A DNA stretch of 64,000 bases from an uncultured Gemmatimonadales bacterium (GTDB lineage Bacteria > Gemmatimonadota > Gemmatimonadetes > Gemmatimonadales > Gemmatimonadaceae): the NCBI GenBank assembly GCA_963707505.1, contig CAVPQB010000006.1, positions 756,581 through 820,580 on the forward strand. The letters are read 5' to 3'. Under the pieces are notes generated by a model. That model did not search any database and was not told the DNA's origin. It was given only the letters and a program-made list of their open reading frames with translations. The number at the start of each line of letters is the position of its first letter. Within the stretch, counting starts at the first letter, position 1. The translations under genes and the position numbers were made by a program. Shown here in pieces: positions 1 through 64,000 of the stretch.

Positions 1-280
1 CAGCCGCGGGATTCGCAGCGAGCTCGGTCCGCTCGCGACTCAAATCCGCCGTCTCGGTATCCCTCTGCGAGCTTACCGAGACGTACTCGCCCGCCGCCAT
101 CGACATTGCGCCGGCGACGAGGCCGGCGACGCCCGCGATCAGTACTGCCGCTCGGCCGGTTCCCGCCGCGGCGACGCCAACGACGAGGCTCGCGGTGGAG
201 ATGAGCCCGTCGTTTGCGCCAAGGACGGCGGCACGTAGCCAGCCGATATGTGCGGTGCGGTGCCGTTCGATGTGGCGCAT
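1..280 (-). CDS. VIT1/CCC1 family iron/manganese transporter, 3' end beyond window
   Basis: Own translation from ATG at 280: [39 protein letters not shown]...[23 protein letters not shown], the VIT family signature motifs. Confidence 0.92.
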
Positions 281-508
281 CCATAGCCCCGTGTGCAGGT
301 CAAACCGGTGCCGCGGAAATAACCCGGTTGTGGAATCTACAGATCCTTTGCGCCTGGATCGCAAATCGTATGGCCGGTCAGTTGAAGTGTCAAGAAGCCG
401 CATGTTTGCAGGCAGCAGGGTTATTATTTCACATGTCTGACCTGTTTTTGCAGCAGGGGTTTCTGTAGCTGTCCCGCCACGAGAAGTATCTCTGAAACGC
501 GAGGCAAC

Positions 509-1246
509 ATGGTCAGGAGTAAGCGCGCCAAGGCGTTTGTTGCGGGTATCGTGAATAGTCGCTTACTGAGTCCGCTCCGTGCCCCCGCCCTCCACGCCAC
601 TCAATTCGTGCTGGGACTCAACCATCGTGAGGTAGTGAGTTTCGCCCAGCCGACGCGCGCCGCCGCGGTAGCCCGGATCCGTGAGATCGTCACCGGTTTT
701 CCTTCCCAGACGGTCGGCGTGGACGAGGCTTACATGATTCGAAGCGCGGTACTTGCGACCGAACGAATTCCGGGAATCCTGGCAGAAGTGGGTGTCTTCA
801 GGGGCGGCACAGCAAGAGTGATTTGTGAGGCGAAGGGCGACCGAACACTGCATCTGTTCGACACTTTTGAAGGGCTCCCCTCCCCGACTGCGATCGACCG
901 GGGTTTCGAGAGCGGCCAATACGCATGCAGCCTCGACGATGTGAAGAAATATCTCGATGGATGCCGGGACGTTCACTTTCACCAGGGGCTGTTTCCCGCA
1001 ACGGCCGGTCCCGTTCGCGATCTTCGATTCTCTTTCGTGCACCTCGACGTGGATCTCTATCAAAGCACGCTCGAATCTCTCCAGTTCTTCTATCCGAGGA
1101 TGAGTGTCGGAGCCATGCTCATCTCCCACGACTACGTCGAGTTCGCCGCCGTGCGCCGCGCCTTTGATGATTATCTGAGGGATTCGAGGCAGCCGGTGCT
1201 CGAGCTGAGTGGCAATCAATGCCTGATCGTCAAGGTCGCGGACTGA
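509..1246 (+). CDS. TylF/MycF/NovP-related O-methyltransferase
   Basis: Motifs [33 protein letters not shown]. Confidence 0.9.
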
Positions 1247-1265
1247 CCACCGTGGCTGAAAGGCC

Positions 1266-2336
1266 CTAGGGCGCCGCAACCTCCGCGGCGATCGGCGTGC
1301 GAACGTGGACAATGCGACGGCCAAGGGCGATCCCGGGGCGCTCGATCGTGCGGTATGCAGCCACAGGGAGCGCGACAATGAACACGCAGAACATGACCCA
1401 CTGGAGCGCCACCGGCAGGTCCTTCAGCACGATGAACGCAAGCCAGATGGCTGCGAGGTGCAACAGGTATATGCTGTAGCTGTTGGTGCAGATGCTATGT
1501 GCGATGCGAGTCAGCCACGACTCGCTCACGTCGCGCACGAGCGTGATCGCGAGCGCGACGGCGATACAGAAGGGCCATCCCCGCACCGGCAGCTCCTCAC
1601 TGGGATGAGAGAGCTTGAAGATCGCGACACAGCCCAGAAGCAGGAGAGCGAAGCTCCACCCCGGAAGCGGTGGTTGGCCACCCCGTCGGAGAATCGCATA
1701 CGCAAGCACTCCAGCAACGAAGCATGGGGCGAACGCTACAACCGACTCGAGCCTCCACAGCCCCGGGATGCTGTCGGTAAAACCGTGCGTGACCAGGAGC
1801 GCGAACCCACAGCACGCGGCGAGTGCAGCAACTACCGCCCAGATACTCTTCCGGGCGAGCAGGAACGCCAGCGGAAGCATGAGGTATAGCTGCACCTCGA
1901 TCGGTAGCGTCCAGAGCATTCCGGGCACCGGGTCATCCTGCGTGATGTTCTGCACCAGCGCCATGTCCGCCAGCACTGTCCGAAGATGCGGATGAACGAT
2001 CAGACCGGGACTGCCGAACGGAAGCGCGTGTGGCATGATGCCAAATGCGGCCGTGCCGAGCACGGTCACGATCGCGAGCGGGTAAATCCTGAATGCACGC
2101 CGGATGTAGAACGCTCGAACCCAATCCGGACGCGGTCCCTGACGTTCGAGCGATGACATCAGGACGAGCGACGTGTGCACGAAGAAAAGCAGAACGCCGA
2201 TGCGCCCCAGCTCCCAATTGTCGATCGGCGTCGCGTCCAGCGACCACACCGCGAGCAAGTGCGCAATCAGAACGCACAACACCGCCGCAGCCCGCAGCAG
2301 GTCCAGATTGCGCTCTGGGAGCGGCGTGGCGCTCAT
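1266..2336 (-). CDS. Acyltransferase-3 (OafA-like) membrane O-acyltransferase
   Basis: NLDLLRAAAVLCVLIAH, GVLLFF, FYIRRAFRIYP, WTLPIEVQLY, SYSIYLLH, YRTIERP; many TM segments. Confidence 0.9.
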   Translation of the reverse strand: MSATPLPERNLDLLRAAAVLCVLIAHLLAVWSLDATPIDNWELGRIGVLLFFVHTSLVLMSSLERQGPRPDWVRAFYIRRAFRIYPLAIVTVLGTAAFGIMPHALPFGSPGLIVHPHLRTVLADMALVQNITQDDPVPGMLWTLPIEVQLYLMLPLAFLLARKSIWAVVAALAACCGFALLVTHGFTDSIPGLWRLESVVAFAPCFVAGVLAYAILRRGGQPPLPGWSFALLLLGCVAIFKLSHPSEELPVRGWPFCIAVALAITLVRDVSESWLTRIAHSICTNSYSIYLLHLAAIWLAFIVLKDLPVALQWVMFCVFIVALPVAAYRTIERPGIALGRRIVHVRTPIAAEVAAP

Positions 2337-2388
2337 AGCGGACGAACGTACAACGGGTCATCCCAGCGGACAAGATTTTTTTGTCAGC

Positions 2389-2410
2389 GTCAGGTCCTGC
2401 GCCATACGCC
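2389..2410. repeat. Degenerate family-B left TIR scar
   Basis: GTCAGGTCCTGCGCCATACGCC versus MITE start GTCAGGTCTTGCGCCGTGCGCC at 20203. Confidence 0.55.
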
Positions 2411-2566
2411 CAGCGAAGTCCGCCCTTGACAGGCGGGGTCGATATGTTGAAATTTCACCACGGCTGTTTTTTCAGCATACGGACGACTCCGGCCCCCGGT
2501 TTCGCCCTACCGGCTGGGACGAACAGCGCCGCGCGATACCAGCTCGCGCATTCTTTTTGAGGCATT

Positions 2567-5206
2567 ATGCTGATTTTTCAACATAAATCCGTGCAGTCGT
2601 TCGAATCGGCCCCGTCGAGCAGCCTCGGGCCACTCTCGGCGATGTGCGCGTGGCTCGTCATCAGTATGGCTACGGCACGGCCGCAGGCGATCCAGGCGCA
2701 GCAATCCGCTCCGCCAACCGTCAGCGACAGCAACAGCAGCAGCAACAGGACTGCGGTAGCGACTCGCGCCGAGCACGCGCCGGTGATCGATGGCAAGGAT
2801 GACGATCCGGTCTGGCGCGCTGCGCCAGCGGTTTCGTCGTTCCGCGAGCACGACCCGGTGGAAGACGCCGATCCCCGTTTTCGCACCGAGTTCAAAATTG
2901 CGTACGACAGCCACAACATCTACGTCTTCGTTCGCGCATTCGACAAGGACCCGAAGGCGATACGCACCACGCTCGCACGACGAGACGCGCGTGCGCCGAC
3001 GGATCAGATAATCGTGATGATCGATTCGTATCATGACGGCCGCAGCGGCTTCGAGTTCTGCGTGAGTCCCGGCGGTGTGAAGCGCGACTTCGCCATCTAT
3101 AACGACAACAACGAGGACGGAAGCTGGGACGGCGTGTGGGACGTCGCGACCAGAATAGACTCGCTTGGCTGGACAGCAGAGTACGCGATTCCCATGTCGC
3201 AGCTGGGATTCACGAGCGCGCCGACGCACACGATAGGATTTAGTGTGTGGCGTGATCTGGACCGCTTCAAGGAGAGATTGAGCTGGCCGGGATATCATCC
3301 AAGCAGGAACGGTCTCGTCTCGCAATTCGGAACCGTTACCGGAATCGGTGACGTCGGCTCGACACATCCGCTCGAAGTCGTTCCGTACGTCGTCACGAAG
3401 AACGTCTCGACGACCGGCGCTTCATCCTTCGGTCGGGCGCAACGCGTTTCGGCAGGCGCCGATCTCAAGCTGGGAGTGACGCCGGGACTGCGGCTCACAG
3501 CGGCGATCAATCCCGATTTCGGACAGGTCGAGGCGGATCCATCGGTCCTCAACCTCGGTGCGTTCGAGACGTTCTTCAGCGAGCAGCGCCCATTCTTCGT
3601 CGAAGGGCAGGGACGCTACACGATGAGCCTCAACTGCAATGCGGTCAACTGCAATTCCGAAGGTCTGTTCTATTCGCGTCGCATCGGGCGCACACCGCAG
3701 CTGCTCGGCGCGTACGGCGATCCGGGCTCGCCTACTGCCAGCACGATTCTCGGTGCGGCGAAGCTGAGCGGACGAATCGGAAATTCCATCTCGATCGGCG
3801 CGCTCGATGCGGTGACGGGTCGGGCGGCGGGATCTTTCGACCGTACAATCGAGCCAACGACGAATTACGGTGTGTTGCGCGCTCAACGGGATTTCCGCGG
3901 CGGCGCCAGCAATATCGGGATCATCGCAACGAGCGTGGAGCGAGACAACGACACGTGGACTTCCAATGCGCTGCGCAAGTCCGCGAGCGTGCTGGGAGCC
4001 GACTTCTCGCACAAATTCCTGGCCAACAATTACACGGTGTCCGGCTCGGTGACAGCCAGCGACGTCACAGGAACGCCGGAAGCGATCCTCAGTACACAAA
4101 CCAACGCGGTTCATTACTACCAGCGTCCGGACGGCAAGCTGCGCGTCGACTCGAGCCTCACTTCATTGAACGGAAATTCCGAGGAATTCATTTTCGGAAA
4201 GTACGGCGGCGGAATCACTCGCTTCGAGACGAGCTATCAGCGCCAGTCATCCGGCTACGAAGTCAACGACATCGGCTACCTGCAGCGGGCGGACATACAA
4301 TCATGGAACAACTGGGCAGCGCTCAATTTCTTCAAGCGCACTGCGATCTACAACAGTCTCCGCGTCAACGGAAATTTCTGGAATCGATGGACCAGTGCAG
4401 GCCTGCCGCTGGAGCACGCTCTCAATACCAACGCACACATCGTATTTCACAACAACTGGAGCGCCGGCGCCGGCGGAACAATGGGACAGCTCGGCACGGT
4501 GTACTGTGACCGGTGCGCGCGCGGCGGGCCTGCCATTCGCCAGTCTTCGTACATCTCACCATGGTTCTACATCACCGGTGACGATCGGCGCCGGATCGCG
4601 CCCTCGATATCGGCAAATTTCCAGAGGAGCGACGAGGGCCGGTCGCATTACATGTCGCTCGAGCCAAGTGTCGCAATTCAGGCGACGAGCCAGCTACTGT
4701 TCTCGCTCGACGTCAACGCCGCACGCAACGACGACAACTCGCAGTGGATCGGGAACTTCAGCGACTCGACGAGCAACACGACGCACTATGCGTTCGCGCG
4801 TCTGCATCAGACCACGCTCTCGACATCGGTGCGAGCGACGTATCTCGCGACGCCGAATCTCTCGCTCCAGTTCTACGCGCAGCCATTCGTGTCCAACGGA
4901 TCGTACTCCAATCCGCGCGAATTGAGCTCCACGCCGAGGGCGGCGAGTTATGTCAACAGGTTCGTTGCATACGCGGCACCAGCATCGGCGACGTCTGGTT
5001 TCAGCGACCGCGAGTTCAAGCTGAACGCGGTGGCGCGCTGGGAATACAGACCTGGATCGACGGTGTTCCTCGTATGGACACAGGGCCGGTCGGCTTACGA
5101 CGACTCGCCCGACGTGCGCGGCTGGACGGGGACGTATCCGGCTCTGTTCAAGCTGCGGCCGGACAACACATTCCTTGTAAAGGTGAGCTACTGGCTGAGC
5201 AGGTAA
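2567..5206 (+). CDS. CBM9-like sugar-binding domain plus DUF5916 outer-membrane protein (start may be downstream)
   Basis: APVIDGKDDDPVW, GWTAEYAIP, INPDFGQVEAD, FETFFSEQRPFFVEG, C-terminal VKVSYWL. Confidence 0.85.
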   Translation: MLIFQHKSVQSFESAPSSSLGPLSAMCAWLVISMATARPQAIQAQQSAPPTVSDSNSSSNRTAVATRAEHAPVIDGKDDDPVWRAAPAVSSFREHDPVEDADPRFRTEFKIAYDSHNIYVFVRAFDKDPKAIRTTLARRDARAPTDQIIVMIDSYHDGRSGFEFCVSPGGVKRDFAIYNDNNEDGSWDGVWDVATRIDSLGWTAEYAIPMSQLGFTSAPTHTIGFSVWRDLDRFKERLSWPGYHPSRNGLVSQFGTVTGIGDVGSTHPLEVVPYVVTKNVSTTGASSFGRAQRVSAGADLKLGVTPGLRLTAAINPDFGQVEADPSVLNLGAFETFFSEQRPFFVEGQGRYTMSLNCNAVNCNSEGLFYSRRIGRTPQLLGAYGDPGSPTASTILGAAKLSGRIGNSISIGALDAVTGRAAGSFDRTIEPTTNYGVLRAQRDFRGGASNIGIIATSVERDNDTWTSNALRKSASVLGADFSHKFLANNYTVSGSVTASDVTGTPEAILSTQTNAVHYYQRPDGKLRVDSSLTSLNGNSEEFIFGKYGGGITRFETSYQRQSSGYEVNDIGYLQRADIQSWNNWAALNFFKRTAIYNSLRVNGNFWNRWTSAGLPLEHALNTNAHIVFHNNWSAGAGGTMGQLGTVYCDRCARGGPAIRQSSYISPWFYITGDDRRRIAPSISANFQRSDEGRSHYMSLEPSVAIQATSQLLFSLDVNAARNDDNSQWIGNFSDSTSNTTHYAFARLHQTTLSTSVRATYLATPNLSLQFYAQPFVSNGSYSNPRELSSTPRAASYVNRFVAYAAPASATSGFSDREFKLNAVARWEYRPGSTVFLVWTQGRSAYDDSPDVRGWTGTYPALFKLRPDNTFLVKVSYWLSR

Positions 5207-5290
5207 GCCATGTGCAGCCTTGCGGCTCGGCAAGGTGCGGGCTACGCTTCGTGCGCTTCGCAGTCCCCGACACCAATCCGCCTCCGTCCC

Positions 5291-6172
5291 ATGCCTATCC
5301 GCATCCGTCCGTTCGCCGTGGTCGCCGCCACGCTCCTGACCTTCGGCCCGACACTCGGCGCGCAGCAAGTACCGAAAGCGATCTATACCGACCCACCGCG
5401 CGACGTTCAGCACCCCGCGCGCATGGAAGTGTTGCACATCCCATCCGGCGACGTGAAGATCAACGGCGTCGCATATCTGGTCGGTGGTACCGGTGTGCAT
5501 CCAACTTTCGTGCTGCTGCACGGACTCCCCGGCAATGAGAAGAACCTCGATCTGGCGCAGGCGGTGCGACGCGCCGGCTGGAACGCGATCACATTCAATT
5601 ACCGTGGATCGTGGGGCAGTCCCGGCGTCTTCCGCTTCGCACAGAACCTGGAGGATGCAGATGCGGTGCTCGCATTCCTGCGCGATCCCGCCAACTCAGC
5701 CGCGCTCGGTATCGATACCACACATCTCGTCCTCGCCGGTCACAGCATGGGCGGCTGGGTGACGGCGCTCACCGCGGCGCATCAACACGGGCTCGAGGGA
5801 GCCGTGCTCATCTCGGCAGCGGACATGGCCGCGTTCGGCGGAACGTCCAGAGCGAAAATTGTCGCTGCGATGGCCACAGACATGGAGTCGCTCGCCGGTA
5901 CGAGCCCCGAGCAGATGGCCGACGAGGTGATCGCGCACAAGGACGTCTGGAACTTCGGCACCGCATACGCCGGCCTTGCGTCGATTCCGATGCTCGTCAT
6001 CACATCGAACGATGGCCTGGCACCAACGAACGACGCGCTCGTCGCAGCTGTGCGCGCGCGCGGCAACACGAAAATCACAACCGCGCACTTTCCCACGGAT
6101 CACTCATATTCCGATCAGCGTATAGCGCTGGAAAGCGCAGTGATCGAGTGGCTGCAGAAGATGGCGAGATAG
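5291..6172 (+). CDS. Secreted alpha/beta fold hydrolase
   Basis: Signal peptide, LLHGLPG, nucleophile elbow GHSMG, late TDHSY His; start chosen at MPIRIRPF. Confidence 0.85.
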   Translation: MPIRIRPFAVVAATLLTFGPTLGAQQVPKAIYTDPPRDVQHPARMEVLHIPSGDVKINGVAYLVGGTGVHPTFVLLHGLPGNEKNLDLAQAVRRAGWNAITFNYRGSWGSPGVFRFAQNLEDADAVLAFLRDPANSAALGIDTTHLVLAGHSMGGWVTALTAAHQHGLEGAVLISAADMAAFGGTSRAKIVAAMATDMESLAGTSPEQMADEVIAHKDVWNFGTAYAGLASIPMLVITSNDGLAPTNDALVAAVRARGNTKITTAHFPTDHSYSDQRIALESAVIEWLQKMAR

Positions 6173-6286
6173 CATGGCTCGTCGATAGTTGTGTAGCAGG
6201 TGAGTCGGTTCGCCAGTTCAGCTGCGAGCGTCAATGTCCCCGCGGCATGACTCCCCGAAATGGCGATGCCCATTACCGAGCCGTGC

Positions 6287-6895
6287 TCATTCCTCGATCG
6301 CTTCGGCGACTATCGCAAAGCGTCCCTTGTCTCGACCCGTGGTAGGCGGATTCAGGAACTCGCTGAGAATTATCTTGAACCGCAAACCACCCAGTAGCGC
6401 CATCGCGGCTTCCGGGGAATGCGAATCGTAGAAGAACGTATGCCCGAACATCGTGTCTGTGAATGCCGGATGTTCGGATCCGCCAACGGTGAGAGCAAAG
6501 CGGCCACCCAGCGGCATGACCGCTCGCACGCGCGCAAGAATTGCGGCGTGCTCCTCTCTAGGAATATGAAAAAGCGAATCCCAGGCGATGACCGCTGCGA
6601 ATTCTCCCTCGGGCTCGAAGTTCTCCAGCGATGACAGGATCCAATCCTGTTCCGGTAAGTGACTGCGCGCCAGTTGCAGCATTGCCGCCGACTGATCCAC
6701 CCCTGTCACATGAACCTGTCGTGAAACCAGATATTCTGCGATCGGCCGACCCGTGCCGCAGCCAAGATCCAGGACGTTCGCACCAGTCGGTACGCGCTCG
6801 AGCGTGAGATCGAAGATTCGCCTTTCAGAGTCTGACAGGAGCAACCTTGCTTCGTGCCACTGGTGCGCGATGGCGTCGTACGACTCACGATTCAT
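6287..6895 (-). CDS. Class I SAM-dependent methyltransferase
   Basis: VLDLGCGTG, VTGVDQS, AWDSLFHIP; start MNRESYDAIA. Confidence 0.9.
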   Translation of the reverse strand: MNRESYDAIAHQWHEARLLLSDSERRIFDLTLERVPTGANVLDLGCGTGRPIAEYLVSRQVHVTGVDQSAAMLQLARSHLPEQDWILSSLENFEPEGEFAAVIAWDSLFHIPREEHAAILARVRAVMPLGGRFALTVGGSEHPAFTDTMFGHTFFYDSHSPEAAMALLGGLRFKIILSEFLNPPTTGRDKGRFAIVAEAIEE

Positions 6896-6917
6896 ATGTC
6901 GAGTCTTTCGCGCGCGC

Positions 6918-7478
6918 TTATCGAATCGCCTGGCTGGAAATTCGAGCAACGGCAACGACAAGCACTACACTTGCCGCGGACCACTCGAATCGCCGTGACC
7001 TGAAGATCAAGGCTCCAACTGCACATAGAAGAGCGATGGTTCGTACGAGACCGGCGAAATCAATGACGACAGCGCCGCTGGCAGCGATTGCAGCGATCCA
7101 GGTTGCTGTCTGATTGATCGCCAGAATCGTGAGGAACACATCTCTGCTCTTTGCCCATTCGGCGCGCATGTCGAGCCGCCCCGATTCCGGAATGGCTCTC
7201 GGTAATACGCTTGCGGACAGGAGAAACAGCAGGATTGGAAGAACAGCGAGCAGCACATAGTGGCCGACCACACGAGCATTCCGCGAACCGTCCAATCCCG
7301 CACCCACGGCCCACCAGTAATTGAACAGCCACAGCAATGCGATCGTGGCCCACACGAGCGGTAACCAGTCCCACTCGACGTGCTTGCGAGCGTGGATCAG
7401 TCTGTGAAAATTGACGAGCAGATCGGCGATGCCGAGGCCGATGATGATCGAGACGAGAGTTGCCCAATGTTCTGTCAT
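6918..7478 (-). CDS. Uncharacterised multi-pass membrane protein, paralogue 1
   Basis: MTEHWATLVSIIIGLGIADLL...WLPLVW...NYWW...VLP...DMRAEW; similar to ORFs at 20332, 25352, 25965. Confidence 0.8.
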   Translation of the reverse strand: MTEHWATLVSIIIGLGIADLLVNFHRLIHARKHVEWDWLPLVWATIALLWLFNYWWAVGAGLDGSRNARVVGHYVLLAVLPILLFLLSASVLPRAIPESGRLDMRAEWAKSRDVFLTILAINQTATWIAAIAASGAVVIDFAGLVRTIALLCAVGALIFRSRRFEWSAASVVLVVAVARISSQAIR

Positions 7479-7483
7479 ACGAG

Positions 7484-7523
7484 GGGTATTGGGTATTGGG
7501 TCGGGTCGTGCGCCGTGTACGCC
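7484..7523. repeat. Degenerate family-B TIR scar with junction duplication
   Basis: GGGTATT x2 then GGGTCGGGTCGTGCGCCGTGTACGCC; fills nearly the whole intergenic gap. Confidence 0.65.
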
Positions 7524-7524
7524 G

Positions 7525-8544
7525 TTACGCTGATCTTCGCCGACGGGCCCAGTCCATAGCCACGAGGGCGAAGCGACGTGGGAAGAATGCCTTGAGGAAT
7601 CCTGTAAAAGCCCCAATCGTAGGTCTGGTTCGCCAGCTTTGCAGGAATCCCACGCGTGCATCTCGCGGATTACCATCGCACCAGTCCCAGTATGCGAGTC
7701 CCCACAACATCTGTGCAAGCGCGCTATCGGCCGCGGCCGCTTCGCTGTGCGAAAGAGTGTGCCTGAGGCGTTTCAGATGCGCTCTCCGAACCGTGATGGC
7801 ATCCACTCGAGTCGCGCGCTGATTGCGCGCGGTCAAGCTTGCCGAGTGACGGCGGTTGAGTGAATGGATCTCGTTGACGAACACAAACGGTGTATGCTCG
7901 GCGAATCGAAACCAGAGATCGACGTCCTCCGAGCAGACGATGGATTCGTCGAACCATAGCGCTTCGCTCACGACGAGTTCGCGCTTGAATACGACCGTTG
8001 GAGTGTTGACCGGCGTCGACGTGAGAAGAAAAGCTCGAAAACTCACCGGACAGAGAAACGTATCCCCGTCGACATGGTCCATATAGCGCGCGGTCTTTTC
8101 GAGGAATCGCATGGATCGAAGCACGGACTGAGCCTCGACGTTGCCGGTGGCCTGATGCAGGTGCTGATAGTCGGCGAACGCAAAGTGTGCACCGGTCCGA
8201 CGCATCGCAGCCACACATGATGCAAGGCGAGTCGGCAGCGAGACGTCATCAGCGTCGAGCAGTGCCACGTACTCGCCGCGAGCAGCACGCAGCCCGTCGT
8301 TACGAGCACACGACGGGCGGCCCGATGCGGATTGTCGACGAATGAGGCGGATGCGCGGATCGGCAGCAGCATGCGCGGCCGCGACATCTGCCGTGTGATC
8401 GGTCGACGCATCATCGACGACGATGATCTCGATGTCCCGGACCGTCTGATTCGACAGAGAAGCAAGCGCCTCGGCTATGTATGCGCCGCAGTTGTACGCC
8501 GGCACGATCACCGACACCAGCGGCTCTTTATACTGTGTCGTCAT
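7525..8544 (-). CDS. Glycosyltransferase family 2
   Basis: VSVIVPAYN, IVVDDASTD, ARNDG, LLDADD, SEDVDLW. Confidence 0.92.
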   Translation of the reverse strand: MTTQYKEPLVSVIVPAYNCGAYIAEALASLSNQTVRDIEIIVVDDASTDHTADVAAAHAAADPRIRLIRRQSASGRPSCARNDGLRAARGEYVALLDADDVSLPTRLASCVAAMRRTGAHFAFADYQHLHQATGNVEAQSVLRSMRFLEKTARYMDHVDGDTFLCPVSFRAFLLTSTPVNTPTVVFKRELVVSEALWFDESIVCSEDVDLWFRFAEHTPFVFVNEIHSLNRRHSASLTARNQRATRVDAITVRRAHLKRLRHTLSHSEAAAADSALAQMLWGLAYWDWCDGNPRDARVGFLQSWRTRPTIGAFTGFLKAFFPRRFALVAMDWARRRRSA

Positions 8545-9752
8545 CGCAGATGGGACGCGATGAGCGAGACAGTGGTTTCGGCAGCCGCGATAGTCTGTCT
8601 CAGCATTTCCGGTGCAATGACGAAATCGTCGACGTTTCCGTCACCGCACTGTCCGTTGGGATATGCGCCGAGGATCGAGAAGTAGCTCATGCCCGCCGAG
8701 TCGGCGGCGGTATAATAATACGGCTCGATATGCCCGGGCGGAGTGAGTTCTATGAGGACCGAGCCCGGATGACAGAACACGACATCGGTGAGCGCCGCTC
8801 CGTGCGGACCGATGATGATCTCCGCCTGCGGCAGGAGATCACGGATTGCGTCCGTGCCCGGAATGATCGTCTCGAATCCCGCCGCATCCAGGATCGGAGC
8901 GAGTGCCTCTTCATCGATCAGCGTACGTCTCGACCCTCGTCTGCTAAGAAAAAGACGCCGGCCCTGCTGCGGAACATGCGGCGATCGCGAGCGCCAGAAT
9001 TCGCCGACCCATGTTGGACTGTTGCATCGCAAGCCCGGAAAGGTAGGCGCGATCAGCTGCTCGCATTCCACAATTGAAAAGCTGCTCAGCGCAACCATCT
9101 TCTCCGGTGGGATTCCGCACAGCTGTACGGCAGATTTTCGTCCTTCGGATGACAGATCCGGAACGAGTACGTGCGACACATCGTCCCAGGTGTAGCCGGA
9201 TCGCTCGAACAAGGCGACTCGGGACAGCGCATCGAACATCATGTGACCGTAGTTCGCGGACCACTCCGTACACAGGTTGAGTGTCACGCCCGACAAACGC
9301 GCAGTCGACGCGAGGCTGTCGTGGAGATAGATCGGACATGACCCCACTCGGTATCCATACCAGCTGTGATCGGGAAGATATGTGTCATCCTCGGCGACGA
9401 TCCATCCTTGCGGACTGATCACGCGTGCATTCCGCAGTCGTGCAACGCCTGCCGCCGGCAGGACTGTCGCGACCAGCTCGAGCATCTGCGCAGCGGGATA
9501 GTTGACGCAACGCGGCGCTTGCCTCTCGGCGACGCCAGCCGGAACGACCTCACGCCATTCGGCGCCATGTCGCCGGCAGTATTCCGGAGTGTGAGACCAG
9601 TGCCGGGGCGGCCCGAAGGTTCGCGAGTCCAGAGGCAGCCACTTGCTGCGCTCCGGACTCGCGAACGTGCCAGCGAATCGGCGATAGGTTGCTCCGCCGA
9701 GCTTCCACAACGGGCGCGGAACCAGCGCGCGTAAACCGGGGTCAGAGTGCAC
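8541..9752 (-). CDS. Glycosyltransferase family 61 (DUF563-like); predicted start lies inside a TIR
   Basis: NYGHMMFD, RLFLSRRGSRR, IIGPHGAALTD, LIELTP; 4-bp overlap with the GT2 gene. Confidence 0.8.
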   Translation of the reverse strand: MHSDPGLRALVPRPLWKLGGATYRRFAGTFASPERSKWLPLDSRTFGPPRHWSHTPEYCRRHGAEWREVVPAGVAERQAPRCVNYPAAQMLELVATVLPAAGVARLRNARVISPQGWIVAEDDTYLPDHSWYGYRVGSCPIYLHDSLASTARLSGVTLNLCTEWSANYGHMMFDALSRVALFERSGYTWDDVSHVLVPDLSSEGRKSAVQLCGIPPEKMVALSSFSIVECEQLIAPTFPGLRCNSPTWVGEFWRSRSPHVPQQGRRLFLSRRGSRRTLIDEEALAPILDAAGFETIIPGTDAIRDLLPQAEIIIGPHGAALTDVVFCHPGSVLIELTPPGHIEPYYYTAADSAGMSYFSILGAYPNGQCGDGNVDDFVIAPEMLRQTIAAAETTVSLIASHLR

Positions 9753-10204
9753 TTCTCTGACTCCCGCGATCCTTGCGTGGCCCGCCGATCTTTGCGGGAC
9801 GCGCGCGGCGCCCTAGCGGCGGGCGAATCGCGGGATCCCTGGCACCGAGTGCATTGGCCCCATGACTCGACCAGCGATAATCCTTGCGCTCCGCCACGAT
9901 CCCAGGCGTGACGAGCAGATGAACATGGTTGGTCATGAGCACGTACGCATGCACGGCACAATGTTCCCGCATGGACAGTTCACGCAGAGCTTGCAGGTAA
10001 CGGAGATAGTCCGATTCACGAAAGAAGCACGGCCTGCGATCGTTGCCAGGTTGGATAACGTGCTGCGCGATGCCAGGAATGTCCAGGCGCGGCTGGCGTG
10101 CGATGGTGAAGCTCCTGTGAAGGGAGCCACACAATACTATGGGGCGGCGTCATGCCATTCAGTCGATTGCAACATCTGAAACCGGAATACCGCGCTCTGA
10201 CCCC
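9738..10204 (-). mobile_element. TIR-bounded element (family A) with internally deleted RAYT-like Y1 HUH transposase pseudogene
   Basis: Ends GGGGTCAGAG...CTCTGACCCC; encodes ARQPRLDIPGIAQHVIQPGNDRRPCFF...AYVLMTNHVHLLVTP (HUH) fused to DYRWSSH and a short C-terminus; ATC at 10102-10104 in place of ATG behind an AGGAG RBS; stop codon inside the TIR. Confidence 0.88.
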
Positions 10205-10270
10205 TATTCCCCCATTTTCCCGGCAAACCCTATATTCCAGAGTCTTTCCGACCCACAACCAGCAGGCGCC

Positions 10271-13200
10271 TTGGCGGATCTTCGATCGCGTGTCGAGCAG
10301 TCGTTGTCTGGCAGCTACACTCTTGAGCGCGAACTCGGCGGCGGCGGGATGTCGCGCGTGTTCGTGGCCAGCGAGGACCGCCTCGGCCGACGGGTAGTCG
10401 TCAAGGTGCTGTCGACCGAACTGGCGGCGGCGATGTCGGTGCCGCGGTTCGAGCGCGAAATTCGCGTTGCAGCGTCGCTGCAGCAAGCCAATATCGTACC
10501 GGTGCTCGCGGCCGGCGACATCGACGGCATTCCGTACTATACGATGCCCTACGTCGAAGGTGAGAGTCTCCGCGCGCGGCTGGGCCGCAAGCCGCTCGCC
10601 ATTTCAGAAGTGCTCAGCATACTTCGCGATGTCGCACGCGCGCTGGCGTACGCGCATGAACGCGGAGTGGTTCATCGCGACATCAAGCCGGACAACGTGC
10701 TGCTTTCGGGGCACACCGCCGTAGTCACCGACTTCGGTATCGCGAAGGCGATCGCGGCCGCAGCCGCGAGTCCCACCGGCGCGACACTCACGCAATTGGG
10801 CACCGCCGTGGGGACGCCGGCCTACATGGCGCCGGAACAGGCTGCGGGTGATCCGGCAACCGATCACCGCGCCGATCTCTACGCGTTCGGCTGCATGGCG
10901 TACGAGTTGCTCGCCGGTCGAGCAGTGTTTCCCGACCTCGCACCACACAAGTTGCTGGTCGCGCACATGACGGAGACGCCGACGCCGGTCGCTGATCTGC
11001 GATTGGATTGCCCACCTGCGCTCGCGTCGCTGGTGATGCAGTGCCTGGCGAAGTCGCCCGCCGCGCGGCCGGCAAGTGCCACCGAGCTGCTGCAGCGCCT
11101 GGACAACACCACATCGGGCGCCGGTGGCGTAATGCCCGGGATACTGATCGGCGGACGTCCCATGCTGTGGCGCGCACTCGGGATCTACGTCGCTGCCTTC
11201 ATCGGCGTCGCGATCCTGGCGCGTGCGGCGATCATCGCGATCGGTCTGCCGGACTGGGTCTTTTCCGGCGCACTCGTCGTCATGGCGCTTGGATTGCCCG
11301 TGGTGCTGTTCACCGCGTACACACAGTACATCGCGCGGCGGGTCGCCACGGCGACACCGGTGTACACAGCCGGCGGCACACGGTCGCTCGCCGGCCACGG
11401 AACCATGGCGACCATCGCCATCAAGGCGAGTCCGCACGTATCGTGGCGGCAGACCGCTCGCGGCGGCATCGCGGCCGTGAGCACGTTCGTGCTCCTGATC
11501 GCTGGCTACATGCTGCTCCGAGTCCTCGGCATCGGACCGGCGGGATCGCTGTTCGCCGCCGGGACACTCGCCGCGAATGACAATGTCATAGTTGCCGCGT
11601 TCGACGCGCCGGGCGCTGATTCGTCGCTCGGATCGACCATCGCAGAAGCCGTGAAAACCGGTCTGTCGCAGAGCCGCGCAGTGCACGTCATGCCGACCGC
11701 ATCCGTGGTCGCGGCGCTCGAACAGATGCGGCGGCCGGATACGGCACGCGTCGACTTCACCACCGCGCGCGAGATCGCGCGACGAACCGGCGCGAAGGCG
11801 GTGCTGGCGGGAAGCGTCGTACCGGCGGGAGCGGGTTACGTCATTACGGCCAGACTCGTCGGCGCCGAGAGCGGCAACGATCTCGCGTCATTCAGTGAAT
11901 CGGCAAAGGATGCCGGCGACCTCATCCCCGCTGTCGACCGCGTCACCAAGGAACTGCGACGGAAGATCGGCGAGTCGCTCAAGTCGGTGCGCGAAGCACC
12001 GAGCCTGGACCAGGTAACGACCGCCTCGCTCGGCGCACTCCAGAGTTACACCGCCGGCAACTTCGCCAACGACGTGCAGGCGGACTATCCGGCCGCGATG
12101 CAGCACTACCAGGACGCCATACGGCAGGACAGCACATTTGCCATGGCGCATGTGGAATTGGCGTTCACATTGCAGACGGTGGGTGGACCGGCACGAATGG
12201 CGGAAGCCCGCAGCGAGCTCACCAAAGCGTTCCGGCTCAGCGATCGCCTTCCGGAACGGGAGCTGTACAACGTCCAGGGCGCCTACTACACGTTCGTCGC
12301 ACTCGACCGTCGGCGGGCAATCGCGGCGTTCCGCCGAGCCATCGCGATCGATTCCACCAACACCGATGCGGCCAATTCGCTCGCCGTCACCCTTGCCAGC
12401 GTGCGCGACACGACCGGTGCCGTGCAGATGTACAAGCTCAGCCTCGCTGACGACTCGGCCGATGGGACACTGCTGAGCAACCTGGCTCTCGAATACCTCG
12501 GCATGGGCCGGTACCGGGACGTCGATTCGGTGCTGGCACTGTTCGCCAGCCGTCACGTGCCATTTCCCACCGACGCTATCAGGTATGCCGAGTTCTGGAG
12601 CAAGCATCAATACGATTCAGCAGAACACATCGCGCGCGTCGGCGTGGACCACGCCGACGCGTTCCACGCTGCGAGAGCGCTGAACGGTCTCGCCGCCGTA
12701 GTGCGGCTACGGGGCAGACTGCACGACGCCGCGCGACTGTCCATGCAGTCGAATGCTGCACTGGCCCACGTGGACGGCCACGATCCGAACGCGTACGAGA
12801 TGGCCTACGTCCAGGCCATGACGGACGGCGTGATCCGCGGGAACGCATCGCGCGGAATCGCTGAGCTCGACTCGACACTCCGGGCGCAGCCCATGCCGCC
12901 CGCTTCGGTTGCGCATGTCAATCTGGCCGGGGTCTATGCGCAACTGGGCGCTACTGCAAAGGCACGTGAGTTGTTGAGCCAGTACGAATCCACACTCGAC
13001 TCGCTGACCCGCCGCCAGAGCGCAGTGAATATCATGCGCGTTCGCGCGATGATTGCCATGGCAGACGGAAAGACTGACAGTGCGGTCGCATACTTTCGCC
13101 AGGGTGATGTCCAGCCCGACGGACTTCCGTCCCCCAATTGCGCCGCCTGTACGCTATATGGTATTGGCATTGCCTACGACCGGGGTCATCAGGCCGACTC

Positions 13201-13447
13201 CGCGCGCAAGTACCTGACCGAGTATGTCGACAAGCCAGGCGGCGGTCGCATCACCCCCGATCCGTACTACCTCGCGCTTGCACTCGACCGGCTGGGCGAG
13301 CTCTACCAGAGTGCAGGCGACACCAAGCGCGCCATCATGTACTACAGCCGGTTCGTCGACCTCTGGAAAAACGCGGACCCCGATCTGCAACCGCGCGTCA
13401 GCGACGTACGGAAGCAGATAACAGCGCTGCTGCGCGCGAAGGGGTGA
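10271..13447 (+). CDS. Hanks-type Ser/Thr kinase with TM segments, TolB-N-like and TPR domains
   Basis: LGGGGMSRV, VVVK, HRDIKPDN, DFG, GTPAYMAPE; start taken at TTG 10271 because the ORF-track start lies inside the element. Confidence 0.92.
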   Translation: MADLRSRVEQSLSGSYTLERELGGGGMSRVFVASEDRLGRRVVVKVLSTELAAAMSVPRFEREIRVAASLQQANIVPVLAAGDIDGIPYYTMPYVEGESLRARLGRKPLAISEVLSILRDVARALAYAHERGVVHRDIKPDNVLLSGHTAVVTDFGIAKAIAAAAASPTGATLTQLGTAVGTPAYMAPEQAAGDPATDHRADLYAFGCMAYELLAGRAVFPDLAPHKLLVAHMTETPTPVADLRLDCPPALASLVMQCLAKSPAARPASATELLQRLDNTTSGAGGVMPGILIGGRPMLWRALGIYVAAFIGVAILARAAIIAIGLPDWVFSGALVVMALGLPVVLFTAYTQYIARRVATATPVYTAGGTRSLAGHGTMATIAIKASPHVSWRQTARGGIAAVSTFVLLIAGYMLLRVLGIGPAGSLFAAGTLAANDNVIVAAFDAPGADSSLGSTIAEAVKTGLSQSRAVHVMPTASVVAALEQMRRPDTARVDFTTAREIARRTGAKAVLAGSVVPAGAGYVITARLVGAESGNDLASFSESAKDAGDLIPAVDRVTKELRRKIGESLKSVREAPSLDQVTTASLGALQSYTAGNFANDVQADYPAAMQHYQDAIRQDSTFAMAHVELAFTLQTVGGPARMAEARSELTKAFRLSDRLPERELYNVQGAYYTFVALDRRRAIAAFRRAIAIDSTNTDAANSLAVTLASVRDTTGAVQMYKLSLADDSADGTLLSNLALEYLGMGRYRDVDSVLALFASRHVPFPTDAIRYAEFWSKHQYDSAEHIARVGVDHADAFHAARALNGLAAVVRLRGRLHDAARLSMQSNAALAHVDGHDPNAYEMAYVQAMTDGVIRGNASRGIAELDSTLRAQPMPPASVAHVNLAGVYAQLGATAKARELLSQYESTLDSLTRRQSAVNIMRVRAMIAMADGKTDSAVAYFRQGDVQPDGLPSPNCAACTLYGIGIAYDRGHQADSARKYLTEYVDKPGGGRITPDPYYLALALDRLGELYQSAGDTKRAIMYYSRFVDLWKNADPDLQPRVSDVRKQITALLRAKG

Positions 13448-13460
13448 CGGAACGCGAGCA

Positions 13461-13523
13461 GGCTCGCAGTGCACTGCTCTGGTAAATGCGAACTGAGGCG
13501 TCGGGAAACTCCACTCTGACCCC
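13461..13523. mobile_element. Family-A ~63-bp mini-element, left TIR degenerate
   Basis: AGTGCACT...TGGTAAATGCGA...CCACTCTGACCCC; core shared with 20781 and 24847. Confidence 0.75.
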
Positions 13524-13536
13524 AATTCATCACGCC

Positions 13537-14778
13537 TTACCAGCCGAACACGGTGCCGTGTGGAACCGCGGCTCCGGTCGCACCATGTGGCCAGGTCGCG
13601 CGATCGAACGCGATTCCGGGGCGCGTCGAGCCTGCATCGCGAAACGCGCTGTCGAGCACAAGCCTGCCCGTCGCACGATCGATCTTCAGCATCCAGATGC
13701 GACGCTCGGCCGTCGGACCAGGCTCGTTCACGACGACGATGCGGGATCCGTCGGTCGCCAGCCAGTGCGGTCGCTGTCGCTCATCGAACGTCACCGACGA
13801 AACCTTGCGAACGTTTGCCGGGTCGCGGACGTCCAGCGAAAAGACGCGATGAGTGGCAGCGTTGGACTGGATCCAGTAGTTGCCTATCACCACCGGCGTT
13901 GCGCATCCACTCTCATCCTCGTGATGAACCATCTCCAGATCCGGATCGCGGCCGTCGAGCCCGGTGACGCGGTACAGCCGGCACGCAACGGTGTTCACAA
14001 GGACCGTACGACCGTCCTGCAACAGGCGTGGCTCATTCGGTCCATCGTTCGACGCAAGTCTGATCGTCTTGACCAGCATGAGATCTGATAGCCGATACAC
14101 CTGTACCTGATCGCCGGAATGGTCGTGCGCGATCGACGCGCGTAGCGGATGCCAGCTCGGAATGGGCATGGACGTAAGCGCAACGACGACACGATCGAGC
14201 GACGGAACGACGGCAAGGCTGTACGGGCGCAACGCTGTCTGGTCCGCACTCGAATCCGCAGCGGAACGCCAGCGCACGACCCGCCCTCGCTCGTCGAGTT
14301 CGGCGATGCCGCCTGGCGCTTCGTTGCTCGGACCGTGTCCCTGGAACGTCGCCAGAACGTGGCCGCCGGGAATTCGCACGAAGCTGTGCAGAAAGCTGAG
14401 CCCGGCGACGCCATCGAAGCGTTCCACCACCTTGGGATGCAAGGGATCGTGAAGATCGAATAGCACGTTGCGATTGCCAGCGAACCCATTGGCGAACAGC
14501 ATCCTGCCTGGACCGAGTTCGTGCTCGGTGTGGTGCGGCCAGATTCCCTTTTCGCCGATCGGGGTTGTCGCAACGATGGCTCCGTACCGGTCGCCATCCC
14601 ATGCAAGGTCGATAACAGCGAGGAAATCACTGTCCTTGCGATCTTCATCTCCGGTCCAGGAGAACAGGTATCGAGCTGGCAGCGGTTCCGCGCTGTCGAG
14701 CGCCGGCGGTGCGTGTCTCGCGCAGGCGAGGATGGCGACGACGAGTGCGGCGTGCAAGCGGCGGAGCGGCAATGTCAT
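13537..14778 (-). CDS. Putative lipoprotein, beta-propeller, distantly selenium-binding-protein-like
   Basis: Lipobox-like ILAC; DSDFLAVID, PHHTEHE, PHW and C-terminal PHG motifs. Confidence 0.6.
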   Translation of the reverse strand: MTLPLRRLHAALVVAILACARHAPPALDSAEPLPARYLFSWTGDEDRKDSDFLAVIDLAWDGDRYGAIVATTPIGEKGIWPHHTEHELGPGRMLFANGFAGNRNVLFDLHDPLHPKVVERFDGVAGLSFLHSFVRIPGGHVLATFQGHGPSNEAPGGIAELDERGRVVRWRSAADSSADQTALRPYSLAVVPSLDRVVVALTSMPIPSWHPLRASIAHDHSGDQVQVYRLSDLMLVKTIRLASNDGPNEPRLLQDGRTVLVNTVACRLYRVTGLDGRDPDLEMVHHEDESGCATPVVIGNYWIQSNAATHRVFSLDVRDPANVRKVSSVTFDERQRPHWLATDGSRIVVVNEPGPTAERRIWMLKIDRATGRLVLDSAFRDAGSTRPGIAFDRATWPHGATGAAVPHGTVFGW

Positions 14779-14781
14779 GGC

Positions 14782-15501
14782 CTACAGCAACGCGATGAAA
14801 TCATCGCCGGAAACTGCCGTCAATGATTTTGGCAACACGGGATGCGGGAGCGGGCGGATGAGCGCCCACATCGACGGATGAATTGCCGATTCATATTGAC
14901 GGAACTCGCTGTCGTAAATCCGTTGATACTCCGACTGGAACTCCATCAGGTATTGGTCGACCGCCAATCCGTTCGTGTCTTTCGATTGCATCTTCTCGAT
15001 GCACGCCGCGACGCGAAAGAAGAATGAATGCAAGCGATTGATCCGCGCAGCGGCATCACGATGACCATCGGCCGCCAGCTCCCATTCCTTTTCTTCCAGG
15101 AGATGCCAGAACCTGACGGTCTCCGTGTGTGCATACTCCAGATCCCTTGGAGCGGGAGATACAGGATATCCCTGGAAGTGCTGCCTGGTGCGACCCACAT
15201 CACGAAGTATCTCGCCAAAGCGCTTTCTGCGCTCGAAAACAACCGTCGCATACAGCGACAGAATGGCTCCAAGAAGCAGCACGAGGACGTCCGAGAAAAC
15301 GCCGGACTCCATTCCGCCACTCGCATCCGGGGCAGCCGCCCGACTCGTGGCGGAAGGCTGCGTAGCTGGACGACTCGTGGCAGGCGTGCCGCGCGCTCGG
15401 CCAGCGGAGACAACGATCAAACCCAGCCAGAGAGCGGCAGCTATCTTCGGCATCAGTCGACTCGCCCTTGGGGTGTCCCGTGTCATTGGCCCGGTACTCA
15501 C
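14782..15501 (-). CDS. Hypothetical membrane-anchored protein
   Basis: 239-aa ORF with two hydrophobic segments; stop 3 bp from the next start. Confidence 0.55.
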   Translation of the reverse strand: MSTGPMTRDTPRASRLMPKIAAALWLGLIVVSAGRARGTPATSRPATQPSATSRAAAPDASGGMESGVFSDVLVLLLGAILSLYATVVFERRKRFGEILRDVGRTRQHFQGYPVSPAPRDLEYAHTETVRFWHLLEEKEWELAADGHRDAAARINRLHSFFFRVAACIEKMQSKDTNGLAVDQYLMEFQSEYQRIYDSEFRQYESAIHPSMWALIRPLPHPVLPKSLTAVSGDDFIALL

Positions 15502-15564
15502 TGAGGAAGATCATACACCTCCCGTTCATTCTGGCAAGCAGGTGCGATTCCGATCGGAATAACC

Positions 15565-15928
15565 GGGGTCAGAGTGCACTTATCAATGCCTTGCGATCCT
15601 TGTGCGGCCGTCCGCTCTCCGCGGGACCGGCGCGGCGACCCAGCTGCGCTTCGATACTCACACGAAAGCTGTCCGTGCCAAGCGCATGCTGGCGTTGCAG
15701 CTGTAAGCGAATGGCGTGAAGGTCCTGCTCCGATACAGCACCGGTGACCAGGGTCCGATATGCCGCACGCCTCGTTGCGTCGTTCTCGCCGAGCGCGAGG
15801 TAGTTCGAGTGTGCGCGAATCACGGTATCCTCGGCGCCGAGTGCATTAGCGCGATAACTCGACGGGATCGCAGTGTGTCCTTTCAGTCGATTGCAACGAC
15901 TGGAATCGGAAAACTGCACTCTGACCCC
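15565..15928 (-). mobile_element. TIR-bounded element (family A) retaining only the C-terminal part of the RAYT-like transposase
   Basis: GGGGTCAGAGTGCA...TGCACTCTGACCCC; encodes SSYRANALGAED...YLALG...RRAAYRTL...LGRRAGPAESGRPHKDRKALISAL*; shares subterminal TTCAGTCGATTGCAAC with 10158-10173. Confidence 0.88.
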
Positions 15929-15998
15929 AATTACCCCAATTACCCATGACTCGGCAATATCTTGTGGGTTACCGTTCCACCTCATACCCGAGACAGCC

Positions 15999-17402
15999 AT
16001 GCCACTACGCGTCAACCTGTCCCTCGCAGCACTCTGCTTCATCGCTGCCGCACCGACGATCCACGCGCAGGACGACGCTCTCGTCGCGAGGGCGCACGCG
16101 ATCCACGATCGGGTGATCAAGCTCGACACGCACGTGGACTTCAACCCGTCGTCCATGAGCGACACACCGCCCAATTACATGACGGGACTTCACAACCAGG
16201 TCGATCTGCCCAAGATGAAGGCCGGCTACAACGGCATCTTCTTCTCGATCTATGTAGGACAGGGTGAGCTGACGCCGGCCGGATACCAGCGCGCATACGA
16301 GGCGGACGTCGCCAAGTTCGATGCCGTGCACAAGCTGGCGGAGAAGATGGCGCCCGACCAGATCGAGATCGCGCGCACTGCCGCCGACGTGCGCCGCATA
16401 GCGAAGAGCGGCAAGCTCGTCGCGTTGATGGGCGTGGAGAACGGTTATGGGATCGGCACCGACATTACTCGAGTGAAGGAATTCGCCGATCGCGGCGCAC
16501 GCTATCTGTCACTCGCGCACAACGGTCACAGTCAGTTGTCCGATTCCAACACCGGCGAGGCCGACAACGTCTGGATGTGGCACGGCGTGAGCCCGCTCGG
16601 CAAGCAGGTCGTGGCGGAGGCGAACAAGTGGGGCATCATGCTCGACATATCGCATCCGTCCAAGGAATCGAACATGTGGGTGATGGCCAACAGCAAGGCA
16701 CCGGTTATCGCGTCGCATTCCGCGGTCCGCGCGCTGTGTCCCACCGCATCGCGCGACCTGGACGACGAGCAGCTGCTCGCGCTCAGGAAGAACGGCGGTG
16801 TGATGCAGACTGTCGCGTTCACCGGTTATCTGGTTTGCACGCCCGCTACATCCAAGGAGCGGACAGCGGCGCTCGAAGCACTGGCCACGCAGTACAACCT
16901 GCCGGTCGCCGTCGTGAGCCGCGACAACGGCTCGGCTACCGCAGGTTCCGGCGAGGGACGGAGCGCCGTTGTTCGTTCGGCGGCCTGCTCGATCGGTGAT
17001 CCGCCAGTGGAGCCACAATCCGCCGCGCGTCCTGCGCGCGCGAATCCGCTGACGGCCATGGATGACACGACACGCGCGCGTTACCAGGCCCAGCGCGATG
17101 CAATCGATGCACAGTATCCCGCGCCAGTGCCGGCGCGGCGCGCAAACGTGAAGGATTTCGTCGATCACATCGACTACGCAGTCAAGAAGATCGGAATCGA
17201 TCACGTCGGCATCTCATCCGACTTCGACGGCGGCGGTGGCATCGACGGATACAACTGCGCCGCCGAGGCCCCCAATGTCACCGTCGAGCTCGTGCGGCGC
17301 GGATACACGGAAGCTCAGATCGCGCAGCTATGGGGCGGGAATTTGTTGCGCGTGATGGAACAGGCCGAGCAGGTGGCGACGAAGCTGCAGGCAGGCCGCT
17401 AG
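15999..17402 (+). CDS. Membrane dipeptidase, peptidase M19 family
   Basis: LDTHVD, MGVENG, LSLAHNGH, LDISH, IASHS, HVGISSDFDGGG, GGNLLRV; signal peptide. Confidence 0.92.
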   Translation: MPLRVNLSLAALCFIAAAPTIHAQDDALVARAHAIHDRVIKLDTHVDFNPSSMSDTPPNYMTGLHNQVDLPKMKAGYNGIFFSIYVGQGELTPAGYQRAYEADVAKFDAVHKLAEKMAPDQIEIARTAADVRRIAKSGKLVALMGVENGYGIGTDITRVKEFADRGARYLSLAHNGHSQLSDSNTGEADNVWMWHGVSPLGKQVVAEANKWGIMLDISHPSKESNMWVMANSKAPVIASHSAVRALCPTASRDLDDEQLLALRKNGGVMQTVAFTGYLVCTPATSKERTAALEALATQYNLPVAVVSRDNGSATAGSGEGRSAVVRSAACSIGDPPVEPQSAARPARANPLTAMDDTTRARYQAQRDAIDAQYPAPVPARRANVKDFVDHIDYAVKKIGIDHVGISSDFDGGGGIDGYNCAAEAPNVTVELVRRGYTEAQIAQLWGGNLLRVMEQAEQVATKLQAGR

Positions 17403-17404
17403 AG

Positions 17405-17481
17405 AAACCGGGGTCAGAGTGCACTTTTCAGTTTGCAACGCGACGTGCAGCAAACTGAAAAGTGCACTCTGACCCCGGTTT
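17405..17481. repeat. Family-A TIR palindrome (32-bp perfect arms, 13-nt loop); probable terminator between convergent genes
   Basis: AAACCGGGGTCAGAGTGCACTTTTCAGTTTGC / GCAAACTGAAAAGTGCACTCTGACCCCGGTTT followed by a T run. Confidence 0.92.
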
Positions 17482-17484
17482 TTT

Positions 17485-19986
17485 TCAGCCGCCGATCGGT
17501 GTTCCCGGCGGCAGCGGGATCACTCCCGTCGGACGCGGCGGCGCGATGCGGCGATCCAGCCAGTTCCGCACGTTGCGAACGACTTCCGCGTTCGCCGCGC
17601 GATCCTCCGTATCTGTCGTCTTCGCGGCCGACGAGGGTCGTTGCCAATCGATTCAAACGATCGTTGGCGACGGCCTGCACATCTGCCGTCGATTTCTGAT
17701 CGGCCGCAAGCGCGAACAGTGCGTCGACCACCGCGCGCCTCGCCTGGCGACGGACGCCGCGCTCGTACGCCGTCGTCGCTGTCGCGTTCGTGTAGACGCC
17801 GTCGATCATCTGCCCGATCACTTCGTCGGCCGACGGCGATGCAGCGTCGCGCGCATGAAACGACATCACGCGCTCGATGCGATCGGGCTGCAGAATTCCA
17901 TCAGCAACGTTGCCAGCCAGCGCGCGCGCGATGGCCAGCGGATCGTAGACGATCCCCGCCGGCGTCGTCGCGAAGCCCCAGCCGCCGCCGATATCCGTAG
18001 GGCGACGGCGGAATCATCTTCACTATGCGCTCGGGCACCGCGAGCTCGCGCGGCTGAATCGTCGCGATCAGCTCGCGCAGCGCTTCCCGCTGCTTCGCCG
18101 GCGCGATGACTGTCGCCGGTGTCTGTCCGTCGCCGCGCAACGCGAAGGTGTACTCCATGCCGCCGATCGCCTTCGTCGCCGCTTCGATCGCGTAGCGATG
18201 ATGCAGATAGACGGGCACGAAGCGCTCGTTGATCATCCACATCGGCTCGCCGGGCGCGATCACCGATTCGTTGAACTTGGAGATCAGCACGTCGCGCACC
18301 GCGCTCTCGCGCGCGAGCTCCTTCACCGCGTCGTCGCCGTTCAACCAGCGCGTCACCTCGGGGATCACACCCGCCGACGCGTCGCGATCGGTCAGAAAGC
18401 GCGCGCCGCCAGCGATCGCCTGACGCGCCAGCGCTTCCTGCCCCGCGCGCTCTGCTGCAGCGTTTGGATACTGCGTGTAGTCGAAGCGAATCGCCAGCGT
18501 GTCGTACGCGCCCGTGCCCGTTGCCCACGCGTGCGAAACGTCGAGCGTGCCGTTCGGCCTCAGCGTCACCAGCGGACCCGGATAGTCCATCACACTGGCG
18601 CGGCCGAACGCGTGCGAGATGTAGTTGTGCGCGAGGCCGAGCGTGTGGCCGATCTCGTGCGCGACGTGCTGGCGGCGGCGCGACATGGCGAACTCGGTGC
18701 CGTTGACGTTGGGATCGAGCGACGCCATCCAGTCAGCTGCCTTCTCCGTCCATCGCCGGCGTCATACCCGGCGAAGATGTTGTAGTCGGTGATCGAGCGA
18801 TACGTGTCCATCTTGAGCATCGCCTTGATGATCTCGCCCGTGCGCGGATCGACGAACGACTGACCCACGGAGAAGCCCGGATCGCTCCGGTGCACCCACT
18901 GGATGATCGAATAGCGTGCGTCCATCGGATCGACGCCGGCCGGGAGATCCTCGACGCGAAACGCGTTCTTGAATCCGGCCGCCTCGAACGTCTTTGTCCA
19001 CCACGACGCGCCCTGACGGAACGCGGTGCGATACGGCTCCGGAATGCCCGGATCGAGATAGTACACGATGGGCTTGACCGGCTCGGACATCGCGGCCGAC
19101 GGATCCTTCTTCTCGAGGCGCCAGCGATTGATCCAGCGCGTCTCCGGCTTCTCGGTGAACGGGCGCGAGAAATCGTGAACGTCACCGAGAAGATGCCGAC
19201 GCGCGGATCGAACGCGCGCGGCTTGTAGTTCGGAATCGGGCAGCTCGACGAACGAGAAGTGCTCGCGCAGCGTGAGCGCCTCGGCATCCGGCGTATGACG
19301 CGCGACTTCGCGGCCCGGTGCATCGCTCGCGAAAGTGAGCAGCGTCTCGATTTCGGTGTTCTTTGGAAACGCCTTGGTGTGCGGCAGGTAGATCGCGCTG
19401 CGATTGCGATCGAGCCGATACGTGCCCTGCTTCTGCCGCTGGATCGTCGAGCTGACATTCATCACATCCTGCAGCGCGAAAGTCCGTCGCGTCGACCAGC
19501 AGCCGCCCACCTTCCTCGGCGACGATCGGCATGCCGGCGAGCGTCGACGTGGCGAAGGACTCCTCGACCGCGTGCGCCTGGAGCGAGTCGGCCGTCGCCG
19601 CGATAACGTGTGTTCTGGCGGATGAGCAGCACGCGCGGGCCGAAACGCTCGAAGCGCACGATCGCCTCGTCGCCCGTCGTCCCGCGATCGAGCCCGAGCT
19701 CGTTCGATCCCAGGCCAGTGGCGAGCGTGGGCAGGTAGAGGAAATCCTGACCGAGACGCTGCACCTCGAGGAGAAGCTTGCCGGTGTGCTCGTCGTAGTA
19801 GAACGGGATGAAGCCGTCGTGGCGCTCCATGCCCGCGGTCTGCGAGGCGATGCTGCGCGCGGGCTGAGCGGCCGCGGGTTGGGCCGCGGGTTGCGCGGCC
19901 GTGCGCTGGGCTCGGAGTGCGATGGGGGCGGATACAAGGACGAAGGTGACGACGGAGGCCACGAGGGCGTAGCGGGCAACGCGCAT
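17485..19986 (-). pseudogene. Zinc-dependent metalloprotease (DUF5117/DUF4953-type) with several frameshifts (error or decay)
   Basis: Fragments in different frames: signal MRVARYALVAS, TKAFPKNTEIE, RWRLEKKDP..KPIVYY, DPRTGEI, HEIGHTLGLAHNY, SVMDYP, end PLPPGTPIGG*. Confidence 0.85.
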
Positions 19987-20199
19987 GGGCGATCGGGGGA
20001 GGGCGGAAGATTGAACGAAGACGCCAATGTGGCGCACAAGCGGGTCCGATGCAATGCGGCCTGCATCGGGGGCACTCCCGGAGACCGCTCGTCAGCATCG
20101 GCGTCCGTCAGGCCGCGTGCTCCGAATCGAGTCCGACGAAGCACAGATCGGCACGCATGGCTGCTGCACGAACCGATCGGGCATGGGGGTCAGGGCATG

Positions 20200-20368
20200 G
20201 GGGTCAGGTCTTGCGCCGTGCGCCGCTCCCGGTCATCGCCGTGTTTCGTTACATCGTGCGACGCTTCAATTGCACGATCGGCGACCGACTTCGGTATCCA
20301 TTCTTCGCGCGTGAGCCGGATTGTAAGCAACTCAGAGTGACGGCGCGCACGGCGCAAGACCTGACCCC
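20200..20368 (+). mobile_element. Family-B MITE, 169 bp
   Basis: GGGGTCAGGTCTTGCGCCGTGCGC...GCGCACGGCGCAAGACCTGACCCC; interior homologous to copies at 26576, 29424, 30881, 33787. Confidence 0.93.
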
Positions 20369-20691
20369 GTCCTATGGGTCTTGTGGATGTCAACGGGCTG
20401 TTCATCCCAATCCGGCGGCAGGAGTTGTGCGGCCATCGTCACCAGGAGCGGATTCAGCATCACGAACCACGCCCTTCTGTATGACCAACCAGGGACGTCA
20501 TGCCAGGAGTAAGCAGACCACCAGGAGTCGACCAGAACCAGAAGGATGACGACGTTGGCCAGGATGTAGAGCGGGTCCGGCTTGTAGCTGCCGCGTCTTC
20601 GCACCAGCTGTCCCAGACCATACAGCACCTGGGACACGGCCACACCGACGACGATCGATACGAGAACGCTGAGATGTTCAAATGCGGGCAC
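20332..20691 (-). pseudogene. Membrane protein paralogue 2, C-terminally truncated by the MITE
   Basis: GTG start with AAGGA RBS; PAFEHLSVLVSIVVGVAVSQVL...DSWW...LLPPD...VDIH then runs into the TIR. Confidence 0.75.
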
Positions 20692-20780
20692 GTACGGATC
20701 CTTTCTCCAGGCAATGGTCACGCAGACGTAGCACGCTGGCTAAGCTGCAAGCTCGAGTATTATGTGGCGCCCGAAAAAAT

Positions 20781-20908
20781 GGGTCGAGTGCACTTCTCAT
20801 GGTATACGCGATGTGTTCGCATCAAGGAAGTCCACTCCAGATACCGGTGTCCGAGTTTGCTGCTGAGTGGTGCCGTCGGCATTGACTGACAGAAGTGTAC
20901 TCTGACCC
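20781..20908. mobile_element. Two tandem degenerate family-A mini-elements
   Basis: GGGTCGAGTGCACTTCTCATGGTATACGCGA...AAGTCCACTCC, then GGTGTCCGAGT...AAGTGTACTCTGACCC. Confidence 0.65.
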
Positions 20909-20935
20909 TGTTTCACTCTCGTTGTAGATACGAGC

Positions 20936-22072
20936 TCACGCGAGCGCCTGGTGGATCACATCAAGCGCGCGCTGCATCTCCGGCATCGTCCCAACTGTGA
21001 CCCGCAGATGCGTCGTAAGCGGCGGAAAGGGCCGCCCCAACGACACACCCTGCTTCAGACACTCGGCGCGGAACGCCTTCACGTCGCGCTTGATATCCAC
21101 CATGACAAAATTCGCCTGACAATCGGCTGGTACGTAGCCGTTGCGGCGAAAGTAATCCAGAGTGAACGCGCGCGCCTCGCGATTCAGGCGCTGCTGCTGA
21201 GCGATGCGCGCGGTGTCGGCGACGGTCGCACTCGCTGCCGCCAACGACGGCTGGTTGGTGTTGGTGTCGAGCAGCCAGGGTTGCATTCGCTTGAGTGTCT
21301 CGGGACGCGCGATGGCATATCCCAGCCGCAGTCCCGCCATTCCGTACACTTTTGAAAATGTGCGCGCCACCACCACGTTCGGATTGGCGAGCGCCAACGG
21401 GATCGCGGTGGCGTACGCCGGATCGTCCACGTATTCGTGGTATGCTTCGTCTATGAGGAACATCGTATCGGGCGATACGCGTCCCACATGCTCCACGAAA
21501 TCCTTCACGGCGGCGGATCCGAGCACTGTGGCCGTGGGGTTGTTGGGATTGCAGAGATACACGACGCCGGCTCCTTTGGCTGCGTCCGTCATCGCATCAA
21601 GATCGAGACGCAGTTTGCTATCCACCGGCACGTTGCGCACCTCCGCGCCGATGACAGGCGCGAACCGCCCCATCACTTCGAACGTTGGAGACGCCTGCAC
21701 GAGCGCGCGTCCCGGGCCGGCGAATGCGCCCGTGGCGATACGCAGTATCTCGGTGGAGCCGCAGCCGAGCAGAAGGTGATCGGGCGGCACGCCGCGCGCA
21801 GTCGCGATAGCACGAATGGCGGCGCGCTCCTCGTCGCGCGGATACCGGTTGTCGACGTTGAAGCACCCCTGGATGGCGGCGAGCACGCGGTCACCTGGCC
21901 CGTTGGGATTCTCATTGCTGTCCAGTCGCACAATGCCGCCGGGTTGTATCGATTCTGGACGGCCGAGCGCGAAGAGCGCTTCTGTGCCGCGCCCCGAGAT
22001 CATGGGCGAGAGCAGGACGCCGGCGCTTCCGGCTCCTATCGACGAGAGAAACCTGCGGCGGGAGAGCGGCAT
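20936..22072 (-). CDS. HisC-like PLP aminotransferase class I/II with Tat signal
   Basis: SRRRFL; LDSNENP, CNPNNPT, DEAY, RTFSKVYGMAGLRLGY. Confidence 0.88.
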   Translation of the reverse strand: MPLSRRRFLSSIGAGSAGVLLSPMISGRGTEALFALGRPESIQPGGIVRLDSNENPNGPGDRVLAAIQGCFNVDNRYPRDEERAAIRAIATARGVPPDHLLLGCGSTEILRIATGAFAGPGRALVQASPTFEVMGRFAPVIGAEVRNVPVDSKLRLDLDAMTDAAKGAGVVYLCNPNNPTATVLGSAAVKDFVEHVGRVSPDTMFLIDEAYHEYVDDPAYATAIPLALANPNVVVARTFSKVYGMAGLRLGYAIARPETLKRMQPWLLDTNTNQPSLAAASATVADTARIAQQQRLNREARAFTLDYFRRNGYVPADCQANFVMVDIKRDVKAFRAECLKQGVSLGRPFPPLTTHLRVTVGTMPEMQRALDVIHQALA

Positions 22073-22093
22073 CGAGTACTCCGTTTGGTGGAT

Positions 22094-22126
22094 GGCGCGG
22101 CGTTACGGGCGCAAGACTTGACACCC
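22094..22126. repeat. Degenerate family-B right TIR scar
   Basis: GGCGCAAGACTTGACACCC versus GGCGCAAGACCTGACCCC. Confidence 0.65.
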
Positions 22127-22156
22127 AGATCTTCGAATTCCAGCGATCGTCGGCAA

Positions 22157-24802
22157 TCATTTACCCAGTAACGCCGGCCAGTTCTCGACCAACACCGCGG
22201 CGTTCGACGCCGGCGACATGCGCAGCACGAAGCGCGTCCCGTCTCCGTTCACGTCGTACGGCACTCCTGGGTCGAAGAACATCCCGCGCAACCAGCTGGG
22301 CACTCGAAAGAGCATCTGCGGTGTTCCGAGCGCGAGCGTCGCACCTGGCGTAACGGACGTGCTCATCATGCGGCCGTCGGGCGTCTCGAAGTACATTTCG
22401 CGCCCGTCATTGCGCCAGCGCGGACGACGCCCGCCGTTCACCGAAATGCGCGCTGCCTCGCCGGATCGCAGGAACGGTCGCACGTAGATCTCGCTCGCAC
22501 CGGATTCGTCCGACGCGTACGCCAGCCATCGTCCGTCCGGCGAGAGCGCTCCGTCGGCGACATTTCCACCGCTGCCCAGGACGCGAATGGGCCGACCTGC
22601 GGTGAAGTCGTACGCCCAGATCTCTGACCGCGCGAGGGTATCGGCAGTCGATGCAGCGCGCGTCGTCAGGAGATAGCGTCCGTCGCGTGACCAGTCGGTG
22701 GGAAGCGGTGTCCCGCGCGTTCCGGCCATGAGCAATGTGTCTCGCGCCGGTCGCGAGATCGACGCGATGAATTCCGGCGACCCCACTCCCCGTCGTCCCG
22801 GGCTGAAACCGGCCAGCACCGAGTCTCCGGGTCCCCAGACGGGAGAGGAAGCGAGACTCGCGACAACGGTGAGTGTTTTTCGAACCATGTCGTAGATGAT
22901 CACGTGGTCGAAGCCGCCCAGCGCGACCAGTGACTTGCTTCGCGCAATCTGGTGCGTCCATGTGCCGAGCACCGGTATCGTGTCGATGATCTGCCCCTTT
23001 CGATCAGCGACGAGCTTCTCCAGATCACCTTGCGACGGCAGATACGCCAGCGCACCAGTCGCCGAAACCGAGTACGAGAACGTAGCGCCTGCCGAGCGCA
23101 CGCCATCCGCGATGAGCACGCGATCACCGCTGAGAGTCAGTGTGCCCGCGTCGAATCGTTGCGCGACGAGGCGCGACGGCATCCCGGCCCCCGGGAACAC
23201 GCCGTATAACAGGATGTCAGGAAGTACCAGTGTGGGATCCGAGGCCCGTGAGACGAGCTGGCGCCAGGCACCTCCGTTCATGTCTGCTACAAAAACTCCG
23301 GGGGCATCGGATCCGAATCGGACGGAGAAGAGCACGTGTTTGCCGTCCGGAAGCAGGACGGGATGCTCCAGCATCTCCGCGCTGGATGTCGACGTGTGGA
23401 TCGGGACGGCGATCGTGCACGGGCCGCCGTTGGCGGTCGTGCGCTCGATACCGCGGGAGCTCGCGACGAGGATGGTGCCGTCGTCTGCCCAACTTCCATT
23501 CATGCCGCCGTCAATCTTGCAAAGCCCGCGAAGGCCGCCCGTGAGATCGAACCGCCACAACTGATCGTGGGCGAAGAATGCGATCGATTGCCCGTCCGGC
23601 GACCAGAACGGTCCCACGGCGCCGTCCGTACCCGGAAGGGCCACGGCGGTGAGCGAGTCGAGGCGTCTCAGCCAGAGACGCGACTCGCCATGCGGCGAAA
23701 GCAGTACGAACGCGAAACGTTGTCCATCTGGCGAGAGCGCGCCGAAGCTGGATCGCTCACTGAATTCCTGTCCGTCGGGCGGGAGCAGTGACGACATCAC
23801 CAGCGGAGCCGTGCCACCTCGACGTCCACGCAATGACATACCGAGAGCCGCGAGTGCGATCACCGTCATGAGCGCCGCGACGCTCCACGGCAGCCAGCGC
23901 GCGCCCGAGTGCTGTCCCATCGGCACCGAGTGCGTCGCTCGCGTAACGGATCCCGTGGGGCCCGCGAGCGCTCGAGAAAACTCGGTGGCCGATGCGAAAC
24001 GATCAGCGGGAAGTTTCTCCAGCGCGGTCATCACCGCATCAACGACGCACGCTGGAACGCTCTTGCGCTGCGCGACGAGCGAGCGCGGCTCCGTCGTGAT
24101 CACCTGCGCGACGATCGCCTGTGCGGTAGATCCGGTGAATGGCGGATCACCGCTCAGCATCTCGTACGTGACCGCGCCGAGCGAGTAGATGTCGGAGCGA
24201 GGTCCGATGTCACGCTCACCCATCGCCTGCTCGGGTGACATGTACTGTGGAGTGCCGAGTGAAAGGCCGGTCTGCGTCATTCGCTGTCCGCCGGCCTGCT
24301 GTACGGCGAGCGCAATTCCAAAGTCCGCTACGAGCGCGTGCCCGTTCTGCAGCAGGATGTTCTCCGGCTTGATGTCGCGGTGCACGATGCCGCGTCCGTG
24401 GGCGTATGCGAGTGCGTCTGCTGTCTCGCTCGCGATGCGGACTGCGTCAGCAATTGGAAGCTGCTTGTCACGCGTGAGCCGTTCGCGCAGAGTCTCACCT
24501 TCCACGTACGGCATGACGTAAAAGAGCAAACCATCAGCGCTTCCACTGTCAAACAGCGGCAGGATGTGCGGGTGCTGCAGGTTGGCGGTGAGTTCTATTT
24601 CCTTTAAGAACCGTTCCGGGCCGATGATCGCAGAGAGTTCGGCGTGTAGTACCTTGATCGCGACCTTGCGGTGATGCTTGAGATCTTCGGCGAGATACAC
24701 AGTCGCCATTCCGCCCGCACCGAGCTCGCGCTCGATGCGGTATCGGTCGGCCAGGGACGGCTGGAGGCGCGCTGACAGCTGGTCGGGAGCTGACTCGGGC
24801 AT
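22157..24802 (-). CDS. Ser/Thr kinase with C-terminal TolB/PD40 beta-propeller
   Basis: LGAGGMATV, HRDIKPEN, DFG, GTPQYMSPE; LSPDG/WSPDG repeats. Confidence 0.93.
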   Translation of the reverse strand: MPESAPDQLSARLQPSLADRYRIERELGAGGMATVYLAEDLKHHRKVAIKVLHAELSAIIGPERFLKEIELTANLQHPHILPLFDSGSADGLLFYVMPYVEGETLRERLTRDKQLPIADAVRIASETADALAYAHGRGIVHRDIKPENILLQNGHALVADFGIALAVQQAGGQRMTQTGLSLGTPQYMSPEQAMGERDIGPRSDIYSLGAVTYEMLSGDPPFTGSTAQAIVAQVITTEPRSLVAQRKSVPACVVDAVMTALEKLPADRFASATEFSRALAGPTGSVTRATHSVPMGQHSGARWLPWSVAALMTVIALAALGMSLRGRRGGTAPLVMSSLLPPDGQEFSERSSFGALSPDGQRFAFVLLSPHGESRLWLRRLDSLTAVALPGTDGAVGPFWSPDGQSIAFFAHDQLWRFDLTGGLRGLCKIDGGMNGSWADDGTILVASSRGIERTTANGGPCTIAVPIHTSTSSAEMLEHPVLLPDGKHVLFSVRFGSDAPGVFVADMNGGAWRQLVSRASDPTLVLPDILLYGVFPGAGMPSRLVAQRFDAGTLTLSGDRVLIADGVRSAGATFSYSVSATGALAYLPSQGDLEKLVADRKGQIIDTIPVLGTWTHQIARSKSLVALGGFDHVIIYDMVRKTLTVVASLASSPVWGPGDSVLAGFSPGRRGVGSPEFIASISRPARDTLLMAGTRGTPLPTDWSRDGRYLLTTRAASTADTLARSEIWAYDFTAGRPIRVLGSGGNVADGALSPDGRWLAYASDESGASEIYVRPFLRSGEAARISVNGGRRPRWRNDGREMYFETPDGRMMSTSVTPGATLALGTPQMLFRVPSWLRGMFFDPGVPYDVNGDGTRFVLRMSPASNAAVLVENWPALLGK

Positions 24803-24846
24803 GTGGGGGGATAATGTACGTTACGCCGGTCCGTCCCGGGCGAAAT

Positions 24847-24924
24847 GGGGTGAGAGTGCACTTCTCCTGGTAAACGCGATCTGGTGGCGTCAGAAGCAAC
24901 GGGACGGAGTGGGGACGGACTCCG
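24847..24924. mobile_element. Family-A mini-element interrupted by a family-C TIR
   Basis: GGGGTGAGAGTGCACTTCTCCTGGTAAACGCGA... then GGGACGGAGT GGGGACGGACTCCG. Confidence 0.7.
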
Positions 24925-24933
24925 ATCCACCGA

Positions 24934-25337
24934 TCACGCCTCGGCCACTATTGCAAAACGTCCCTTGTCTCGATCCGCAGTAGGCAGGTTCAGGAACTCG
25001 CTGTGAATTATCCTGAACCGCAATCCAGCGAGCAGTGCAATCGCTTCGTCAGGGGAATGTGAAAGAGCGAGTCCCACGCTATGACCGCGGCGAATTCTCC
25101 ACCGGGGTCGAAGCTCTCGAGTGATGACAGGACCCAATGCTGTTCCGGCAGGCGGCTGCGAGCCGGTCCTGCACCGACTCCGGCATGCGTCGCGCATAAT
25201 CCAGTTTGCGCCGCGGCTCTCTGAACGACGGCTGTCCGCGGAACCGGGCCGAGTGACATCCGGCCCCAGATAGTGCATATTCGCGAGCGTTGGGGACGAC
25301 AGTCCTGGCCAGAACTGTCGTGGAGAACATCAACCAT
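24934..25337 (-). pseudogene. Decayed copy of the 6287-6895 methyltransferase
   Basis: LPEQHWVLSSLESFDPGGEFAAVIAWDSLFHIP and, in another frame, SEFLNLPTADRDKGRFAIVAEA match the intact copy; internal deletion and frameshifts. Confidence 0.85.
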
Positions 25338-25351
25338 CGAGCTCGCTACCG

Positions 25352-25921
25352 ATGCAGGCGTTCGAGCTGCTTACGCTGTTCGTGTCGTTCGTATATACAC
25401 TGGCGCTGACGCATCTCCTTTTCGCCAGTGCACGGATGATCCGCTATCGCCGCAGAATAGCGTTCTCGTGGCCGCACGCACTCTGGATGCTCAATGCGCT
25501 CCTCGTTCAGTTCGACGACTGGTTGAGTCTAAGCGACCTTCGCACGCTCAAGTCGCTGTCGCTAGGAATCATCGCGATCAATTTCACGATCGTCATAATT
25601 CAATACCTGGTATGCGCACTAGTCTCTCCGGATTTCGAGAGCAGCGACGATTATGACCTGCGCCGCTTCCACAAGGAGCAGGGACCGACCTACATCACGG
25701 CGTTTCTGGTAGTGATGTTATACTCGCTCGCGGTCAACGTAATGGTCGCCGATGCAGGCGTGGCGAACGCGGTGGGGCAGAACTGGCTCGTCCTTCTGAT
25801 CCTTGTCCCGATCATAGCGGCGCTGTGGGTGAAGAGACGCTGGGTCCAGCTGCTGGCGCCAGCAGTGCTGATCGTACTTCAGATCGCGTACGCTGTCATA
25901 TACTACCCGGTACTGAGATGA
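25352..25921 (+). CDS. Uncharacterised multi-pass membrane protein, paralogue 3
   Basis: MQAFELLTLFVSFVYTLALTHLL...SWPHALW...VSPD...YDLRRF. Confidence 0.82.
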   Translation: MQAFELLTLFVSFVYTLALTHLLFASARMIRYRRRIAFSWPHALWMLNALLVQFDDWLSLSDLRTLKSLSLGIIAINFTIVIIQYLVCALVSPDFESSDDYDLRRFHKEQGPTYITAFLVVMLYSLAVNVMVADAGVANAVGQNWLVLLILVPIIAALWVKRRWVQLLAPAVLIVLQIAYAVIYYPVLR

Positions 25922-25964
25922 TCCGAACCGAGTTCACCGACCCGTGCCTTGACATCAACAGAGG

Positions 25965-26543
25965 GTGACAGGCTTGTTCTCCTACCTTGGCGTGCTGATC
26001 TCCGTCATCATGGGCCTCGCAGTGACGTATCTCCTGGTCGGCGTGAGCGAGATCATCCACATGCGTCATACGATCCGAATCTACTGGGTGCACATCGTAT
26101 GGACCGTGAACGTGCTGGTCTACGTCCTCGCGGTCTGGTGGGGAATGTTCTGGTGGAATCGCCTGCACACATGGAGCATCGAGGAATTTCTTTTCATCAC
26201 GATCTATTCCATTGTCATTTTCATGCTGGCCGCGATGCTATACCCGCGCGAAGTACCGGAGGGACTCGATTTCGAGGCGTACTTCTTTACCAACAAGCGA
26301 TGGTTCTTCGGGATCTATCTCACCGCGACGCTGCTGGACGTCGTCGAGACAGTGTCGAAGGGCGTCATCGGGTTACGGCCAGTTCCGACGGAGTACGTGA
26401 TCTACATTCCCGTCGTGCTCGTGATCTGCGCCACGGCGCTCATCACCAAACGGCGCCGGCTGCACGAAGTCTTGTGCGTTGCCTGGCTGGTGTGCTCGCT
26501 TTCGTATTTGGCATTCACTTCGCTCGCGCGAATCGCTGGCTGA
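25965..26543 (+). CDS. Uncharacterised multi-pass membrane protein, paralogue 4
   Basis: LFSYLGVLISVIMGLAVTYLL...YWVHIVW...VWW...LYP...DFEAYFFTNKRWFFG. Confidence 0.85.
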   Translation: MTGLFSYLGVLISVIMGLAVTYLLVGVSEIIHMRHTIRIYWVHIVWTVNVLVYVLAVWWGMFWWNRLHTWSIEEFLFITIYSIVIFMLAAMLYPREVPEGLDFEAYFFTNKRWFFGIYLTATLLDVVETVSKGVIGLRPVPTEYVIYIPVVLVICATALITKRRRLHEVLCVAWLVCSLSYLAFTSLARIAG

Positions 26544-26575
26544 CCAAGTTCTCGTTGAACCAGCCAGCGGGGAGC

Positions 26576-26739
26576 GGGGTCAGGTCTTGCCCCGTGCGCC
26601 GATCGCGGTCGTTGCAGTGTTTCGCTAAACCGTGCGGCGCTTCAGCCGCAGGATCGGCGAGCACTTCTGTATCCATTATTCGCGCGTGAGCCGGATCGTA
26701 AGCAACACAGAGCGTCAGCGCGCACGGGGCAAGACCCCC
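26576..26739 (+). mobile_element. Family-B MITE with small deletion in right TIR
   Basis: GGGGTCAGGTCTTGCCCCGTGCGC...GCGCACGGGGCAAGACCCCC; interior reads IGEHFCIHYSRVSRIVSNTERQRARGKT. Confidence 0.92.
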
Positions 26740-26760
26740 GGTTTCTCCTGACGCGCGCGG

Positions 26761-29301
26761 TCACGTTCGAGGCCTGATAGGCCATGGTGTCGAGTACGAG
26801 CACGCGGCGGCGCCCATCCGATGTGCCGCGGCAGCGAACGCGGGGTCGTCCCGGAGCGAGTCGAAGATCGGATCACACATGCTGTAACCTCCGCTCGAAT
26901 TCACGCTCTTCCAGTCGATTCGCGGAACCAGTGACGCGCGCTGACTCGCCGGAATTCCGAACGCGAGTGCCACTTCCAGATCGGCGCTGGTAATTGCGCT
27001 CTGGTTGCGCGGCGCAAGTCGTTCGTGGGCCGCGCGGATTACGTCGCGTACTCGTTCGGCGTCGCTCCAGCGACCTGCCGCGGCGTATGCCAGCACCAGA
27101 CCACCCTGAACGCCCGGCAATGTAGAATCATGCTGGCGCGCTATCTCAGCGTATTTGACCGCCGAATCCGCGTGGCCGGAGAACATATTGGCCAGTGCGA
27201 TAGTCAAGTAGGCTGGAGTGAAGGAAGAATCGATGGCGATCGACTTGTGCGCTGCGTCGAGCGCTCCGCGAAAGTCCCTCGACACATAAAGGGCCTCGCT
27301 CACGTCACCAGCAAGGACTGCAGAGAGCGGATCGAGCGCCGCCGCGCGTCTGGCCTCCGACAACGCCTGCGGAATTTCATCGAGCCATCCTAGATTGTCG
27401 GCGTGCCATTGCAGTGCGGCCGGATCGTTGGGGGCGATTGCCAACGCCGTCCGGCATTGCGGCTCCATTTCCGCAGCGCGATTCAACAGCGGGCCGACAC
27501 CGCATAAGGCGGTATGCGCATCGACGAGTGTCGAGTCGAGAGTCAGGGCGTGCCGTGCGCTGGCGATGGCGAGATCACCAAGAGAATCAGCATCGATGGG
27601 CAGATAATCAGGCAGAATTGCGTACGTCATGCCGAGTCCGGCGTAAGCGCGCGCGAAGTGTGGATCGCGCGCAATCGCCTGCTTGAAATAGTCGATCGAG
27701 CGCAGAAGATTCGCGCTGCCCCGCTTCTGCCAGAAATAGTGCCCCTTGAGATAGAGGTCGTATGCGGCGAGATCGGTCGTTCCGCGACTCGAATCGGCGA
27801 CCGTCGCTGCGGTTGTGCCGCGAAGCGCGGGCTCCAATGCGTGCACTATCTCCTTTGTGAATTGATCCTGCACCTGAAACACATCCGTCGCGCGGCTCTC
27901 ATATGCGTCCGACCAGACGACAAGGCCGTCCTTCGCGCTCGTCAATTGTGCAGTGATGCGAAGCCTGTCGCCGGCGCGACGCACGGTTCCTTCCACGATA
28001 CCGCCAACGTTCAGAGTACGACCGATCTGTTGTGCCGGTACGTCCTTGCCCTTGAACGCGTACGATGACGTTCTACCCGCGACCCTGAGGGACGGCAGCC
28101 GCGAAAGTGCGTGCGCGAGTTCGTCAGTCATTCCATCGGAGAAGTATTCGTCCTTCGAAGCGCCATCTGTATTCACGAACGGAAGCACCGCGACCGTCGT
28201 AATTGACGCCGGAGCAGTGGCGCGCACACTTGAATCCTGTGCTATGCCGGTGGTAGCAGCATGGCCGAGCGTCGGCCTGAAGCCGTGCCAGCCGAGCAGC
28301 GCGGCTGCGATTACAACTACGCTCGCAACCACCGCCATTGTATGGCCGCGCCGCCACCGTGCCTGCACCAATCGCGTTGCTGCGTCTGCCATGGGTCCGC
28401 GCCGCGCGTCTTGCGGCGCGTGGAGGAGCTCGGGTGATTCGAGTGCAGCGACGAGGCTCGCTGCATCGGCAACACGCTTCGATGGCTCCTTCTGGATACA
28501 CCGCATCACCAGTGCGACGAGCGGCTCGGGAATGTCAGATGCTGGATTCGTGAGCGCTGCCGGAACCTCGGCGATCTGCGCGGCTATCAGTTGTTGTGCG
28601 CTCGTTTTGCCCGCGAATGGATGAACGCCGGCAAGCATCTCATATGCAACGATTCCCCACGCATATATGTCCGCTCGCGCATCCACTGGATCACCAACTG
28701 CCTGTTCGGGCGCCATGTACGCCGGCGTGCCTAACGAGGTACCGATCTGTGTAAGCGTCCCGCCCGGGGCCTGTGTCTTCGCGGCACTCAGCGCCTTCGC
28801 GATCCCGAAATCGGTGACGACGGCAATACCATCGGAGATGAGAATATTCTCCGGTTTTATATCGCGATGAATCACGCCGCGTCTGTGCGCATAGTCCAGT
28901 GCGCGCGCCACGTCGGTCATGACTTTAACCGAACTCGCTACACTCGAGCCGCCCCGGTTCATGCTTGCACGCAACGACTCGCCGCTGACGAATGGCATGA
29001 TGTAATACGGAAGCCCATCTGCCACGCCGGCTGTTATGACAGGTACAATGTGCGGATGCTGCAACTGGGCCGCGAGCTTGATCTCGCGCTCGAAACGGTC
29101 GGCCGAAAGGCCTTCTGCCAACTCCGGCGCAAGTACCTTGACCACGATATCGCGGCCAAGCGCTTCATCATGAGCACGAAATACGCGCGACATTCCACCC
29201 CCGCCAAGCTCACGCTCGATGCGGTAGGCGGATCCCAGAGAAGCCTCGAGCCGGACGAGCAGCGGATCGCGAGGGTTTTCCGGTTCCATCAGGTCAAACA
29301 T
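26761..29301 (-). CDS. Ser/Thr kinase with TolB-N-like and TPR domains
   Basis: LGGGGMSRV, HRDIKPEN, DFG, GTPAYMAPE; VAVLPFVN..EYFSDGMTDEL; AYDLYLKG. Confidence 0.93.
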   Translation of the reverse strand: MFDLMEPENPRDPLLVRLEASLGSAYRIERELGGGGMSRVFRAHDEALGRDIVVKVLAPELAEGLSADRFEREIKLAAQLQHPHIVPVITAGVADGLPYYIMPFVSGESLRASMNRGGSSVASSVKVMTDVARALDYAHRRGVIHRDIKPENILISDGIAVVTDFGIAKALSAAKTQAPGGTLTQIGTSLGTPAYMAPEQAVGDPVDARADIYAWGIVAYEMLAGVHPFAGKTSAQQLIAAQIAEVPAALTNPASDIPEPLVALVMRCIQKEPSKRVADAASLVAALESPELLHAPQDARRGPMADAATRLVQARWRRGHTMAVVASVVVIAAALLGWHGFRPTLGHAATTGIAQDSSVRATAPASITTVAVLPFVNTDGASKDEYFSDGMTDELAHALSRLPSLRVAGRTSSYAFKGKDVPAQQIGRTLNVGGIVEGTVRRAGDRLRITAQLTSAKDGLVVWSDAYESRATDVFQVQDQFTKEIVHALEPALRGTTAATVADSSRGTTDLAAYDLYLKGHYFWQKRGSANLLRSIDYFKQAIARDPHFARAYAGLGMTYAILPDYLPIDADSLGDLAIASARHALTLDSTLVDAHTALCGVGPLLNRAAEMEPQCRTALAIAPNDPAALQWHADNLGWLDEIPQALSEARRAAALDPLSAVLAGDVSEALYVSRDFRGALDAAHKSIAIDSSFTPAYLTIALANMFSGHADSAVKYAEIARQHDSTLPGVQGGLVLAYAAAGRWSDAERVRDVIRAAHERLAPRNQSAITSADLEVALAFGIPASQRASLVPRIDWKSVNSSGGYSMCDPIFDSLRDDPAFAAAAHRMGAAACSYSTPWPIRPRT

Positions 29302-29312
29302 ACGTCAGATTC

Positions 29313-29359
29313 GGGGACGGAGTGGGGACGGAGTGGGGACGGAGTGGGGACGGACTCCG
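29313..29359. repeat. Family-C TIR with three tandem 11-bp units
   Basis: (GGGGACGGAGT)x3 + GGGGACGGACTCCG; same end as 24901-24924. Confidence 0.85.
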
Positions 29360-29423
29360 TTTCTGAAGCGTGTCGAGGTCCTTTCGCGTCAGGTGCCGGA
29401 ATGGAGAGGCGGGGTCAAGAGGC

Positions 29424-29591
29424 GGGGTCAGGTCTTGCCCCGTGCGCCGATCCCGGTCATTGCAGCTTTTCGCTACACCGCGCGGCGCGTCGACCGCACG
29501 ATCGGCGGGCGCTTCGGTATCAATTGATCGCGCGTTCGCCGAACGGTAGGCAACTCAGAGCGTCAGCGCGCACAGGGCAAGACCTGACCCC
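29424..29591 (+). mobile_element. Family-B MITE, 168 bp
   Basis: Full TIRs; 2 mismatches to the 30881 copy by manual alignment. Confidence 0.95.
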
Positions 29592-29623
29592 GTTGCCCTC
29601 GGCGTCAATTGGTATCGGGTATC

Positions 29624-29678
29624 GGGGTCAAGCCTTGCGCCGTGCGCCCAATTTCAGGCACGGCGCAAGTATGAATCC
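29624..29678. repeat. Family-B TIR-only hairpin, degenerate
   Basis: GGGGTCAAGCCTTGCGCCGTGC-12 nt-GCACGGCGCAAG (12-bp perfect stem), directly after the rhodanese stop. Confidence 0.75.
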
Positions 29679-29679
29679 T

Positions 29680-30027
29680 TCAACGCATCTCTCCCGACTC
29701 CGTCGGCAACTTCATCGCCGTCCACCCTGTGATCCCTGCGGACATCACACTCACATTGCTGTAACCCATCTTCTTCGCGCGAAGCGCGGCGTTAGGAGCC
29801 TTTCTGCAAAGAGGATTCGAGCAGTAGAAGACGATGCGGGTTTTGTCATCGGCGGGTAGATCACTGTTGCCGTAACCGAAAGGATCCAGATTCAGCGCAC
29901 CCGGAACATGTGCGTTGATCCAGCTCTGACGCGAATTGACGTCGACGATTACAGTTTGCTGGTGCTGCATCGTCTGGTGCAGATCGCCTGGCGATATACT
30001 CCTGAGCCCCATGAGTCTCGCCAACAT
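29680..30027 (-). CDS. Rhodanese-like domain protein
   Basis: IVDVN, AHVPGALN, IVFYC, GITGW. Confidence 0.88.
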   Translation of the reverse strand: MLARLMGLRSISPGDLHQTMQHQQTVIVDVNSRQSWINAHVPGALNLDPFGYGNSDLPADDKTRIVFYCSNPLCRKAPNAALRAKKMGYSNVSVMSAGITGWTAMKLPTESGEMR

Positions 30028-30060
30028 GTCAGTTGCTCCCGTTGTGTGGCATTGAATGCA

Positions 30061-30474
30061 TCACGAGCGCGGCCCTTTCGCTGCTACCAGCGCGATCCTG
30101 GTCGCGACGAGCATCACTGATACCCCGAGAACGCTCACTGCGAGTGCCGTAGCATACTGCATAGGTGCGATCATCCATACAATCGCGTACGCGACGCCGC
30201 CGAGCGCGAGTGTCCAACCCGTGAAGCGACGGATCGACTGCTCCACTATCGGATCACCGCACGCCCTCATGCGCGGCGTGATCGTCTTGGGTACGAGGTT
30301 GGCGTAGATGAGTACCACGCCGCCTGACAGGATGCCGAAGATTCGGAGCTCGAGATCGCGGCTCAGGTAGGACGGCGAAAGAAGCTGAAGCACTAGAGAA
30401 GCGAGAATCAGCAGACCTGCGATGATCAACCCGCGCTTGATGCCAGCGCGCGACGATTGCGATTGAACGGTCAT
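30061..30474 (-). CDS. Small four-TM membrane protein (SdpI-like context)
   Basis: Start MTVQSQ overlaps the ArsR stop; YANLVPK...RRFTGWTLALGG. Confidence 0.7.
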   Translation of the reverse strand: MTVQSQSSRAGIKRGLIIAGLLILASLVLQLLSPSYLSRDLELRIFGILSGGVVLIYANLVPKTITPRMRACGDPIVEQSIRRFTGWTLALGGVAYAIVWMIAPMQYATALAVSVLGVSVMLVATRIALVAAKGPRS

Positions 30475-30779
30475 GTTACTTCCTCCTGTGTGAGGGGTGT
30501 GCCGTCTTCGCTGCTTCTGATCTCGAGGCCAAATGCCTGCGCGAATCCCAGCAGCGCTTCTTCCAGCACGGACATCTTCAGCCGGTAGATGATCGTCCGG
30601 CCGTGCCGTTCGGCCTGAATCAGATCGGCCGCGGCCAGCACTGCGAAGTGGGCCGACATCGTGGACTTGGTGACATCGAAGTGCTCCGCGATCTCGCCCG
30701 CACTCATAGGCCCCTTCTGGAGAAGTTGAAGAACCTGTCTCCTGGTCGGATCGGATAGTGCCCTGAATACGTTGCCCAT
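30471..30779 (-). CDS. ArsR/SmtB family repressor, SdpR-like
   Basis: VFRALSDPTRRQVLQLL..GPMSAGEIAEHF...TMSAHFAVL..ADLI. Confidence 0.92.
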   Translation of the reverse strand: MGNVFRALSDPTRRQVLQLLQKGPMSAGEIAEHFDVTKSTMSAHFAVLAAADLIQAERHGRTIIYRLKMSVLEEALLGFAQAFGLEIRSSEDGTPLTQEEVT

Positions 30780-30780
30780 C

Positions 30781-30804
30781 TTCGATATTTAGCCAATCAT
30801 CGAA
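30781..30804. promoter_or_regulatory. Candidate ArsR operator
   Basis: TTCGAT-N12-ATCGAA inverted repeat in an AT-rich patch immediately upstream of the ArsR start. Confidence 0.55.
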
Positions 30805-30880
30805 ATATAGGCAAGAGGAGAGTTTTTGGGTCACTGACGCGCTGCCCGACGCGGGCTGCAGGGGCGGGGTCTGCAGGGGC

Positions 30881-31048
30881 GGGGTCAGGTCTTGCCCCGT
30901 GCGCCGATCCCGGTCATTGCAGCTTTTCGCTACACCGCGCGCCGCGTCGACCGCACGATCGGCGGGCGCTCCGGTATCAATTGATCGCGCGTTCGCCGAA
31001 CGGTAGGCAACTCAGAGCGTCAGCGCGCACAGGGCAAGACCTGACCCC
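30881..31048 (+). mobile_element. Family-B MITE, 168 bp
   Basis: Direct repeat of 29424-29591, sharing the downstream 10 bp GTTGCCCTCG. Confidence 0.95.
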
Positions 31049-31189
31049 GTTGCCCTCGATAGCGAATGGGAAGCGGTGGGCCGCGGCGCACACGCGGTGA
31101 TCGATGAAGCGAAAGCCACCAGGAACTGCGCGTCTTCGGTCTCGACCAGCAGTCCTGAGGCGCGACACTGAAATGGCGCGGCTGGTGCG

Positions 31190-31249
31190 GCCTTACAATT
31201 CATTCAAGCCCAAGCCGTTGCGCGACTCGGCTTGGTTCAGGCGTCAGGT
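31190..31249 (+). other. Degenerate 60-bp integron attC site
   Basis: GCCTTACAATTCATTCAAGCCCAAGCCGTTGCGCGACTCGGCTTGGTTCAGGCGTCAGGT follows the short Xanthomonadales-type attC pattern; AAC changed to TAC and GTT to GTC. Confidence 0.8.
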
Positions 31250-31285
31250 GACAACAGGCTTCGATCTCTATCAGGGGTGGACAAC

Positions 31286-31798
31286 ATGCACCGGCTATCA
31301 ATCGTCGCTCTCGCACTCCTCTGCTCGCCCGCAGCGTTGTTCGCGCAAGACCCGAAGCCCGACTCGCTATTTCCACGCCTCGTGGGAAATTGGGTACTGC
31401 GCGGTACCATCGCGCGACAGCAGACCATCCATGATGTGACGTTCGAGTGGCTGCTTGGCCGCGAGTACGTTCAGATGCACGAAGTATCTCGCGAGCGTGC
31501 GCCGAATGGCACGCCCGCCTACGAGGCCGTCGTACTGTTCGGACGTGACCCCAAGACCGGCGCTTATGCGTGCGTGTGGATGGACAACACCGCCGCGGCG
31601 GCATTTCCATCCGAGGGCACCGGCCGTGGGACCATCGCAGGCGATTCCATTTCGTTCCTTTTCAACTACACCGCTACGACGAGCTTTCATACGACATTCC
31701 TCTACGACTCGTCGACAGATTCCTGGCGATGGCACATGGACAACGACAGTTCCGGCGTCCGCAGGCCATTCGCACGAGTCACGCTTACCCGGCGGTAG
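31286..31798 (+). CDS. Secreted DUF1579-like beta-rich protein; integron cassette gene
   Basis: Signal peptide; LVGNWVLRG...FEWLLGREY...YACVWMDNT; flanked by attC-like sites. Confidence 0.75.
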   Translation: MHRLSIVALALLCSPAALFAQDPKPDSLFPRLVGNWVLRGTIARQQTIHDVTFEWLLGREYVQMHEVSRERAPNGTPAYEAVVLFGRDPKTGAYACVWMDNTAAAAFPSEGTGRGTIAGDSISFLFNYTATTSFHTTFLYDSSTDSWRWHMDNDSSGVRRPFARVTLTRR

Positions 31799-31813
31799 AC
31801 GCCGGCCGCTGCC

Positions 31814-31918
31814 ACCTAACGAACGTTGACGCAGTTGACTGGCTGCGGTAGCGTGCGGCGCTCTCGGGCATCGCGCCGTTCGCCGTCCACGACCGCTAGC
31901 AACCGCTGGACTTGGGGG
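31814..31918 (+). other. Degenerate attC site, right end lost
   Basis: RYYYAAC box ACCTAAC 15 bp after the stop; GCCACCTAAC is complementary to the cassette-start GTCAGGTGAC at 8/10; imperfect internal hairpin. Confidence 0.6.
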
Positions 31919-31926
31919 TGACTTGG

Positions 31927-32078
31927 GGGGTCGACCAGTGCCGATCTCGCGCACAAGCCCGAGGGCGACCAGGGCCGCGAGTCCGGCGCCGCGGCACGCA
32001 GCGAACATCCAGTACTCGTTACGCCGCGCCAGATGATAAATGCCATTTGCTGGTTTCACTAAAGTCCACTCTGACCCC
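31927..32078. mobile_element. Family-A derivative: intact right TIR, degenerate left TIR
   Basis: AAAGTCCACTCTGACCCC ending 32078; GGGGTC at 31927 preceded by duplicated GACTTGGGGG. Left boundary uncertain. Confidence 0.55.
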
Positions 32079-32086
32079 GTATTCCC

Positions 32087-33559
32087 CTACCGCGCGCCGC
32101 GCTCCGGCCGGCCACCAGCATTCCACGCCGGCTTGAAGTCGCTCGTCGCGAGCCAACGCAGTGGATCGATCAAACTCTGAATCGCGGACGTCATGAACGG
32201 AATGTTGAGACTCGAAAACTCATCATCCGGCTGATGATAGGTCGGTGGTGTTCCCCAACCTGCTGCGGTATGCGCCACTACTCCCTTCAGTGCGAGCGCA
32301 TAGTTGTCCGAGCGCTCGAAGAAGTGCTCCTCCGGGTACGGATCCGGTCCGAGCAACGCACCGTGTGCCTTGAGCGCGGGTCCGAGATTCGATCGCTCCC
32401 ATCCCGTGAACAACAGCGTACCCTTCGATGTCTTGGGATCCTGATTGCCGATCATCTCGAATTCGACATTCGCAACGAGACTTGTCAGCGGTACCGGCGG
32501 ATGCTCACCGAAATATGTCGAGCCGAGCTCGCCAATTTCCTCGCTACCGTAACAGACGAACAGAATGCTCCGTCGGAGCCTCGGGCCTGCTGCGAGTGCA
32601 TGCGCAAGCTCCATCACCGCCGTCGTTCCGGCAGCGTCGTCGTTCGCTCCGTTGTAAATCGAGTCGCCCTTTACCGGTCGTCCGATTCCCAGATGGTCCA
32701 GATGCGCGGAAAGCAGAATCGTTCCGGCCGACGGATCGGTACCCTGCAGATATCCAATCGCGTTGTACGTCATGCGCGGTTCAGCCTGCGGCACGACCTG
32801 CACCGCGAGAGTCGCGGGCGCGCCATCGTTTTCACTTGCGAGCCGAGCGGCTGCAGCAGCAGTGAGCACGACGACATTTCGTGCAACTGCTGGTTGCGGG
32901 CTGTCCTTGAGCCGAACGCCTACGCGAGTGCGTCCGCCGATTTGGGTAGACATCGCGTCCGTCGCCGGACTCGCCGGTACCAGCACGACAGCTGCACCAG
33001 CGCGAATCAGTTGCGTCGCCAAGCCCATCGCTTTCAGTGGATCGCCGCCAACGAGAACGACCGCGCCCCTGGCGTGCGCCTGCGCCAGATTCTCGGGCAG
33101 AACTTTCACCAACGTTGCGGTTACGGGAGCGCCGGAAGCGATGAGAAGATGAAAATCATCGCCTTCCTTCAACGTCACGTTGCCGACTGTGAGCGTTGCA
33201 TTACCCGATAAAGTCGGCGATACGACTTCAGCGCTCTGTATGTATCCCGTCATTCCCGGCGCGGTCTTCAGCCCATAGGCCATGAACTCGGAAGCAACAT
33301 AGGTTGCCGTAATCTGTTCATCGCGAGTCGCGCTTCCGCGACCGTGCATCGCATCGCTCGACAGAAAACGCTCGTGCGCCGCCACCCACTCCGGTCGCAC
33401 AACCCACGTCGATTTCTTTTGCGCTGCGCTGCGTGAACTCGGCGCCGCGGCAGTCTTCTGCGCCACCGCCTGCGTGAAAGGCAACAGCGCGCTCACCGAC
33501 AACGTGACCAGCAGCCGCGCGAACGACGAACGATGCCCTGCTATTTGACGCTCCTTCAT
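32087..33559 (-). CDS. M28 family metallopeptidase, secreted
   Basis: LSAHLDHLG, NGANDDAAG, GSEEIG, RSDN, YHQPDD. Confidence 0.92.
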   Translation of the reverse strand: MKERQIAGHRSSFARLLVTLSVSALLPFTQAVAQKTAAAPSSRSAAQKKSTWVVRPEWVAAHERFLSSDAMHGRGSATRDEQITATYVASEFMAYGLKTAPGMTGYIQSAEVVSPTLSGNATLTVGNVTLKEGDDFHLLIASGAPVTATLVKVLPENLAQAHARGAVVLVGGDPLKAMGLATQLIRAGAAVVLVPASPATDAMSTQIGGRTRVGVRLKDSPQPAVARNVVVLTAAAAARLASENDGAPATLAVQVVPQAEPRMTYNAIGYLQGTDPSAGTILLSAHLDHLGIGRPVKGDSIYNGANDDAAGTTAVMELAHALAAGPRLRRSILFVCYGSEEIGELGSTYFGEHPPVPLTSLVANVEFEMIGNQDPKTSKGTLLFTGWERSNLGPALKAHGALLGPDPYPEEHFFERSDNYALALKGVVAHTAAGWGTPPTYHQPDDEFSSLNIPFMTSAIQSLIDPLRWLATSDFKPAWNAGGRPERGAR

Positions 33560-33786
33560 TATCCTGACTCCGATTGCGTTTGATACCGATCGATAATTCC
33601 ATGTCCGCTCCATATTCCAGTCGAGCGACGTTCTGACAGCTATATAGTACCATTGCAGCGACCGACCGGCTGGAATCGCGCCAGGTCGAGTCTGCAATCT
33701 CTCGTCGCGGTCGGCGTGCGCGACGCCAATCGGTTCGGGACGGCGCGTTCATCCCGTGCTGCGGCGATGGTGTGCACGGGGGTGTT

Positions 33787-33878
33787 GGGTCAGGTCTTGC
33801 CCCGTGCACCGCTCCCAGTCAGCGCAGCGTTTCGCTACACCGTGCGGTGCTTCAACCGCAGGATCGGCGAGCGGCTCG
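33787..33878 (+). mobile_element. Family-B MITE, left half only
   Basis: GGGTCAGGTCTTGCCCCGTGCACC...TTTCGCTACACCGTGCGG...GGATCGGCGAGC; homology ends just before the adjacent gene stop. Confidence 0.85.
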
Positions 33879-33895
33879 AATCAGTCGACGGGCGA

Positions 33896-34459
33896 TCACG
33901 ATCTAGTGCACGCGTAGCTCGTCACAATCTCCTGCAGCCGGTCGGCGACCTCTGCGATCGATAACGCCGTTGTATCCACGATCGCGAGATTCAGCGCGTC
34001 GGCCTGTCCGCGCAAATATGCCGCCCACGTTTGCATCTGCTCTGTAACCAGCTCTGGTTGCTGGCGCTCAATGCGCAATCGCTCCTCGCGCACGCTGCGC
34101 TCACAATCGAGCAGCACGATTCCGATTTGCCGGTTACGCGGTGCACGTCCTGCCGCAGGTGTCAGTACGAACGAAGGCCGAGTCTGTGCGTCGAGAACAG
34201 CGACGCGGACTGTAGGCTCGAGGTGCTCCAGTCGGTCGAGCCATTGGTTCGTTGCCCACGCCTGCCACGCCTCGCCGCTGCCAAAGTCGCGCAGCATTAC
34301 GTCCGGCGACGGCACTCCGATGGTATCGAAGTGAAAACAGGCTACGCCGGGAAGTGCTCGGGTGGCGAGCGCACGGACAGCCGCCGTCTTTCCGGCGCCG
34401 GATGCGCCGGTCACCACCAGGGTGAAGCAAGGCTCGCGTGTGGACATGTCGGGGATCAT
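33896..34459 (-). CDS. Small P-loop NTPase/kinase-like protein
   Basis: Walker A VTGASGAGKT; FHFD; VLD; LLDC...REERL. Confidence 0.8.
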   Translation of the reverse strand: MIPDMSTREPCFTLVVTGASGAGKTAAVRALATRALPGVACFHFDTIGVPSPDVMLRDFGSGEAWQAWATNQWLDRLEHLEPTVRVAVLDAQTRPSFVLTPAAGRAPRNRQIGIVLLDCERSVREERLRIERQQPELVTEQMQTWAAYLRGQADALNLAIVDTTALSIAEVADRLQEIVTSYACTRS

Positions 34460-34634
34460 GTTGCTAGCGTGCAGTCGAAGAGCAGTTCGAAGTCCTCGGT
34501 GCTCGCCGGATCGCAGAACACATGGCCCTCAATGCGGCCACCGCGATCGGCCCAAGGTTGCGACGGAGCATCGCAAGACGCTCCAGATCGCCGTAGACGT
34601 AGATCATAGTGAACCGATCGGGTCTCAGGGCCAG

Positions 34635-34901
34635 CTACTTGGGTCTGCGTCCGTATCTCTCTATGTGGTCATGTGGGACAATATCTTCGAACAGAATTGC
34701 CCCGTTCTCCATTCGGTATATGACTCTATCCCCATCGGTACACCGGGCCTCGTTGTAGTACTTGTCGGGCTCGATGGGCTTTACTCGCATGCCGGGCGTT
34801 GGATCATCCGACAGGAGTGCAATGATGACTTTGTCGGTCCCCTTTTTCTCCTGCGCTTGCAACGCTCTGTAGGTCTTCTCCCATTGCGCCGACACCCGCA
34901 A
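34635..34901 (-). CDS. Small RelE-like protein; N-terminus at the junction uncertain
   Basis: WEKTYRAL...PGMRVKPI...EARCTDGDRVIY...IVPHD resembles RelE-superfamily patterns. Confidence 0.5.
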   Translation of the reverse strand: MRVSAQWEKTYRALQAQEKKGTDKVIIALLSDDPTPGMRVKPIEPDKYYNEARCTDGDRVIYRMENGAILFEDIVPHDHIERYGRRPK

Positions 34902-36536
34902 TGGGTCATCGTCGATCTCGGGGCTGAAAAGCCGGTGAGCGCGATTCGCATCGCCTGGGAGAACCCGTACGCCTCAACCTATCGGGTGGAATATTGGGTG
35001 GGGAAACGCGCGCTCGATTTTGATGCAGGACCTCAAGGCGAATGGAGAGCGTTCCCGTCAGGTGAGTTCAAGGCCGCTAAGGGCGGCACAGTCTCCCTGA
35101 AACTGACCGAGACACCGGTGTCAACGCAGTATGTGCGCGTCTTGATGACGGAGTCTTCGAATACCTGCGATGAGCACGGATCGGACGACGTTCGGAACTG
35201 TGTTGGATACGCGATTCGAGAAATTCGAGTCGGAGGTGTGGACAGTAGCGGCGCTTTCATTGAGATGCAGAAGAACATTGGCGAGCGGCCAACCACGTTT
35301 TGCTCGTCCTCCATCGACCCGTGGCACTCAGCGGCGGACGTCAACGCTACGGGAGGCTACCAACACAGCGGTTTCGATATCTTCTTCAGCAGCGGACTCA
35401 CTAACAATCTGCCTGCGATGATTCCAGTGACCATGCTCTACGGAACACCGGACGACGCTGCCGCGCAGATTGCATACATAGAGAAGCGCGGCTATCCGAT
35501 CTCCTATATAGAGATGGGCGAGGAACCGGACGGCAAACACGCGATGCCTGAGGATTATGGAGCGCTCTACCTTCAGTGGGCCACTGCGATTCACAAGGTT
35601 GATCCCAAACTCAAGCTGGGAGGTCCTGTTTTCGAAGGTGTCAACGAAGATATTCGAGTTTGGCCCGACGCCCAAGGCCGTATTTCGTGGATGGGCCGAT
35701 TCGTGGATTATCTGAAGGCGCATGGCCGCCTTGCCGATCTCGCCTTCGTATCGTTTGAGCACTATCCCTTCGAACCCTGCGACATCACATGGAAGAGTCT
35801 CTACCTTGAGCCGACACTGGTGAAGCACACTCTGCAGGTCTGGCGAGATGACGGGGTTCCCAAGGAAGTACCGCTGATGATCACCGAAGACCACCTCGCC
35901 GCCAATCTTACCGGCCCGATGACAACAATCTTTGCGGCGTTGTGGCTTGCCGACAACGTTGGTTCGTTCTTCGAAGCCGGAGGGGCGCTCTTCACGCACT
36001 CTCCCATCCAGCCCCAGGGCATCCAGAACACGTGTTTGGGCTGGTCCTCGTGGTCGAACTTTGTATCGGATGAGGAGACCCTCGAGGTCAAGGGATACAC
36101 CTCGCCCTACTTCGCTTCACACATGATCAATCTGGAATGGGTGCAGCACAGATCCGGAATGCATTCGATGGTCCCAGCTTCCGTCAACATCAAGGATAGT
36201 GACGGCAACCTTCTGGTGACTTCATATGCGGTGCACCGTCCTGACAGTAACTGGTCGTTGATGTTGGTCAATCGCGACGAGAGCAATCCTCACACAGTCC
36301 GGGTTGTGTTCGAGGACGCCAAGAACAAACGGGAAGCATCTTTTTCAGGTCCAATCACCTTGGTGACTTTCGGCAGTGAACAATATGTTTGGATCAACGA
36401 TGGGCCCAACAGTCATGCTGATCCCGACAATCCGCCCGCGGCGACCACCATCAAAGCAGAGCCGGGGACAGTCTTCACCCTGCCGAAAGCGTCGATCACG
36501 GTGCTCCGGGGCAAGCTAAGTGGCTTGAAGGACTAA
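34893..36536 (+). CDS. 5'-truncated discoidin (F5/8 type C) plus clan GH-A-like glycoside hydrolase protein
   Basis: Begins abruptly at HPQWVIVDLG; AIRIAW; YIEMGEEPD, AIHKVDPKLKLGGP, LMITE; no start codon or signal peptide. Confidence 0.75.
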   Translation, partial: HPQWVIVDLGAEKPVSAIRIAWENPYASTYRVEYWVGKRALDFDAGPQGEWRAFPSGEFKAAKGGTVSLKLTETPVSTQYVRVLMTESSNTCDEHGSDDVRNCVGYAIREIRVGGVDSSGAFIEMQKNIGERPTTFCSSSIDPWHSAADVNATGGYQHSGFDIFFSSGLTNNLPAMIPVTMLYGTPDDAAAQIAYIEKRGYPISYIEMGEEPDGKHAMPEDYGALYLQWATAIHKVDPKLKLGGPVFEGVNEDIRVWPDAQGRISWMGRFVDYLKAHGRLADLAFVSFEHYPFEPCDITWKSLYLEPTLVKHTLQVWRDDGVPKEVPLMITEDHLAANLTGPMTTIFAALWLADNVGSFFEAGGALFTHSPIQPQGIQNTCLGWSSWSNFVSDEETLEVKGYTSPYFASHMINLEWVQHRSGMHSMVPASVNIKDSDGNLLVTSYAVHRPDSNWSLMLVNRDESNPHTVRVVFEDAKNKREASFSGPITLVTFGSEQYVWINDGPNSHADPDNPPAATTIKAEPGTVFTLPKASITVLRGKLSGLKD

Positions 36537-36588
36537 GCTTCTCCTTAGACTTGCATTTCTTCCAACGAACACACATGAGGACAAAGCA

Positions 36589-37179
36589 ATGAGCACTGGC
36601 ACTCGGCGCAACTTTGTTGGCAAGATCACGGCGATGACGGCCCTCGTAACCGGCGCTTCGAAGCTTTTCGCCGAACAGGCTTCGGCCACGGGCGCATCTG
36701 CATCTGGCAACGCGCCCGCGAGTGCGCCGGGCAAAGATACTTCCCATCGCTCCGGCGCCGAGAGCCACACACACGACGGGATCTACTACTTTTCTGGGAC
36801 GGGTTCCAATGACGGCTATCCCAAGGACGATCACGTTCTCGTGACTGATCCGTTCGAAAAGCACGTCACTCGCACAATGGACGCGCTCAAGAAGTCGGTT
36901 GAGCACGCGGGCTGTACCATGGACAGCATCATTCATCTCCAGGTTTTTCTGTGCCTCCCTCTTTCTGATGGCGTCACAACTCCGCTCGGAAAGGCACGCT
37001 TCGACGCGCATAAGGCGCAATATGACGCGTTGAATAAGATTTACGGAACCTACTTCTCTCCGGGAAAAGCTCCGTCGCGTGCATGCATGGCTGTCGAATG
37101 GATTCCGGGCGATTCGTTAATCGAAATCGTCGGCAGCGCGATGGTCGTCAATCCGCCGGCTACAGGTGCGGATCGATAG
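36589..37179 (+). CDS. RidA/YjgF-like protein with Tat-like signal
   Basis: TRRNFVGK leader; LNKIYGTYF..APSRAC....IP..SLIEI. Confidence 0.75.
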   Translation: MSTGTRRNFVGKITAMTALVTGASKLFAEQASATGASASGNAPASAPGKDTSHRSGAESHTHDGIYYFSGTGSNDGYPKDDHVLVTDPFEKHVTRTMDALKKSVEHAGCTMDSIIHLQVFLCLPLSDGVTTPLGKARFDAHKAQYDALNKIYGTYFSPGKAPSRACMAVEWIPGDSLIEIVGSAMVVNPPATGADR

Positions 37180-37316
37180 TTCGCGAAGGACGTTGAAAAG
37201 GGTGCCGGAAATTTTGGTCCGAACTGCGAAGGTGCAACTCCCATCCATTTCGATGTCGCGATGGTGGCAAGGGCCGCGGGGGAAGCGCCGATGCCCGATC
37301 TTGACTTGGACGACGC

Positions 37317-38836
37317 CTATCTTCTTTGGTAGCAGCCGATGTCGATGTGCCCTGATGTGACTCGCGGGGAGCCTTCAAGGTCCAGTTCTCCGACCGGTGC
37401 CCCGTCCGTTGTGCCAGCAGCGATCGCAGGAGAATCTGACCGCAGATGAAAGTCGTGGGCACCGGCGTCAACAAATTGCGGATCCATAAAACGGGAATTG
37501 CGGTCATTTCCCGTTGATTGCACATAGTTGTCGAACCCTGTCACCTGGCCAGAAGATGCTCCCCATGTGCTCGCTTTTGAGCCGGAAGCACAGTAATAAA
37601 GATTGTGATCGACAACTGCCGGGGGATGACTTTTGTCGACCTGCGATTTGTTCACTGCGATAAGACAACGAGACCCCGCGTAGACGATGTTGTTCGCAAA
37701 AATATTGTCTGCCATGTTCCATTGCATCTGGAATTCACCGGACCCTGTTGCGGACGTATCGTTGTCGTAGAGCGTGTTGTTGACCACGGTGCAGTGTTCG
37801 GTGTGTCCTCGCTCAGGTGCATAACCTCCGATGGAAACACCCGCGGTATGGCCGTGATAGATCAGGTTATTTCGTGCCGTGATGTAACTGGTCGCACGGT
37901 CCTTGTGCTCACTGGCCAGTTCGATTCCGAAGTCCACGTCGTGAATGACATTCTGTTCGATCAGGATCCTGGTGCCGCCGTCCACGTAAATGCCATCGGA
38001 ATTTTCGTCGTTGCCGTAGGCCGGATTGCCGCGCGATGTAATGTTGTAAACCAGATTGCCGCTTACCACTCCGTCGCGCGCCTGGTCCACGGCAGGGTCG
38101 GGCGCCGTGCGCTCAAAACCGATGACGTCGATTCCAATGTTGTTGTTGTCGTGGACAACGTTGTGGGTGATGCGGAAGTTCGTGACATTCCCGTTCACCA
38201 CCAGCGATTCGCTTGAACCGGTTTTGAGATGATGCACTTCATTGCCGTCAATCACCAGTTCACTGATCGGAGTCTTGGCGTCGGTACCGTATACCGCGAT
38301 GCCAAACCCGTTGCCGCCTCGTCCCGGAGCGTCGCGGCCTTCGAAAGTCTGCTCAATATGATGGACGTTGTTCTTCAGTAGTTCGATGTGGGAGCCGGAT
38401 CCGATAACGCTGATGCCCAATGGAGTGAGCCGATGCTCGGCGGTGTGGAAGTTGCGAATTTCAAAGCCTTCGATCCTGAACGTAACTCTTGATTGTGGAT
38501 CGTAAGTATGCCGCTTCTTGCCGAGGGTGTGAAATGCTCTGCGTCGAGGATTGCCGTCTCACCGGGATAGCTTCGAAACGTAATGTATCCATCCGTCGCA
38601 TTGCCGGAACGTTGATGCTTACGAGTTCTTCGTAAACTCCACCTCTGTACGTTGACGGTGCTGCCCGCACGCACGGTGTCTGCGGCATGCTGAATTGTGC
38701 GCCAAGGTGCCGTTTGAGTGCCGGGATTCGAATCACTCCCGGTTGTCGCCACGTAAACGGAGGAGTTGGACTGGCCCAACGGCCGCGGAGACGCAAACCA
38801 ATATCATAAAAACAGAGTTGCGCGTTTCAGATTCAC
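37317..38836 (-). CDS. Right-handed parallel beta-helix protein (DUF1565-like N-terminus), frameshifted
   Basis: YVATTGSDSNPGT..PWRTIQHA; Asn-rich repeats; DFHLRSDSPAI, DIGCY; frameshifts at about 38.4-38.8 kb. Confidence 0.8.
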
Positions 38837-38847
38837 TTTATCGTTCC

Positions 38848-40932
38848 TCATTGCGGCTGTACTTCCAGAAGTAGATTCTTGTCGAACTCAACTGGCAGAT
38901 GCGCATCGTGTCCTGACACCGTCCCCAGGGTTTTTCCGGTGACATAATCGACGACACTGTAGTTGCGGTCTTCAAGTCCTCGCAGGTCGACTTGCCCCTT
39001 CCACTGCTTTGCAAAAAAGGCGTAGTACATGGACTTGTCCTTGCGGATTACATGCGTCTCCGGGACATCGAAGCCGATGTCATAGAGCTGCCCGAGGTAT
39101 TGTCCTTTGGACAGCATCTTGTCGCGATAGATGCGAAGCCATTTTTCGAATTCCTTCTCCCGCTCCGGAGTCAGATCGGACTTGCTGTGCTTTGTAACCA
39201 GAGAAGGAAGAACGAACTGCGGTCCCTACCACGCCTCCCACGCCCAGAGTGGAGGCGAAGTCGTTGGCGCCATCGCTTAATTCGACGTGGTCGCCGAAGA
39301 ATGGAACGTTATCTCCCATCAGGGCCTTCAGGGTTTTTGCCTTGGAACGAACTTGAAAGGAACTTCTCGGGTCGGAAGCCACCGACATATTGAAGTGCGG
39401 CATGGTGAAAAAGGAGAACGCCGGTGCCGCAGGGGCAGAACTCCACCAGTGTTCCAGGTTTCACCGACTGCGCGGTTTCGTAAATTGCGCGGAAGAAATC
39501 CGGCAGAGCTTCGACTGATTCCTCCGGCCGCGCGTGATGGTGAGCCGGGTTGTAGCAGGCTGGAACTCCGTTCATGTGCTGGCCATCGAGCTTCAGCCCG
39601 TCAAATCCCCAATCCACAAGAATTTTTCGCACCAATGCTCTTGTGGTACTCCACCACGCGCGATTCGCCGGGCACAAGTAATAGGAATCCCACCAGGAAA
39701 CTTTTCTTTGAGAGCCATCACGGTTCAGCAACTCGTAGTCGGGATGATCGCGAAGCAGTTCCGAGTCTGGCACAGCGCTGAGCGGCGACCACCAGAGCTG
39801 AGCCTTGAATCCTTCCTGGTGAATGCGATCCACCAGGGCCTTCATGTCGGCGTCTCCGTGGGGAAATTTCTTGGAGATCAAGTTGCCAATCGCCCACATT
39901 GTTCTGCCAGCCGTCGTCGAGCGTAACCCACGCAAATCCCAGTCGCTTCGCCGTCGGCAGCGAGTCATAGACCTGCTGCGGCTGAACGTTTCGCCCATAA
40001 CCCCACGCGCACCAAATGGCGCCGAACGCGTCATCGGGAGCGGTGGCCATTTGGAAGCCTTGCTTCATCATGAAGCGACGATAGTCGGCCAGCGCGCGGA
40101 AGTAGTCTCCTTGATGCACGGCGACGAAAGTGCGAAACGTATGGAAAGCCTCACGAGGACTGAGTGAAATATCCTTGGTGAACCTTATCGCGATTTTGGC
40201 GTGCGCAGCATCGGGCATGGATACGGGAAGGGAAACCAGCTTCGGTCGTGTCTCGACGTGGCCCACGGCCATTCCAACGTCACGCCGCCAGACATCGACA
40301 ATCGGTGTGCCGCCGCCATAGTCGCTGGCGTTCATGCCTTGATAATTTTCTTGCTGAAAACCAGTGTGCAGCGGCAGGATCCAGTTGGGACGTTTCTCGT
40401 AGGAGCCACTCTGGTAAGACCAAAAAGCTGGCAGACGCGCACCGCGTTGTGTGTTGACCGTATACGCGTTGTTAGTCCAACTCTTGATGGCCAGTTTGGA
40501 TTTTCCGGCATTCGTGTACTGGACATCAAAGAATGCCATTGCCGGAAAATCGTCGTATACCGTGACGGTGACCGTTTTTTTCAGTTCCCCTGCCTGCCCT
40601 TCAACGGTCAGCCGCTCGCCCTCACCAAAAGCGTCCTTGGTGCGCTCGTGTTTTTGCGAGGTCAAAAGGAATTCGGCTCTGAGTTTGTCGGCGGTGGTTA
40701 CGGTCTCAGTGGCAGTGAACGGGCCTAATATCGTCTCAGTCTTGTCAAAACGGGCAACTACCCGGCTGCGCAAGTGGTCGTCAAATTCGATGCGAAGGTT
40801 GCCGCCCTGAATTTGAGGTCTTCCCGTGGGGACGTCTCCTGCCGCTGCGAGCGAACAAGATGTAAACACGGTCGCCACCACAACCCAACATCCGATCGTA
40901 ACCATGGCTCGCAGCTTTCGAACTGCATGCAT
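38848..40932 (-). CDS. Alpha-galactosidase-like glycoside hydrolase (GH36/27), frameshifted
   Basis: WCAWGY, TLDDGWQ, GFDGLKLDG, VEFCPCG spread over several frames. Confidence 0.82.
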
Positions 40933-41206
40933 AGAACATCTCTCTTTACCGGCGTGGTAACGTGAAAGGGTATCGAACGAAATTTAACGTAAGCATTCGT
41001 AATACAAGGAAAGGGTCCCAAAAGTCAAATGATTTTGGCCTGGCCCTCAGGCGGCGAAATCGGTTCGCTCGTGCCTGCCGCGCACTCTCAGAGCGAAAAA
41101 CATTTCGATTGTGTTTGCTCGCAAAAGTATGGATTGGGCGAAGGCGTTGTCCGCAGCAGTTGCCGGTTCGCGCATATTCATCGTCGCGGAAGGCAGGATG
41201 GACTTT

Positions 41207-42760
41207 TTAGTTAACGTCCGGCAGGCTCCAGGCAAACAGCACTCCGCCACCGCTCGTCAGAACGTATTGTCGGTGATCCAGTTCATAGGTGATCGGAGAA
41301 GTTGCAATCTGGCCGCCGGTGCCGGCGTGCCACAGAGTCTTGCCATCGCTGGTATCGAGGGCAAGAGCATTGCCGCTGGAGTCGCCGGTGAATGTCAGGC
41401 CGGAATCCGTCGTCAGCACGCCGGCAGATGCGCCTTCGCCGATGTCGTGGCTCCAGCGAATTTTTCCTGTCTGGTAGTCGATGGCTTTGAGGATGCCTTT
41501 GCCCCAGAGGCCGTAGTCCGCGCCAGCCCAGCCGTAGGCGCCATCGGCGGGCTTGGCAAAATAGAGCGAATAGCTGTCGCGCGCGGAAACGATAAACAGT
41601 CCGTTCTTCGGATCGAAACTTGGAGAGCGGAAGTTAGTCATGCCGCCTTCATCGGGCGCGATCAGGCGTCCGTCGGGCGCGGGTTCTTTGTCCGGATTCG
41701 GAATCGGACGGCCCTCTTTGTCAACGCCGAGCGTCCAGTTCACCGGTCCGAACGGAACTGTCAGCAGGCTCTTGCCGTTGGTGCGATCGAGCACGAAGAA
41801 GTAGCCGTTGCGCGAGGCCTGCATCAGCAACTTGCGCGGCTCTCCGTGGAAGTCCGCATCGACCATCACCGGGACTTCGATCGCATCCCAATCGTGAGTG
41901 TCATGCGGCGAAGGCTGGAAGGCCCAGACAAGTTTTCCCGTATCGGGGTTCAGAGCTGCGATCGTGCACGTATAGAGGTCGTCCCCGGGCCGCGTCTTGC
42001 CATTCAACACCGGCGTCGGATTGCCTGTGCCGGTATAGAGCAGATTCAGATCGGGATCGTACGTGCCGGTCAACCAGATGGTGCCACCAGTGGTCGCATT
42101 CGGTGTGCCGGCCGGAGGAGTCGTGTTCCATTGCCATTGAACCTTGCCGGTCTCCGGATCGATAGGAGCGCAGGTATGCGCCGATGTTGTCCAAATCGCC
42201 GCCCACACCCAGAATGATGTGATCGCGAACGACCAGCGGCGCCATCGTGGTCCAATATCCTTTTTTGATATCGCCGACTTCCACATCCCAACGGACTTTG
42301 CCATTCTTTGCTTCCAAGAGAAATCAAGTGTGCATCGGGAGTGGAGAAGTAGAGCCACTGTTTGTACATGGCGACACCGCGATGTCCAAGATGCATTCCC
42401 TCGTTTTGTTTGTAGGTGTAGCGCCAGATCTGGCGGCCGGTGCGGGCATCGACAGCCCAAACGTTGTCGGGCACGGTGAAATACAACACTCCGTCGACCA
42501 GCAGTGGGGAAGACTTGATGAGCGCGTCCTGGTTGGTTTGAAACGCCCACGCCAGAGCGAGGGAGGAAACATTCTGGGGAGTGATCTGAGTGAGGCGGAC
42601 TGTGCCGCCGGCCGGAATAGTCGCCGTGATAGCTCGGCCATGAATCAGCCGGCGGGTTTGCGATGATGGCGGGATCGAGGCCTTGGGAGCGGAGCCGGAC
42701 CGGGAAAAACAACAACAGGGCGGCGGCACACAATATCTTGTTCGTTGAAAGAGATTTCAT
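41207..42760 (-). CDS. PQQ-binding-like beta-propeller quinoprotein (acidobacterial type), frameshifted
   Basis: WPSYHGDYSGRRHS, SSPLLVDG, WLTGTYDPDLNLLY.GTGNP, HDTHDWD, SRNGYFFVLDR, PITYELD.RQYV. Confidence 0.85.
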   Translation of the reverse strand: MKSLSTNKILCAAALLLFFPVRLRSQGLDPAIIANPPADSWPSYHGDYSGRRHSPPHSDHSPECFLPRSGVGVSNQPGRAHQVFPTAGRRSVVFHRARQRLGCRCPHRPPDLALHLQTKRGNASWTSRCRHVQTVALLLHSRCTLDFSWKQRMAKSVGMWKSAISKKDIGPRWRRWSFAITSFWVWAAIWTTSAHTCAPIDPETGKVQWQWNTTPPAGTPNATTGGTIWLTGTYDPDLNLLYTGTGNPTPVLNGKTRPGDDLYTCTIAALNPDTGKLVWAFQPSPHDTHDWDAIEVPVMVDADFHGEPRKLLMQASRNGYFFVLDRTNGKSLLTVPFGPVNWTLGVDKEGRPIPNPDKEPAPDGRLIAPDEGGMTNFRSPSFDPKNGLFIVSARDSYSLYFAKPADGAYGWAGADYGLWGKGILKAIDYQTGKIRWSHDIGEGASAGVLTTDSGLTFTGDSSGNALALDTSDGKTLWHAGTGGQIATSPITYELDHRQYVLTSGGGVLFAWSLPDVN

Positions 42761-42765
42761 AATTC

Positions 42766-43554
42766 CTATCGCAGCGTTTGCAGGTAGGCCATCAGGTTAT
42801 GAATATCGTCGTCGGTGTATTTCTCGAATTGCTCGATATGAGCGTCCGAGGGTGAGTCGATTTTGTAATCGACCGCGCGGATCGGCCAGGATCTGGACCA
42901 TCCTTCGGGATCAGTCATTGAAATGTGGAACTCATCTTTATAAGTGAGTGTGCCCGTGAAAGTCTCGCCGGACTTGGTCGTGACCGTCAGCTTTGCCTTC
43001 GCGTTCTGGGGATAGAGCATTTGCATCTCGAGCTCCAGACCCTCGCGCCGCGTTGCAATGCCCGCCAGATCGCCGGTAGGAGAATGACAAGAAGAGCATT
43101 TCCCCGGACCATTGAAATAAGCCTTGCCTTGTTCGACGTTTCCAGTTTGCAGATCGGCAACGTCAACGCCGCGGCGGCCCCCCGGCTTGGAATTCAATTG
43201 CCGGGCTTGGTCGCGAATGAAGGCAATAAGATCGTTGACCTGAGGGATGGTGAGTCCGGGAAATGGCGGCATGCCTTTTTCGACACGTCCATCGTGCACC
43301 ACTGCGCGAATTCGGTCTCCCCTGATGTCGCGCACCACCAGACGGGAACGCGTTAGGTCCGGGCCTGATTCGCCGCCCGCGGCATCGCGCCCGTGACAGA
43401 AAGAACAGTTGCGCACAAAAAGCAGCCTGCCGCGGGCCGGCGCAGATGTCGATGTGGGTTTGGCCGCCTGTGCTGACGCTGCGGAAAGTCCTCCGAGCAG
43501 CAACGCAGAAATTAGTAACCTCGTTCCAAGACTGAACCTGCGTAAGTCGACCAT
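42766..43554 (-). CDS. Diheme c-type cytochrome
   Basis: CSFCH and CSSCH motifs; signal peptide. Confidence 0.88.
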   Translation of the reverse strand: MVDLRRFSLGTRLLISALLLGGLSAASAQAAKPTSTSAPARGRLLFVRNCSFCHGRDAAGGESGPDLTRSRLVVRDIRGDRIRAVVHDGRVEKGMPPFPGLTIPQVNDLIAFIRDQARQLNSKPGGRRGVDVADLQTGNVEQGKAYFNGPGKCSSCHSPTGDLAGIATRREGLELEMQMLYPQNAKAKLTVTTKSGETFTGTLTYKDEFHISMTDPEGWSRSWPIRAVDYKIDSPSDAHIEQFEKYTDDDIHNLMAYLQTLR

Positions 43555-43869
43555 CGATGAAATCCGCCGGGCAGGAATGCCCATTTTCGAGTGCCACGGT
43601 GAAGCTGGCAGTCCATGGTAGCAAAGAGTGCAGAAAGAAGGATGTTGGGAACCCTTCGTCGCATGGGTGGACCGCCATTGCTTACCGATTCTCGCCAGGT
43701 GACAAGTGGGAACTGCAAAAAGCGGAATTCAGCAGTCAAGGATTCGGTTGGCCACGCCGGAGAAGCATTTTGAGATCCTTCCCTGACAGCCCGAATTTAG
43801 AAGACCCGGCCCTCAAGCTATGGCGCTCGACCCAGTTCACCAGCAATCGTCATTTCGACAAGTCCGCAA

Positions 43870-46405
43870 TTGCTACAATGGCCGCCAAAGCGCTGGCGGA
43901 CCGCGGTCGAGAACTTCATCCAACGGGGTGCATCATTGGGCACAACTGTGCAGGATCTGTGGTTTGCGTGGCGCGCGTTCCGTAAGAACCCCGGGTTTGG
44001 AATAGCCGCGATCTTGTCCATCACGATCGGCGTTGGAATCAACGTCGCGATTTTCAGCGCTATTAACGCCCTGCTCCTGAAACCCCTGCCTTACCAGAAC
44101 CCAGAGAGACTCGTGATTCTGTGGAACCGCTCTCCCGGGCTCAACATCACCGAAGATTGGTTTTCAACCGCGCAATATTTCGACATCAAGAACGGACACC
44201 ACGGTTTCGAACAGCTCGCAATTGCCATCGGTGGAAACGAGAATCTTACCGGCGAAGGCAATCCGGAGCGCGTCGGGACCATACACATTTCGTCGAACCT
44301 GCTGACGATGATTGGCGCCCACGCCGCGCTGGGTCGGTTGTTTGTGCCGGAGGAAGATTCTACCGGGCCATCCCGCGACGGCCTTGTTGAGCTATGGAAC
44401 GTGGGCACGACGTTACGGTTCTGACCCTCGGATGCTGGGCAAGGTGATTGTCCTCGACGGAAAACCTTATGAAGTTGTGGGAGTGCTGCCGGAGGACTTT
44501 TCTCTTCCTCGTGAAGTGCTCCCTACCCTGGGCGGTGCAGAGCAGGCGGAGATCCTCGTTCCCTTAGCCCTCGGGCCGGAAGCGGCGAGCAACCGGGATC
44601 ACGAGGACTACAACATCATCGGAAAACTTAAGCGCGGCGTTTCCCTCGATCAGGCCACGGCTGAAATGGCCACGATCACTGCACGCTTGCGGCAGGATCA
44701 TCCAGACCTCTACCCGCCCAACGGTGGACTGACGTTCGGGATTGTGCCTTTGCTGGAGCAGGTCATTGGAGACACGCGACGTCCCTTGCTCGTGCTGTTC
44801 GGCGCGGCAGGACTTGTGTTGTTGATCGCCTGCGCGAACGTCGCCAACCTCTTGCTGTCGCGAGCCGTTGCAAGACAGCAGGAAATCACGTTGCGATCAG
44901 TGTTGGGTGCGGGCCGCAGACGCATCGTGCGGCAGTTATTGACGGAAAGCACGGCACTGGCGGTCTGTGGGGGAATCGTTGGAGCGGCTTTTGCGACCCT
45001 GTCCATGGCCGCAATTCGATGGTTGAGGCCGGCAAATGTTCCGCGCGTGGCAGAAATCCAGATCGATTGGCACGTATTGCTGTTCGCTTTTCTGCTCGCT
45101 CTGCTTTCAGGATTAGCTTTTGGATTGGTGCCCGCTCTGCGGGTCTCTCATGTCAACCTGAACGAAACCCTGAAAAGCTCCGGCCGGGGCGCCTCCGATA
45201 CCGGCGCGTTATGGGGTCGCGGACTCGGGATGCGCAAGCTATTGATTGTTTCCGAGATCGCCTTGTCTCTGGTCTTGCTGGTCGGCGCCGGACTGATGCT
45301 TCGCAGCTTCGCCTCGCTGCAAACTGTTTCTCCAGGGTTCAATGCGGATCACGTTTTAACCCTTGGTCTGACCATGACGGGCAAGCGGTACAAAGACCAC
45401 CAACAAGTTCTGGATACGTATCACCAACTTTGGGAGCGTCTCGATCACCTTCCCGGAGTCACCGCTTCCGGCGGAATCTCTTCGCTGCCGCTCAGCCAGA
45501 TGTACGCGTGGGGACCCATCACCGTCGAAGGGCAAGTCTTGCCGCCCGGAGAGAACTTCATCAATGCAGACTGGCGCATGGTGGGTGGTCGATATTTCGA
45601 GGCGATGCAGATTCCACTGGTGCGCGGCCGATTTTTCACAGAGCAGGACATCGAAACCAAACCGAAGGTGGTCCTCATCGACGAGTACATGGCCGCGCAA
45701 CTGTGGCTTCATCAAGACCCGATCGGGAAACGTATTCGTTTGGGGAGCCTCACTTCCAACGGACCTATCGTGACGGTGGTGGGGATCGTGGGTCGCGTCA
45801 AACAGTACACGCTCGATACCGATTCACGAATCGCGCTCTATTTGCCTCAACCGCAATATCCGGTTAGGGAAATGAATGTCGTGTTGCGCAGTTCAACCGA
45901 TCCCGCCGTCGAGAGCGCTTCCGTGAGCGCAGTCATCCACAATCTGGATCCCGATCTTCCCGTGTACTCAGTGCGAACTATGCAGGCGCGAGTTGCCGAA
46001 TCGCTTGCGCGACGCCGCTTTTCGATGATGATTCTCGTTTTGTTTGGCGCGATTTCGCTCATACTCGCTGGGCTGGGAACATATGCCGTAATGGCTTACC
46101 TCGTAAACCAGGGCGCACCCGAAATTGGTATACGGGCGGCTTTAGGCGCATCTCGCCTCGATATTCTCGGAATGATCGTGAAGCGAGGCATGAAGGTCAC
46201 TCTGATAGGAGTCTGCATCGGCTTGGTGGGCGCGCTCCTGTTGACCGGCTTGATTCGAGGTTTGCTGTTTGGCGTTTTACCAACGGACCCGGCGACTTAC
46301 ATTGTCGTTTCGTTGTTCTTGATCACGGTATCGTTCCTGGCGACTTACATTCCTGCCCGCCGCGCGTCGCGGGTCGATCCGGTGACGTGCCTTCGCAACG
46401 AATAG
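43870..46405 (+). CDS. ADOP/MacB-like ABC transporter permease, one frameshift near 44365; start uncertain
   Basis: QDLWFAWRAFRKNPGF, LLIACANVANLLL, EIGIRAALGA, PARRASRVDP..LRNE. Confidence 0.9.
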
Positions 46406-46415
46406 CTCGTAAAAA

Positions 46416-48479
46416 TCACCAGACCCGGCATGCGTTCACTCGCGCCATGGGTTGACCCGCCTTGCATCCAAACGCTTTGCTGAATTCCTCGAAATTGCTG
46501 ACCGAACCGTTGACCCGAAACTCAGCCGGAGAATGGGGATTGGTCTGGACTTGGAGCCGTAGGGCTTCTGGCGTAGCGTTCATGCACCAAATCTGGCCAA
46601 ATCCGAGGAAGAATCTTTGCTCGGGAGTGAAGCCGTCAATAGGTTTCTGCGAATCGGGAGAATCTTTGGCGAGCCTATCCATCAGCGCCATGTACGCGAT
46701 GCGCAATCCGCCGTTGTCAGCGGTATTCTCCCCGAGCGTGAGTTTGCCGTTCACGTGTTCACCGCCGGTGACTGCGAAGTCGTTGTACTCCTGCACTTCG
46801 CAATCGGTGCGCTCTTTGAAGGCCTTTCCGTCTTCGGGCGTCCACCAGTCGCGCAGATTCCCCTCCGCGTCATACTGCCTGCCCTGGTCGTCAAAACCGT
46901 GTGTGAGTTCGTGACCGATCACCACACCGATGGCGCCGAAATTCACGGCATCATCCATCTGCTGCTCGAAGAACGGTGGCTGCAGGATCCCGGCCATAAA
47001 GTTAATGTTGTTTTGCGGCGGATAGTAGTAGGCGTTCACGGTCGGCGGAGTGTAGAACCACTCCCCTGCATCCACGGGCTTGCCGATTTTGTCGAGTTGC
47101 CGCTTGGATTCGAATTCGTTGCTGCGGAACGAATTTCCCAATGCATCTCCGCGGATGATCGGAAGAGAACTGTAGTCCCGCCATTTCTCGGGATAACCAA
47201 TCTTGTTCGTGATCTTGTGAAGCTTGATGAGCGCCTGCTGTTTCGTCTTTTCCGTCATCCAGGGTAGGTCGGCGATATCGCGCTCCAACGACCATTCCAG
47301 AGCATTGACCAGTTGAAGGGTCCGCTCCTTGCCCTCGCTGCCGAAGCTGCGTTCCACGAACGCTTGCCCTAGCGCTTCACCGAGATCGTTGTCGGTCGAC
47401 GTGACGCACCGTCGCCATCGTGCCTGTTGCTCCTTCTGTCCAGCCAGAACTTGACCGTAGAAATGGAAGACTTCCTGATCAATCTTGCTCGGGAGAAACA
47501 ACGCAGGCGTATTCATTGCTCGCCACCGCAGATAAACCTTGATGTCGTCGAAGTTCGTGGATGTGAGCAGAGTTTGAAATTGGCGTATGTATTCAGGCTG
47601 TGAAACGTTCAAGCTCGAGATGCGGGAGATCCCCATCTCCGCGGTGAACTTGCTCCAATCAAAGGCAGGGTTCATCGCCTGAAGGTCGTGAATACTCATC
47701 TTGTGGTACACGTTGTTGGGGTCGCGCCGCGCCACATTATCCAGAGAGCCTTTCGCGAGCGCAGTCTCAATCCGCATGGCGACTTGCGAGTGTGCGGCGG
47801 CATCCTCCGGTTTCTCTCCGAAAAGCTCCAACATGTTTTGCATGTGCTGGACGTACTGTTTGCGCGTTTCGATCGACTTGGCATCGTCTCTGAAATAGAA
47901 ATCGCGGTCCGGAAGTCCAAAACCGCCTTGTCCGACAATCGCGATCTGTTGGGTGGAATCCTTTGCATCCTGCTGGACTCCAAATCCGAAAAATGCATTG
48001 GTGCCATTCAGCGAATAGTGAGCTAGAAGAGAAGGCAGCGCATCTTTTCCCTTGAGCGCGTCGATCCTTGCCAGTTCCGGCCGGAGAGCGTCCGCACCCT
48101 TTTTCTCGATGGTGTCCTGGTCCATGCAAGACGCGTAGTAGTCGCCGATCTTCTGCTCGTTCGCGTTTCGGCTTTGGCTCGGAGCGGAAACTTTCTCCAA
48201 AATATCTTCCAGGACGGCGCGGTTTCGGTCCGCGAGTTCGGTCGAGCGACCGAAGACTGCTTTGTCCGACGGCACCGGATTGTCCTTTAGCCACGTTCCG
48301 CACGAATAGTGGTAGAAGTCCACGCAAGGATCGATGGTCCGATCCACGGCATTGACGTCGAAGCCATCCCTCAACTTCGGCGCCGAATCACTCTTTTGTT
48401 GCGAAGCAGCCCGACTGTCGCAAATTCCCATGGCGAAGACGATCATCGCCGCGGATACCACAGGTCTTGAGAAACGCAT
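46416..48479 (-). CDS. M13 family metallopeptidase
   Basis: DPCVDFY..CG.W, VNAYY, GHELTHGFDD, GENTADNGG, HSP, CRVW. Confidence 0.95.
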   Translation of the reverse strand: MRFSRPVVSAAMIVFAMGICDSRAASQQKSDSAPKLRDGFDVNAVDRTIDPCVDFYHYSCGTWLKDNPVPSDKAVFGRSTELADRNRAVLEDILEKVSAPSQSRNANEQKIGDYYASCMDQDTIEKKGADALRPELARIDALKGKDALPSLLAHYSLNGTNAFFGFGVQQDAKDSTQQIAIVGQGGFGLPDRDFYFRDDAKSIETRKQYVQHMQNMLELFGEKPEDAAAHSQVAMRIETALAKGSLDNVARRDPNNVYHKMSIHDLQAMNPAFDWSKFTAEMGISRISSLNVSQPEYIRQFQTLLTSTNFDDIKVYLRWRAMNTPALFLPSKIDQEVFHFYGQVLAGQKEQQARWRRCVTSTDNDLGEALGQAFVERSFGSEGKERTLQLVNALEWSLERDIADLPWMTEKTKQQALIKLHKITNKIGYPEKWRDYSSLPIIRGDALGNSFRSNEFESKRQLDKIGKPVDAGEWFYTPPTVNAYYYPPQNNINFMAGILQPPFFEQQMDDAVNFGAIGVVIGHELTHGFDDQGRQYDAEGNLRDWWTPEDGKAFKERTDCEVQEYNDFAVTGGEHVNGKLTLGENTADNGGLRIAYMALMDRLAKDSPDSQKPIDGFTPEQRFFLGFGQIWCMNATPEALRLQVQTNPHSPAEFRVNGSVSNFEEFSKAFGCKAGQPMARVNACRVW

Positions 48480-48541
48480 GGATAGAGCCCTTTCCGGTAA
48501 AATTTGGCAATTTGCTCAGTCGGGTTTGAAGTCCAATCGGA

Positions 48542-50643
48542 CTACCAAACCCGGCAAGCGTTGACTCGCGCTTCACGCTGTCCCTTGTGGCAACCAAACG
48601 CCGTGGCGAATTCCGGCATATTGGCCACCGTGTTGTTGACTCTGTACTTGGGATAGGAATGCGGATCTGATAATACGACGAGCCGAATTAGTTCGGGCCG
48701 ATACTCCGTGCACCAACCGAACGCGAACGCCATGAAAAAAGCGTTGACGAGGCGTCAGGCCATCGGCTTCCTTAACATCCATATCTCTTCCCTGTCTGGC
48801 CAGCGAATCCTGCAAGGCTTGATAAGCGATGTAGATTCCACCGTTGTCGGCAGTGTCTTCACCAAGAGTCATCGATCCATCTTGCTTGACTCCGGGGCCG
48901 GCCTCCGGAATCTGCTGTGTGTACTGTTCGGAAATGCATTTTCCGCGCGCATCGTATTCCTCCGCATCCTTCGCCTGCCACCAGTCCCGCAGATTGCCCT
49001 GGGCATCGAACTTGCGTCCTTGATCATCGAATCCGTGAATGATTTCGTGTCCGATCACCGCCCCTATGGCACCGTAGTTCACCGAGTCGTCCTGACTCAT
49101 GTCGAACTCGGGAGCCTGGAGAATGCCTGCCGGGAAGTTGATGGTGTTGGTTGGCGGATCCTCGTAGGCATTGATCGTAGGAGGAGTCATCGTCCATTCG
49201 GTGCGGTCGACGGCCGTCCCGATCTTCGCAACCCAGCGTTCGAATTCGAATGTGATTGTCTGCTGGCGATTCGCCAGATAGTTATCTCGTTCGATGTGTA
49301 CGCTCGAGTAGTCACGCCAGCGATCGGGATAGCCGATTTTGTTTAACGTCGCCTGCCTTTTTTCCTGGGCCTGCTTCTTGGTTTCCGGAGACATCCAGTC
49401 CAACGAGTCAATGTCCTTACCCAATGCAGTGCTGAGATCCTGTATCAATTTCAGAACTCGCTCTTTGTTTTCTGGGGGGAATGCGCGCGCGACGTATGCC
49501 TGTCCCAGGGCCTCGCCCAAATAGGCGTCGGTACTGTCGACGCATCGGCGCCATCGCGGTTGAAGTTCTTTGCCGCCGACGAGCGTACGTCCGAAGAAAT
49601 CAAAGCTCTCCTGGACGAATGCATCGCCCAGCGCGGGCGTTGCCCCAAACAGAACCTGCCAGCGGAGATAGACCTTCCATTGTTCGATGGAACGATGTTG
49701 CAACATGCCCTTCCAGCCCCTTGAAGAAGCCGACGGAACTAACGATGTAGTGCGGGCTCTGCGGCGCATTGACCAACTTGAGGTAACGGTCGAAGTCGAA
49801 GGACGGGGTTAGCGCCTTGACCTGCTCGAGCGACATTTTGTTGTTCAGGTTCTTCGGGTCGCGGCGCGCGATCGCGTCCATCGCGTTTCTGCGAAATCCG
49901 TCTCCATCGAGAGAACTACATCCGCATCTGCGGTGCCTGCCGGGCTTTTCGCCGATCAGGCGGAACATGTTAGCGAGATGCTTTCGATATTTCGCGCGAA
50001 TTTCCTTGGATTTTCGTCCTGATCGAGATAGTAACTGCGAGCTGGAAGAGCCATGCCTCCCTGGTCAAACTGCGCGACGTTGTGCGAGGCGTCGTCGTAG
50101 TCGGGCGAACCTGCAAAACCGAATACGGCGGCCGACGTTTCGTTATCTTTGGGCACCCAGGCTAGAGGAGCTGTTTGATGCAGATGAGCAATTTCGGCGG
50201 CGATGTCAGATTTTGTCTTGATCGCCGCAACGAGGTCCAATTCGGGCTTCAGCCATTGCAGGCTTCGAGAGTTGATCGTCTTGTCGTCCATGCAAGAATG
50301 GTAAAAATCGCCAATCTTCTGTTCGTCGGGTGTACGGCCACCGTCTTCCGCGGACAACTTTGCGAGCGTTTGTCCGAGAATGGCTTGATTCCAGATACTC
50401 AATGGGCCGGCCGTGCCCCACGCAACTTCGTCCGATGGGATCGGGATTCGCACTGGACCACTTGCCGCAGGAGTACTGGTAAAAATCGGTGCATGGATCG
50501 AGCGTTTTATCCGCGACGTCCGGACTGAAATGCGCGATCTTCGGCAAATCGGTGGGAGGACCCTGAGGGGCCGAAGCCGCGGATTGCGCGGATGCGATGG
50601 ATGCACAATAAATCGCGACTGCAAAGACAGTGAGATTTCGCAA
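48542..50643 (-). CDS. M13 family metallopeptidase, frameshifted
   Basis: DPCTDFY, INAYE, GHEIIHGFDD, GEDTADNGG, CRVW across several frames. Confidence 0.88.
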
Positions 50644-50880
50644 CGTTTCACCTCGTTTAAGTTGCTCGTGCGTTTCACGCTACGGGTTCAGGTAGCTGTG
50701 GCATTAAGCGGATCATCGGGCGGTCAGATTGCGCGCGTCCAACTCAACCGTTCGCATCCCGCTTTTCAAATGGCACGCTGACCGGTCTGGGAAGATTGAC
50801 GTAGAAGGGTCACGATTGCCGCTCGGCTGGGACAAACCGCCGAGGGAGAGGGAGGTGATGCAGCAATCGTGGGCTGGAAT

Positions 50881-51711
50881 TTAATCCAGGCTTGGCCGGG
50901 AAGGCGCGTCTGTGAGTACGCGGCTCTGGCCCAGCGAAGATGCCGCGATGTTTTCCAGAAGCCGATCAAGCCGGTCGCGGTACCCGCGGCTCAACGGTAG
51001 GTTCTTTCCGTTTTTCAGAATCACGATGTATTCCCCGTAGCCGCACGCTTGCAGGCAACGAATGCGATCGACGTTAACGATCAGAGATCGATGAATTCGC
51101 AGGAAGTTATCGGGCGGGAGCCGCGTTTCGATCTCGCCTATGGTTTGCCGGAGCAGATGAACTTGATTGCCGAGGTGAAGATGAAGATAGTTGTGCTGCG
51201 CCTCGATCCAGTCGATCTCGTCGATACGAAGGAACTCAACTTTTCCCCTGGAGCGAACCACCAGACGCTGGGGCACAGACTGCGAGTCGTGAACCTTCTG
51301 GAGTTTCGTCGCCAAATGTTGGATGAGTGCTTCGTTGTCTCGATTTCGAGCCAGATGCAATTTAGCCCGCTCGACTGCTTTGCAGAAGCGCTCTTCATCA
51401 AACGGCTTCAACAGGTAATCCACGGCATCATGTTCAAAAGCCTGCACCGCATATCGGTCGTAGGCGGTTGTGAATATCACGGCTGGGAAGGTTTCTTTGG
51501 GCGCATTCTGCAGCACGCCGAACCCGTCGATTCCGGGCATCTGAACGTCCAGGAACAGAAGATCCGGATGAAAGGTTTGAAGGCATTCGACGGTTTCTGC
51601 GCCGTCCTTGCACTCGGCGAGAACCTGAATCCCGGACTCTTGCGCCATCGCTACGATCGCCTGCCTCGCGATCGGCTCATCTTCCGCGATCACCGCTCGT
51701 AAGTTGATCAT
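50881..51711 (-). CDS. LytTR family response regulator
   Basis: AEDEP, FLDVQMP, FTTAYD, DYLLKP, FLRIHRS. Confidence 0.95.
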   Translation of the reverse strand: MINLRAVIAEDEPIARQAIVAMAQESGIQVLAECKDGAETVECLQTFHPDLLFLDVQMPGIDGFGVLQNAPKETFPAVIFTTAYDRYAVQAFEHDAVDYLLKPFDEERFCKAVERAKLHLARNRDNEALIQHLATKLQKVHDSQSVPQRLVVRSRGKVEFLRIDEIDWIEAQHNYLHLHLGNQVHLLRQTIGEIETRLPPDNFLRIHRSLIVNVDRIRCLQACGYGEYIVILKNGKNLPLSRGYRDRLDRLLENIAASSLGQSRVLTDAPSRPSLD

Positions 51712-52880
51712 TCCATCTCCAGTGCCGACATTGCGACCGACGATTCCAAACGAGGCTCCGAACTCCTCGCTGTCTCTGACTCGAATGGAAGTTGAACTTC
51801 AACCTGAAAGCGACAGTCCGGGAATTGCCGGATCGCAAGGTTGCTCCTCGCACCGTAGAGAATGCGCAATCGAGTCCGGACGTTTTCGAGTCCGACACCC
51901 AAGCGGTCATACTCTGGAACCGGTCGCGAAGAAGTATTGTCGTTGACCACTGAGATGTTCAAATTGTTGATTTCCTTGCGAATGCGGATTTCGATTCTGC
52001 TCAGGCCCGAGTGCTGGGCGACCCCGAATTTAATGGCGTTCTCGACGATCGGCTGCAGAAGAAGGTATGGAACTGCGGCCTCAAGCAGATCGTTTGCAAC
52101 GTACATTTGCACCACCAGACGGTCCTGGAATCGCACCTTTTGAATTTCAAGATACATCTCAAGAAATTCAAGTTCGCGCATAAGCGACACTTTCGGAGTG
52201 TCTTCGGCAACCAGCGTCAGTCGAAGCAAGTCTCCCAACGAACAGATCATTTTCTCGGCCGCACGGGGATCCTTGCGGACCAGTGCAGCTACGGAATGCA
52301 GGGTGTTGAACAGAAAATGAGGTTGCAGTTGCATTTTCAGAACCTGAAGTTCGGCCCGGATCAGGTTCGTTTCCAATTCGGCCGCATGTTTCTCCTGCGC
52401 GCGCAGCGCGCTGTAGTACGCGACCACATACCCAATGACCGCGATGAGCAGATAAATCTGGATGTCAGCTTCCACTTCGGAGAAGAAATACTTCCGAAAC
52501 TGCCCGACAAAGGGATGTGACGAGGCTCCGGGGAAGACCAGTCCCCCCAAACGGGTCTTGATACAGACATCAACGCATACCGCTATGCCGATCGACAAAG
52601 CGTGAGCAGGCAACAGCCTGAGCCATCGCTTCCTGTCGAGCGACAACTTCGCGCAAAGAAACAGCACCATCGGCGTCAACAGAAACGCCCAAATGCCGTA
52701 GGCGACGAGGTTCATCCGAATCGCCTGGGTCCAGGAAATTGGACGGCTCCTGACGAAAAAAAAGTAGTAGTTGAACCACGTGCCCAGGACGGCAAATGTT
52801 AGCCACAGCCCTAGCAGCCCAATCCAAACTCGCAGCCAGTTTGGACTTCCGGCACCGCGAGGTTGCAAGTCATCGCTCAT
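51708..52880 (-). CDS. LytS/YehU-type sensor histidine kinase
   Basis: QLQPHFLFNTL, LLQPIVENAIK, GVGLENVRTRL; N-terminal TMs. Confidence 0.93.
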   Translation of the reverse strand: MSDDLQPRGAGSPNWLRVWIGLLGLWLTFAVLGTWFNYYFFFVRSRPISWTQAIRMNLVAYGIWAFLLTPMVLFLCAKLSLDRKRWLRLLPAHALSIGIAVCVDVCIKTRLGGLVFPGASSHPFVGQFRKYFFSEVEADIQIYLLIAVIGYVVAYYSALRAQEKHAAELETNLIRAELQVLKMQLQPHFLFNTLHSVAALVRKDPRAAEKMICSLGDLLRLTLVAEDTPKVSLMRELEFLEMYLEIQKVRFQDRLVVQMYVANDLLEAAVPYLLLQPIVENAIKFGVAQHSGLSRIEIRIRKEINNLNISVVNDNTSSRPVPEYDRLGVGLENVRTRLRILYGARSNLAIRQFPDCRFQVEVQLPFESETARSSEPRLESSVAMSALEME

Positions 52881-53268
52881 TAGCAACAGTGAGACGCTCC
52901 GGACGCGAAAAGGTAAGCCTCAAGAGGGACGGCGCATTCGGCGATTTCATTCCGCAACGACTGTTTCCGGCGTGGCGATCAGCGCCTCCAATAAGAAGCA
53001 TTTCCAAGCCCTGAAGCACGTAAAGAACTAAGAATCCCTTGCAATACGGGGGAACAGCCCACAGGGCACACCGAAGGTCACTATCCTTTTTTACCCAATC
53101 GAGTAAGATTTTTTGAGTTCCGTGCGTAGCGGCGGTGCAGCGTGAAAATGCCTTGTTCTCCCGGTAAATTGGCAGCCCGTACGAGAGTCGACATGTCTTC
53201 GGCTAGAGCGATATGGACTTCGCCGACCGGGCCTACGCAACCGTTGTGCGCCGGACAAATTGATAGCA

Positions 53269-55926
53269 ATGATTCCGTCGATATCCAAAACGCGGCTCGT
53301 TGAGCAGGTCAACATCTGTCTGCGTTCGGGCGACTACTCTCGCGCCCTGGATTTGTTGCGAGGCGCAGCCGCCGAATTCCCCAACGATGCGGAGCTGTCC
53401 GAACTGGAAAAGCGCGCCCAGGATGGCGTCAAGCGCAACGCCGAAGCCAACCGTCTTATCACCGAAAGCCAGGAACTGTTCGCGCAGCAGAAATCCGCCG
53501 AAGCGATTCAGCTGTTGCGCAAAGCCTACGAACTGGACAAACACAATTCTCTCGCCCGCGCCATTCTGGCCAATGCGCTGGTCGAGCACGCGCATTCCAG
53601 TTGTAGAAACCGATTGGCTGGAAGCCGAGACGCTGACCAATCAGGCGCTCGCCTTGAACCCTGCGCATCCCACGGCCAAAACGATCCACAGCCTGATCGT
53701 CGAACAGAAGAAAACGAGCTCTGTGGAGGATTGGGTTGCGCAAGCGCGCAAGCTGCAGTCCTCCGGCGATCTATTCGCAGCCTTGGCTTGGGTTGCAGAG
53801 GGATTGGCCGTTCATCCCGACGATCCCAAGTTGCTTCAGATTCACGATGCAATCCAGCGCGACCAGGGCGCGCGGCGGCGCCAGGCCCGCCGCGGCGACT
53901 TGGATGACCTGCGGCGCATGGAGCTCGAAATCGATGAGGCCGCCGACGCGGCTGCAAAACAGGCGTTAGCCGAGCGCATCCAAGCGGTGGCCGCCAAGCA
54001 TTGGACGGATGGAGAAATCTTGTCCATCGCCAATGGCCTTCTGCACCGCTTGGGATTGGTCCCGCAGGAGGGTTCAACGCGTCGCCGCACAGCAAAGGCG
54101 CGACCGTCATTTTTCACGTCCCGCGCCCCAACGCTCCAGAGCGCTCCGCGCGCCACGACCAGCCAGGTTCGCCAAGCTCCGCGTAGTGCCGCAGCTGGTT
54201 CTGCCGAGCCAGGTTCCGGGCAAGGTTCCGACCGAGCCGATTGCCACGCCGGAACGTCGCTGCGACCGGCACAGTTCCGCCGAGCAAAGTTCCGCCGAGC
54301 GCTGTGCCGCCGCGCAAGTCTCTGACCACTCCGCCAGAGCCGCAGCTCCCTCCGCCACCAAGCCGCCACCGTTCCCGCCGCCGAGCCTTCCGCACCGGCG
54401 GCCAAAGTCACATCTCCATCATCCCAGCCAAAACAGCCCACCAGGTCGCGACTCCACAACGCTGATCCTCGTCTCCGCCGCCGCGATCATCCTGGTCGCA
54501 GCGATCTTCTTCTTCGCGCGAAGACATCTCGCTCCGCCGGTAGCGAAGGCTCCCAGCTGTTTCCAGCCCACGGTCCCTGCGCCCGCGTTTCTGCTCCCAG
54601 CCGTTCCTGCCCCACGGCGTCTCCGCTCCCGCGGCGACCACGAACGAACAGACAACGTCCGAAGCCATCTCCGCCTGCCTCGCCGACTTTCTTCCGACAC
54701 CGCCGCCGGAAGAGTCACGCCTGCGATCAGCCGCCCGCCGAAGTCGCAGACCGAGTCACAACCTGGGCACGCTGCTTGTCGTTGCCGGTCAAGACGACGC
54801 AAAAGTTTTTCTCAACGGAAAACTTCAACCGCAACTCACTCACGCCGGCCAGTTGCGCCTGCCGAATCTCGAGCTCAAGGACTACGTTGTACAAGTCTCG
54901 AAGAGCGGCTTTCAGGATCCTCCGCAGCAAGAAGATCCGCATTCGCAAGGGCGAACAGGCCAAGCTTATCTTCAACCTCCAACCGCAGCCTCGCCTGGCC
55001 TCGCTGACCATTCAGGGCGGCGCTCCCGGAACCACGGTTCTCGTCGATCAAACTCTCGTCGGCACGATTCAGCCCGATGGCACGCTCTCCGTCTCCACCG
55101 TCAATCCCGGAGACCATACGGTCGAACTGCGCAAAGAGCGATTCAAGCCCCGGCAGTTCAAGAAACATTTCGTTGCGGGCGGAGCCATATCTCTCGCTGC
55201 TGCGGATGCCGCGCTGGAAGCCGCTCCCGGCGAATTGAAAATTACCTTCACGCCCGCCGACGCCAAAGTTGCAATCGTGAAAGGTGAGCTTCTGACAATC
55301 GTAAGCAGCGGTGTCCCGCTCAATCTTGCTCCCGGCACCTACACTCTTACCGCGCGAACCGCCGACAGGTTCACGCGCATCGTCCACGCTCGAAGTCATC
55401 GCCGGTCAATCCAAGACTTTGAATTTGTCTCTCGCCCCGAACGGTATGTCGAAGTGGGATGACCCAGCCGCCTGGAAGCATGAGGGAGATTCTTTCATTC
55501 GCAAAGGCGGCGACTTCGTCCTATACGGAGTCGTTCCTTCCTCGGGCACCTTTGTTTTTTCCGCGATGCCTACCAAGGGTCACCTCTTGCAATGGGTGCT
55601 CAACTACACCGACCCCAAGAACTACGTCCTCTTCCAAATGGACGACAATAACTTCTACCGCACTGTCATTCGCAACGGGGAGAAGACCAGACGAGATCAA
55701 AGTTCCCGATAAGAGCGACAAGAAAAGCTTTCGCACGCTCCACATCCGCGTTAGCCCCACGGAAGTCGTCCACCAGATCAAGCACGGTGACAGTTGGACT
55801 GTCCTCGATCGCTGGACGCAGCCCGGCACGAATCTCAGCCTGGGCAAGTTTGGCTTCTACATACCCGGCAACGACCAAGTAGCGCTCTCCAGCTTCGCCC
55901 ACTACGCTGACCTGAACATCCGCTAG
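53269..55926 (+). CDS. TPR-like/Pro-rich/TM/PEGA-repeat protein, frameshifted
   Basis: Helical N-terminus, TM segment, PEGA-like repeats (YVVQVSKSGF, PGDHTVELRK, PGTYTLTA) in successive frames. Confidence 0.7.
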
Positions 55927-56118
55927 AGGGCCCGGCCTTTCACTGATTGGCGAAAGCGCTCTATGATGGACCACTTCTGGTCAAGGGCGAGATCGAGCTC
56001 TTTGACCGACTCGATCTGCTAATCGAGGATGTGTAACCGCGGGATCGACCGATGTGCTAATGCCGTCTTACACGTGACAGGCTATGTTTTCAATATTTTC
56101 TAACAGGAGATAACCCTC

Positions 56119-57036
56119 ATGACGGGCACGATCAGACGTATGGGTGTAACGCTGCTCTCAATTTTCCTGAGTGTTTGCGCTGTAGCGGCAGCGTCCCCTT
56201 CAGCAGACAAAGAGATCGCTTCGCGCGACGCCCTGGTCGATGGCGTCAAGATTCACTATATGACGGCAGGTCATGGTCCGACTGTGATTCTTCTTCATGG
56301 CTACGCCGAGACCTCGAGGATGTGGCGCCCCATCATTCCTTTGCTGGCGGCGAAGTTTACGGTCATTGCGCCCGACCTCCCCGGGATCGGCGACTCCGAG
56401 ATCCCGAAAGATGGACTCAATATGAAAGGCGCTGCTGTTCGCATTCATGCGCTGGCTAAGTCGCTTGGGATCACGAAGGCGAGAGTGGTCGGCCACGATA
56501 TCGGGCTGATGGTCGCTTATGCCTACGCCGCACAGTATCCAGAGGAAACTGAGAAACTCGTTGTCATGGACGCATTCCTTCCCGGCGTAGCGGGATGGGA
56601 GCAGGTATACAACAATCCCGGGATCTGGCACTTCCGGTTCAACGGTCCCACGCCAGAAGCCTTGGTGAAGGGCGCGAGCGCACCTACTTCGAGCACTATT
56701 GGAATGACTTTGCCGCCGACAAATCGCACTCTATTCCTGAAGCCGATCGAGTGGCATATACGGCGATGTACGCTCGTCCCGGCCGCATGCGGGCAGGCTG
56801 GCAATATTTTGTGTCCTTCATTCAGGCTGCGAATGATTTTGAAGAACTCTCCAAAACCAAATTGACGATGCCAGTGCTCGCCATCGGCGGCGAGAAGGCC
56901 AATGGAGAGATCCTCGGACTGCAAATCAAGATCGTGGCCACCAATGCAACAGAAATCGTTCTGAAGAACACGGGCCATTGGGTGCTGGAAGAGAATCCTA
57001 AGAGAGACAACCGAGGCGCTGATGAACTTCTTGTGA
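56119..57036 (+). CDS. Alpha/beta hydrolase (epoxide hydrolase-like), frameshifted
   Basis: LLHGY, APDLPGIGDS, VGHDIG, TGHWVLEE. Confidence 0.87.
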
Positions 57037-57283
57037 GGAACTCAGCCCACGGAGACCGCACACGTCGACGTGCCTGGATTAAACCAAACAGGGCGATCGA
57101 TGCCCTGGGGTTCTGGAGTTCCCGCCGGGCCGGAAGGCTGGCTCGGCCCGGGACAGCCTGGCGCAGTTTTCAAAGCTTCATGCGAAAGTTTTCAGGCCGG
57201 CCCATCAATTCAGTGCGATGTCCTTGGGAAGTTGCGCTACGATGAGTTCTCGCTTGCGCGAGAACAAAGGACGGCACAATCAG

Positions 57284-58127
57284 ATGATTCGGAAAGCTGC
57301 GTTGCAAATCGCGGCCCTTGCGCTACTCGTCTTTATGGCTGTGAATGCGTACTCCGCTCTCAGCCATTTGAGGCTGATTCAGAGAAGCACCGCTCTCATT
57401 CTTCAGAGTCCTGCGACCCAAGCCAACATCGCAGGAGTTTCCCAGGACTCTGTCTGACATGGAAACTGGGCAGCGTGGATACCTCCTCACTGGCGATGAA
57501 TCGTATTTGCAGCCGTACACGGATGCGAAGAGCAGGATTGAATCTCGATTCGCGGGGCTACGATCCGTGCTGAGGGATCGTCCGGAGCAAGAGCGCTCAT
57601 TGGAGACGCAACTGGAAGCGCTGGCCTCCTCAAAAGAAGATGAGATGCAGCGAACCATCACCTTTCGGCGGAAGGGATACCGCCACCGTGCCTTTGTGCT
57701 GGTCAACACAAACGAAGGCAAGGGCTGACATGGATCGCGCGCGCGCGCTCATAAATTCGCTTGCCTCTTCAGAGAGTGAAAACCTGACTCCATTCCAGCA
57801 AGACAAGCTGTTGCCTCGCGTGAGGCGATTTCAAAGACCGTGATGGCCAGTGCGCTTTTGCTGGGGCTGACGGCTTTACGTCTATCCTGATCGCCTTCTA
57901 TGTGCGCAGTCTTGAGCGACGGACCGCCCAAAGCAACAGCACGCTGGCCGCTCGCGACTCTGAACTGGAAAATTGATTTCGGCCCTTTCCACTCGCGCGC
58001 CGGCCGAGATCAAAATCATCGAGGAAATGCCGCTTGTTACTCGGGAAATTGGGGGTTTCTGCCGAAGCAGGGCTATGAATACGCCGAACAAATCGAGGAG
58101 GCAGCAAGGGAACTCAGAGACGGTTGA
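57284..58127 (+). CDS. CHASE3-domain membrane protein, frameshifted
   Basis: METGQRGYLLTGDESYLQPY motif between hydrophobic segments. Confidence 0.75.
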
Positions 58128-58433
58128 GAAGAGAGCTGCTCGATGAGCTCCGCCTCGCGATCGATCGAAAGGCTGCGTGAGGCTGATGAGGCAGGTCCGA
58201 GGGCAAGATCCGTTTCGTACCGAATCTTGGAGTTACTTCTGATCCCGATTTCGCCCATTCGAGCCATTGCCGCAATGCCAGGGCTGGTCGTAGTCTGGTG
58301 ATGAGCAGTTTCTCGGGGGAGGACTGATCAACGAGCGCTCCATGACCATGAGTCTGGAGCGCTTTCGTTATTTGGAGTCTGTTTGAGCTGCCGGCCTGCG
58401 ATTGCGGCAGAACCGTCAGACGGCCTGATGGGC

Positions 58434-58695
58434 CTAGGAGGCCTGTTTGACGAGGTGCAATCGGGAGCGATGTTCTCATCCGCTCTTCCACTGACAGGAC
58501 CTTGTTCCCAGTTGAGCCAGTTGGTTCAGCTCTTGCTGAATCTGTTGCAGGCGTTCATGTCGCTGACCGTGGGCGAACCTGGGCGTCGGCCAGATTCCCG
58601 CCTCGCAATCGATATCGCTGGTTCAGTTCTCGAATCTGGGCGATTTCGATCCGGAGCCGGCTTATCTTGTCGCGGAGAACTTCGAGATGATCCAT
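58434..58695 (-). CDS. Small hypothetical coiled-coil protein, frameshifted
   Basis: MDHLEVLRDKISRLRIEIAQIRELN...; heptad-like; boundaries inferred. Confidence 0.4.
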
Positions 58696-58966
58696 GCCAT
58701 GAATAGACGCATCCGGGCGTCCCGAACCCTGCCCGAGCCAGTTTACCTCTCGTTCGTAGCGAGAAATGGCCGTCTCGATCATCAACTTTTCCGCATGAAC
58801 ATCGTGCAATCTCGGGCTATAATCCGCGGCACTCGGAAGTGTCGTATTCGGTTAACCCCGAAGATCAGCCACGAAAATCGAAAAAGGCACAGGCCAACAC
58901 GCGGAGAGAACCATTCAGGTGGTTTAGGCCCCTGTGTTCGCACCCTGTCGCCTTGTTCTGGAGGCA

Positions 58967-61900
58967 ATGTCGATGACGCGAATCCGCCAGCAGGCGAGCA
59001 GCACGCTATACGAGCCGTGGTACCAACTCCGGCGTTCGATTTGTGCAGGCAGCAAAGCGCGCGGTTGTTATGTCTCTGCAGCGATTCGTGCTGTTGGCGC
59101 TTCGTGGCGACGGCGCAATCCACGAGCCAGCTCGAATGGCAGCGTCACCGATCCGTCGGGAGCCAGCGTCGATGGCGCAAGGATCATGTTGACCGATACG
59201 GCGTACCGGCTTGCAGCGAACGACCACCAGCAACGCGTCGGGCCTGTATCAATTCCTGCGATGTGCCGCCCGAGTACATACGGGTGGAAGCCATCCGCGA
59301 GCGGCTTTGCACCTACTTGGCGCCCAAGGTGAACCTGGTGTCAAGACGCCCTCCACGCATGAACATCAAGTTTCGAGTGGCCGGCATGGCGACTATGGTG
59401 ACGGTCGAAGGCCAGGCCCCGCTCATCAATCGCACCGACGCCTCGCTGGGCAACACGATCGAGGAAACCCAGATTGCGCAATTCCCGATCGCCGATCCGC
59501 AACGTCGTCCAGTTGCTGAGCCTGCAGCCCGGTGTCGCATACCTCGGCAATCAACTCAATGGATACCGGACACCGAAGCGGCGCAGTCAATGGCATGCGC
59601 AGCGACCAATCCAACGTCACCCTCGACGGGATTGGCGTCAACGACGAGAACAGTGGCTACGCCTTTACGCAGCGTGTTGAATATGCCGCCCGGACTCGGT
59701 TGAGGAATCAGGGTCACCACCGCCAACTCGAACGCTGATTCTGGATACTCCAGCGGTGCGCAGGTTGCGTTGGTCACCAAGAGTGGCACCAACTCTTTCA
59801 CGGCTCGGCTTACGAGTACAACCGGAACACGATTTTCAGCGCCAACGATCCCTTCTTGAAAATTCGCAGTTCAGCAGCGGCGATCGAACAAGGCGCCGAA
59901 GCTGTTGCGCAACGTGTTCGGCGCCAGGGTCGGAGGACCGATCTTGAAGAACCGGATGTTCTTCTTCGCCAATTATGAAGGCCGCCGCGATGCTCAAGGT
60001 ACCAGCGTGCTGCGCACCGTACCCAGTGCGTCTTTGCGCGCCGGAAATCTCGTTTATCTCTGCGCGCGGAACGGACGGCAGCCTCGACACCGCGGATTGC
60101 CCGGGCGGAACAGTCAACGGAGTCAGCGGCGTGCAGCCGGGCTACTATGCGCTCGGACCGGATCAGATCAAAGCGATGGATCCGGAGGCAATTGGCGTCA
60201 ACCCAGCTGTCCTTAATATCCTGAACCAGTACCCTGGATCAAACGAGAGCGCTGGTGACGGTTCCAATACACTTGGCTACCGATTTTCTTCGAACGCGGA
60301 CTCCACTTACAACACTTACATTACGCGTTTGGATTTTCACATTACGTCCAACGGATCAGAAAGCCTGTTCGCGCGCGGAGAGACGCAAAACTTCAAGATT
60401 CCGGGTTTGCAGGAGTTCCCCGGACAGATCGCACAGTCGACCATCCTGGACGATAGCAAGGGCGTTACCGTCGGACTCACTTCAATTCTGACTCCCCGAT
60501 TGATCAACAATTTTCATTGGGGATTCGTCCGGCAAGGAGGTCAAACCGCGGGAGTGTCTCAAAATCCTGCTGTCCTGCTCGACGGCATAACCAGCATCGT
60601 GCCTTTTACGCGATCCACCATCGCCTTTGTACCCAACCACCAGTTCACGGACGACGTGAACTGGACACGAGAAAAACACACCTTTCAGTTTGGTACCGAC
60701 CTCTTTTTTATTCGGAACGATCACACCAGCTTCTCCAATTCCTTCTCCGACGTGCGAACTAACGCCGTCTATCTCAATACCGGAGGAATCGCCGGCACTT
60801 CCAGCCCTCTAGACCCGTTCAATAATGGCTACCCGGCGGTAGATGGTAGCTTCGGTCCGAACTATGACAGCGCGGCCACGATCGTCATGGGTATTTTTCC
60901 CGAGGGCGACGGGCACTACAACTTCGCGCGAGATGGGTCTGCGCTGGCGCAAGGTACTCCCATCAATCGCCGATACGCCATTAACAACTACGAGTTCTTT
61001 GGCCAGGATACGTGGCGTGTGACGCACCATTTAACGGTTACGTACGGACTTCGTTGGGTGCTCGAAGCTCCTCCTTACGAAACGAACGGGTACCAAGTCG
61101 CCCCTTGCATCGAGGCTGGTGGAGGAGGGTGCACTAAACAAAATGCCGCAGATTGGTTCAATGATACGGGCGCGCTGGCCGCTGCAGGTCAGCCGGCCAA
61201 CAATGCAGGAGAGCTTTCGTTCGTTCTCGGTGGTCCCAAGAATCATGGCCCGGGTCTTTGGAATTGGGACCGCAAAAACTTCTCGCCAAGAATTGCCGTG
61301 GCTTGGTCGCCAGACACCGGCGATGGGTGGGCTTCAAAGATTCTCGGAAAAAGGGACGAGTTCTCGGTTCGAGGCGGCTACAGCCTTATGTACGATCATT
61401 TCGGAATTCCGATCGTGAACAGTTTTGATCAGAATGGCTCCTTCGGACTTTCAACAATTCTCGGGAACCCCGCTGGCGTCGTGTCGCCTGCGAACGCGCC
61501 ACGCTTTACTTGCCTGACTCCCGGAACCGCCGGCGCGTCTTGCTTGCCTGCGCCGTGCGCGTCGATCAACGATCCGGGCTGCTTGTTCGGACCCGCGCCA
61601 GCTGGTGGTTTTCCATACACGCCGGGCAACACTACGTTCGCCATCAACTGGGGGTTGGATCAGAACATGAAGACGCCTTACTCGCATGTCTTCAATTTCT
61701 CTCTGTCTCGCCAGTTCAACTCCGCTCCTCGCTTCAGGTCGCTTATGTAGGCAGCGTAGCTCGACGTCTGCCCATGCAAGTCGATCTGGCCATGCCAACC
61801 AACCTGACCGATCCGGCTAGTAGCACGAAGTATTTCCAGGCTGCTACCTTGCTCTCGAAGGCCGCTGCCGCCGGAACGAACGTCAGCCAGATTCAGCCCA

Positions 61901-63002
61901 TACCGTTTTTCGAGAACGTCTTTCCGGGTTGGGCAGGCGCTGGAGTCAACGGCCAACTTGCCACCAATCAACTCAATTGTGCAACCGGCGCGGTCTCGAA
62001 TCCGACCGCGACTCAAAACATTTACCAAATGTGGAATTGCTTTCCGCACAACGAAACCTTCTCGCTGTTCGAGATGGATTTGCCGGCGTCCATCACCGGA
62101 TTGGAGTCCTGCACTGCCGAACAGCAAATTCGGTCCTTACACGTTTTTCCACGACCAGTTCAGTTCGCTCTACTCGTGGCGTAACATCGGCACATCCGAT
62201 TACAACGCCCTGCAGGTCACGTACAGCGTTCGGTTCTCGAACTTGACGGGACAATTCAACTATACGTTTTCGAAATCACTCGACGAAGCGTCGGCAGCGT
62301 GAACGAGTTGGGCCCTATGAAGGAACTGGGGGGACGGGGAACGATTTGAATGGTGGCGGGATTGTCATCAATTCTTGGGACCCTCTTTCTCTGCGCGGCC
62401 TTTCGGACTTCAACGCTTTCCATCAAATCAACGCGAATCTTGTTTACAAGCTGCCGTTTGGCAAAGGTCAGAGATTTCTGGGGAACGCTCATCCCCTGCT
62501 CAACGCTTTGGTTGGAGGTTGGAATGTGTCCGGCATATTCCGGTGGACCACCGGTTACCCGATCACCATCGATAACGGATTCACCTGGTCGACGAACTGG
62601 AATATCGAAGGCGACGCGATGCCGAATGGACCCGCTCCCAAGGCTTCCAACCCCAAGAATGCGATTGTGAACGGCGCGGGGATTGGACCGGACATCTTTG
62701 CCGATCCCTCCGCCGCAGAGGCGGCCTTCCGCCCAGAGTGGCCGGGAGAATCAGGCGTCCGCAACAACGTGATCGGCGATGGCATGTTCAACATTGACAC
62801 GGGTGTGAGTAAGGACTTCTCGCTTGGCGCCCAACGACGATTGGAGTTCAGCTGGCAATCGTTCAACGCGACCAATTCGGTGCGCTACGATGTCCGCGGA
62901 GCTCAGCCTACGCTGTCGGACGATCCGACGCAGTTCGGCAAGTATCTCGGTACATTGACCACCCCGCGCTTTATGCAGTTCGCTTTGCGCTTCGTGTTCT
63001 AA
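58967..63002 (+). CDS. Oar-like TonB-dependent receptor with carboxypeptidase-regulatory-like domain, frameshifted
   Basis: AVNGMRSDQSNVTLDG, RNVFG...GGPILKNRMFFF.NYEG, QDTWRV, NFSPR..AWSP, C-terminal PRFMQFALRFVF. Confidence 0.9.
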
Positions 63003-63030
63003 GACAGGGCAGACTCGTAGAAGGCTATTT

Positions 63031-63077
63031 TCAAGTCCCGGCGGCTCGCTACTTGGCGAACGCCGGGCTTGATTTTT
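63031..63077 (+). terminator. Probable intrinsic terminator
   Basis: TCAAGTCCCGGCG...CGCCGGGCTTGA imperfect stem plus T run between convergent genes. Confidence 0.6.
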
Positions 63078-63120
63078 CAGAGTCGATTGATTCAGAGATT
63101 GAAAGGTGTGCGGCCCGACG

Positions 63121-63702
63121 TTATTTCCCGAACGTTTCCAGAAACCAGTGCGTGAAGAAGGTAAACCCGAAAGCAAGGCTGGCCAGTCCTAGCGCTCCCC
63201 CAACCCATTGCGAGGTTCGATTCTTGCTCGTCAAATCCACTAGAGGATAAAGAAGGTTCGAAATTCCGCAAAGAACGAAGACCGGGATCAAAGCCAACGA
63301 CTTTGGATAGTACTCGCCCGATACGGCAAGTGTGTGTTGATTCATCCAGAAGAAGCCCGCCGCGACGACGAGTAGAAACACCCCGCTGCCGCGTACTTGA
63401 AGTGCCTTTTTCGCCTTTGCTTGTTCCAGCGTATCGGGCACGGGCGCGAGTTTGGTCGTCTGTCCGTCGACGGTCACGTCCCACTCGATCTGGCGTGAGG
63501 GGGACTGATACCAACGGATTTTCGCGGGCTTGCCAGGAACCACGTTGAAGTCGATGACCCTCTTCTGCACAAGAGGCCACTTGTTGTACACGGTGAGTCC
63601 GTCGACCTGGATCACGGTGCGCCCGGCAGGATTGCCCTGAACCCGGAGTTTCCGCAGGTTGCCGTTGACCGGGACGCTGGCTGTCAGGATCTTGCTAAAC
63701 AT
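63121..63702 (-). CDS. Hypothetical membrane protein
   Basis: 193-aa ORF, beta-rich N-terminus and three C-terminal TM segments. Confidence 0.65.
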   Translation of the reverse strand: MFSKILTASVPVNGNLRKLRVQGNPAGRTVIQVDGLTVYNKWPLVQKRVIDFNVVPGKPAKIRWYQSPSRQIEWDVTVDGQTTKLAPVPDTLEQAKAKKALQVRGSGVFLLVVAAGFFWMNQHTLAVSGEYYPKSLALIPVFVLCGISNLLYPLVDLTSKNRTSQWVGGALGLASLAFGFTFFTHWFLETFGK

Positions 63703-63796
63703 GACATCTAAGTTTCGCTGTTGGAGAGCAACTCCGGAAGGTACCGATGGGATTGCGACTGTTGGGATGGATGCAACCTCAATTCAAGTTCCGCAA

Positions 63797-64000
63797 CTAG
63801 ATCCAGCCACCATCGATCACATAGCTTTGACTGGTAATCGCAGCACTATCGTCAGACGCCAGAAATAAGACGAGTCGTGCAACATCCTCCGGCGTGATCA
63901 TGCGCTTCAGTGCCTGGGCCGCGAGAATTTGTGCCTGATATTCCTCCGTAAACCATAGCCGCTTCTGGCAGCAATACGTACTTGTTAAGGTACCAAACAT
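63797..64000 (-). CDS. SDR family oxidoreductase, C-terminal part
   Basis: LKRMITPEDVARLVLFLASDDSAAITSQSYVIDGGW. Confidence 0.88.
   Translation of the reverse strand: MFGTLTSTYCCQKRLWFTEEYQAQILAAQALKRMITPEDVARLVLFLASDDSAAITSQSYVIDGGWI

Follow-up and report, generated by a model that had tools for sequence, protein, structure and literature searches.

The repeats that crowd this locus are best read as copies of known TIRtrons that have colonised an integron-associated plasticity zone, in which they would serve as recombination substrates; we give this reading a probability of roughly 55%. If it holds, the locus would be a well-documented case of known repeats colonising such a zone. The window analysed here (the whole stretch of 64,000 nucleotides) comes from the 3.66-Mb assembly of a soil bacterium, an uncultured member of the Gemmatimonadales, and the repeats occupy a fast-rearranging stretch that adjoins the remains of an integron. 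The genus offers a natural experiment: two TIR families are concentrated in one locus, where rearrangement is much faster than in the flanks, the enzyme is available in intact form, and between close relatives, which are 93-97% identical, events can be traced whose edges lie on TIR tips. It can be tested here whether RAYT-like enzymes spread their own hairpins only or also move neighbouring genes.

Two families of TIRtron repeats

In a TIRtron, inverted repeats enclose a gene for a Y1/HUH "TIRYT" transposase (Di Nocera, De Gregorio & Rocco 2013, PMC3733652), and the TIR motif is GGGGWSAS (PMC3733652, PMC6006769); TIRYT proteins form subclass 2.1 of TnpA-REP and carry a C-terminal helix-turn-helix (Quentin et al. 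2018, PMC6006769). The window contains two repeat families that share the tip GGGGTCAG, A (GGGGTCAGAGTGCACTT) and B (GGGGTCAGGTCTTGCSCCGTGCGC), the family-B TIR being GGGGTCAGGTCTTGC[CG]CCGTGCGC. The tips of both families begin with GGGGTCAG and fit GGGGWSAS, and the mention of TIRtrons in an earlier, sequence-only reading of this DNA was correct.

An intact family-B element of 1,004 bp (C6:581999-583002) lies 175 kb upstream of the window on the same contig and encodes a 298-aa protein that matches Y1_Tnp (E 8e-12) and NCBIfam REP_Tyr_transpos (86.8 bits, cut-off 80). For family A, the source assembly holds a remnant only, and the intact element was found only in a congener (G015:C5:401255-402070, 816 bp, 236 aa; Y1_Tnp E 4.6e-15; NCBIfam 73.7 bits, under the cut-off of 80). 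The intact transposases with the same TIRs that the sequence-only reading had called for thus exist in the same genome for B, but only in a congener for A. In both elements the gene is framed by TIRs and not by REP hairpins, and both proteins have the features of RAYT-type Y1 HUH tyrosine transposases, with HYH and HVH motifs and a YRYI..LNPVRA stretch visible in the enzyme sequences. A C-terminal helix-turn-helix is only weakly matched in the B enzyme (HTH_28 E 3.9e-4 and HTH_23 E 6.2e-4, both below Pfam cut-offs), and the Pfam profile search gave no HTH match for the A enzyme. The A and B repeats are non-autonomous derivatives of two TIRtron families. Copies that are 98% identical, presence or absence between relatives and an intact ORF are indirect signs that TIRYT may move them.

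The family-A TIR occurs at 9738, 10204 (-), 13523 (-), 15565, 15928 (-), 17410/17476, 20909 (-), 24847 and 32078 (-). The family forms palindromic doublets of 50-80 bp with the outer consensus AAACC-GGGGTCAGAGTGCACTTT...GGTTT, AAACC being present in the outer flanks of 15/29 doublets and GGTTT in 8/29. Its elements in the window, followed by a separate tandem repeat, are:

9738..10204 (-), family-A TIRtron remnant of 467 bp, left TIR with 0 and right TIR with 4 mismatches
13461..13523 (no strand), decayed family-A doublet, flanked by the STK-TPR gene and the 413-aa gene, right TIR with 2 mismatches
15565..15928 (-), internally deleted family-A element of 364 bp, TIRs with 0 and 1 mismatch
17405..17481 (no strand), perfect family-A doublet (REPIN-like hairpin, palindrome) between the M19 dipeptidase and zincin genes
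20781..20909 (no strand), decayed family-A dimer downstream of the aminotransferase gene, right TIR with 2 mismatches, fold z -3.2
24847..24892 (+), family-A half element upstream of STK-PD40, 1 mismatch
32062..32078 (-), solo family-A TIR, 9 bp from the M28 peptidase gene, 1 mismatch
24901..24924 (+), 11-bp tandem repeat GGGGACGGAGT, two units, family D9, 5' of a kinase gene
29313..29359 (+), 11-bp tandem repeat GGGGACGGAGT, four units, D9, 5' of STK-TPR2

The remnant at 9738..10204 is 84% identical to the intact element of G015 and retains a truncated TIRYT ORF on the minus strand (9742-10134) that matches Y1_Tnp at profile positions 6-58. Both ends of the element at 15565..15928 repeat those of this remnant (D8, D10), which bears out the claim that the two transposase remnants are co-oriented. 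The perfect doublet has 32-nt arms that are 100% complementary (ssDNA fold -41.6 kcal/mol, z -14.4), and a T7 run directly after its 32-bp stem gives it a terminator-like form. The doublet at 13461..13523 has lost its fold (z +0.05), and the left part of the dimer matches 24854-24892 (D14). The four-unit copy of the tandem repeat, which forms a weak hairpin (z -1.4), is also found in G018.

Family B is represented by the following elements:

2386..2409 (+), weak solo family-B TIR scar, 5/23 mismatches to the B TIR
7478..7520 (+), weak family-B TIR scar with 5 mismatches, preceded by tandem GGGTATT GGGTATT
20200..20368 (+), family-B MITE of 169 bp, 24-nt TIRs 100% complementary, fold z -6.3
22102..22125 (-), solo TIR scar resembling family B, matched at 22111, which separates the aminotransferase gene from STK-PD40
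26576..26745 (+), family-B MITE with decayed right tip (repeats D1-D3, inverted repeat I9)
29424..29592 (+), family-B MITE, left copy of a direct pair (D1, 184 nt, 98%; I4)
29624..29672 (+), family-B TIR variant folded on itself into a short hairpin, 2 mismatches, fold z -4.0
30881..31049 (+), family-B MITE, right copy of the direct pair (D1, I5)
33786..33872 (+), left half of a family-B MITE (D2 copy, 85%), TIR with 2 mismatches

As the sequence-only reading had stated, all five family-B MITE copies (20200, 26576, 29424, 30881 and 33786; repeat family D2, 81-100% identical) have the same orientation. At 20200/20368, 29423/29592 and 30880/31049, the complementarity of their 24-25-nt arms is 96-100%. 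The 169-bp copies, including that at 20200..20368, share both their left and right ends with the 1,004-bp element, as MITEs do with their parent; the family-B MITEs of 40-169 bp arise by internal deletion of this element. No target-site duplication was seen by eye in the flanks of 17 complete B copies, as is expected for single-strand HUH elements.

Clustering and gene cargo

The long A and B repeats are clustered in the window. A relaxed TIR scan gave 22 matches there, 21 of them at positions 1-34000, compared to 0-4 in 20 shuffles; with a stringent scan, 18 of the 52 matches in the assembly fall within window positions 1-34000, where 0.5 would be expected, and the reversed motif gave 0 matches. 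Contigs C6 and C1 together carry 45 of these 52 matches. Clustering extends to congeners, with 34 of the 51 family-A pattern matches of G020 on one 146-kb contig and 15 of the 24 of G015 at C5:360-407 kb. Most elements of the window sit at most tens of bases from gene ends. The genome-wide mapping and this position next to gene starts and stops agree with the sequence-only reading, which had counted about 18 GGGG(T/A)C-TIR elements or scars in 32 kb. The longer repeats are real; the hexamer GGGGWC by itself is not enriched (58 matches vs 61.9 in shuffles). Among the 19 positions it had listed, 15 are A or B TIRs or scars, including the weak ones at 2389 and 7498 (5 mismatches of 23), whereas 24911 and 29346, listed there as TIR elements or scars, belong to the separate tandem repeat GGGGACGGAGT, and 20846 and 31927 are weak matches seen by eye; three TIRs (10204, 15928 and 32078) had been missed.

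The genes between these elements form the following array:

10139..24802 (no strand), gene blocks whose order differs in congeners (Pfam matches; order and orientation compared to G020:C3, G015:C5 and G016:C9): STK-TPR, 413-aa and 239-aa genes, M19 dipeptidase, met-zincin (frameshifted), aminotransferase and STK-PD40

The cargo had been described as including recurrent paralogues, a truncated gene and a decayed duplicate, and all three were recovered: three Ser/Thr kinase paralogues in the window (Pfam), a met-zincin gene split into at least three ORFs (829-863 aa in relatives) and a partial copy of the methyltransferase gene (6299-6425 vs 24937-25063, 83%). The direct B pair at 29424 and 30881 (98% identical) encloses rhodanese and ArsR-type genes; no TIRs adjoin the orthologue of this gene pair in G009.

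Gene order and its breakpoints

Comparison of the homologous locus in G020, G015 and G016 revealed the same genes in different orders. The source genome (G000) and G015 are collinear over ~20 kb upstream, with 93-99% amino-acid identity, and mosaic thereafter; several moves separate G016 from G015 (93-96% identical) over 17 kb; and the seven blocks common to G000 and G020 are permuted in order with their strand kept in 7/7 cases. Relatives thus do not keep a constant gene order in which only the repeats vary, part of the outcome that the sequence-only reading had named as its refutation. It appears very improbable that much of the shuffling reflects misassembly at repeats in genomes derived from metagenomes. 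The genomes are indeed incomplete and in several contigs, some stringent TIR matches are close to contig ends (C1:2311-3191, C4:2703-2784 and C6:3447), and the zincin gene has many 1-nt differences from related contigs. However, orders differ in every pairwise comparison of four assemblies with contigs of 17-820 kb, the repeats measure merely 50-170 bp, and an alternative joint is common to two runs of one study.

TIR repeats mark many gene-order breakpoints: 17 of 54 breakpoints are near a TIR compared to 22 of 122 ordinary gene ends (~2-fold, Fisher p 0.04), and homology often stops within a few bases of a tip (13523, 15911 and 24843). Homology to G020 ends exactly at the outer tip 13523 and 4 bp before the half element at 24847..24892, and that to G015 (6917-7515) stops at the scar at 7478..7520 and begins at 32026, near the solo TIR at 32062..32078. 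In G018, another gene and a family-A doublet that abuts 26669 replace the left half of the MITE at 26576..26745, and in metagenome contigs of runs X2 and X4, 63 different letters replace 22111-22135. Synteny with G015 is unbroken at the scar at 2386..2409.

It is distinctly unlikely that the repeats are mere passengers, confined like the rearrangements to dispensable DNA and perhaps kept as terminators. A cruder gene-adjacency test was not significant, for 29 of the 54 breakpoints neither genome has a TIR within 60 bp (in G015, for example, a methyltransferase/hydrolase swap and the loss of most of the DUF5916 gene are TIR-free), one doublet at a conserved junction is present in G015 and absent in G020, and the hairpins resemble terminators. 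Passengers would nevertheless account poorly for the ~2-fold enrichment near TIRs, for the ends of homology at tips and for the joins of tips to foreign DNA in close relatives.

Junctions at the tips

At several junctions, a TIR tip is joined to unrelated, non-repeat DNA, which homologous exchange between repeats does not explain; likewise, exchange between palindromic repeats would not be expected to leave the orientation unchanged in 7/7 blocks. In G015, a 2.2-kb insertion has a family-A tip as its right edge and no TIR at its left edge, and a doublet with its usual flank abuts the interior of a truncated intI; in G018, a third such join places a family-A doublet against the middle of a B MITE. 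At one gene end, G016 has an A doublet where G015 has a B tip, and the 3' end of the zincin gene, compared by eye in seven genomes, is followed by a doublet of family A, a solo TIR of family B or a hairpin of the B core, with five different neighbour genes. Outside 11 of 107 tips, at a distance of 5-25 nt, there is a further GGGGT, compared to 0.7% of random genome positions, a control that is mostly coding and not intergenic DNA. No clean filled-versus-empty pair defining a target site was obtained. Four junctions fit one fixed element end and one variable end, and deletions started at hairpins would look alike.

In the model built on the sequence-only reading, TIRYT would act in trans, cutting single-stranded hairpins at the GGGGTCAG tip and rejoining them to other tips or tip-like sequences, so that genes are permuted and tip-adjacent genes are excised or inserted, possibly one-endedly as by IS91/ISCR. 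The one-sided junctions, the kept orientation, the substitution of A and B tips at the same gene ends, the tandem tips, the direct B pair around two genes whose G009 orthologue lacks MITEs, and the intact B enzyme all favour this model, which we nonetheless hold to be unlikely. No gene block copied elsewhere with two TIR ends was found, metagenome contigs, which covered small shares only, yielded no gene-carrying circles or excision joints, the excision footprint GGGGTCGACCCC is not enriched, the family-A enzyme is not intact in the assembly, and breakpoints are only ~2-fold enriched, more than half of them lying away from any TIR. The interpretation in the sequence-only reading is supported in part: the TIRtron identity, the clustering and the changing gene order hold, and a role of TIRs as sites at which an HUH enzyme adds and deletes genes is putative. 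In addition, the available parts of PMC3733652 and PMC6006769 describe no demonstrated activity or role and no biochemical test for any TIRYT or TIRtron. It is rather doubtful that GGGGTCAG tips are true recombination sites at which TIRYT nicks DNA and joins tips or G-runs, with genes moving one-endedly and keeping their strand. Such a second, HUH-based cassette system would share its locus with a classical integron and would have destroyed the G015 integrase.

The integron neighbourhood

The locus is the neighbourhood of the chromosomal integron of the genus, whose intI has been lost in the source genome: a profile search revealed no integron integrase in the window, contig C6 or the genome. 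In G016, an intact integrase (C9:9419-10360, TIGR02249 414 bits, cut-off 265) lies beside the zincin orthologue. Among 22 genomes of the genus (a tally in which the unpublished G007 and G017 count as non-matching rows), intI is intact in four (G016 and three others), frameshifted in G012 and, in G015, reduced to a remnant of 56 aa. The homologous locus of G016 has attC cassettes, their attC sites called by eye, that are interleaved with family-A hairpins; one attC folds as expected (z -4.0). Two remnants of such an array are present in the window:

31054..31160 (+), integron-array ORF remnant, two pieces of G016:C9:15691-16032 (sequence identity)
31232..31863 (+), the "ex-integron cassette", a 188-aa ORF with a decayed half-site after it (31815-31863) that resembles the 5' half of an attC (identity to G016)

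The first is 87% and 91% identical to G016 15735-15801 and 15989-16034. In the second, which the sequence-only reading had correctly picked out as a former cassette, the half-site at 31815-31863 matches the 5' half of an attC candidate of G016 (14714-14762) with 78% identity (E 6e-4) and has no attC-like fold (z +0.5); the 188-aa ORF occurs in other contexts beside family-A TIRs (G015:C2 and G016:C6). This decayed half is the only attC site found bounding window units, the other separators being TIRtron repeats; a heuristic attC scan was uninformative (0 in the window vs 1-5 in shuffles). Since the intact G016 integrase lies beside the zincin orthologue, the term "integron-like array" partly describes a real, decayed integron neighbourhood.

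That the integron integrase uses family-A hairpins as surrogate attC sites, with AAC/GTT at the stem base and hairpin-bounded genes as cassettes, is scarcely credible. In the G016 array, family-A doublets do occupy the places expected of attC sites, and their AAACC and GGTTT flanks would supply the stem base. However, attC recognition needs extrahelical bases and family-A stems are perfect, the flanks read RRR-AAC...GTT-YYY instead of RYYYAAC...GTTRRRY, and arrays are retained in G020, G015 and G000, none of which has an intact intI.

A possible course of events

According to the preferred reading, that of known repeats colonising a plasticity zone, A and B elements would have colonised a fast-rearranging accessory locus and would keep turning over in it. 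New copies may land beside existing tips or tip-like G-runs and may be tolerated in this DNA, where bidirectional terminator-like hairpins are perhaps even useful; both would lead to pile-up. Gene order would change through general processes: copies in the same orientation would exchange by homologous recombination, long palindromes would break, ends would be joined illegitimately, and the integrase would have acted in the past. The repeats would be frequent substrates of these processes and not the sites of a dedicated HUH cassette machine.

Comparison with known systems

The window elements resemble published TIRtrons by their RAYT-like Y1/HUH transposase framed by GGGGWSAS TIRs (here GGGGTCAG) and by TIR families dispersed as singles, dimers and groups. 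They differ by the concentration of 18/52 copies within 34 kb of one hypervariable locus, by the presence of two families in this locus, one taking the place of the other at the same gene ends, and by interleaving with integron cassettes in a congener, three features that the available parts of PMC3733652 and PMC6006769 do not describe. The literature searched yielded no publication joining "integron", "attC" and "REP-associated tyrosine transposase".

The REPIN-RAYT systems and BIMEs consist of inverted doublets that fold into long hairpins and are presumably mobilised by a Y1 enzyme encoded in single copy. REPINs have hundreds of copies genome-wide and a GTAG tag. The inverted hairpin doublets, intergenic position and terminator-like form are common to both systems, whereas here there are ~50 copies, almost all on two contigs (45/52), with GGGGTCAG tips. 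The rolling-circle enzymes of IS91/ISCR are Rep-like HUH proteins with two tyrosines, act on distinct ori and ter ends and can carry neighbour genes. An HUH enzyme is common to both cases; IS91/ISCR inserts have one precise end, the other being variable, an arrangement that four junctions here may reflect. The enzyme here is, however, of the Y1 IS200/RAYT type, with inverted ends, and is not Rep-like.

Integron-bracketing MITEs of Acinetobacter are reportedly of DDE type with target duplications, unlike the B copies, in which none was seen. In the available part of PMC3934969, a 439-bp MITE pair brackets a Tn402-like integron, two identical direct MITEs around cargo that may be compared to 29424 and 30881.

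Finally, the locus shares with chromosomal integrons an array of gene units with hairpin separators, a unit order that varies between relatives, and, in G016, a homologous locus with a real intI and at least one credible attC. Chromosomal integrons consist of short gene units separated by hairpin-forming attC sites, and attC clusters without integrase occur; the units of the window, in contrast, reach 3.3 kb, lie on both strands and are separated by TIRtrons, with no intI. The mixture of attC cassettes with transposase hairpins, together with an integrase truncated at a hairpin, makes this locus relevant to the decay of integron arrays.

Repeat families and their enzymes

Window positions 1-34000 carry a dense cluster of terminal inverted repeats (TIRs) from two families, A (TIR GGGGTCAGAGTGCACTT) and B (TIR GGGGTCAGGTCTTGC[CG]CCGTGCGC), of TIRtrons, i.e., Y1/HUH "TIRYT" transposase genes framed by TIRs. 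A reading of the sequence alone had counted about 18 TIR elements in this array; the longer TIRs are real, but the bare hexamer GGGGWC is not enriched in the window (58 matches compared to 61.9 expected). A relaxed TIR scan gave 22 window matches, of which 21 precede the 34-kb mark, compared to zero to four in 20 shuffles. The stringent scan, whose reversed-motif control gave no match, found 52 matches in the whole source assembly, G000 (37 on contig C6, which ends with the window, eight on C1 and seven on the remaining 2.6 Mb). It corroborated the proposed clustering, since 18 of these 52 lie in window 1-34000 (expected: 0.5 at the genome-wide rate and 1.5 at the C6 rate). The family-A pattern is also clustered in congeners: 34 of 51 matches lie on one 146-kb contig in G020 and 15 of 24 at C5:360-407 kb in G015. 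Among the 19 coordinates first proposed, 15 mark ends or scars of A or B elements, but 20846 and 31927 are weak, and 24911 and 29346 belong to a separate repeat:

11-bp tandem repeat GGGGACGGAGT: two units at window 24901-24924, four units at 29313-29359; short hairpin at the end.

This repeat, also found in G018, lies at both loci 5′ of paralogous Ser/Thr kinase genes. A third TIR family, "C", was rejected because of this location and because neither an inverted partner nor an enzyme was found; the repeat may be regulatory rather than a mobile end.

Family-B elements fall into size classes of 40-46, 96-97 and 166-169 bp, besides one 1,004-bp element (C6:581999-583002) that provides the intact transposase with the same TIRs. 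Its 298-aa protein has an HYH motif, a Y1_Tnp match and a weak C-terminal HTH, and passes the NCBI model for REP-associated tyrosine transposases. Both ends of this element recur in the 169-bp copies, which are therefore internal-deletion derivatives (MITEs). All five window copies are co-oriented, as had been noticed, but the other C6 copies, whose strands were judged from flank contexts, are divided three versus four, and the strand rule was dropped. Of the family-A enzyme, 33% identical to the B enzyme, the window has a remnant (9738-10204, matching Y1_Tnp positions 6-58), whereas G015 has it intact (816-bp element, 236 aa). The enzyme family is very large, with at least 7,936 of the 8,000 candidates scored reaching E ≤ 1e-20. 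The closest named homologue of the transposase (85% identity) is from a Gemmatimonadaceae bacterium, a single-protein label rather than a genome classification. A third, weak Y1_Tnp match (G000 C4:657071-657238; 20.4 bits, below cut-off; 302-aa open frame) may mark a further RAYT-like gene whose ends differ. By eye, the flanks of 17 complete B copies have no target duplication, and the excision footprint GGGGTCGACCCC is not enriched (seven genome-wide matches at ≤1 mismatch, none intergenic-looking near C6 elements).

Family-A doublets, palindromic pairs of A TIRs, fold into long hairpins; that at 17403-17487 forms a 32-bp stem (-41.6 kcal/mol, z -14.4) with T7 after it. The B MITE fold reaches z -6.3. 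The outer flanks of 29 A doublets from three genomes include AAACC (15/29) and GGTTT (8/29), giving the doublets a bidirectional terminator-like form. An extra GGGGT occurs 5-25 nt outside 11 of 107 tips (outermost TIR ends), compared to 0.7% of random genome positions, a control made mostly of coding DNA. Some tips are repeated in tandem:

Tip with a few adjoining bases, repeated in short tandem just outside element ends: window 29404-29423, 30861-30880, 20186-20199, 7478-7496 and 15929-15945.

Such copies, for example GGGGTC-N8-GGGGTCAGG and CCCCAATTA CCCCAATTA, are enriched genome-wide and might reflect how the elements insert or serve as extra binding sites.

Gene order and breakpoints

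As the sequence-only reading had supposed, gene order is not kept in relatives (G020, G015 and G016). G000 and contig C3 of G020 have seven common blocks, 82-93% identical and all on the same strand (7/7), that follow the order D..B-C-G-E..F in place of B-C-D-E-F-G; almost every gap in G020 is filled by a family-A doublet (13 doublets in 30 kb). With G015:C5, collinearity (93-99% protein identity, hardly any TIRs) extends over about 20 kb upstream of the window, and the map turns mosaic from about -7 kb onwards. Several moves inside 17 kb separate G016 from G015 (93-96% identity). The gene encoding a met-zincin has five different 3′ neighbours in seven genomes and, by eye, an A doublet, a B solo TIR or a B-core hairpin at each of these junctions. 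Further upstream, an M19 dipeptidase orthologue is inverted and devoid of TIRs in G015 (C5 345309-346736), exactly where G000 holds three other genes between two 96-bp family-B doublets (window -31243 to -27939).

At the DNA level, 54 homology breakpoints were placed over 82 kb (24 with G020 and 30 with G015). TIRs lie within 60 bp of 25 of them in either genome and of 17 in G000; among the 122 gene ends called over this 82 kb, the figure is 22 (odds ratio 2.1, Fisher p 0.04 for 17/54). The breakpoints are non-independent, and breakpoints and TIRs are both restricted to the same domain. In the mosaic part only, the proportions are 14/32 and 17/66 (p 0.06). A gene-adjacency Fisher test that relied on crude gene calls reached no significance (p 0.31-1.0) and was set aside for these breakpoints because spurious small ORFs and split genes swell its "broken" class. 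Some rearrangements have no recognisable TIR: a methyltransferase/hydrolase gene swap and, in G015, the loss of most of the DUF5916 gene. The breakpoints thus track the repeats less tightly than the map suggests. Against the proposal that TIRs are sites at which an HUH enzyme supplied in trans adds, deletes and reshuffles genes stand the modest, about 2-fold size of the enrichment near TIRs and the 29 of 54 breakpoints that lie more than 60 bp from any TIR in either genome. General recombination at and around TIRtron repeats has, in our estimate, a slightly better than even chance (about 0.55) of explaining most of the data on rearrangement. It is quite unlikely that the repeats are pure passengers, a reading that the TIR-free rearrangements favour and the same odds ratio weakens.

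Individual junctions bear on the mechanism. In G015, a 2.2-kb insertion parts two genes that adjoin each other in G000. On the right it is bounded by an A tip, GACCCC, where the empty site of G000 has GACGCC; on the left no TIR marks its edge. In G018, an A doublet is joined directly to the middle of a B MITE beside the Ser/Thr kinase gene STK-TPR2, and 4.7 kb (G000 29405-34117) are missing; a B end is 20 bp away from one edge of this stretch, while its second edge falls within an ORF. A module of two genes in G015 has at one end an A doublet, complete with the customary flank, and this end is joined to the inside of the integron integrase gene intI at its conserved F-A-T-H stretch; in G016, the same module lies 1.8 kb downstream of an intact intI. 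The other end of this module is an A doublet in G016 and a B tip plus a tip-like remnant in G015. Such joins of tips to foreign DNA, together with the kept orientation of moved blocks, would fit an enzyme-driven, one-ended mobilisation of neighbouring genes, which we nevertheless consider unlikely. Between the B MITEs at 29424 and 30881 lie rhodanese and ArsR-type genes whose G009 orthologue has no adjoining TIRs; the two MITEs show 98% identity, a figure that takes in about 10 bp past the right tip.

Population data came from Logan contigs of soil metagenomes (four runs, shares ≤0.18), a cover unsuited to circles or excisions, in which uncovered stretches carry no weight. In two runs of one study, X2 and X4, the inner B-TIR end at 26598 is joined to 17404, 6 bp before an A doublet, with 37 letters between; a related population may have yet another gene order, or the contigs may be chimeric. 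Metagenome contigs also show a 63-letter replacement at scar 22111.

The integron neighbourhood

Downstream of its zincin orthologue, G016 has an intact integron integrase (414 bits against a cut-off of 265), in which the integron-specific insertion can be seen. Its array and the related traces in the window are as follows:

G016:C9 (L025) 9365-16122: intact intI, then, in the same direction, an integron array of ORFs between attC-like sites and A doublets, ending at the M28 peptidase orthologue.
G016:C9 12095-12160, 13150-13233, 13788-13869 and 16045-16110: family-A doublets in this array.
Window 31054-31160, near M28: pieces of a G016 array ORF (87-91% identity).
Window 31815-31863, near M28: decayed attC half after a 188-aa ORF (78% identity).

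The best attC of G016 (11186-11293) has the expected fold, with TCTAAC paired with GTTAAG (z -4.0), and two others are less canonical. The decayed half supports the former integron cassette recognised from sequence alone; it was found by eye, regexes built from G016 attC halves having missed it. A heuristic attC scan was uninformative (none in the window, two inside genes in G016, one to five in shuffles). Since the window keeps remnants of the G016 array next to M28, its zincin-M28 stretch, 12 kb of larger genes with TIRtron repeats between them, corresponds to the cassette array of the relative.

Across 22 genomes of the genus, counting the unpublished G007 and G017 as negatives, intI is intact in four; it is frameshifted in G012, reduced to a 56-aa remnant in G015 and absent from G000. 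The integron neighbourhood of G003 has no DNA in common with the window and only four TIR elements in 40 kb; therefore, the integron link holds for the G016/G015/G000 locus and not for every integron of the genus. That the integrase acts on the doublet hairpins, which stand among the attC-like sites of G016, is very unlikely.

Genomic setting and assembly

The source assembly (3.66 Mb in six contigs, 83% complete, 61% G+C) ends its 820-kb contig C6 with the 64 kb of the window. C6 and C1 (1.03 Mb together, 45/52 TIR matches) might be one secondary replicon. TIR matches lie a few kb from contig ends at C1:2311-3191, C4:2703-2784 and C6:3447, and within about 13 kb of the C3 end at C3:826226-829194; the assembly may therefore break at further TIR clusters. 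G+C falls to about 55-58% past window position 34,892, and positions 34,893-44,999, the span searched from that point on, have no match in 21 congeners at E ≤ 1e-30.

Window 34900-64000, accessory genes and fragments: MacB/FtsX permease, full M13 peptidase, truncated M13 peptidase, LytTR two-component pair.
Window 34900-64000, gene fragments: CHASE3 fragment, outer-membrane-barrel fragment.

This part has the appearance of strain-specific DNA in decay at the end of the contig. The met-zincin gene (DUF5117 + DUF4953, window 17488-20098) is broken into at least three ORFs, compared to 829-863 aa in G020 and G015, and differs from related metagenome contigs by eight single-base indels; it is either a pseudogene or the product of assembly consensus errors. 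The STK-PD40 kinase gene of G020 has a similarly split appearance. Assembly artefacts are a very unlikely source of the rearrangements.

Comparison with known systems

The crowding of repeats in an integron-associated plasticity zone, together with the tandem tips and with repeats that are exchanged at fixed gene ends, suggests that new copies insert beside existing tips; clusters would then arise by themselves. In the literature searched, no paper joined integron, attC and REP-associated tyrosine transposase, and none was listed that dealt with TIRYT repeats within cassette arrays or with genes being shuffled at such repeats. The elements themselves are known: they have the TIRtron/TIRYT architecture with the motif GGGGWSAS described by Di Nocera et al. 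2013 (PMC3733652), which corresponds to TnpA-REP subclass 2.1 of Quentin et al. 2018 (PMC6006769).

What the first reader, a model, noticed from the sequence alone, without database searches (positions are those of the whole stretch)
31059..31926. Fossil integron cassette segment trapped between TIR elements
Seen: a 60-bp attC-like site with both core triplets mutated, then a single gene, then GCCACCTAAC, which is complementary at 8/10 to the cassette-start GTCAGGTGAC. Known: this complementarity is the hallmark of an integrated cassette. The segment is bounded by a family-B MITE on the left and a family-A end on the right, and I found no integrase in the window. Inference: TIR elements took a piece of an integron array or invaded one, linking two gene-capture systems.
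Basis: partly seen in the sequence, partly recalled or inferred. Interest (0 to 1): 0.72.

Follow-up and report, generated by a model that had tools for sequence, protein, structure and literature searches.

The report
Decayed integron array tail with MITEs
This is the worn-out last two gene cassettes of an integron that close relatives still carry at the same chromosomal spot; miniature transposons likely landed in it afterwards rather than carrying it there, so it is an ordinary decayed gene-capture array.

Summary
The cassette is real. The left 60-bp site (31190-31249) matches class 1 cassette attC sites. The 170-aa gene sits in integron arrays in relatives, and the right site is only the left half of an attC.

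Three same-genus genomes carry the intact YCII-like gene next to the same M28 peptidase, and all three keep attI in the same interval. One has a full integron integrase there. So this is the tail of a resident integron whose platform is gone from this interval.

The inverted repeats are TIRtron (Y1/HUH transposase) MITEs. The family-B copy is absent from the three relatives. The family-A half-end lies at 32026-32078, not 31926, and two relatives without this cassette already have it. TIR ends are not enriched at attC sites or near intI. 'Invaded' is supported; 'captured' is not.

With my attC model the left site scores only 15.8 bits (E 0.31) and the right site does not score. The scan has noted TIRtron MITEs in variable regions before, once inside an integron array.

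The parts
17488..19995 (-). Left synteny anchor: Met-zincin/DUF5117 gene. In G016 the integron integrase follows it directly.
   Evidence: 91% nt matches in G015, G016, G018; Pfam on the G015 orthologue; intI at L160:6390-7376
29424..29591 (.). Sister family-B MITE. With the 30881 copy it forms a 184-bp direct repeat around the rhodanese/membrane/ArsR module.
30881..31048 (.). Family-B TIRtron-derived MITE (24-bp TIRs starting GGGGTCAG), an internal deletion derivative of the 1-kb Y1 transposase element at G000:C6:581999-583002. It replaces the first ~44 nt and the upstream region of the YCII-like gene.
   Evidence: absent in front of the intact gene in G015, G016, G018
31054..31158 (+). Remnant of a 113-aa YCII-like cassette gene: 5' end lost, 193-nt internal deletion at 31117/31118, stop codon at 31156-31158
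   Evidence: 87-91% nt matches to two separate parts of the gene in G016; deletion size; weak Pfam YCII, E 0.002-0.009, below cut-off
31190..31249 (+). Full-length but degenerate 60-bp class-1-type attC of the YCII-like cassette. Its R' half is the start of the next cassette.
   Evidence: the same attC type follows the intact gene in G255 (L177); 15.8 bits, E 0.31 with model R2
31286..31798 (+). Intact cassette gene, 170 aa: hydrophobic N-terminus (likely a signal peptide) plus a predicted calycin/nitrobindin-like beta-barrel; weak DUF1579
   Evidence: dN/dS 0.05-0.16 against 8 homologues
31814..31863 (+). Left half (R'', L'', start of loop) of a ~91-100-bp attC; right arm missing
   Evidence: 78% over 58 nt to an intact attC in G585 (E 5.8e-6; that attC scores 62.7 bits); alignment with the attC of homologous cassettes
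31864..32025 (.). Unrelated filler, including a short tandem duplication at 31909-31931; not a recognisable family-A end
32026..32078 (-). Family-A half element (one TIR, 32058-32078, pointing left), cut at the same place in G015 and G018
32087..33697 (-). Right synteny anchor: M28 peptidase

Best explanation
The segment holds two integron cassettes (a deleted YCII-like gene with its 60-bp attC, then an intact 170-aa gene with half an attC) at a site where three relatives keep attI and one keeps intI, so it is likely the decayed tail of a resident integron that TIRtron MITEs later invaded. Shown: the two cassettes, the orthology of the interval, the integron platform in relatives, and the absence of the B MITE and presence of the A half-end in relatives. 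Inferred: IntI inserted the cassettes at attI and pushed them to the distal end. The platform was then lost from this interval in G000 and replaced by about 11 kb of other accessory DNA. Deletions and point changes disabled both attC sites. A family-B MITE, likely mobilised in trans by the Y1/HUH transposase at C6:582 kb, landed in or beside the YCII-like gene. The cassettes are probably immobile now, because attC2 has no right arm and no intact IntI is assembled.
For: Orthology: both anchors and the YCII-like gene are in the same order and orientation in G015, G016 and G018. Platform: G016 has IntI in the interval (TIGR02249 414.8 bits, cut-off 265) with attI and attC sites. G015 has the IntI C-terminus (aa 273-328) plus attI, G018 has attI with intI deleted, and G014 has a worn post-intI segment there (by eye). 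The YCII-like gene is a full cassette with the same short attC in G255. The 170-aa gene is the first cassette behind intI and attI in L015 (347.6 bits), with the core site at the same -43 offset as in the window. Among homologue loci, 27 of 104 have GTYAGRY upstream and 17 of 107 have RYCTRAC downstream (shuffle means 3.6% and 2.1%). 26 of 29 distinct heuristic attC sites in those loci lie on the gene's strand. Timing: the B MITE is absent from 3 of 3 relatives and the A half-end is present in 2 of 3. No targeting of attC or intI.
Against: The relatives have no attC and no 170-aa cassette behind the YCII-like gene; a family-A dimer follows it directly. So it is not shown that the second cassette was in the ancestral array. 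Neither window site is significant with the covariance model. G000's intI 5' remnant (C6:234 kb) and an attI with an array (C2:177.7-182.3 kb) lie elsewhere, so integron pieces do move in this genus by an unknown route. TIR ends are dense in this interval in all four genomes (12, 5, 5 and 2). G000 is 83% complete, so an intact intI may be unassembled.
Confidence: 0.82

Rival explanations
1. TIRtron ends relocated the integron, or this piece of it, as an IMU-like unit. Family-A ends at both borders of the Met-zincin to M28 interval would have carried the platform and array in.
For: In G016 a degenerate family-A-like end sits at the junction just before the intI piece, which drags about 40 bp of the gene it follows elsewhere. 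A leftward A end closes the interval on the right. The intI genes whose flanks could be placed lie at different sites in different genomes of the genus. In L009, L054 and L055 (one lineage) an A end lies about 9 bp before the homologue's start codon.
Against: G020 has an intact A end at the same left junction followed by a different gene, with no intI piece in the 330 bp shown, so the end is a resident of a hot spot. There is 1 weak TIR hit in 35 intI loci, and it is inside the gene. Homologue loci hold 13 TIR hits in 801,514 bases, no denser than G000's average. The C2 array has no TIR.
Confidence: 0.1
2. The 170-aa cassette was inserted here on its own by an IntI acting in trans (attC x attC, or off-target attG-type insertion giving a SALIN), behind a YCII cassette that was already stranded.
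For: The relatives lack this cassette at the site. G015 and G016 carry the gene at another locus. Off-target cassette insertion is published (10.1101/2022.09.11.507474, passages).
Against: The junction is a precise attC R' joint, not a chromosomal attG site. attC2 resembles an attC in the orthologous G016 array (L160:11714-11804, by eye). This changes only the timing, not the nature of the segment.
Confidence: 0.07
3. The sites are chance look-alikes and the gene is not a cassette.
For: No folding signal. The covariance scores are not significant. About three quarters of homologue loci show no core motif.
Against: BLAST E 3e-9 to the fosE attC, the same attC behind the same gene in G255, and a homologue as first cassette of an integron.
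Confidence: 0.01

Closest known systems
CALIN / SALIN elements, attC clusters or single sites lacking an integrase (PMC8618304, passages; 10.1101/2022.09.11.507474, passages)
   Same: attC-bounded cassettes with no intI nearby. Loss of intI and rearrangement are listed routes to CALINs.
   Different: Only one full-length, degenerate attC and one half site remain, so it is a worn remnant that a covariance search would probably miss. Here the origin can be traced to an orthologous complete integron.
TIRtrons / TIRYT and their TIR repeat families (Di Nocera 2013, PMC3733652, passages; Y1 subclass 2.1 of Quentin 2018, PMC6006769, abstract and passages)
   Same: Y1/HUH transposase between terminal inverted repeats starting GGGGWSAS, with dispersed dimers and miniature copies. 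The family-B parent has a weak C-terminal HTH.
   Different: The passages read do not describe them in integron arrays ('integron' occurs 0 times in PMC6006769). Subclass was not tested with a tree.
MITE-flanked class 1 integrons and the integron mobilization unit, IMU (review PMC3575428, passages)
   Same: A MITE next to integron material.
   Different: Those have two copies of one MITE around the integron, with target duplications or shown transposition. Here the ends are from two families, differ in age, and the array was already at the site.

Membership tests
Integron gene cassette | Core site at the start, complementary to the inverse core after the gene | tested here: met
   8 of 10 complementary; same -43 offset as the intact cassette in L015
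Integron gene cassette | Complete attC (R'', L'', L', R') able to fold | tested here: not met
   attC2 lacks its right arm. attC1 is full length but degenerate: 15.8 bits against 42.9 for the fosE attC; no folding signal
Integron gene cassette | Homologues occur in integron arrays | tested here: met
CALIN/SALIN | No integron integrase nearby | tested here: met
   0 matches over the TIGR02249 cut-off in G000, 83% complete; only a 5' remnant 553 kb away
CALIN/SALIN | attC sites called by IntegronFinder's covariance model | not testable with these tools
   That model is not available. My model R2 finds four other attC sites in G000 but gives E 0.31 for attC1 and nothing for attC2
TIRtron/TIRYT | Y1 HUH transposase flanked by TIRs | tested here: met
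   C6:581999-583002, Y1_Tnp 45.8 bits; family-A parent in G015 L159:16256-17071, 56.3 bits
TIRtron/TIRYT | TIR motif GGGGWSAS | tested here: met
   both families begin GGGGTCAG
TIRtron/TIRYT (Y1 subclass 2.1) | C-terminal HTH extension and placement in the subclass 2.1 clade | tested here: inconclusive
   HTH_28 20.9 and HTH_23 20.0 bits, both below cut-off; no tree built
MITE-mobilised integron (IMU type) | Two copies of the same MITE bracketing the unit | tested here: not met
   family B on the left, one family-A half-end on the right
MITE-mobilised integron (IMU type) | Unit absent from the orthologous site in relatives (empty site) | tested here: not met
   the YCII-like gene and attI are at this site in 3 of 3 syntenic relatives
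MITE-mobilised integron (IMU type) | Transposition with transposase in trans | not testable with these tools
   needs a bench assay

The most novel reading that the evidence does not exclude
TIRtron (Y1/HUH) ends relocate integron platforms and array pieces inside Gemmatimonadota chromosomes, which would explain why intI-attI sits at a different site in each genome of this genus that could be placed, and why G000's intI remnant, attI array and array tail lie in three places. That would be the first cargo-moving role shown for TIRYT transposases.
Probability: 0.1. Interest if true: 0.55.

Novelty: new member of a known kind. Interest (0 to 1): 0.2.

Why it matters
As it stands, it is a well-traced example of how a chromosomal integron decays into an integrase-less remnant, with four relatives showing other stages at one site. 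That helps with the question of where CALINs and SALINs come from, but it is no new system. It would matter more if TIRYT transposases proved able to move integron pieces, since only 2 listed papers in the held library mention TIRYT or TIRtron, and the passages read leave their activity on TIRs as a future test.

Tried and rejected
1. Covariance model R1 (26 long attC sites, RNAalifold structure) found neither window site, but it also missed the genome's intact C2 sites, so it is uninformative. Model R2 (32 sites; the three found by similarity to the window site were left out) passed the positive controls.

2. Strict stem heuristics and arm weight matrices over the genome were too noisy. The window's left arms ranked 44 and 195 of 478.

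3. 'TIR elements target attC': rejected. 1 of 65 TIR-end flanks has CTAAC or GTTAG, against 1.4% of 20,000 random 75-mers.

4. 'Integrons are TIR-bounded in the family': rejected on 35 intI loci (the 30 best of the family search plus 5 from the genus).

5. The G-run at 31921-31932 as a family-A end: not found at <=2 mismatches.

6. No sigma-70 promoter or terminator match in 30780-32100.

7. The protein Atlas gave no answer for the cassette protein. No NCBIfam family matched it.

8. Literature searches. No listed title or abstract start described TIRtron-mediated integron capture. The library lacks most subscription papers, and I opened no supplements.

Full report
Setting. The window is G000:C6:756581-820580, in a 3.66-Mb, 83%-complete genome. 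Homologues of the gene in the finding come almost entirely from records titled Gemmatimonadaceae or Gemmatimonadales, so the host is inferred to be a Gemmatimonadota bacterium. No sequence in G000 reaches the integron-integrase cut-off.

Left site. 31190-31249 aligns end to end with the attC sites of the class 1 cassettes fosE (84.7% over 59 nt, E 3e-9) and catB8 (E 6e-6). 1,832 plasmid records match, 1,537 over at least 80% of the query. It does not fold better than shuffles. A covariance model built from 32 independent attC sites (R2) finds four intact sites elsewhere in G000 and scores the fosE site 42.9 bits. It aligns over its full length to exactly 31190-31249 but with only 15.8 bits (E 0.31 in 89 kb); one other window stretch scores higher. 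So it is a real but degenerate attC.

The gene. 31286-31798 encodes 170 aa with 1,062 homologues, a weak DUF1579 match below cut-off and a predicted beta-barrel (pLDDT 85; best folds OssO and nitrobindin, TM 0.59-0.65). dN/dS against 8 homologues is 0.05-0.16. Searches gave 125 homologue loci, 109 distinct by flank. Of those with enough flank, 21 of 104 have GTTRRRY and 27 of 104 GTYAGRY within 90 nt upstream, and 14 of 107 have RYYYAAC and 17 of 107 RYCTRAC within 60 nt downstream. Shuffle means were 5.9, 3.6, 3.0 and 2.1% (computed with the window included). Most loci therefore show no cassette mark, but the excess is clear. 26 of 29 distinct heuristic attC sites in these loci are on the gene's strand. 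In L015 the homologue is the first cassette behind an integrase (347.6 bits) and an attI-like site, with the core at the same -43 offset as in the window. The 8 of 10 complementarity is correct. The GTC start is shared by 6 of 104 loci, and L064 and L084 carry a compensating CCTGAC. It may thus be an inherited variant; single changes at core positions 2 or 3 are tolerated by IntI1 (PMC2811028, abstract only).

Right site. The first 58 nt match the left half of an intact attC in G585 (78%, E 5.8e-6). After 31863 the sequence is unrelated, and R2 gives no hit. It is a half site.

The repeats. Family B derives from a 1,004-bp element at C6:581999-583002 that encodes a Y1/HUH transposase with a weak C-terminal HTH. 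Family A has a Y1 remnant at window 9738-10205 and a 236-aa Y1 gene between A ends in G015. Both start GGGGTCAG, fitting the GGGGWSAS motif of TIRtrons (PMC3733652, passages; PMC6006769, abstract and passages). 22 of 71 TIR-end hits in G000 fall in one 50-kb bin that includes this locus.

The decisive comparison. Searching 60 relatives gave the orthologous interval, between the Met-zincin gene and the M28 peptidase, in three same-genus genomes. G016 has a complete integrase directly after the Met-zincin gene (414.8 bits), then attI, cassettes, and a 113-aa YCII-like gene next to the peptidase. G015 keeps the IntI C-terminus and attI, and G018 keeps attI with intI deleted. G014 shows a worn post-intI segment at the same junction (by eye). 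The window's 31054-31158 is that YCII-like gene with its first 44 nt missing and 193 nt deleted. In G255 the same gene is a complete cassette followed by the same short attC type (L177), so the 60-bp site belongs to it. Of 401 phylum genomes, 5 had a close copy of this gene, and only G255 showed that attC behind it.

Order of events. The B MITE is missing in front of the intact gene in all three relatives, so it came later. The A half element at 32026-32078 is present and cut at the same place in G015 and G018, which lack the 170-aa cassette there, so it is older and is not a border of this cassette. In all three relatives an A dimer follows the YCII-like stop codon instead of the attC, which would be an independent invasion. 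Whether the 170-aa cassette was in the ancestral array, or came later in G000, is open.

Tests of a general link. 1 of 65 TIR-end flanks in G000 has CTAAC or GTTAG within 75 nt, against 1.4% background. 35 intI loci give one 2-mismatch hit, inside a gene. The homologue loci give 13 hits in 801,514 bases, about the G000 average, though three loci of one lineage have an A end about 9 bp before the start codon. The intact array on C2 has no TIR. Integrons are common in the family (158 of 301 genomes; 4 of 22 over cut-off in the genus), so overlap with MITEs in variable regions needs no special mechanism.

What remains odd. G000's intI 5' remnant is at C6:234 kb behind a 133-aa gene, whose 3' end also precedes the platform piece in G016 and G018. 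An attI with an array is on C2, at a site where the flanking match in G015, G016 and G005 stops before attI. So platforms have moved in this genus. G016 has a degenerate A-like end at the left junction, but G020 has an intact one there followed by a different gene. TIR-mediated relocation is not excluded, and I give it about 10%.

Comparison. The segment works like a CALIN/SALIN remnant (PMC8618304 and 10.1101/2022.09.11.507474, passages). It fails the tests for a MITE-mobilised integron (PMC3575428, passages). Earlier notes of this scan describe TIRtron MITEs in variable regions of other genomes, one inside an integron array; they were seen after my identification and were not checked. Verdict: a real feature, a new member of known kinds, interest 0.2.

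Noticed in passing
window 29418-31058: A 184-bp, 98% identical direct repeat (B MITE plus about 10 bp of right flank and a few bases of left flank) brackets a 1.27-kb rhodanese / membrane protein / ArsR module. It looks like a composite unit or an integration by recombination at a MITE.
   Followed up: no
G000:C2:177700-182260 (L239): attI plus a cassette array with at least three scoring attC sites and no intI; the last attC is split by an IS3-like element (by eye). No TIR ends.
   Followed up: partly
G000:C6:233684-234261 (L222): Internally deleted 5' remnant of intI behind a 133-aa gene; the same upstream piece precedes the platform in G016 and G018 at another locus.
   Followed up: partly
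L184-L213, L168-L172: An attI-like site lies downstream of intI on the same strand in 11 of 35 family integrons and upstream on the opposite strand in 0 of 35, so these arrays run in the same direction as intI.
   Followed up: partly
L064, L084 (also L017, L026, L063, L123): Cassettes with a non-canonical GTC core; two have the compensating GAC inverse core.
   Followed up: partly
L180 (G003:C2) against G000:C6:583069-585903: G003's integron lies beside the orthologue of the DNA that flanks the full family-B TIRtron in G000; two elements at one hot spot.
   Followed up: no
window 24901-24924 and 29314-29359; six further sites in G000: A third repeat family with 11-bp tandem units (GGGACGGAGTG) leading into a conserved end; similar short tandem duplications lie outside several A and B TIRs.
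   Followed up: no
L009, L054, L055: A family-A end lies about 9 bp before the start codon of the 85-86% identical homologue, in place of the cassette's 5' region.
   Followed up: partly
G000:C6:306-403 (L240): An intact attC (52.2 bits) at the very start of the window's contig.
   Followed up: no
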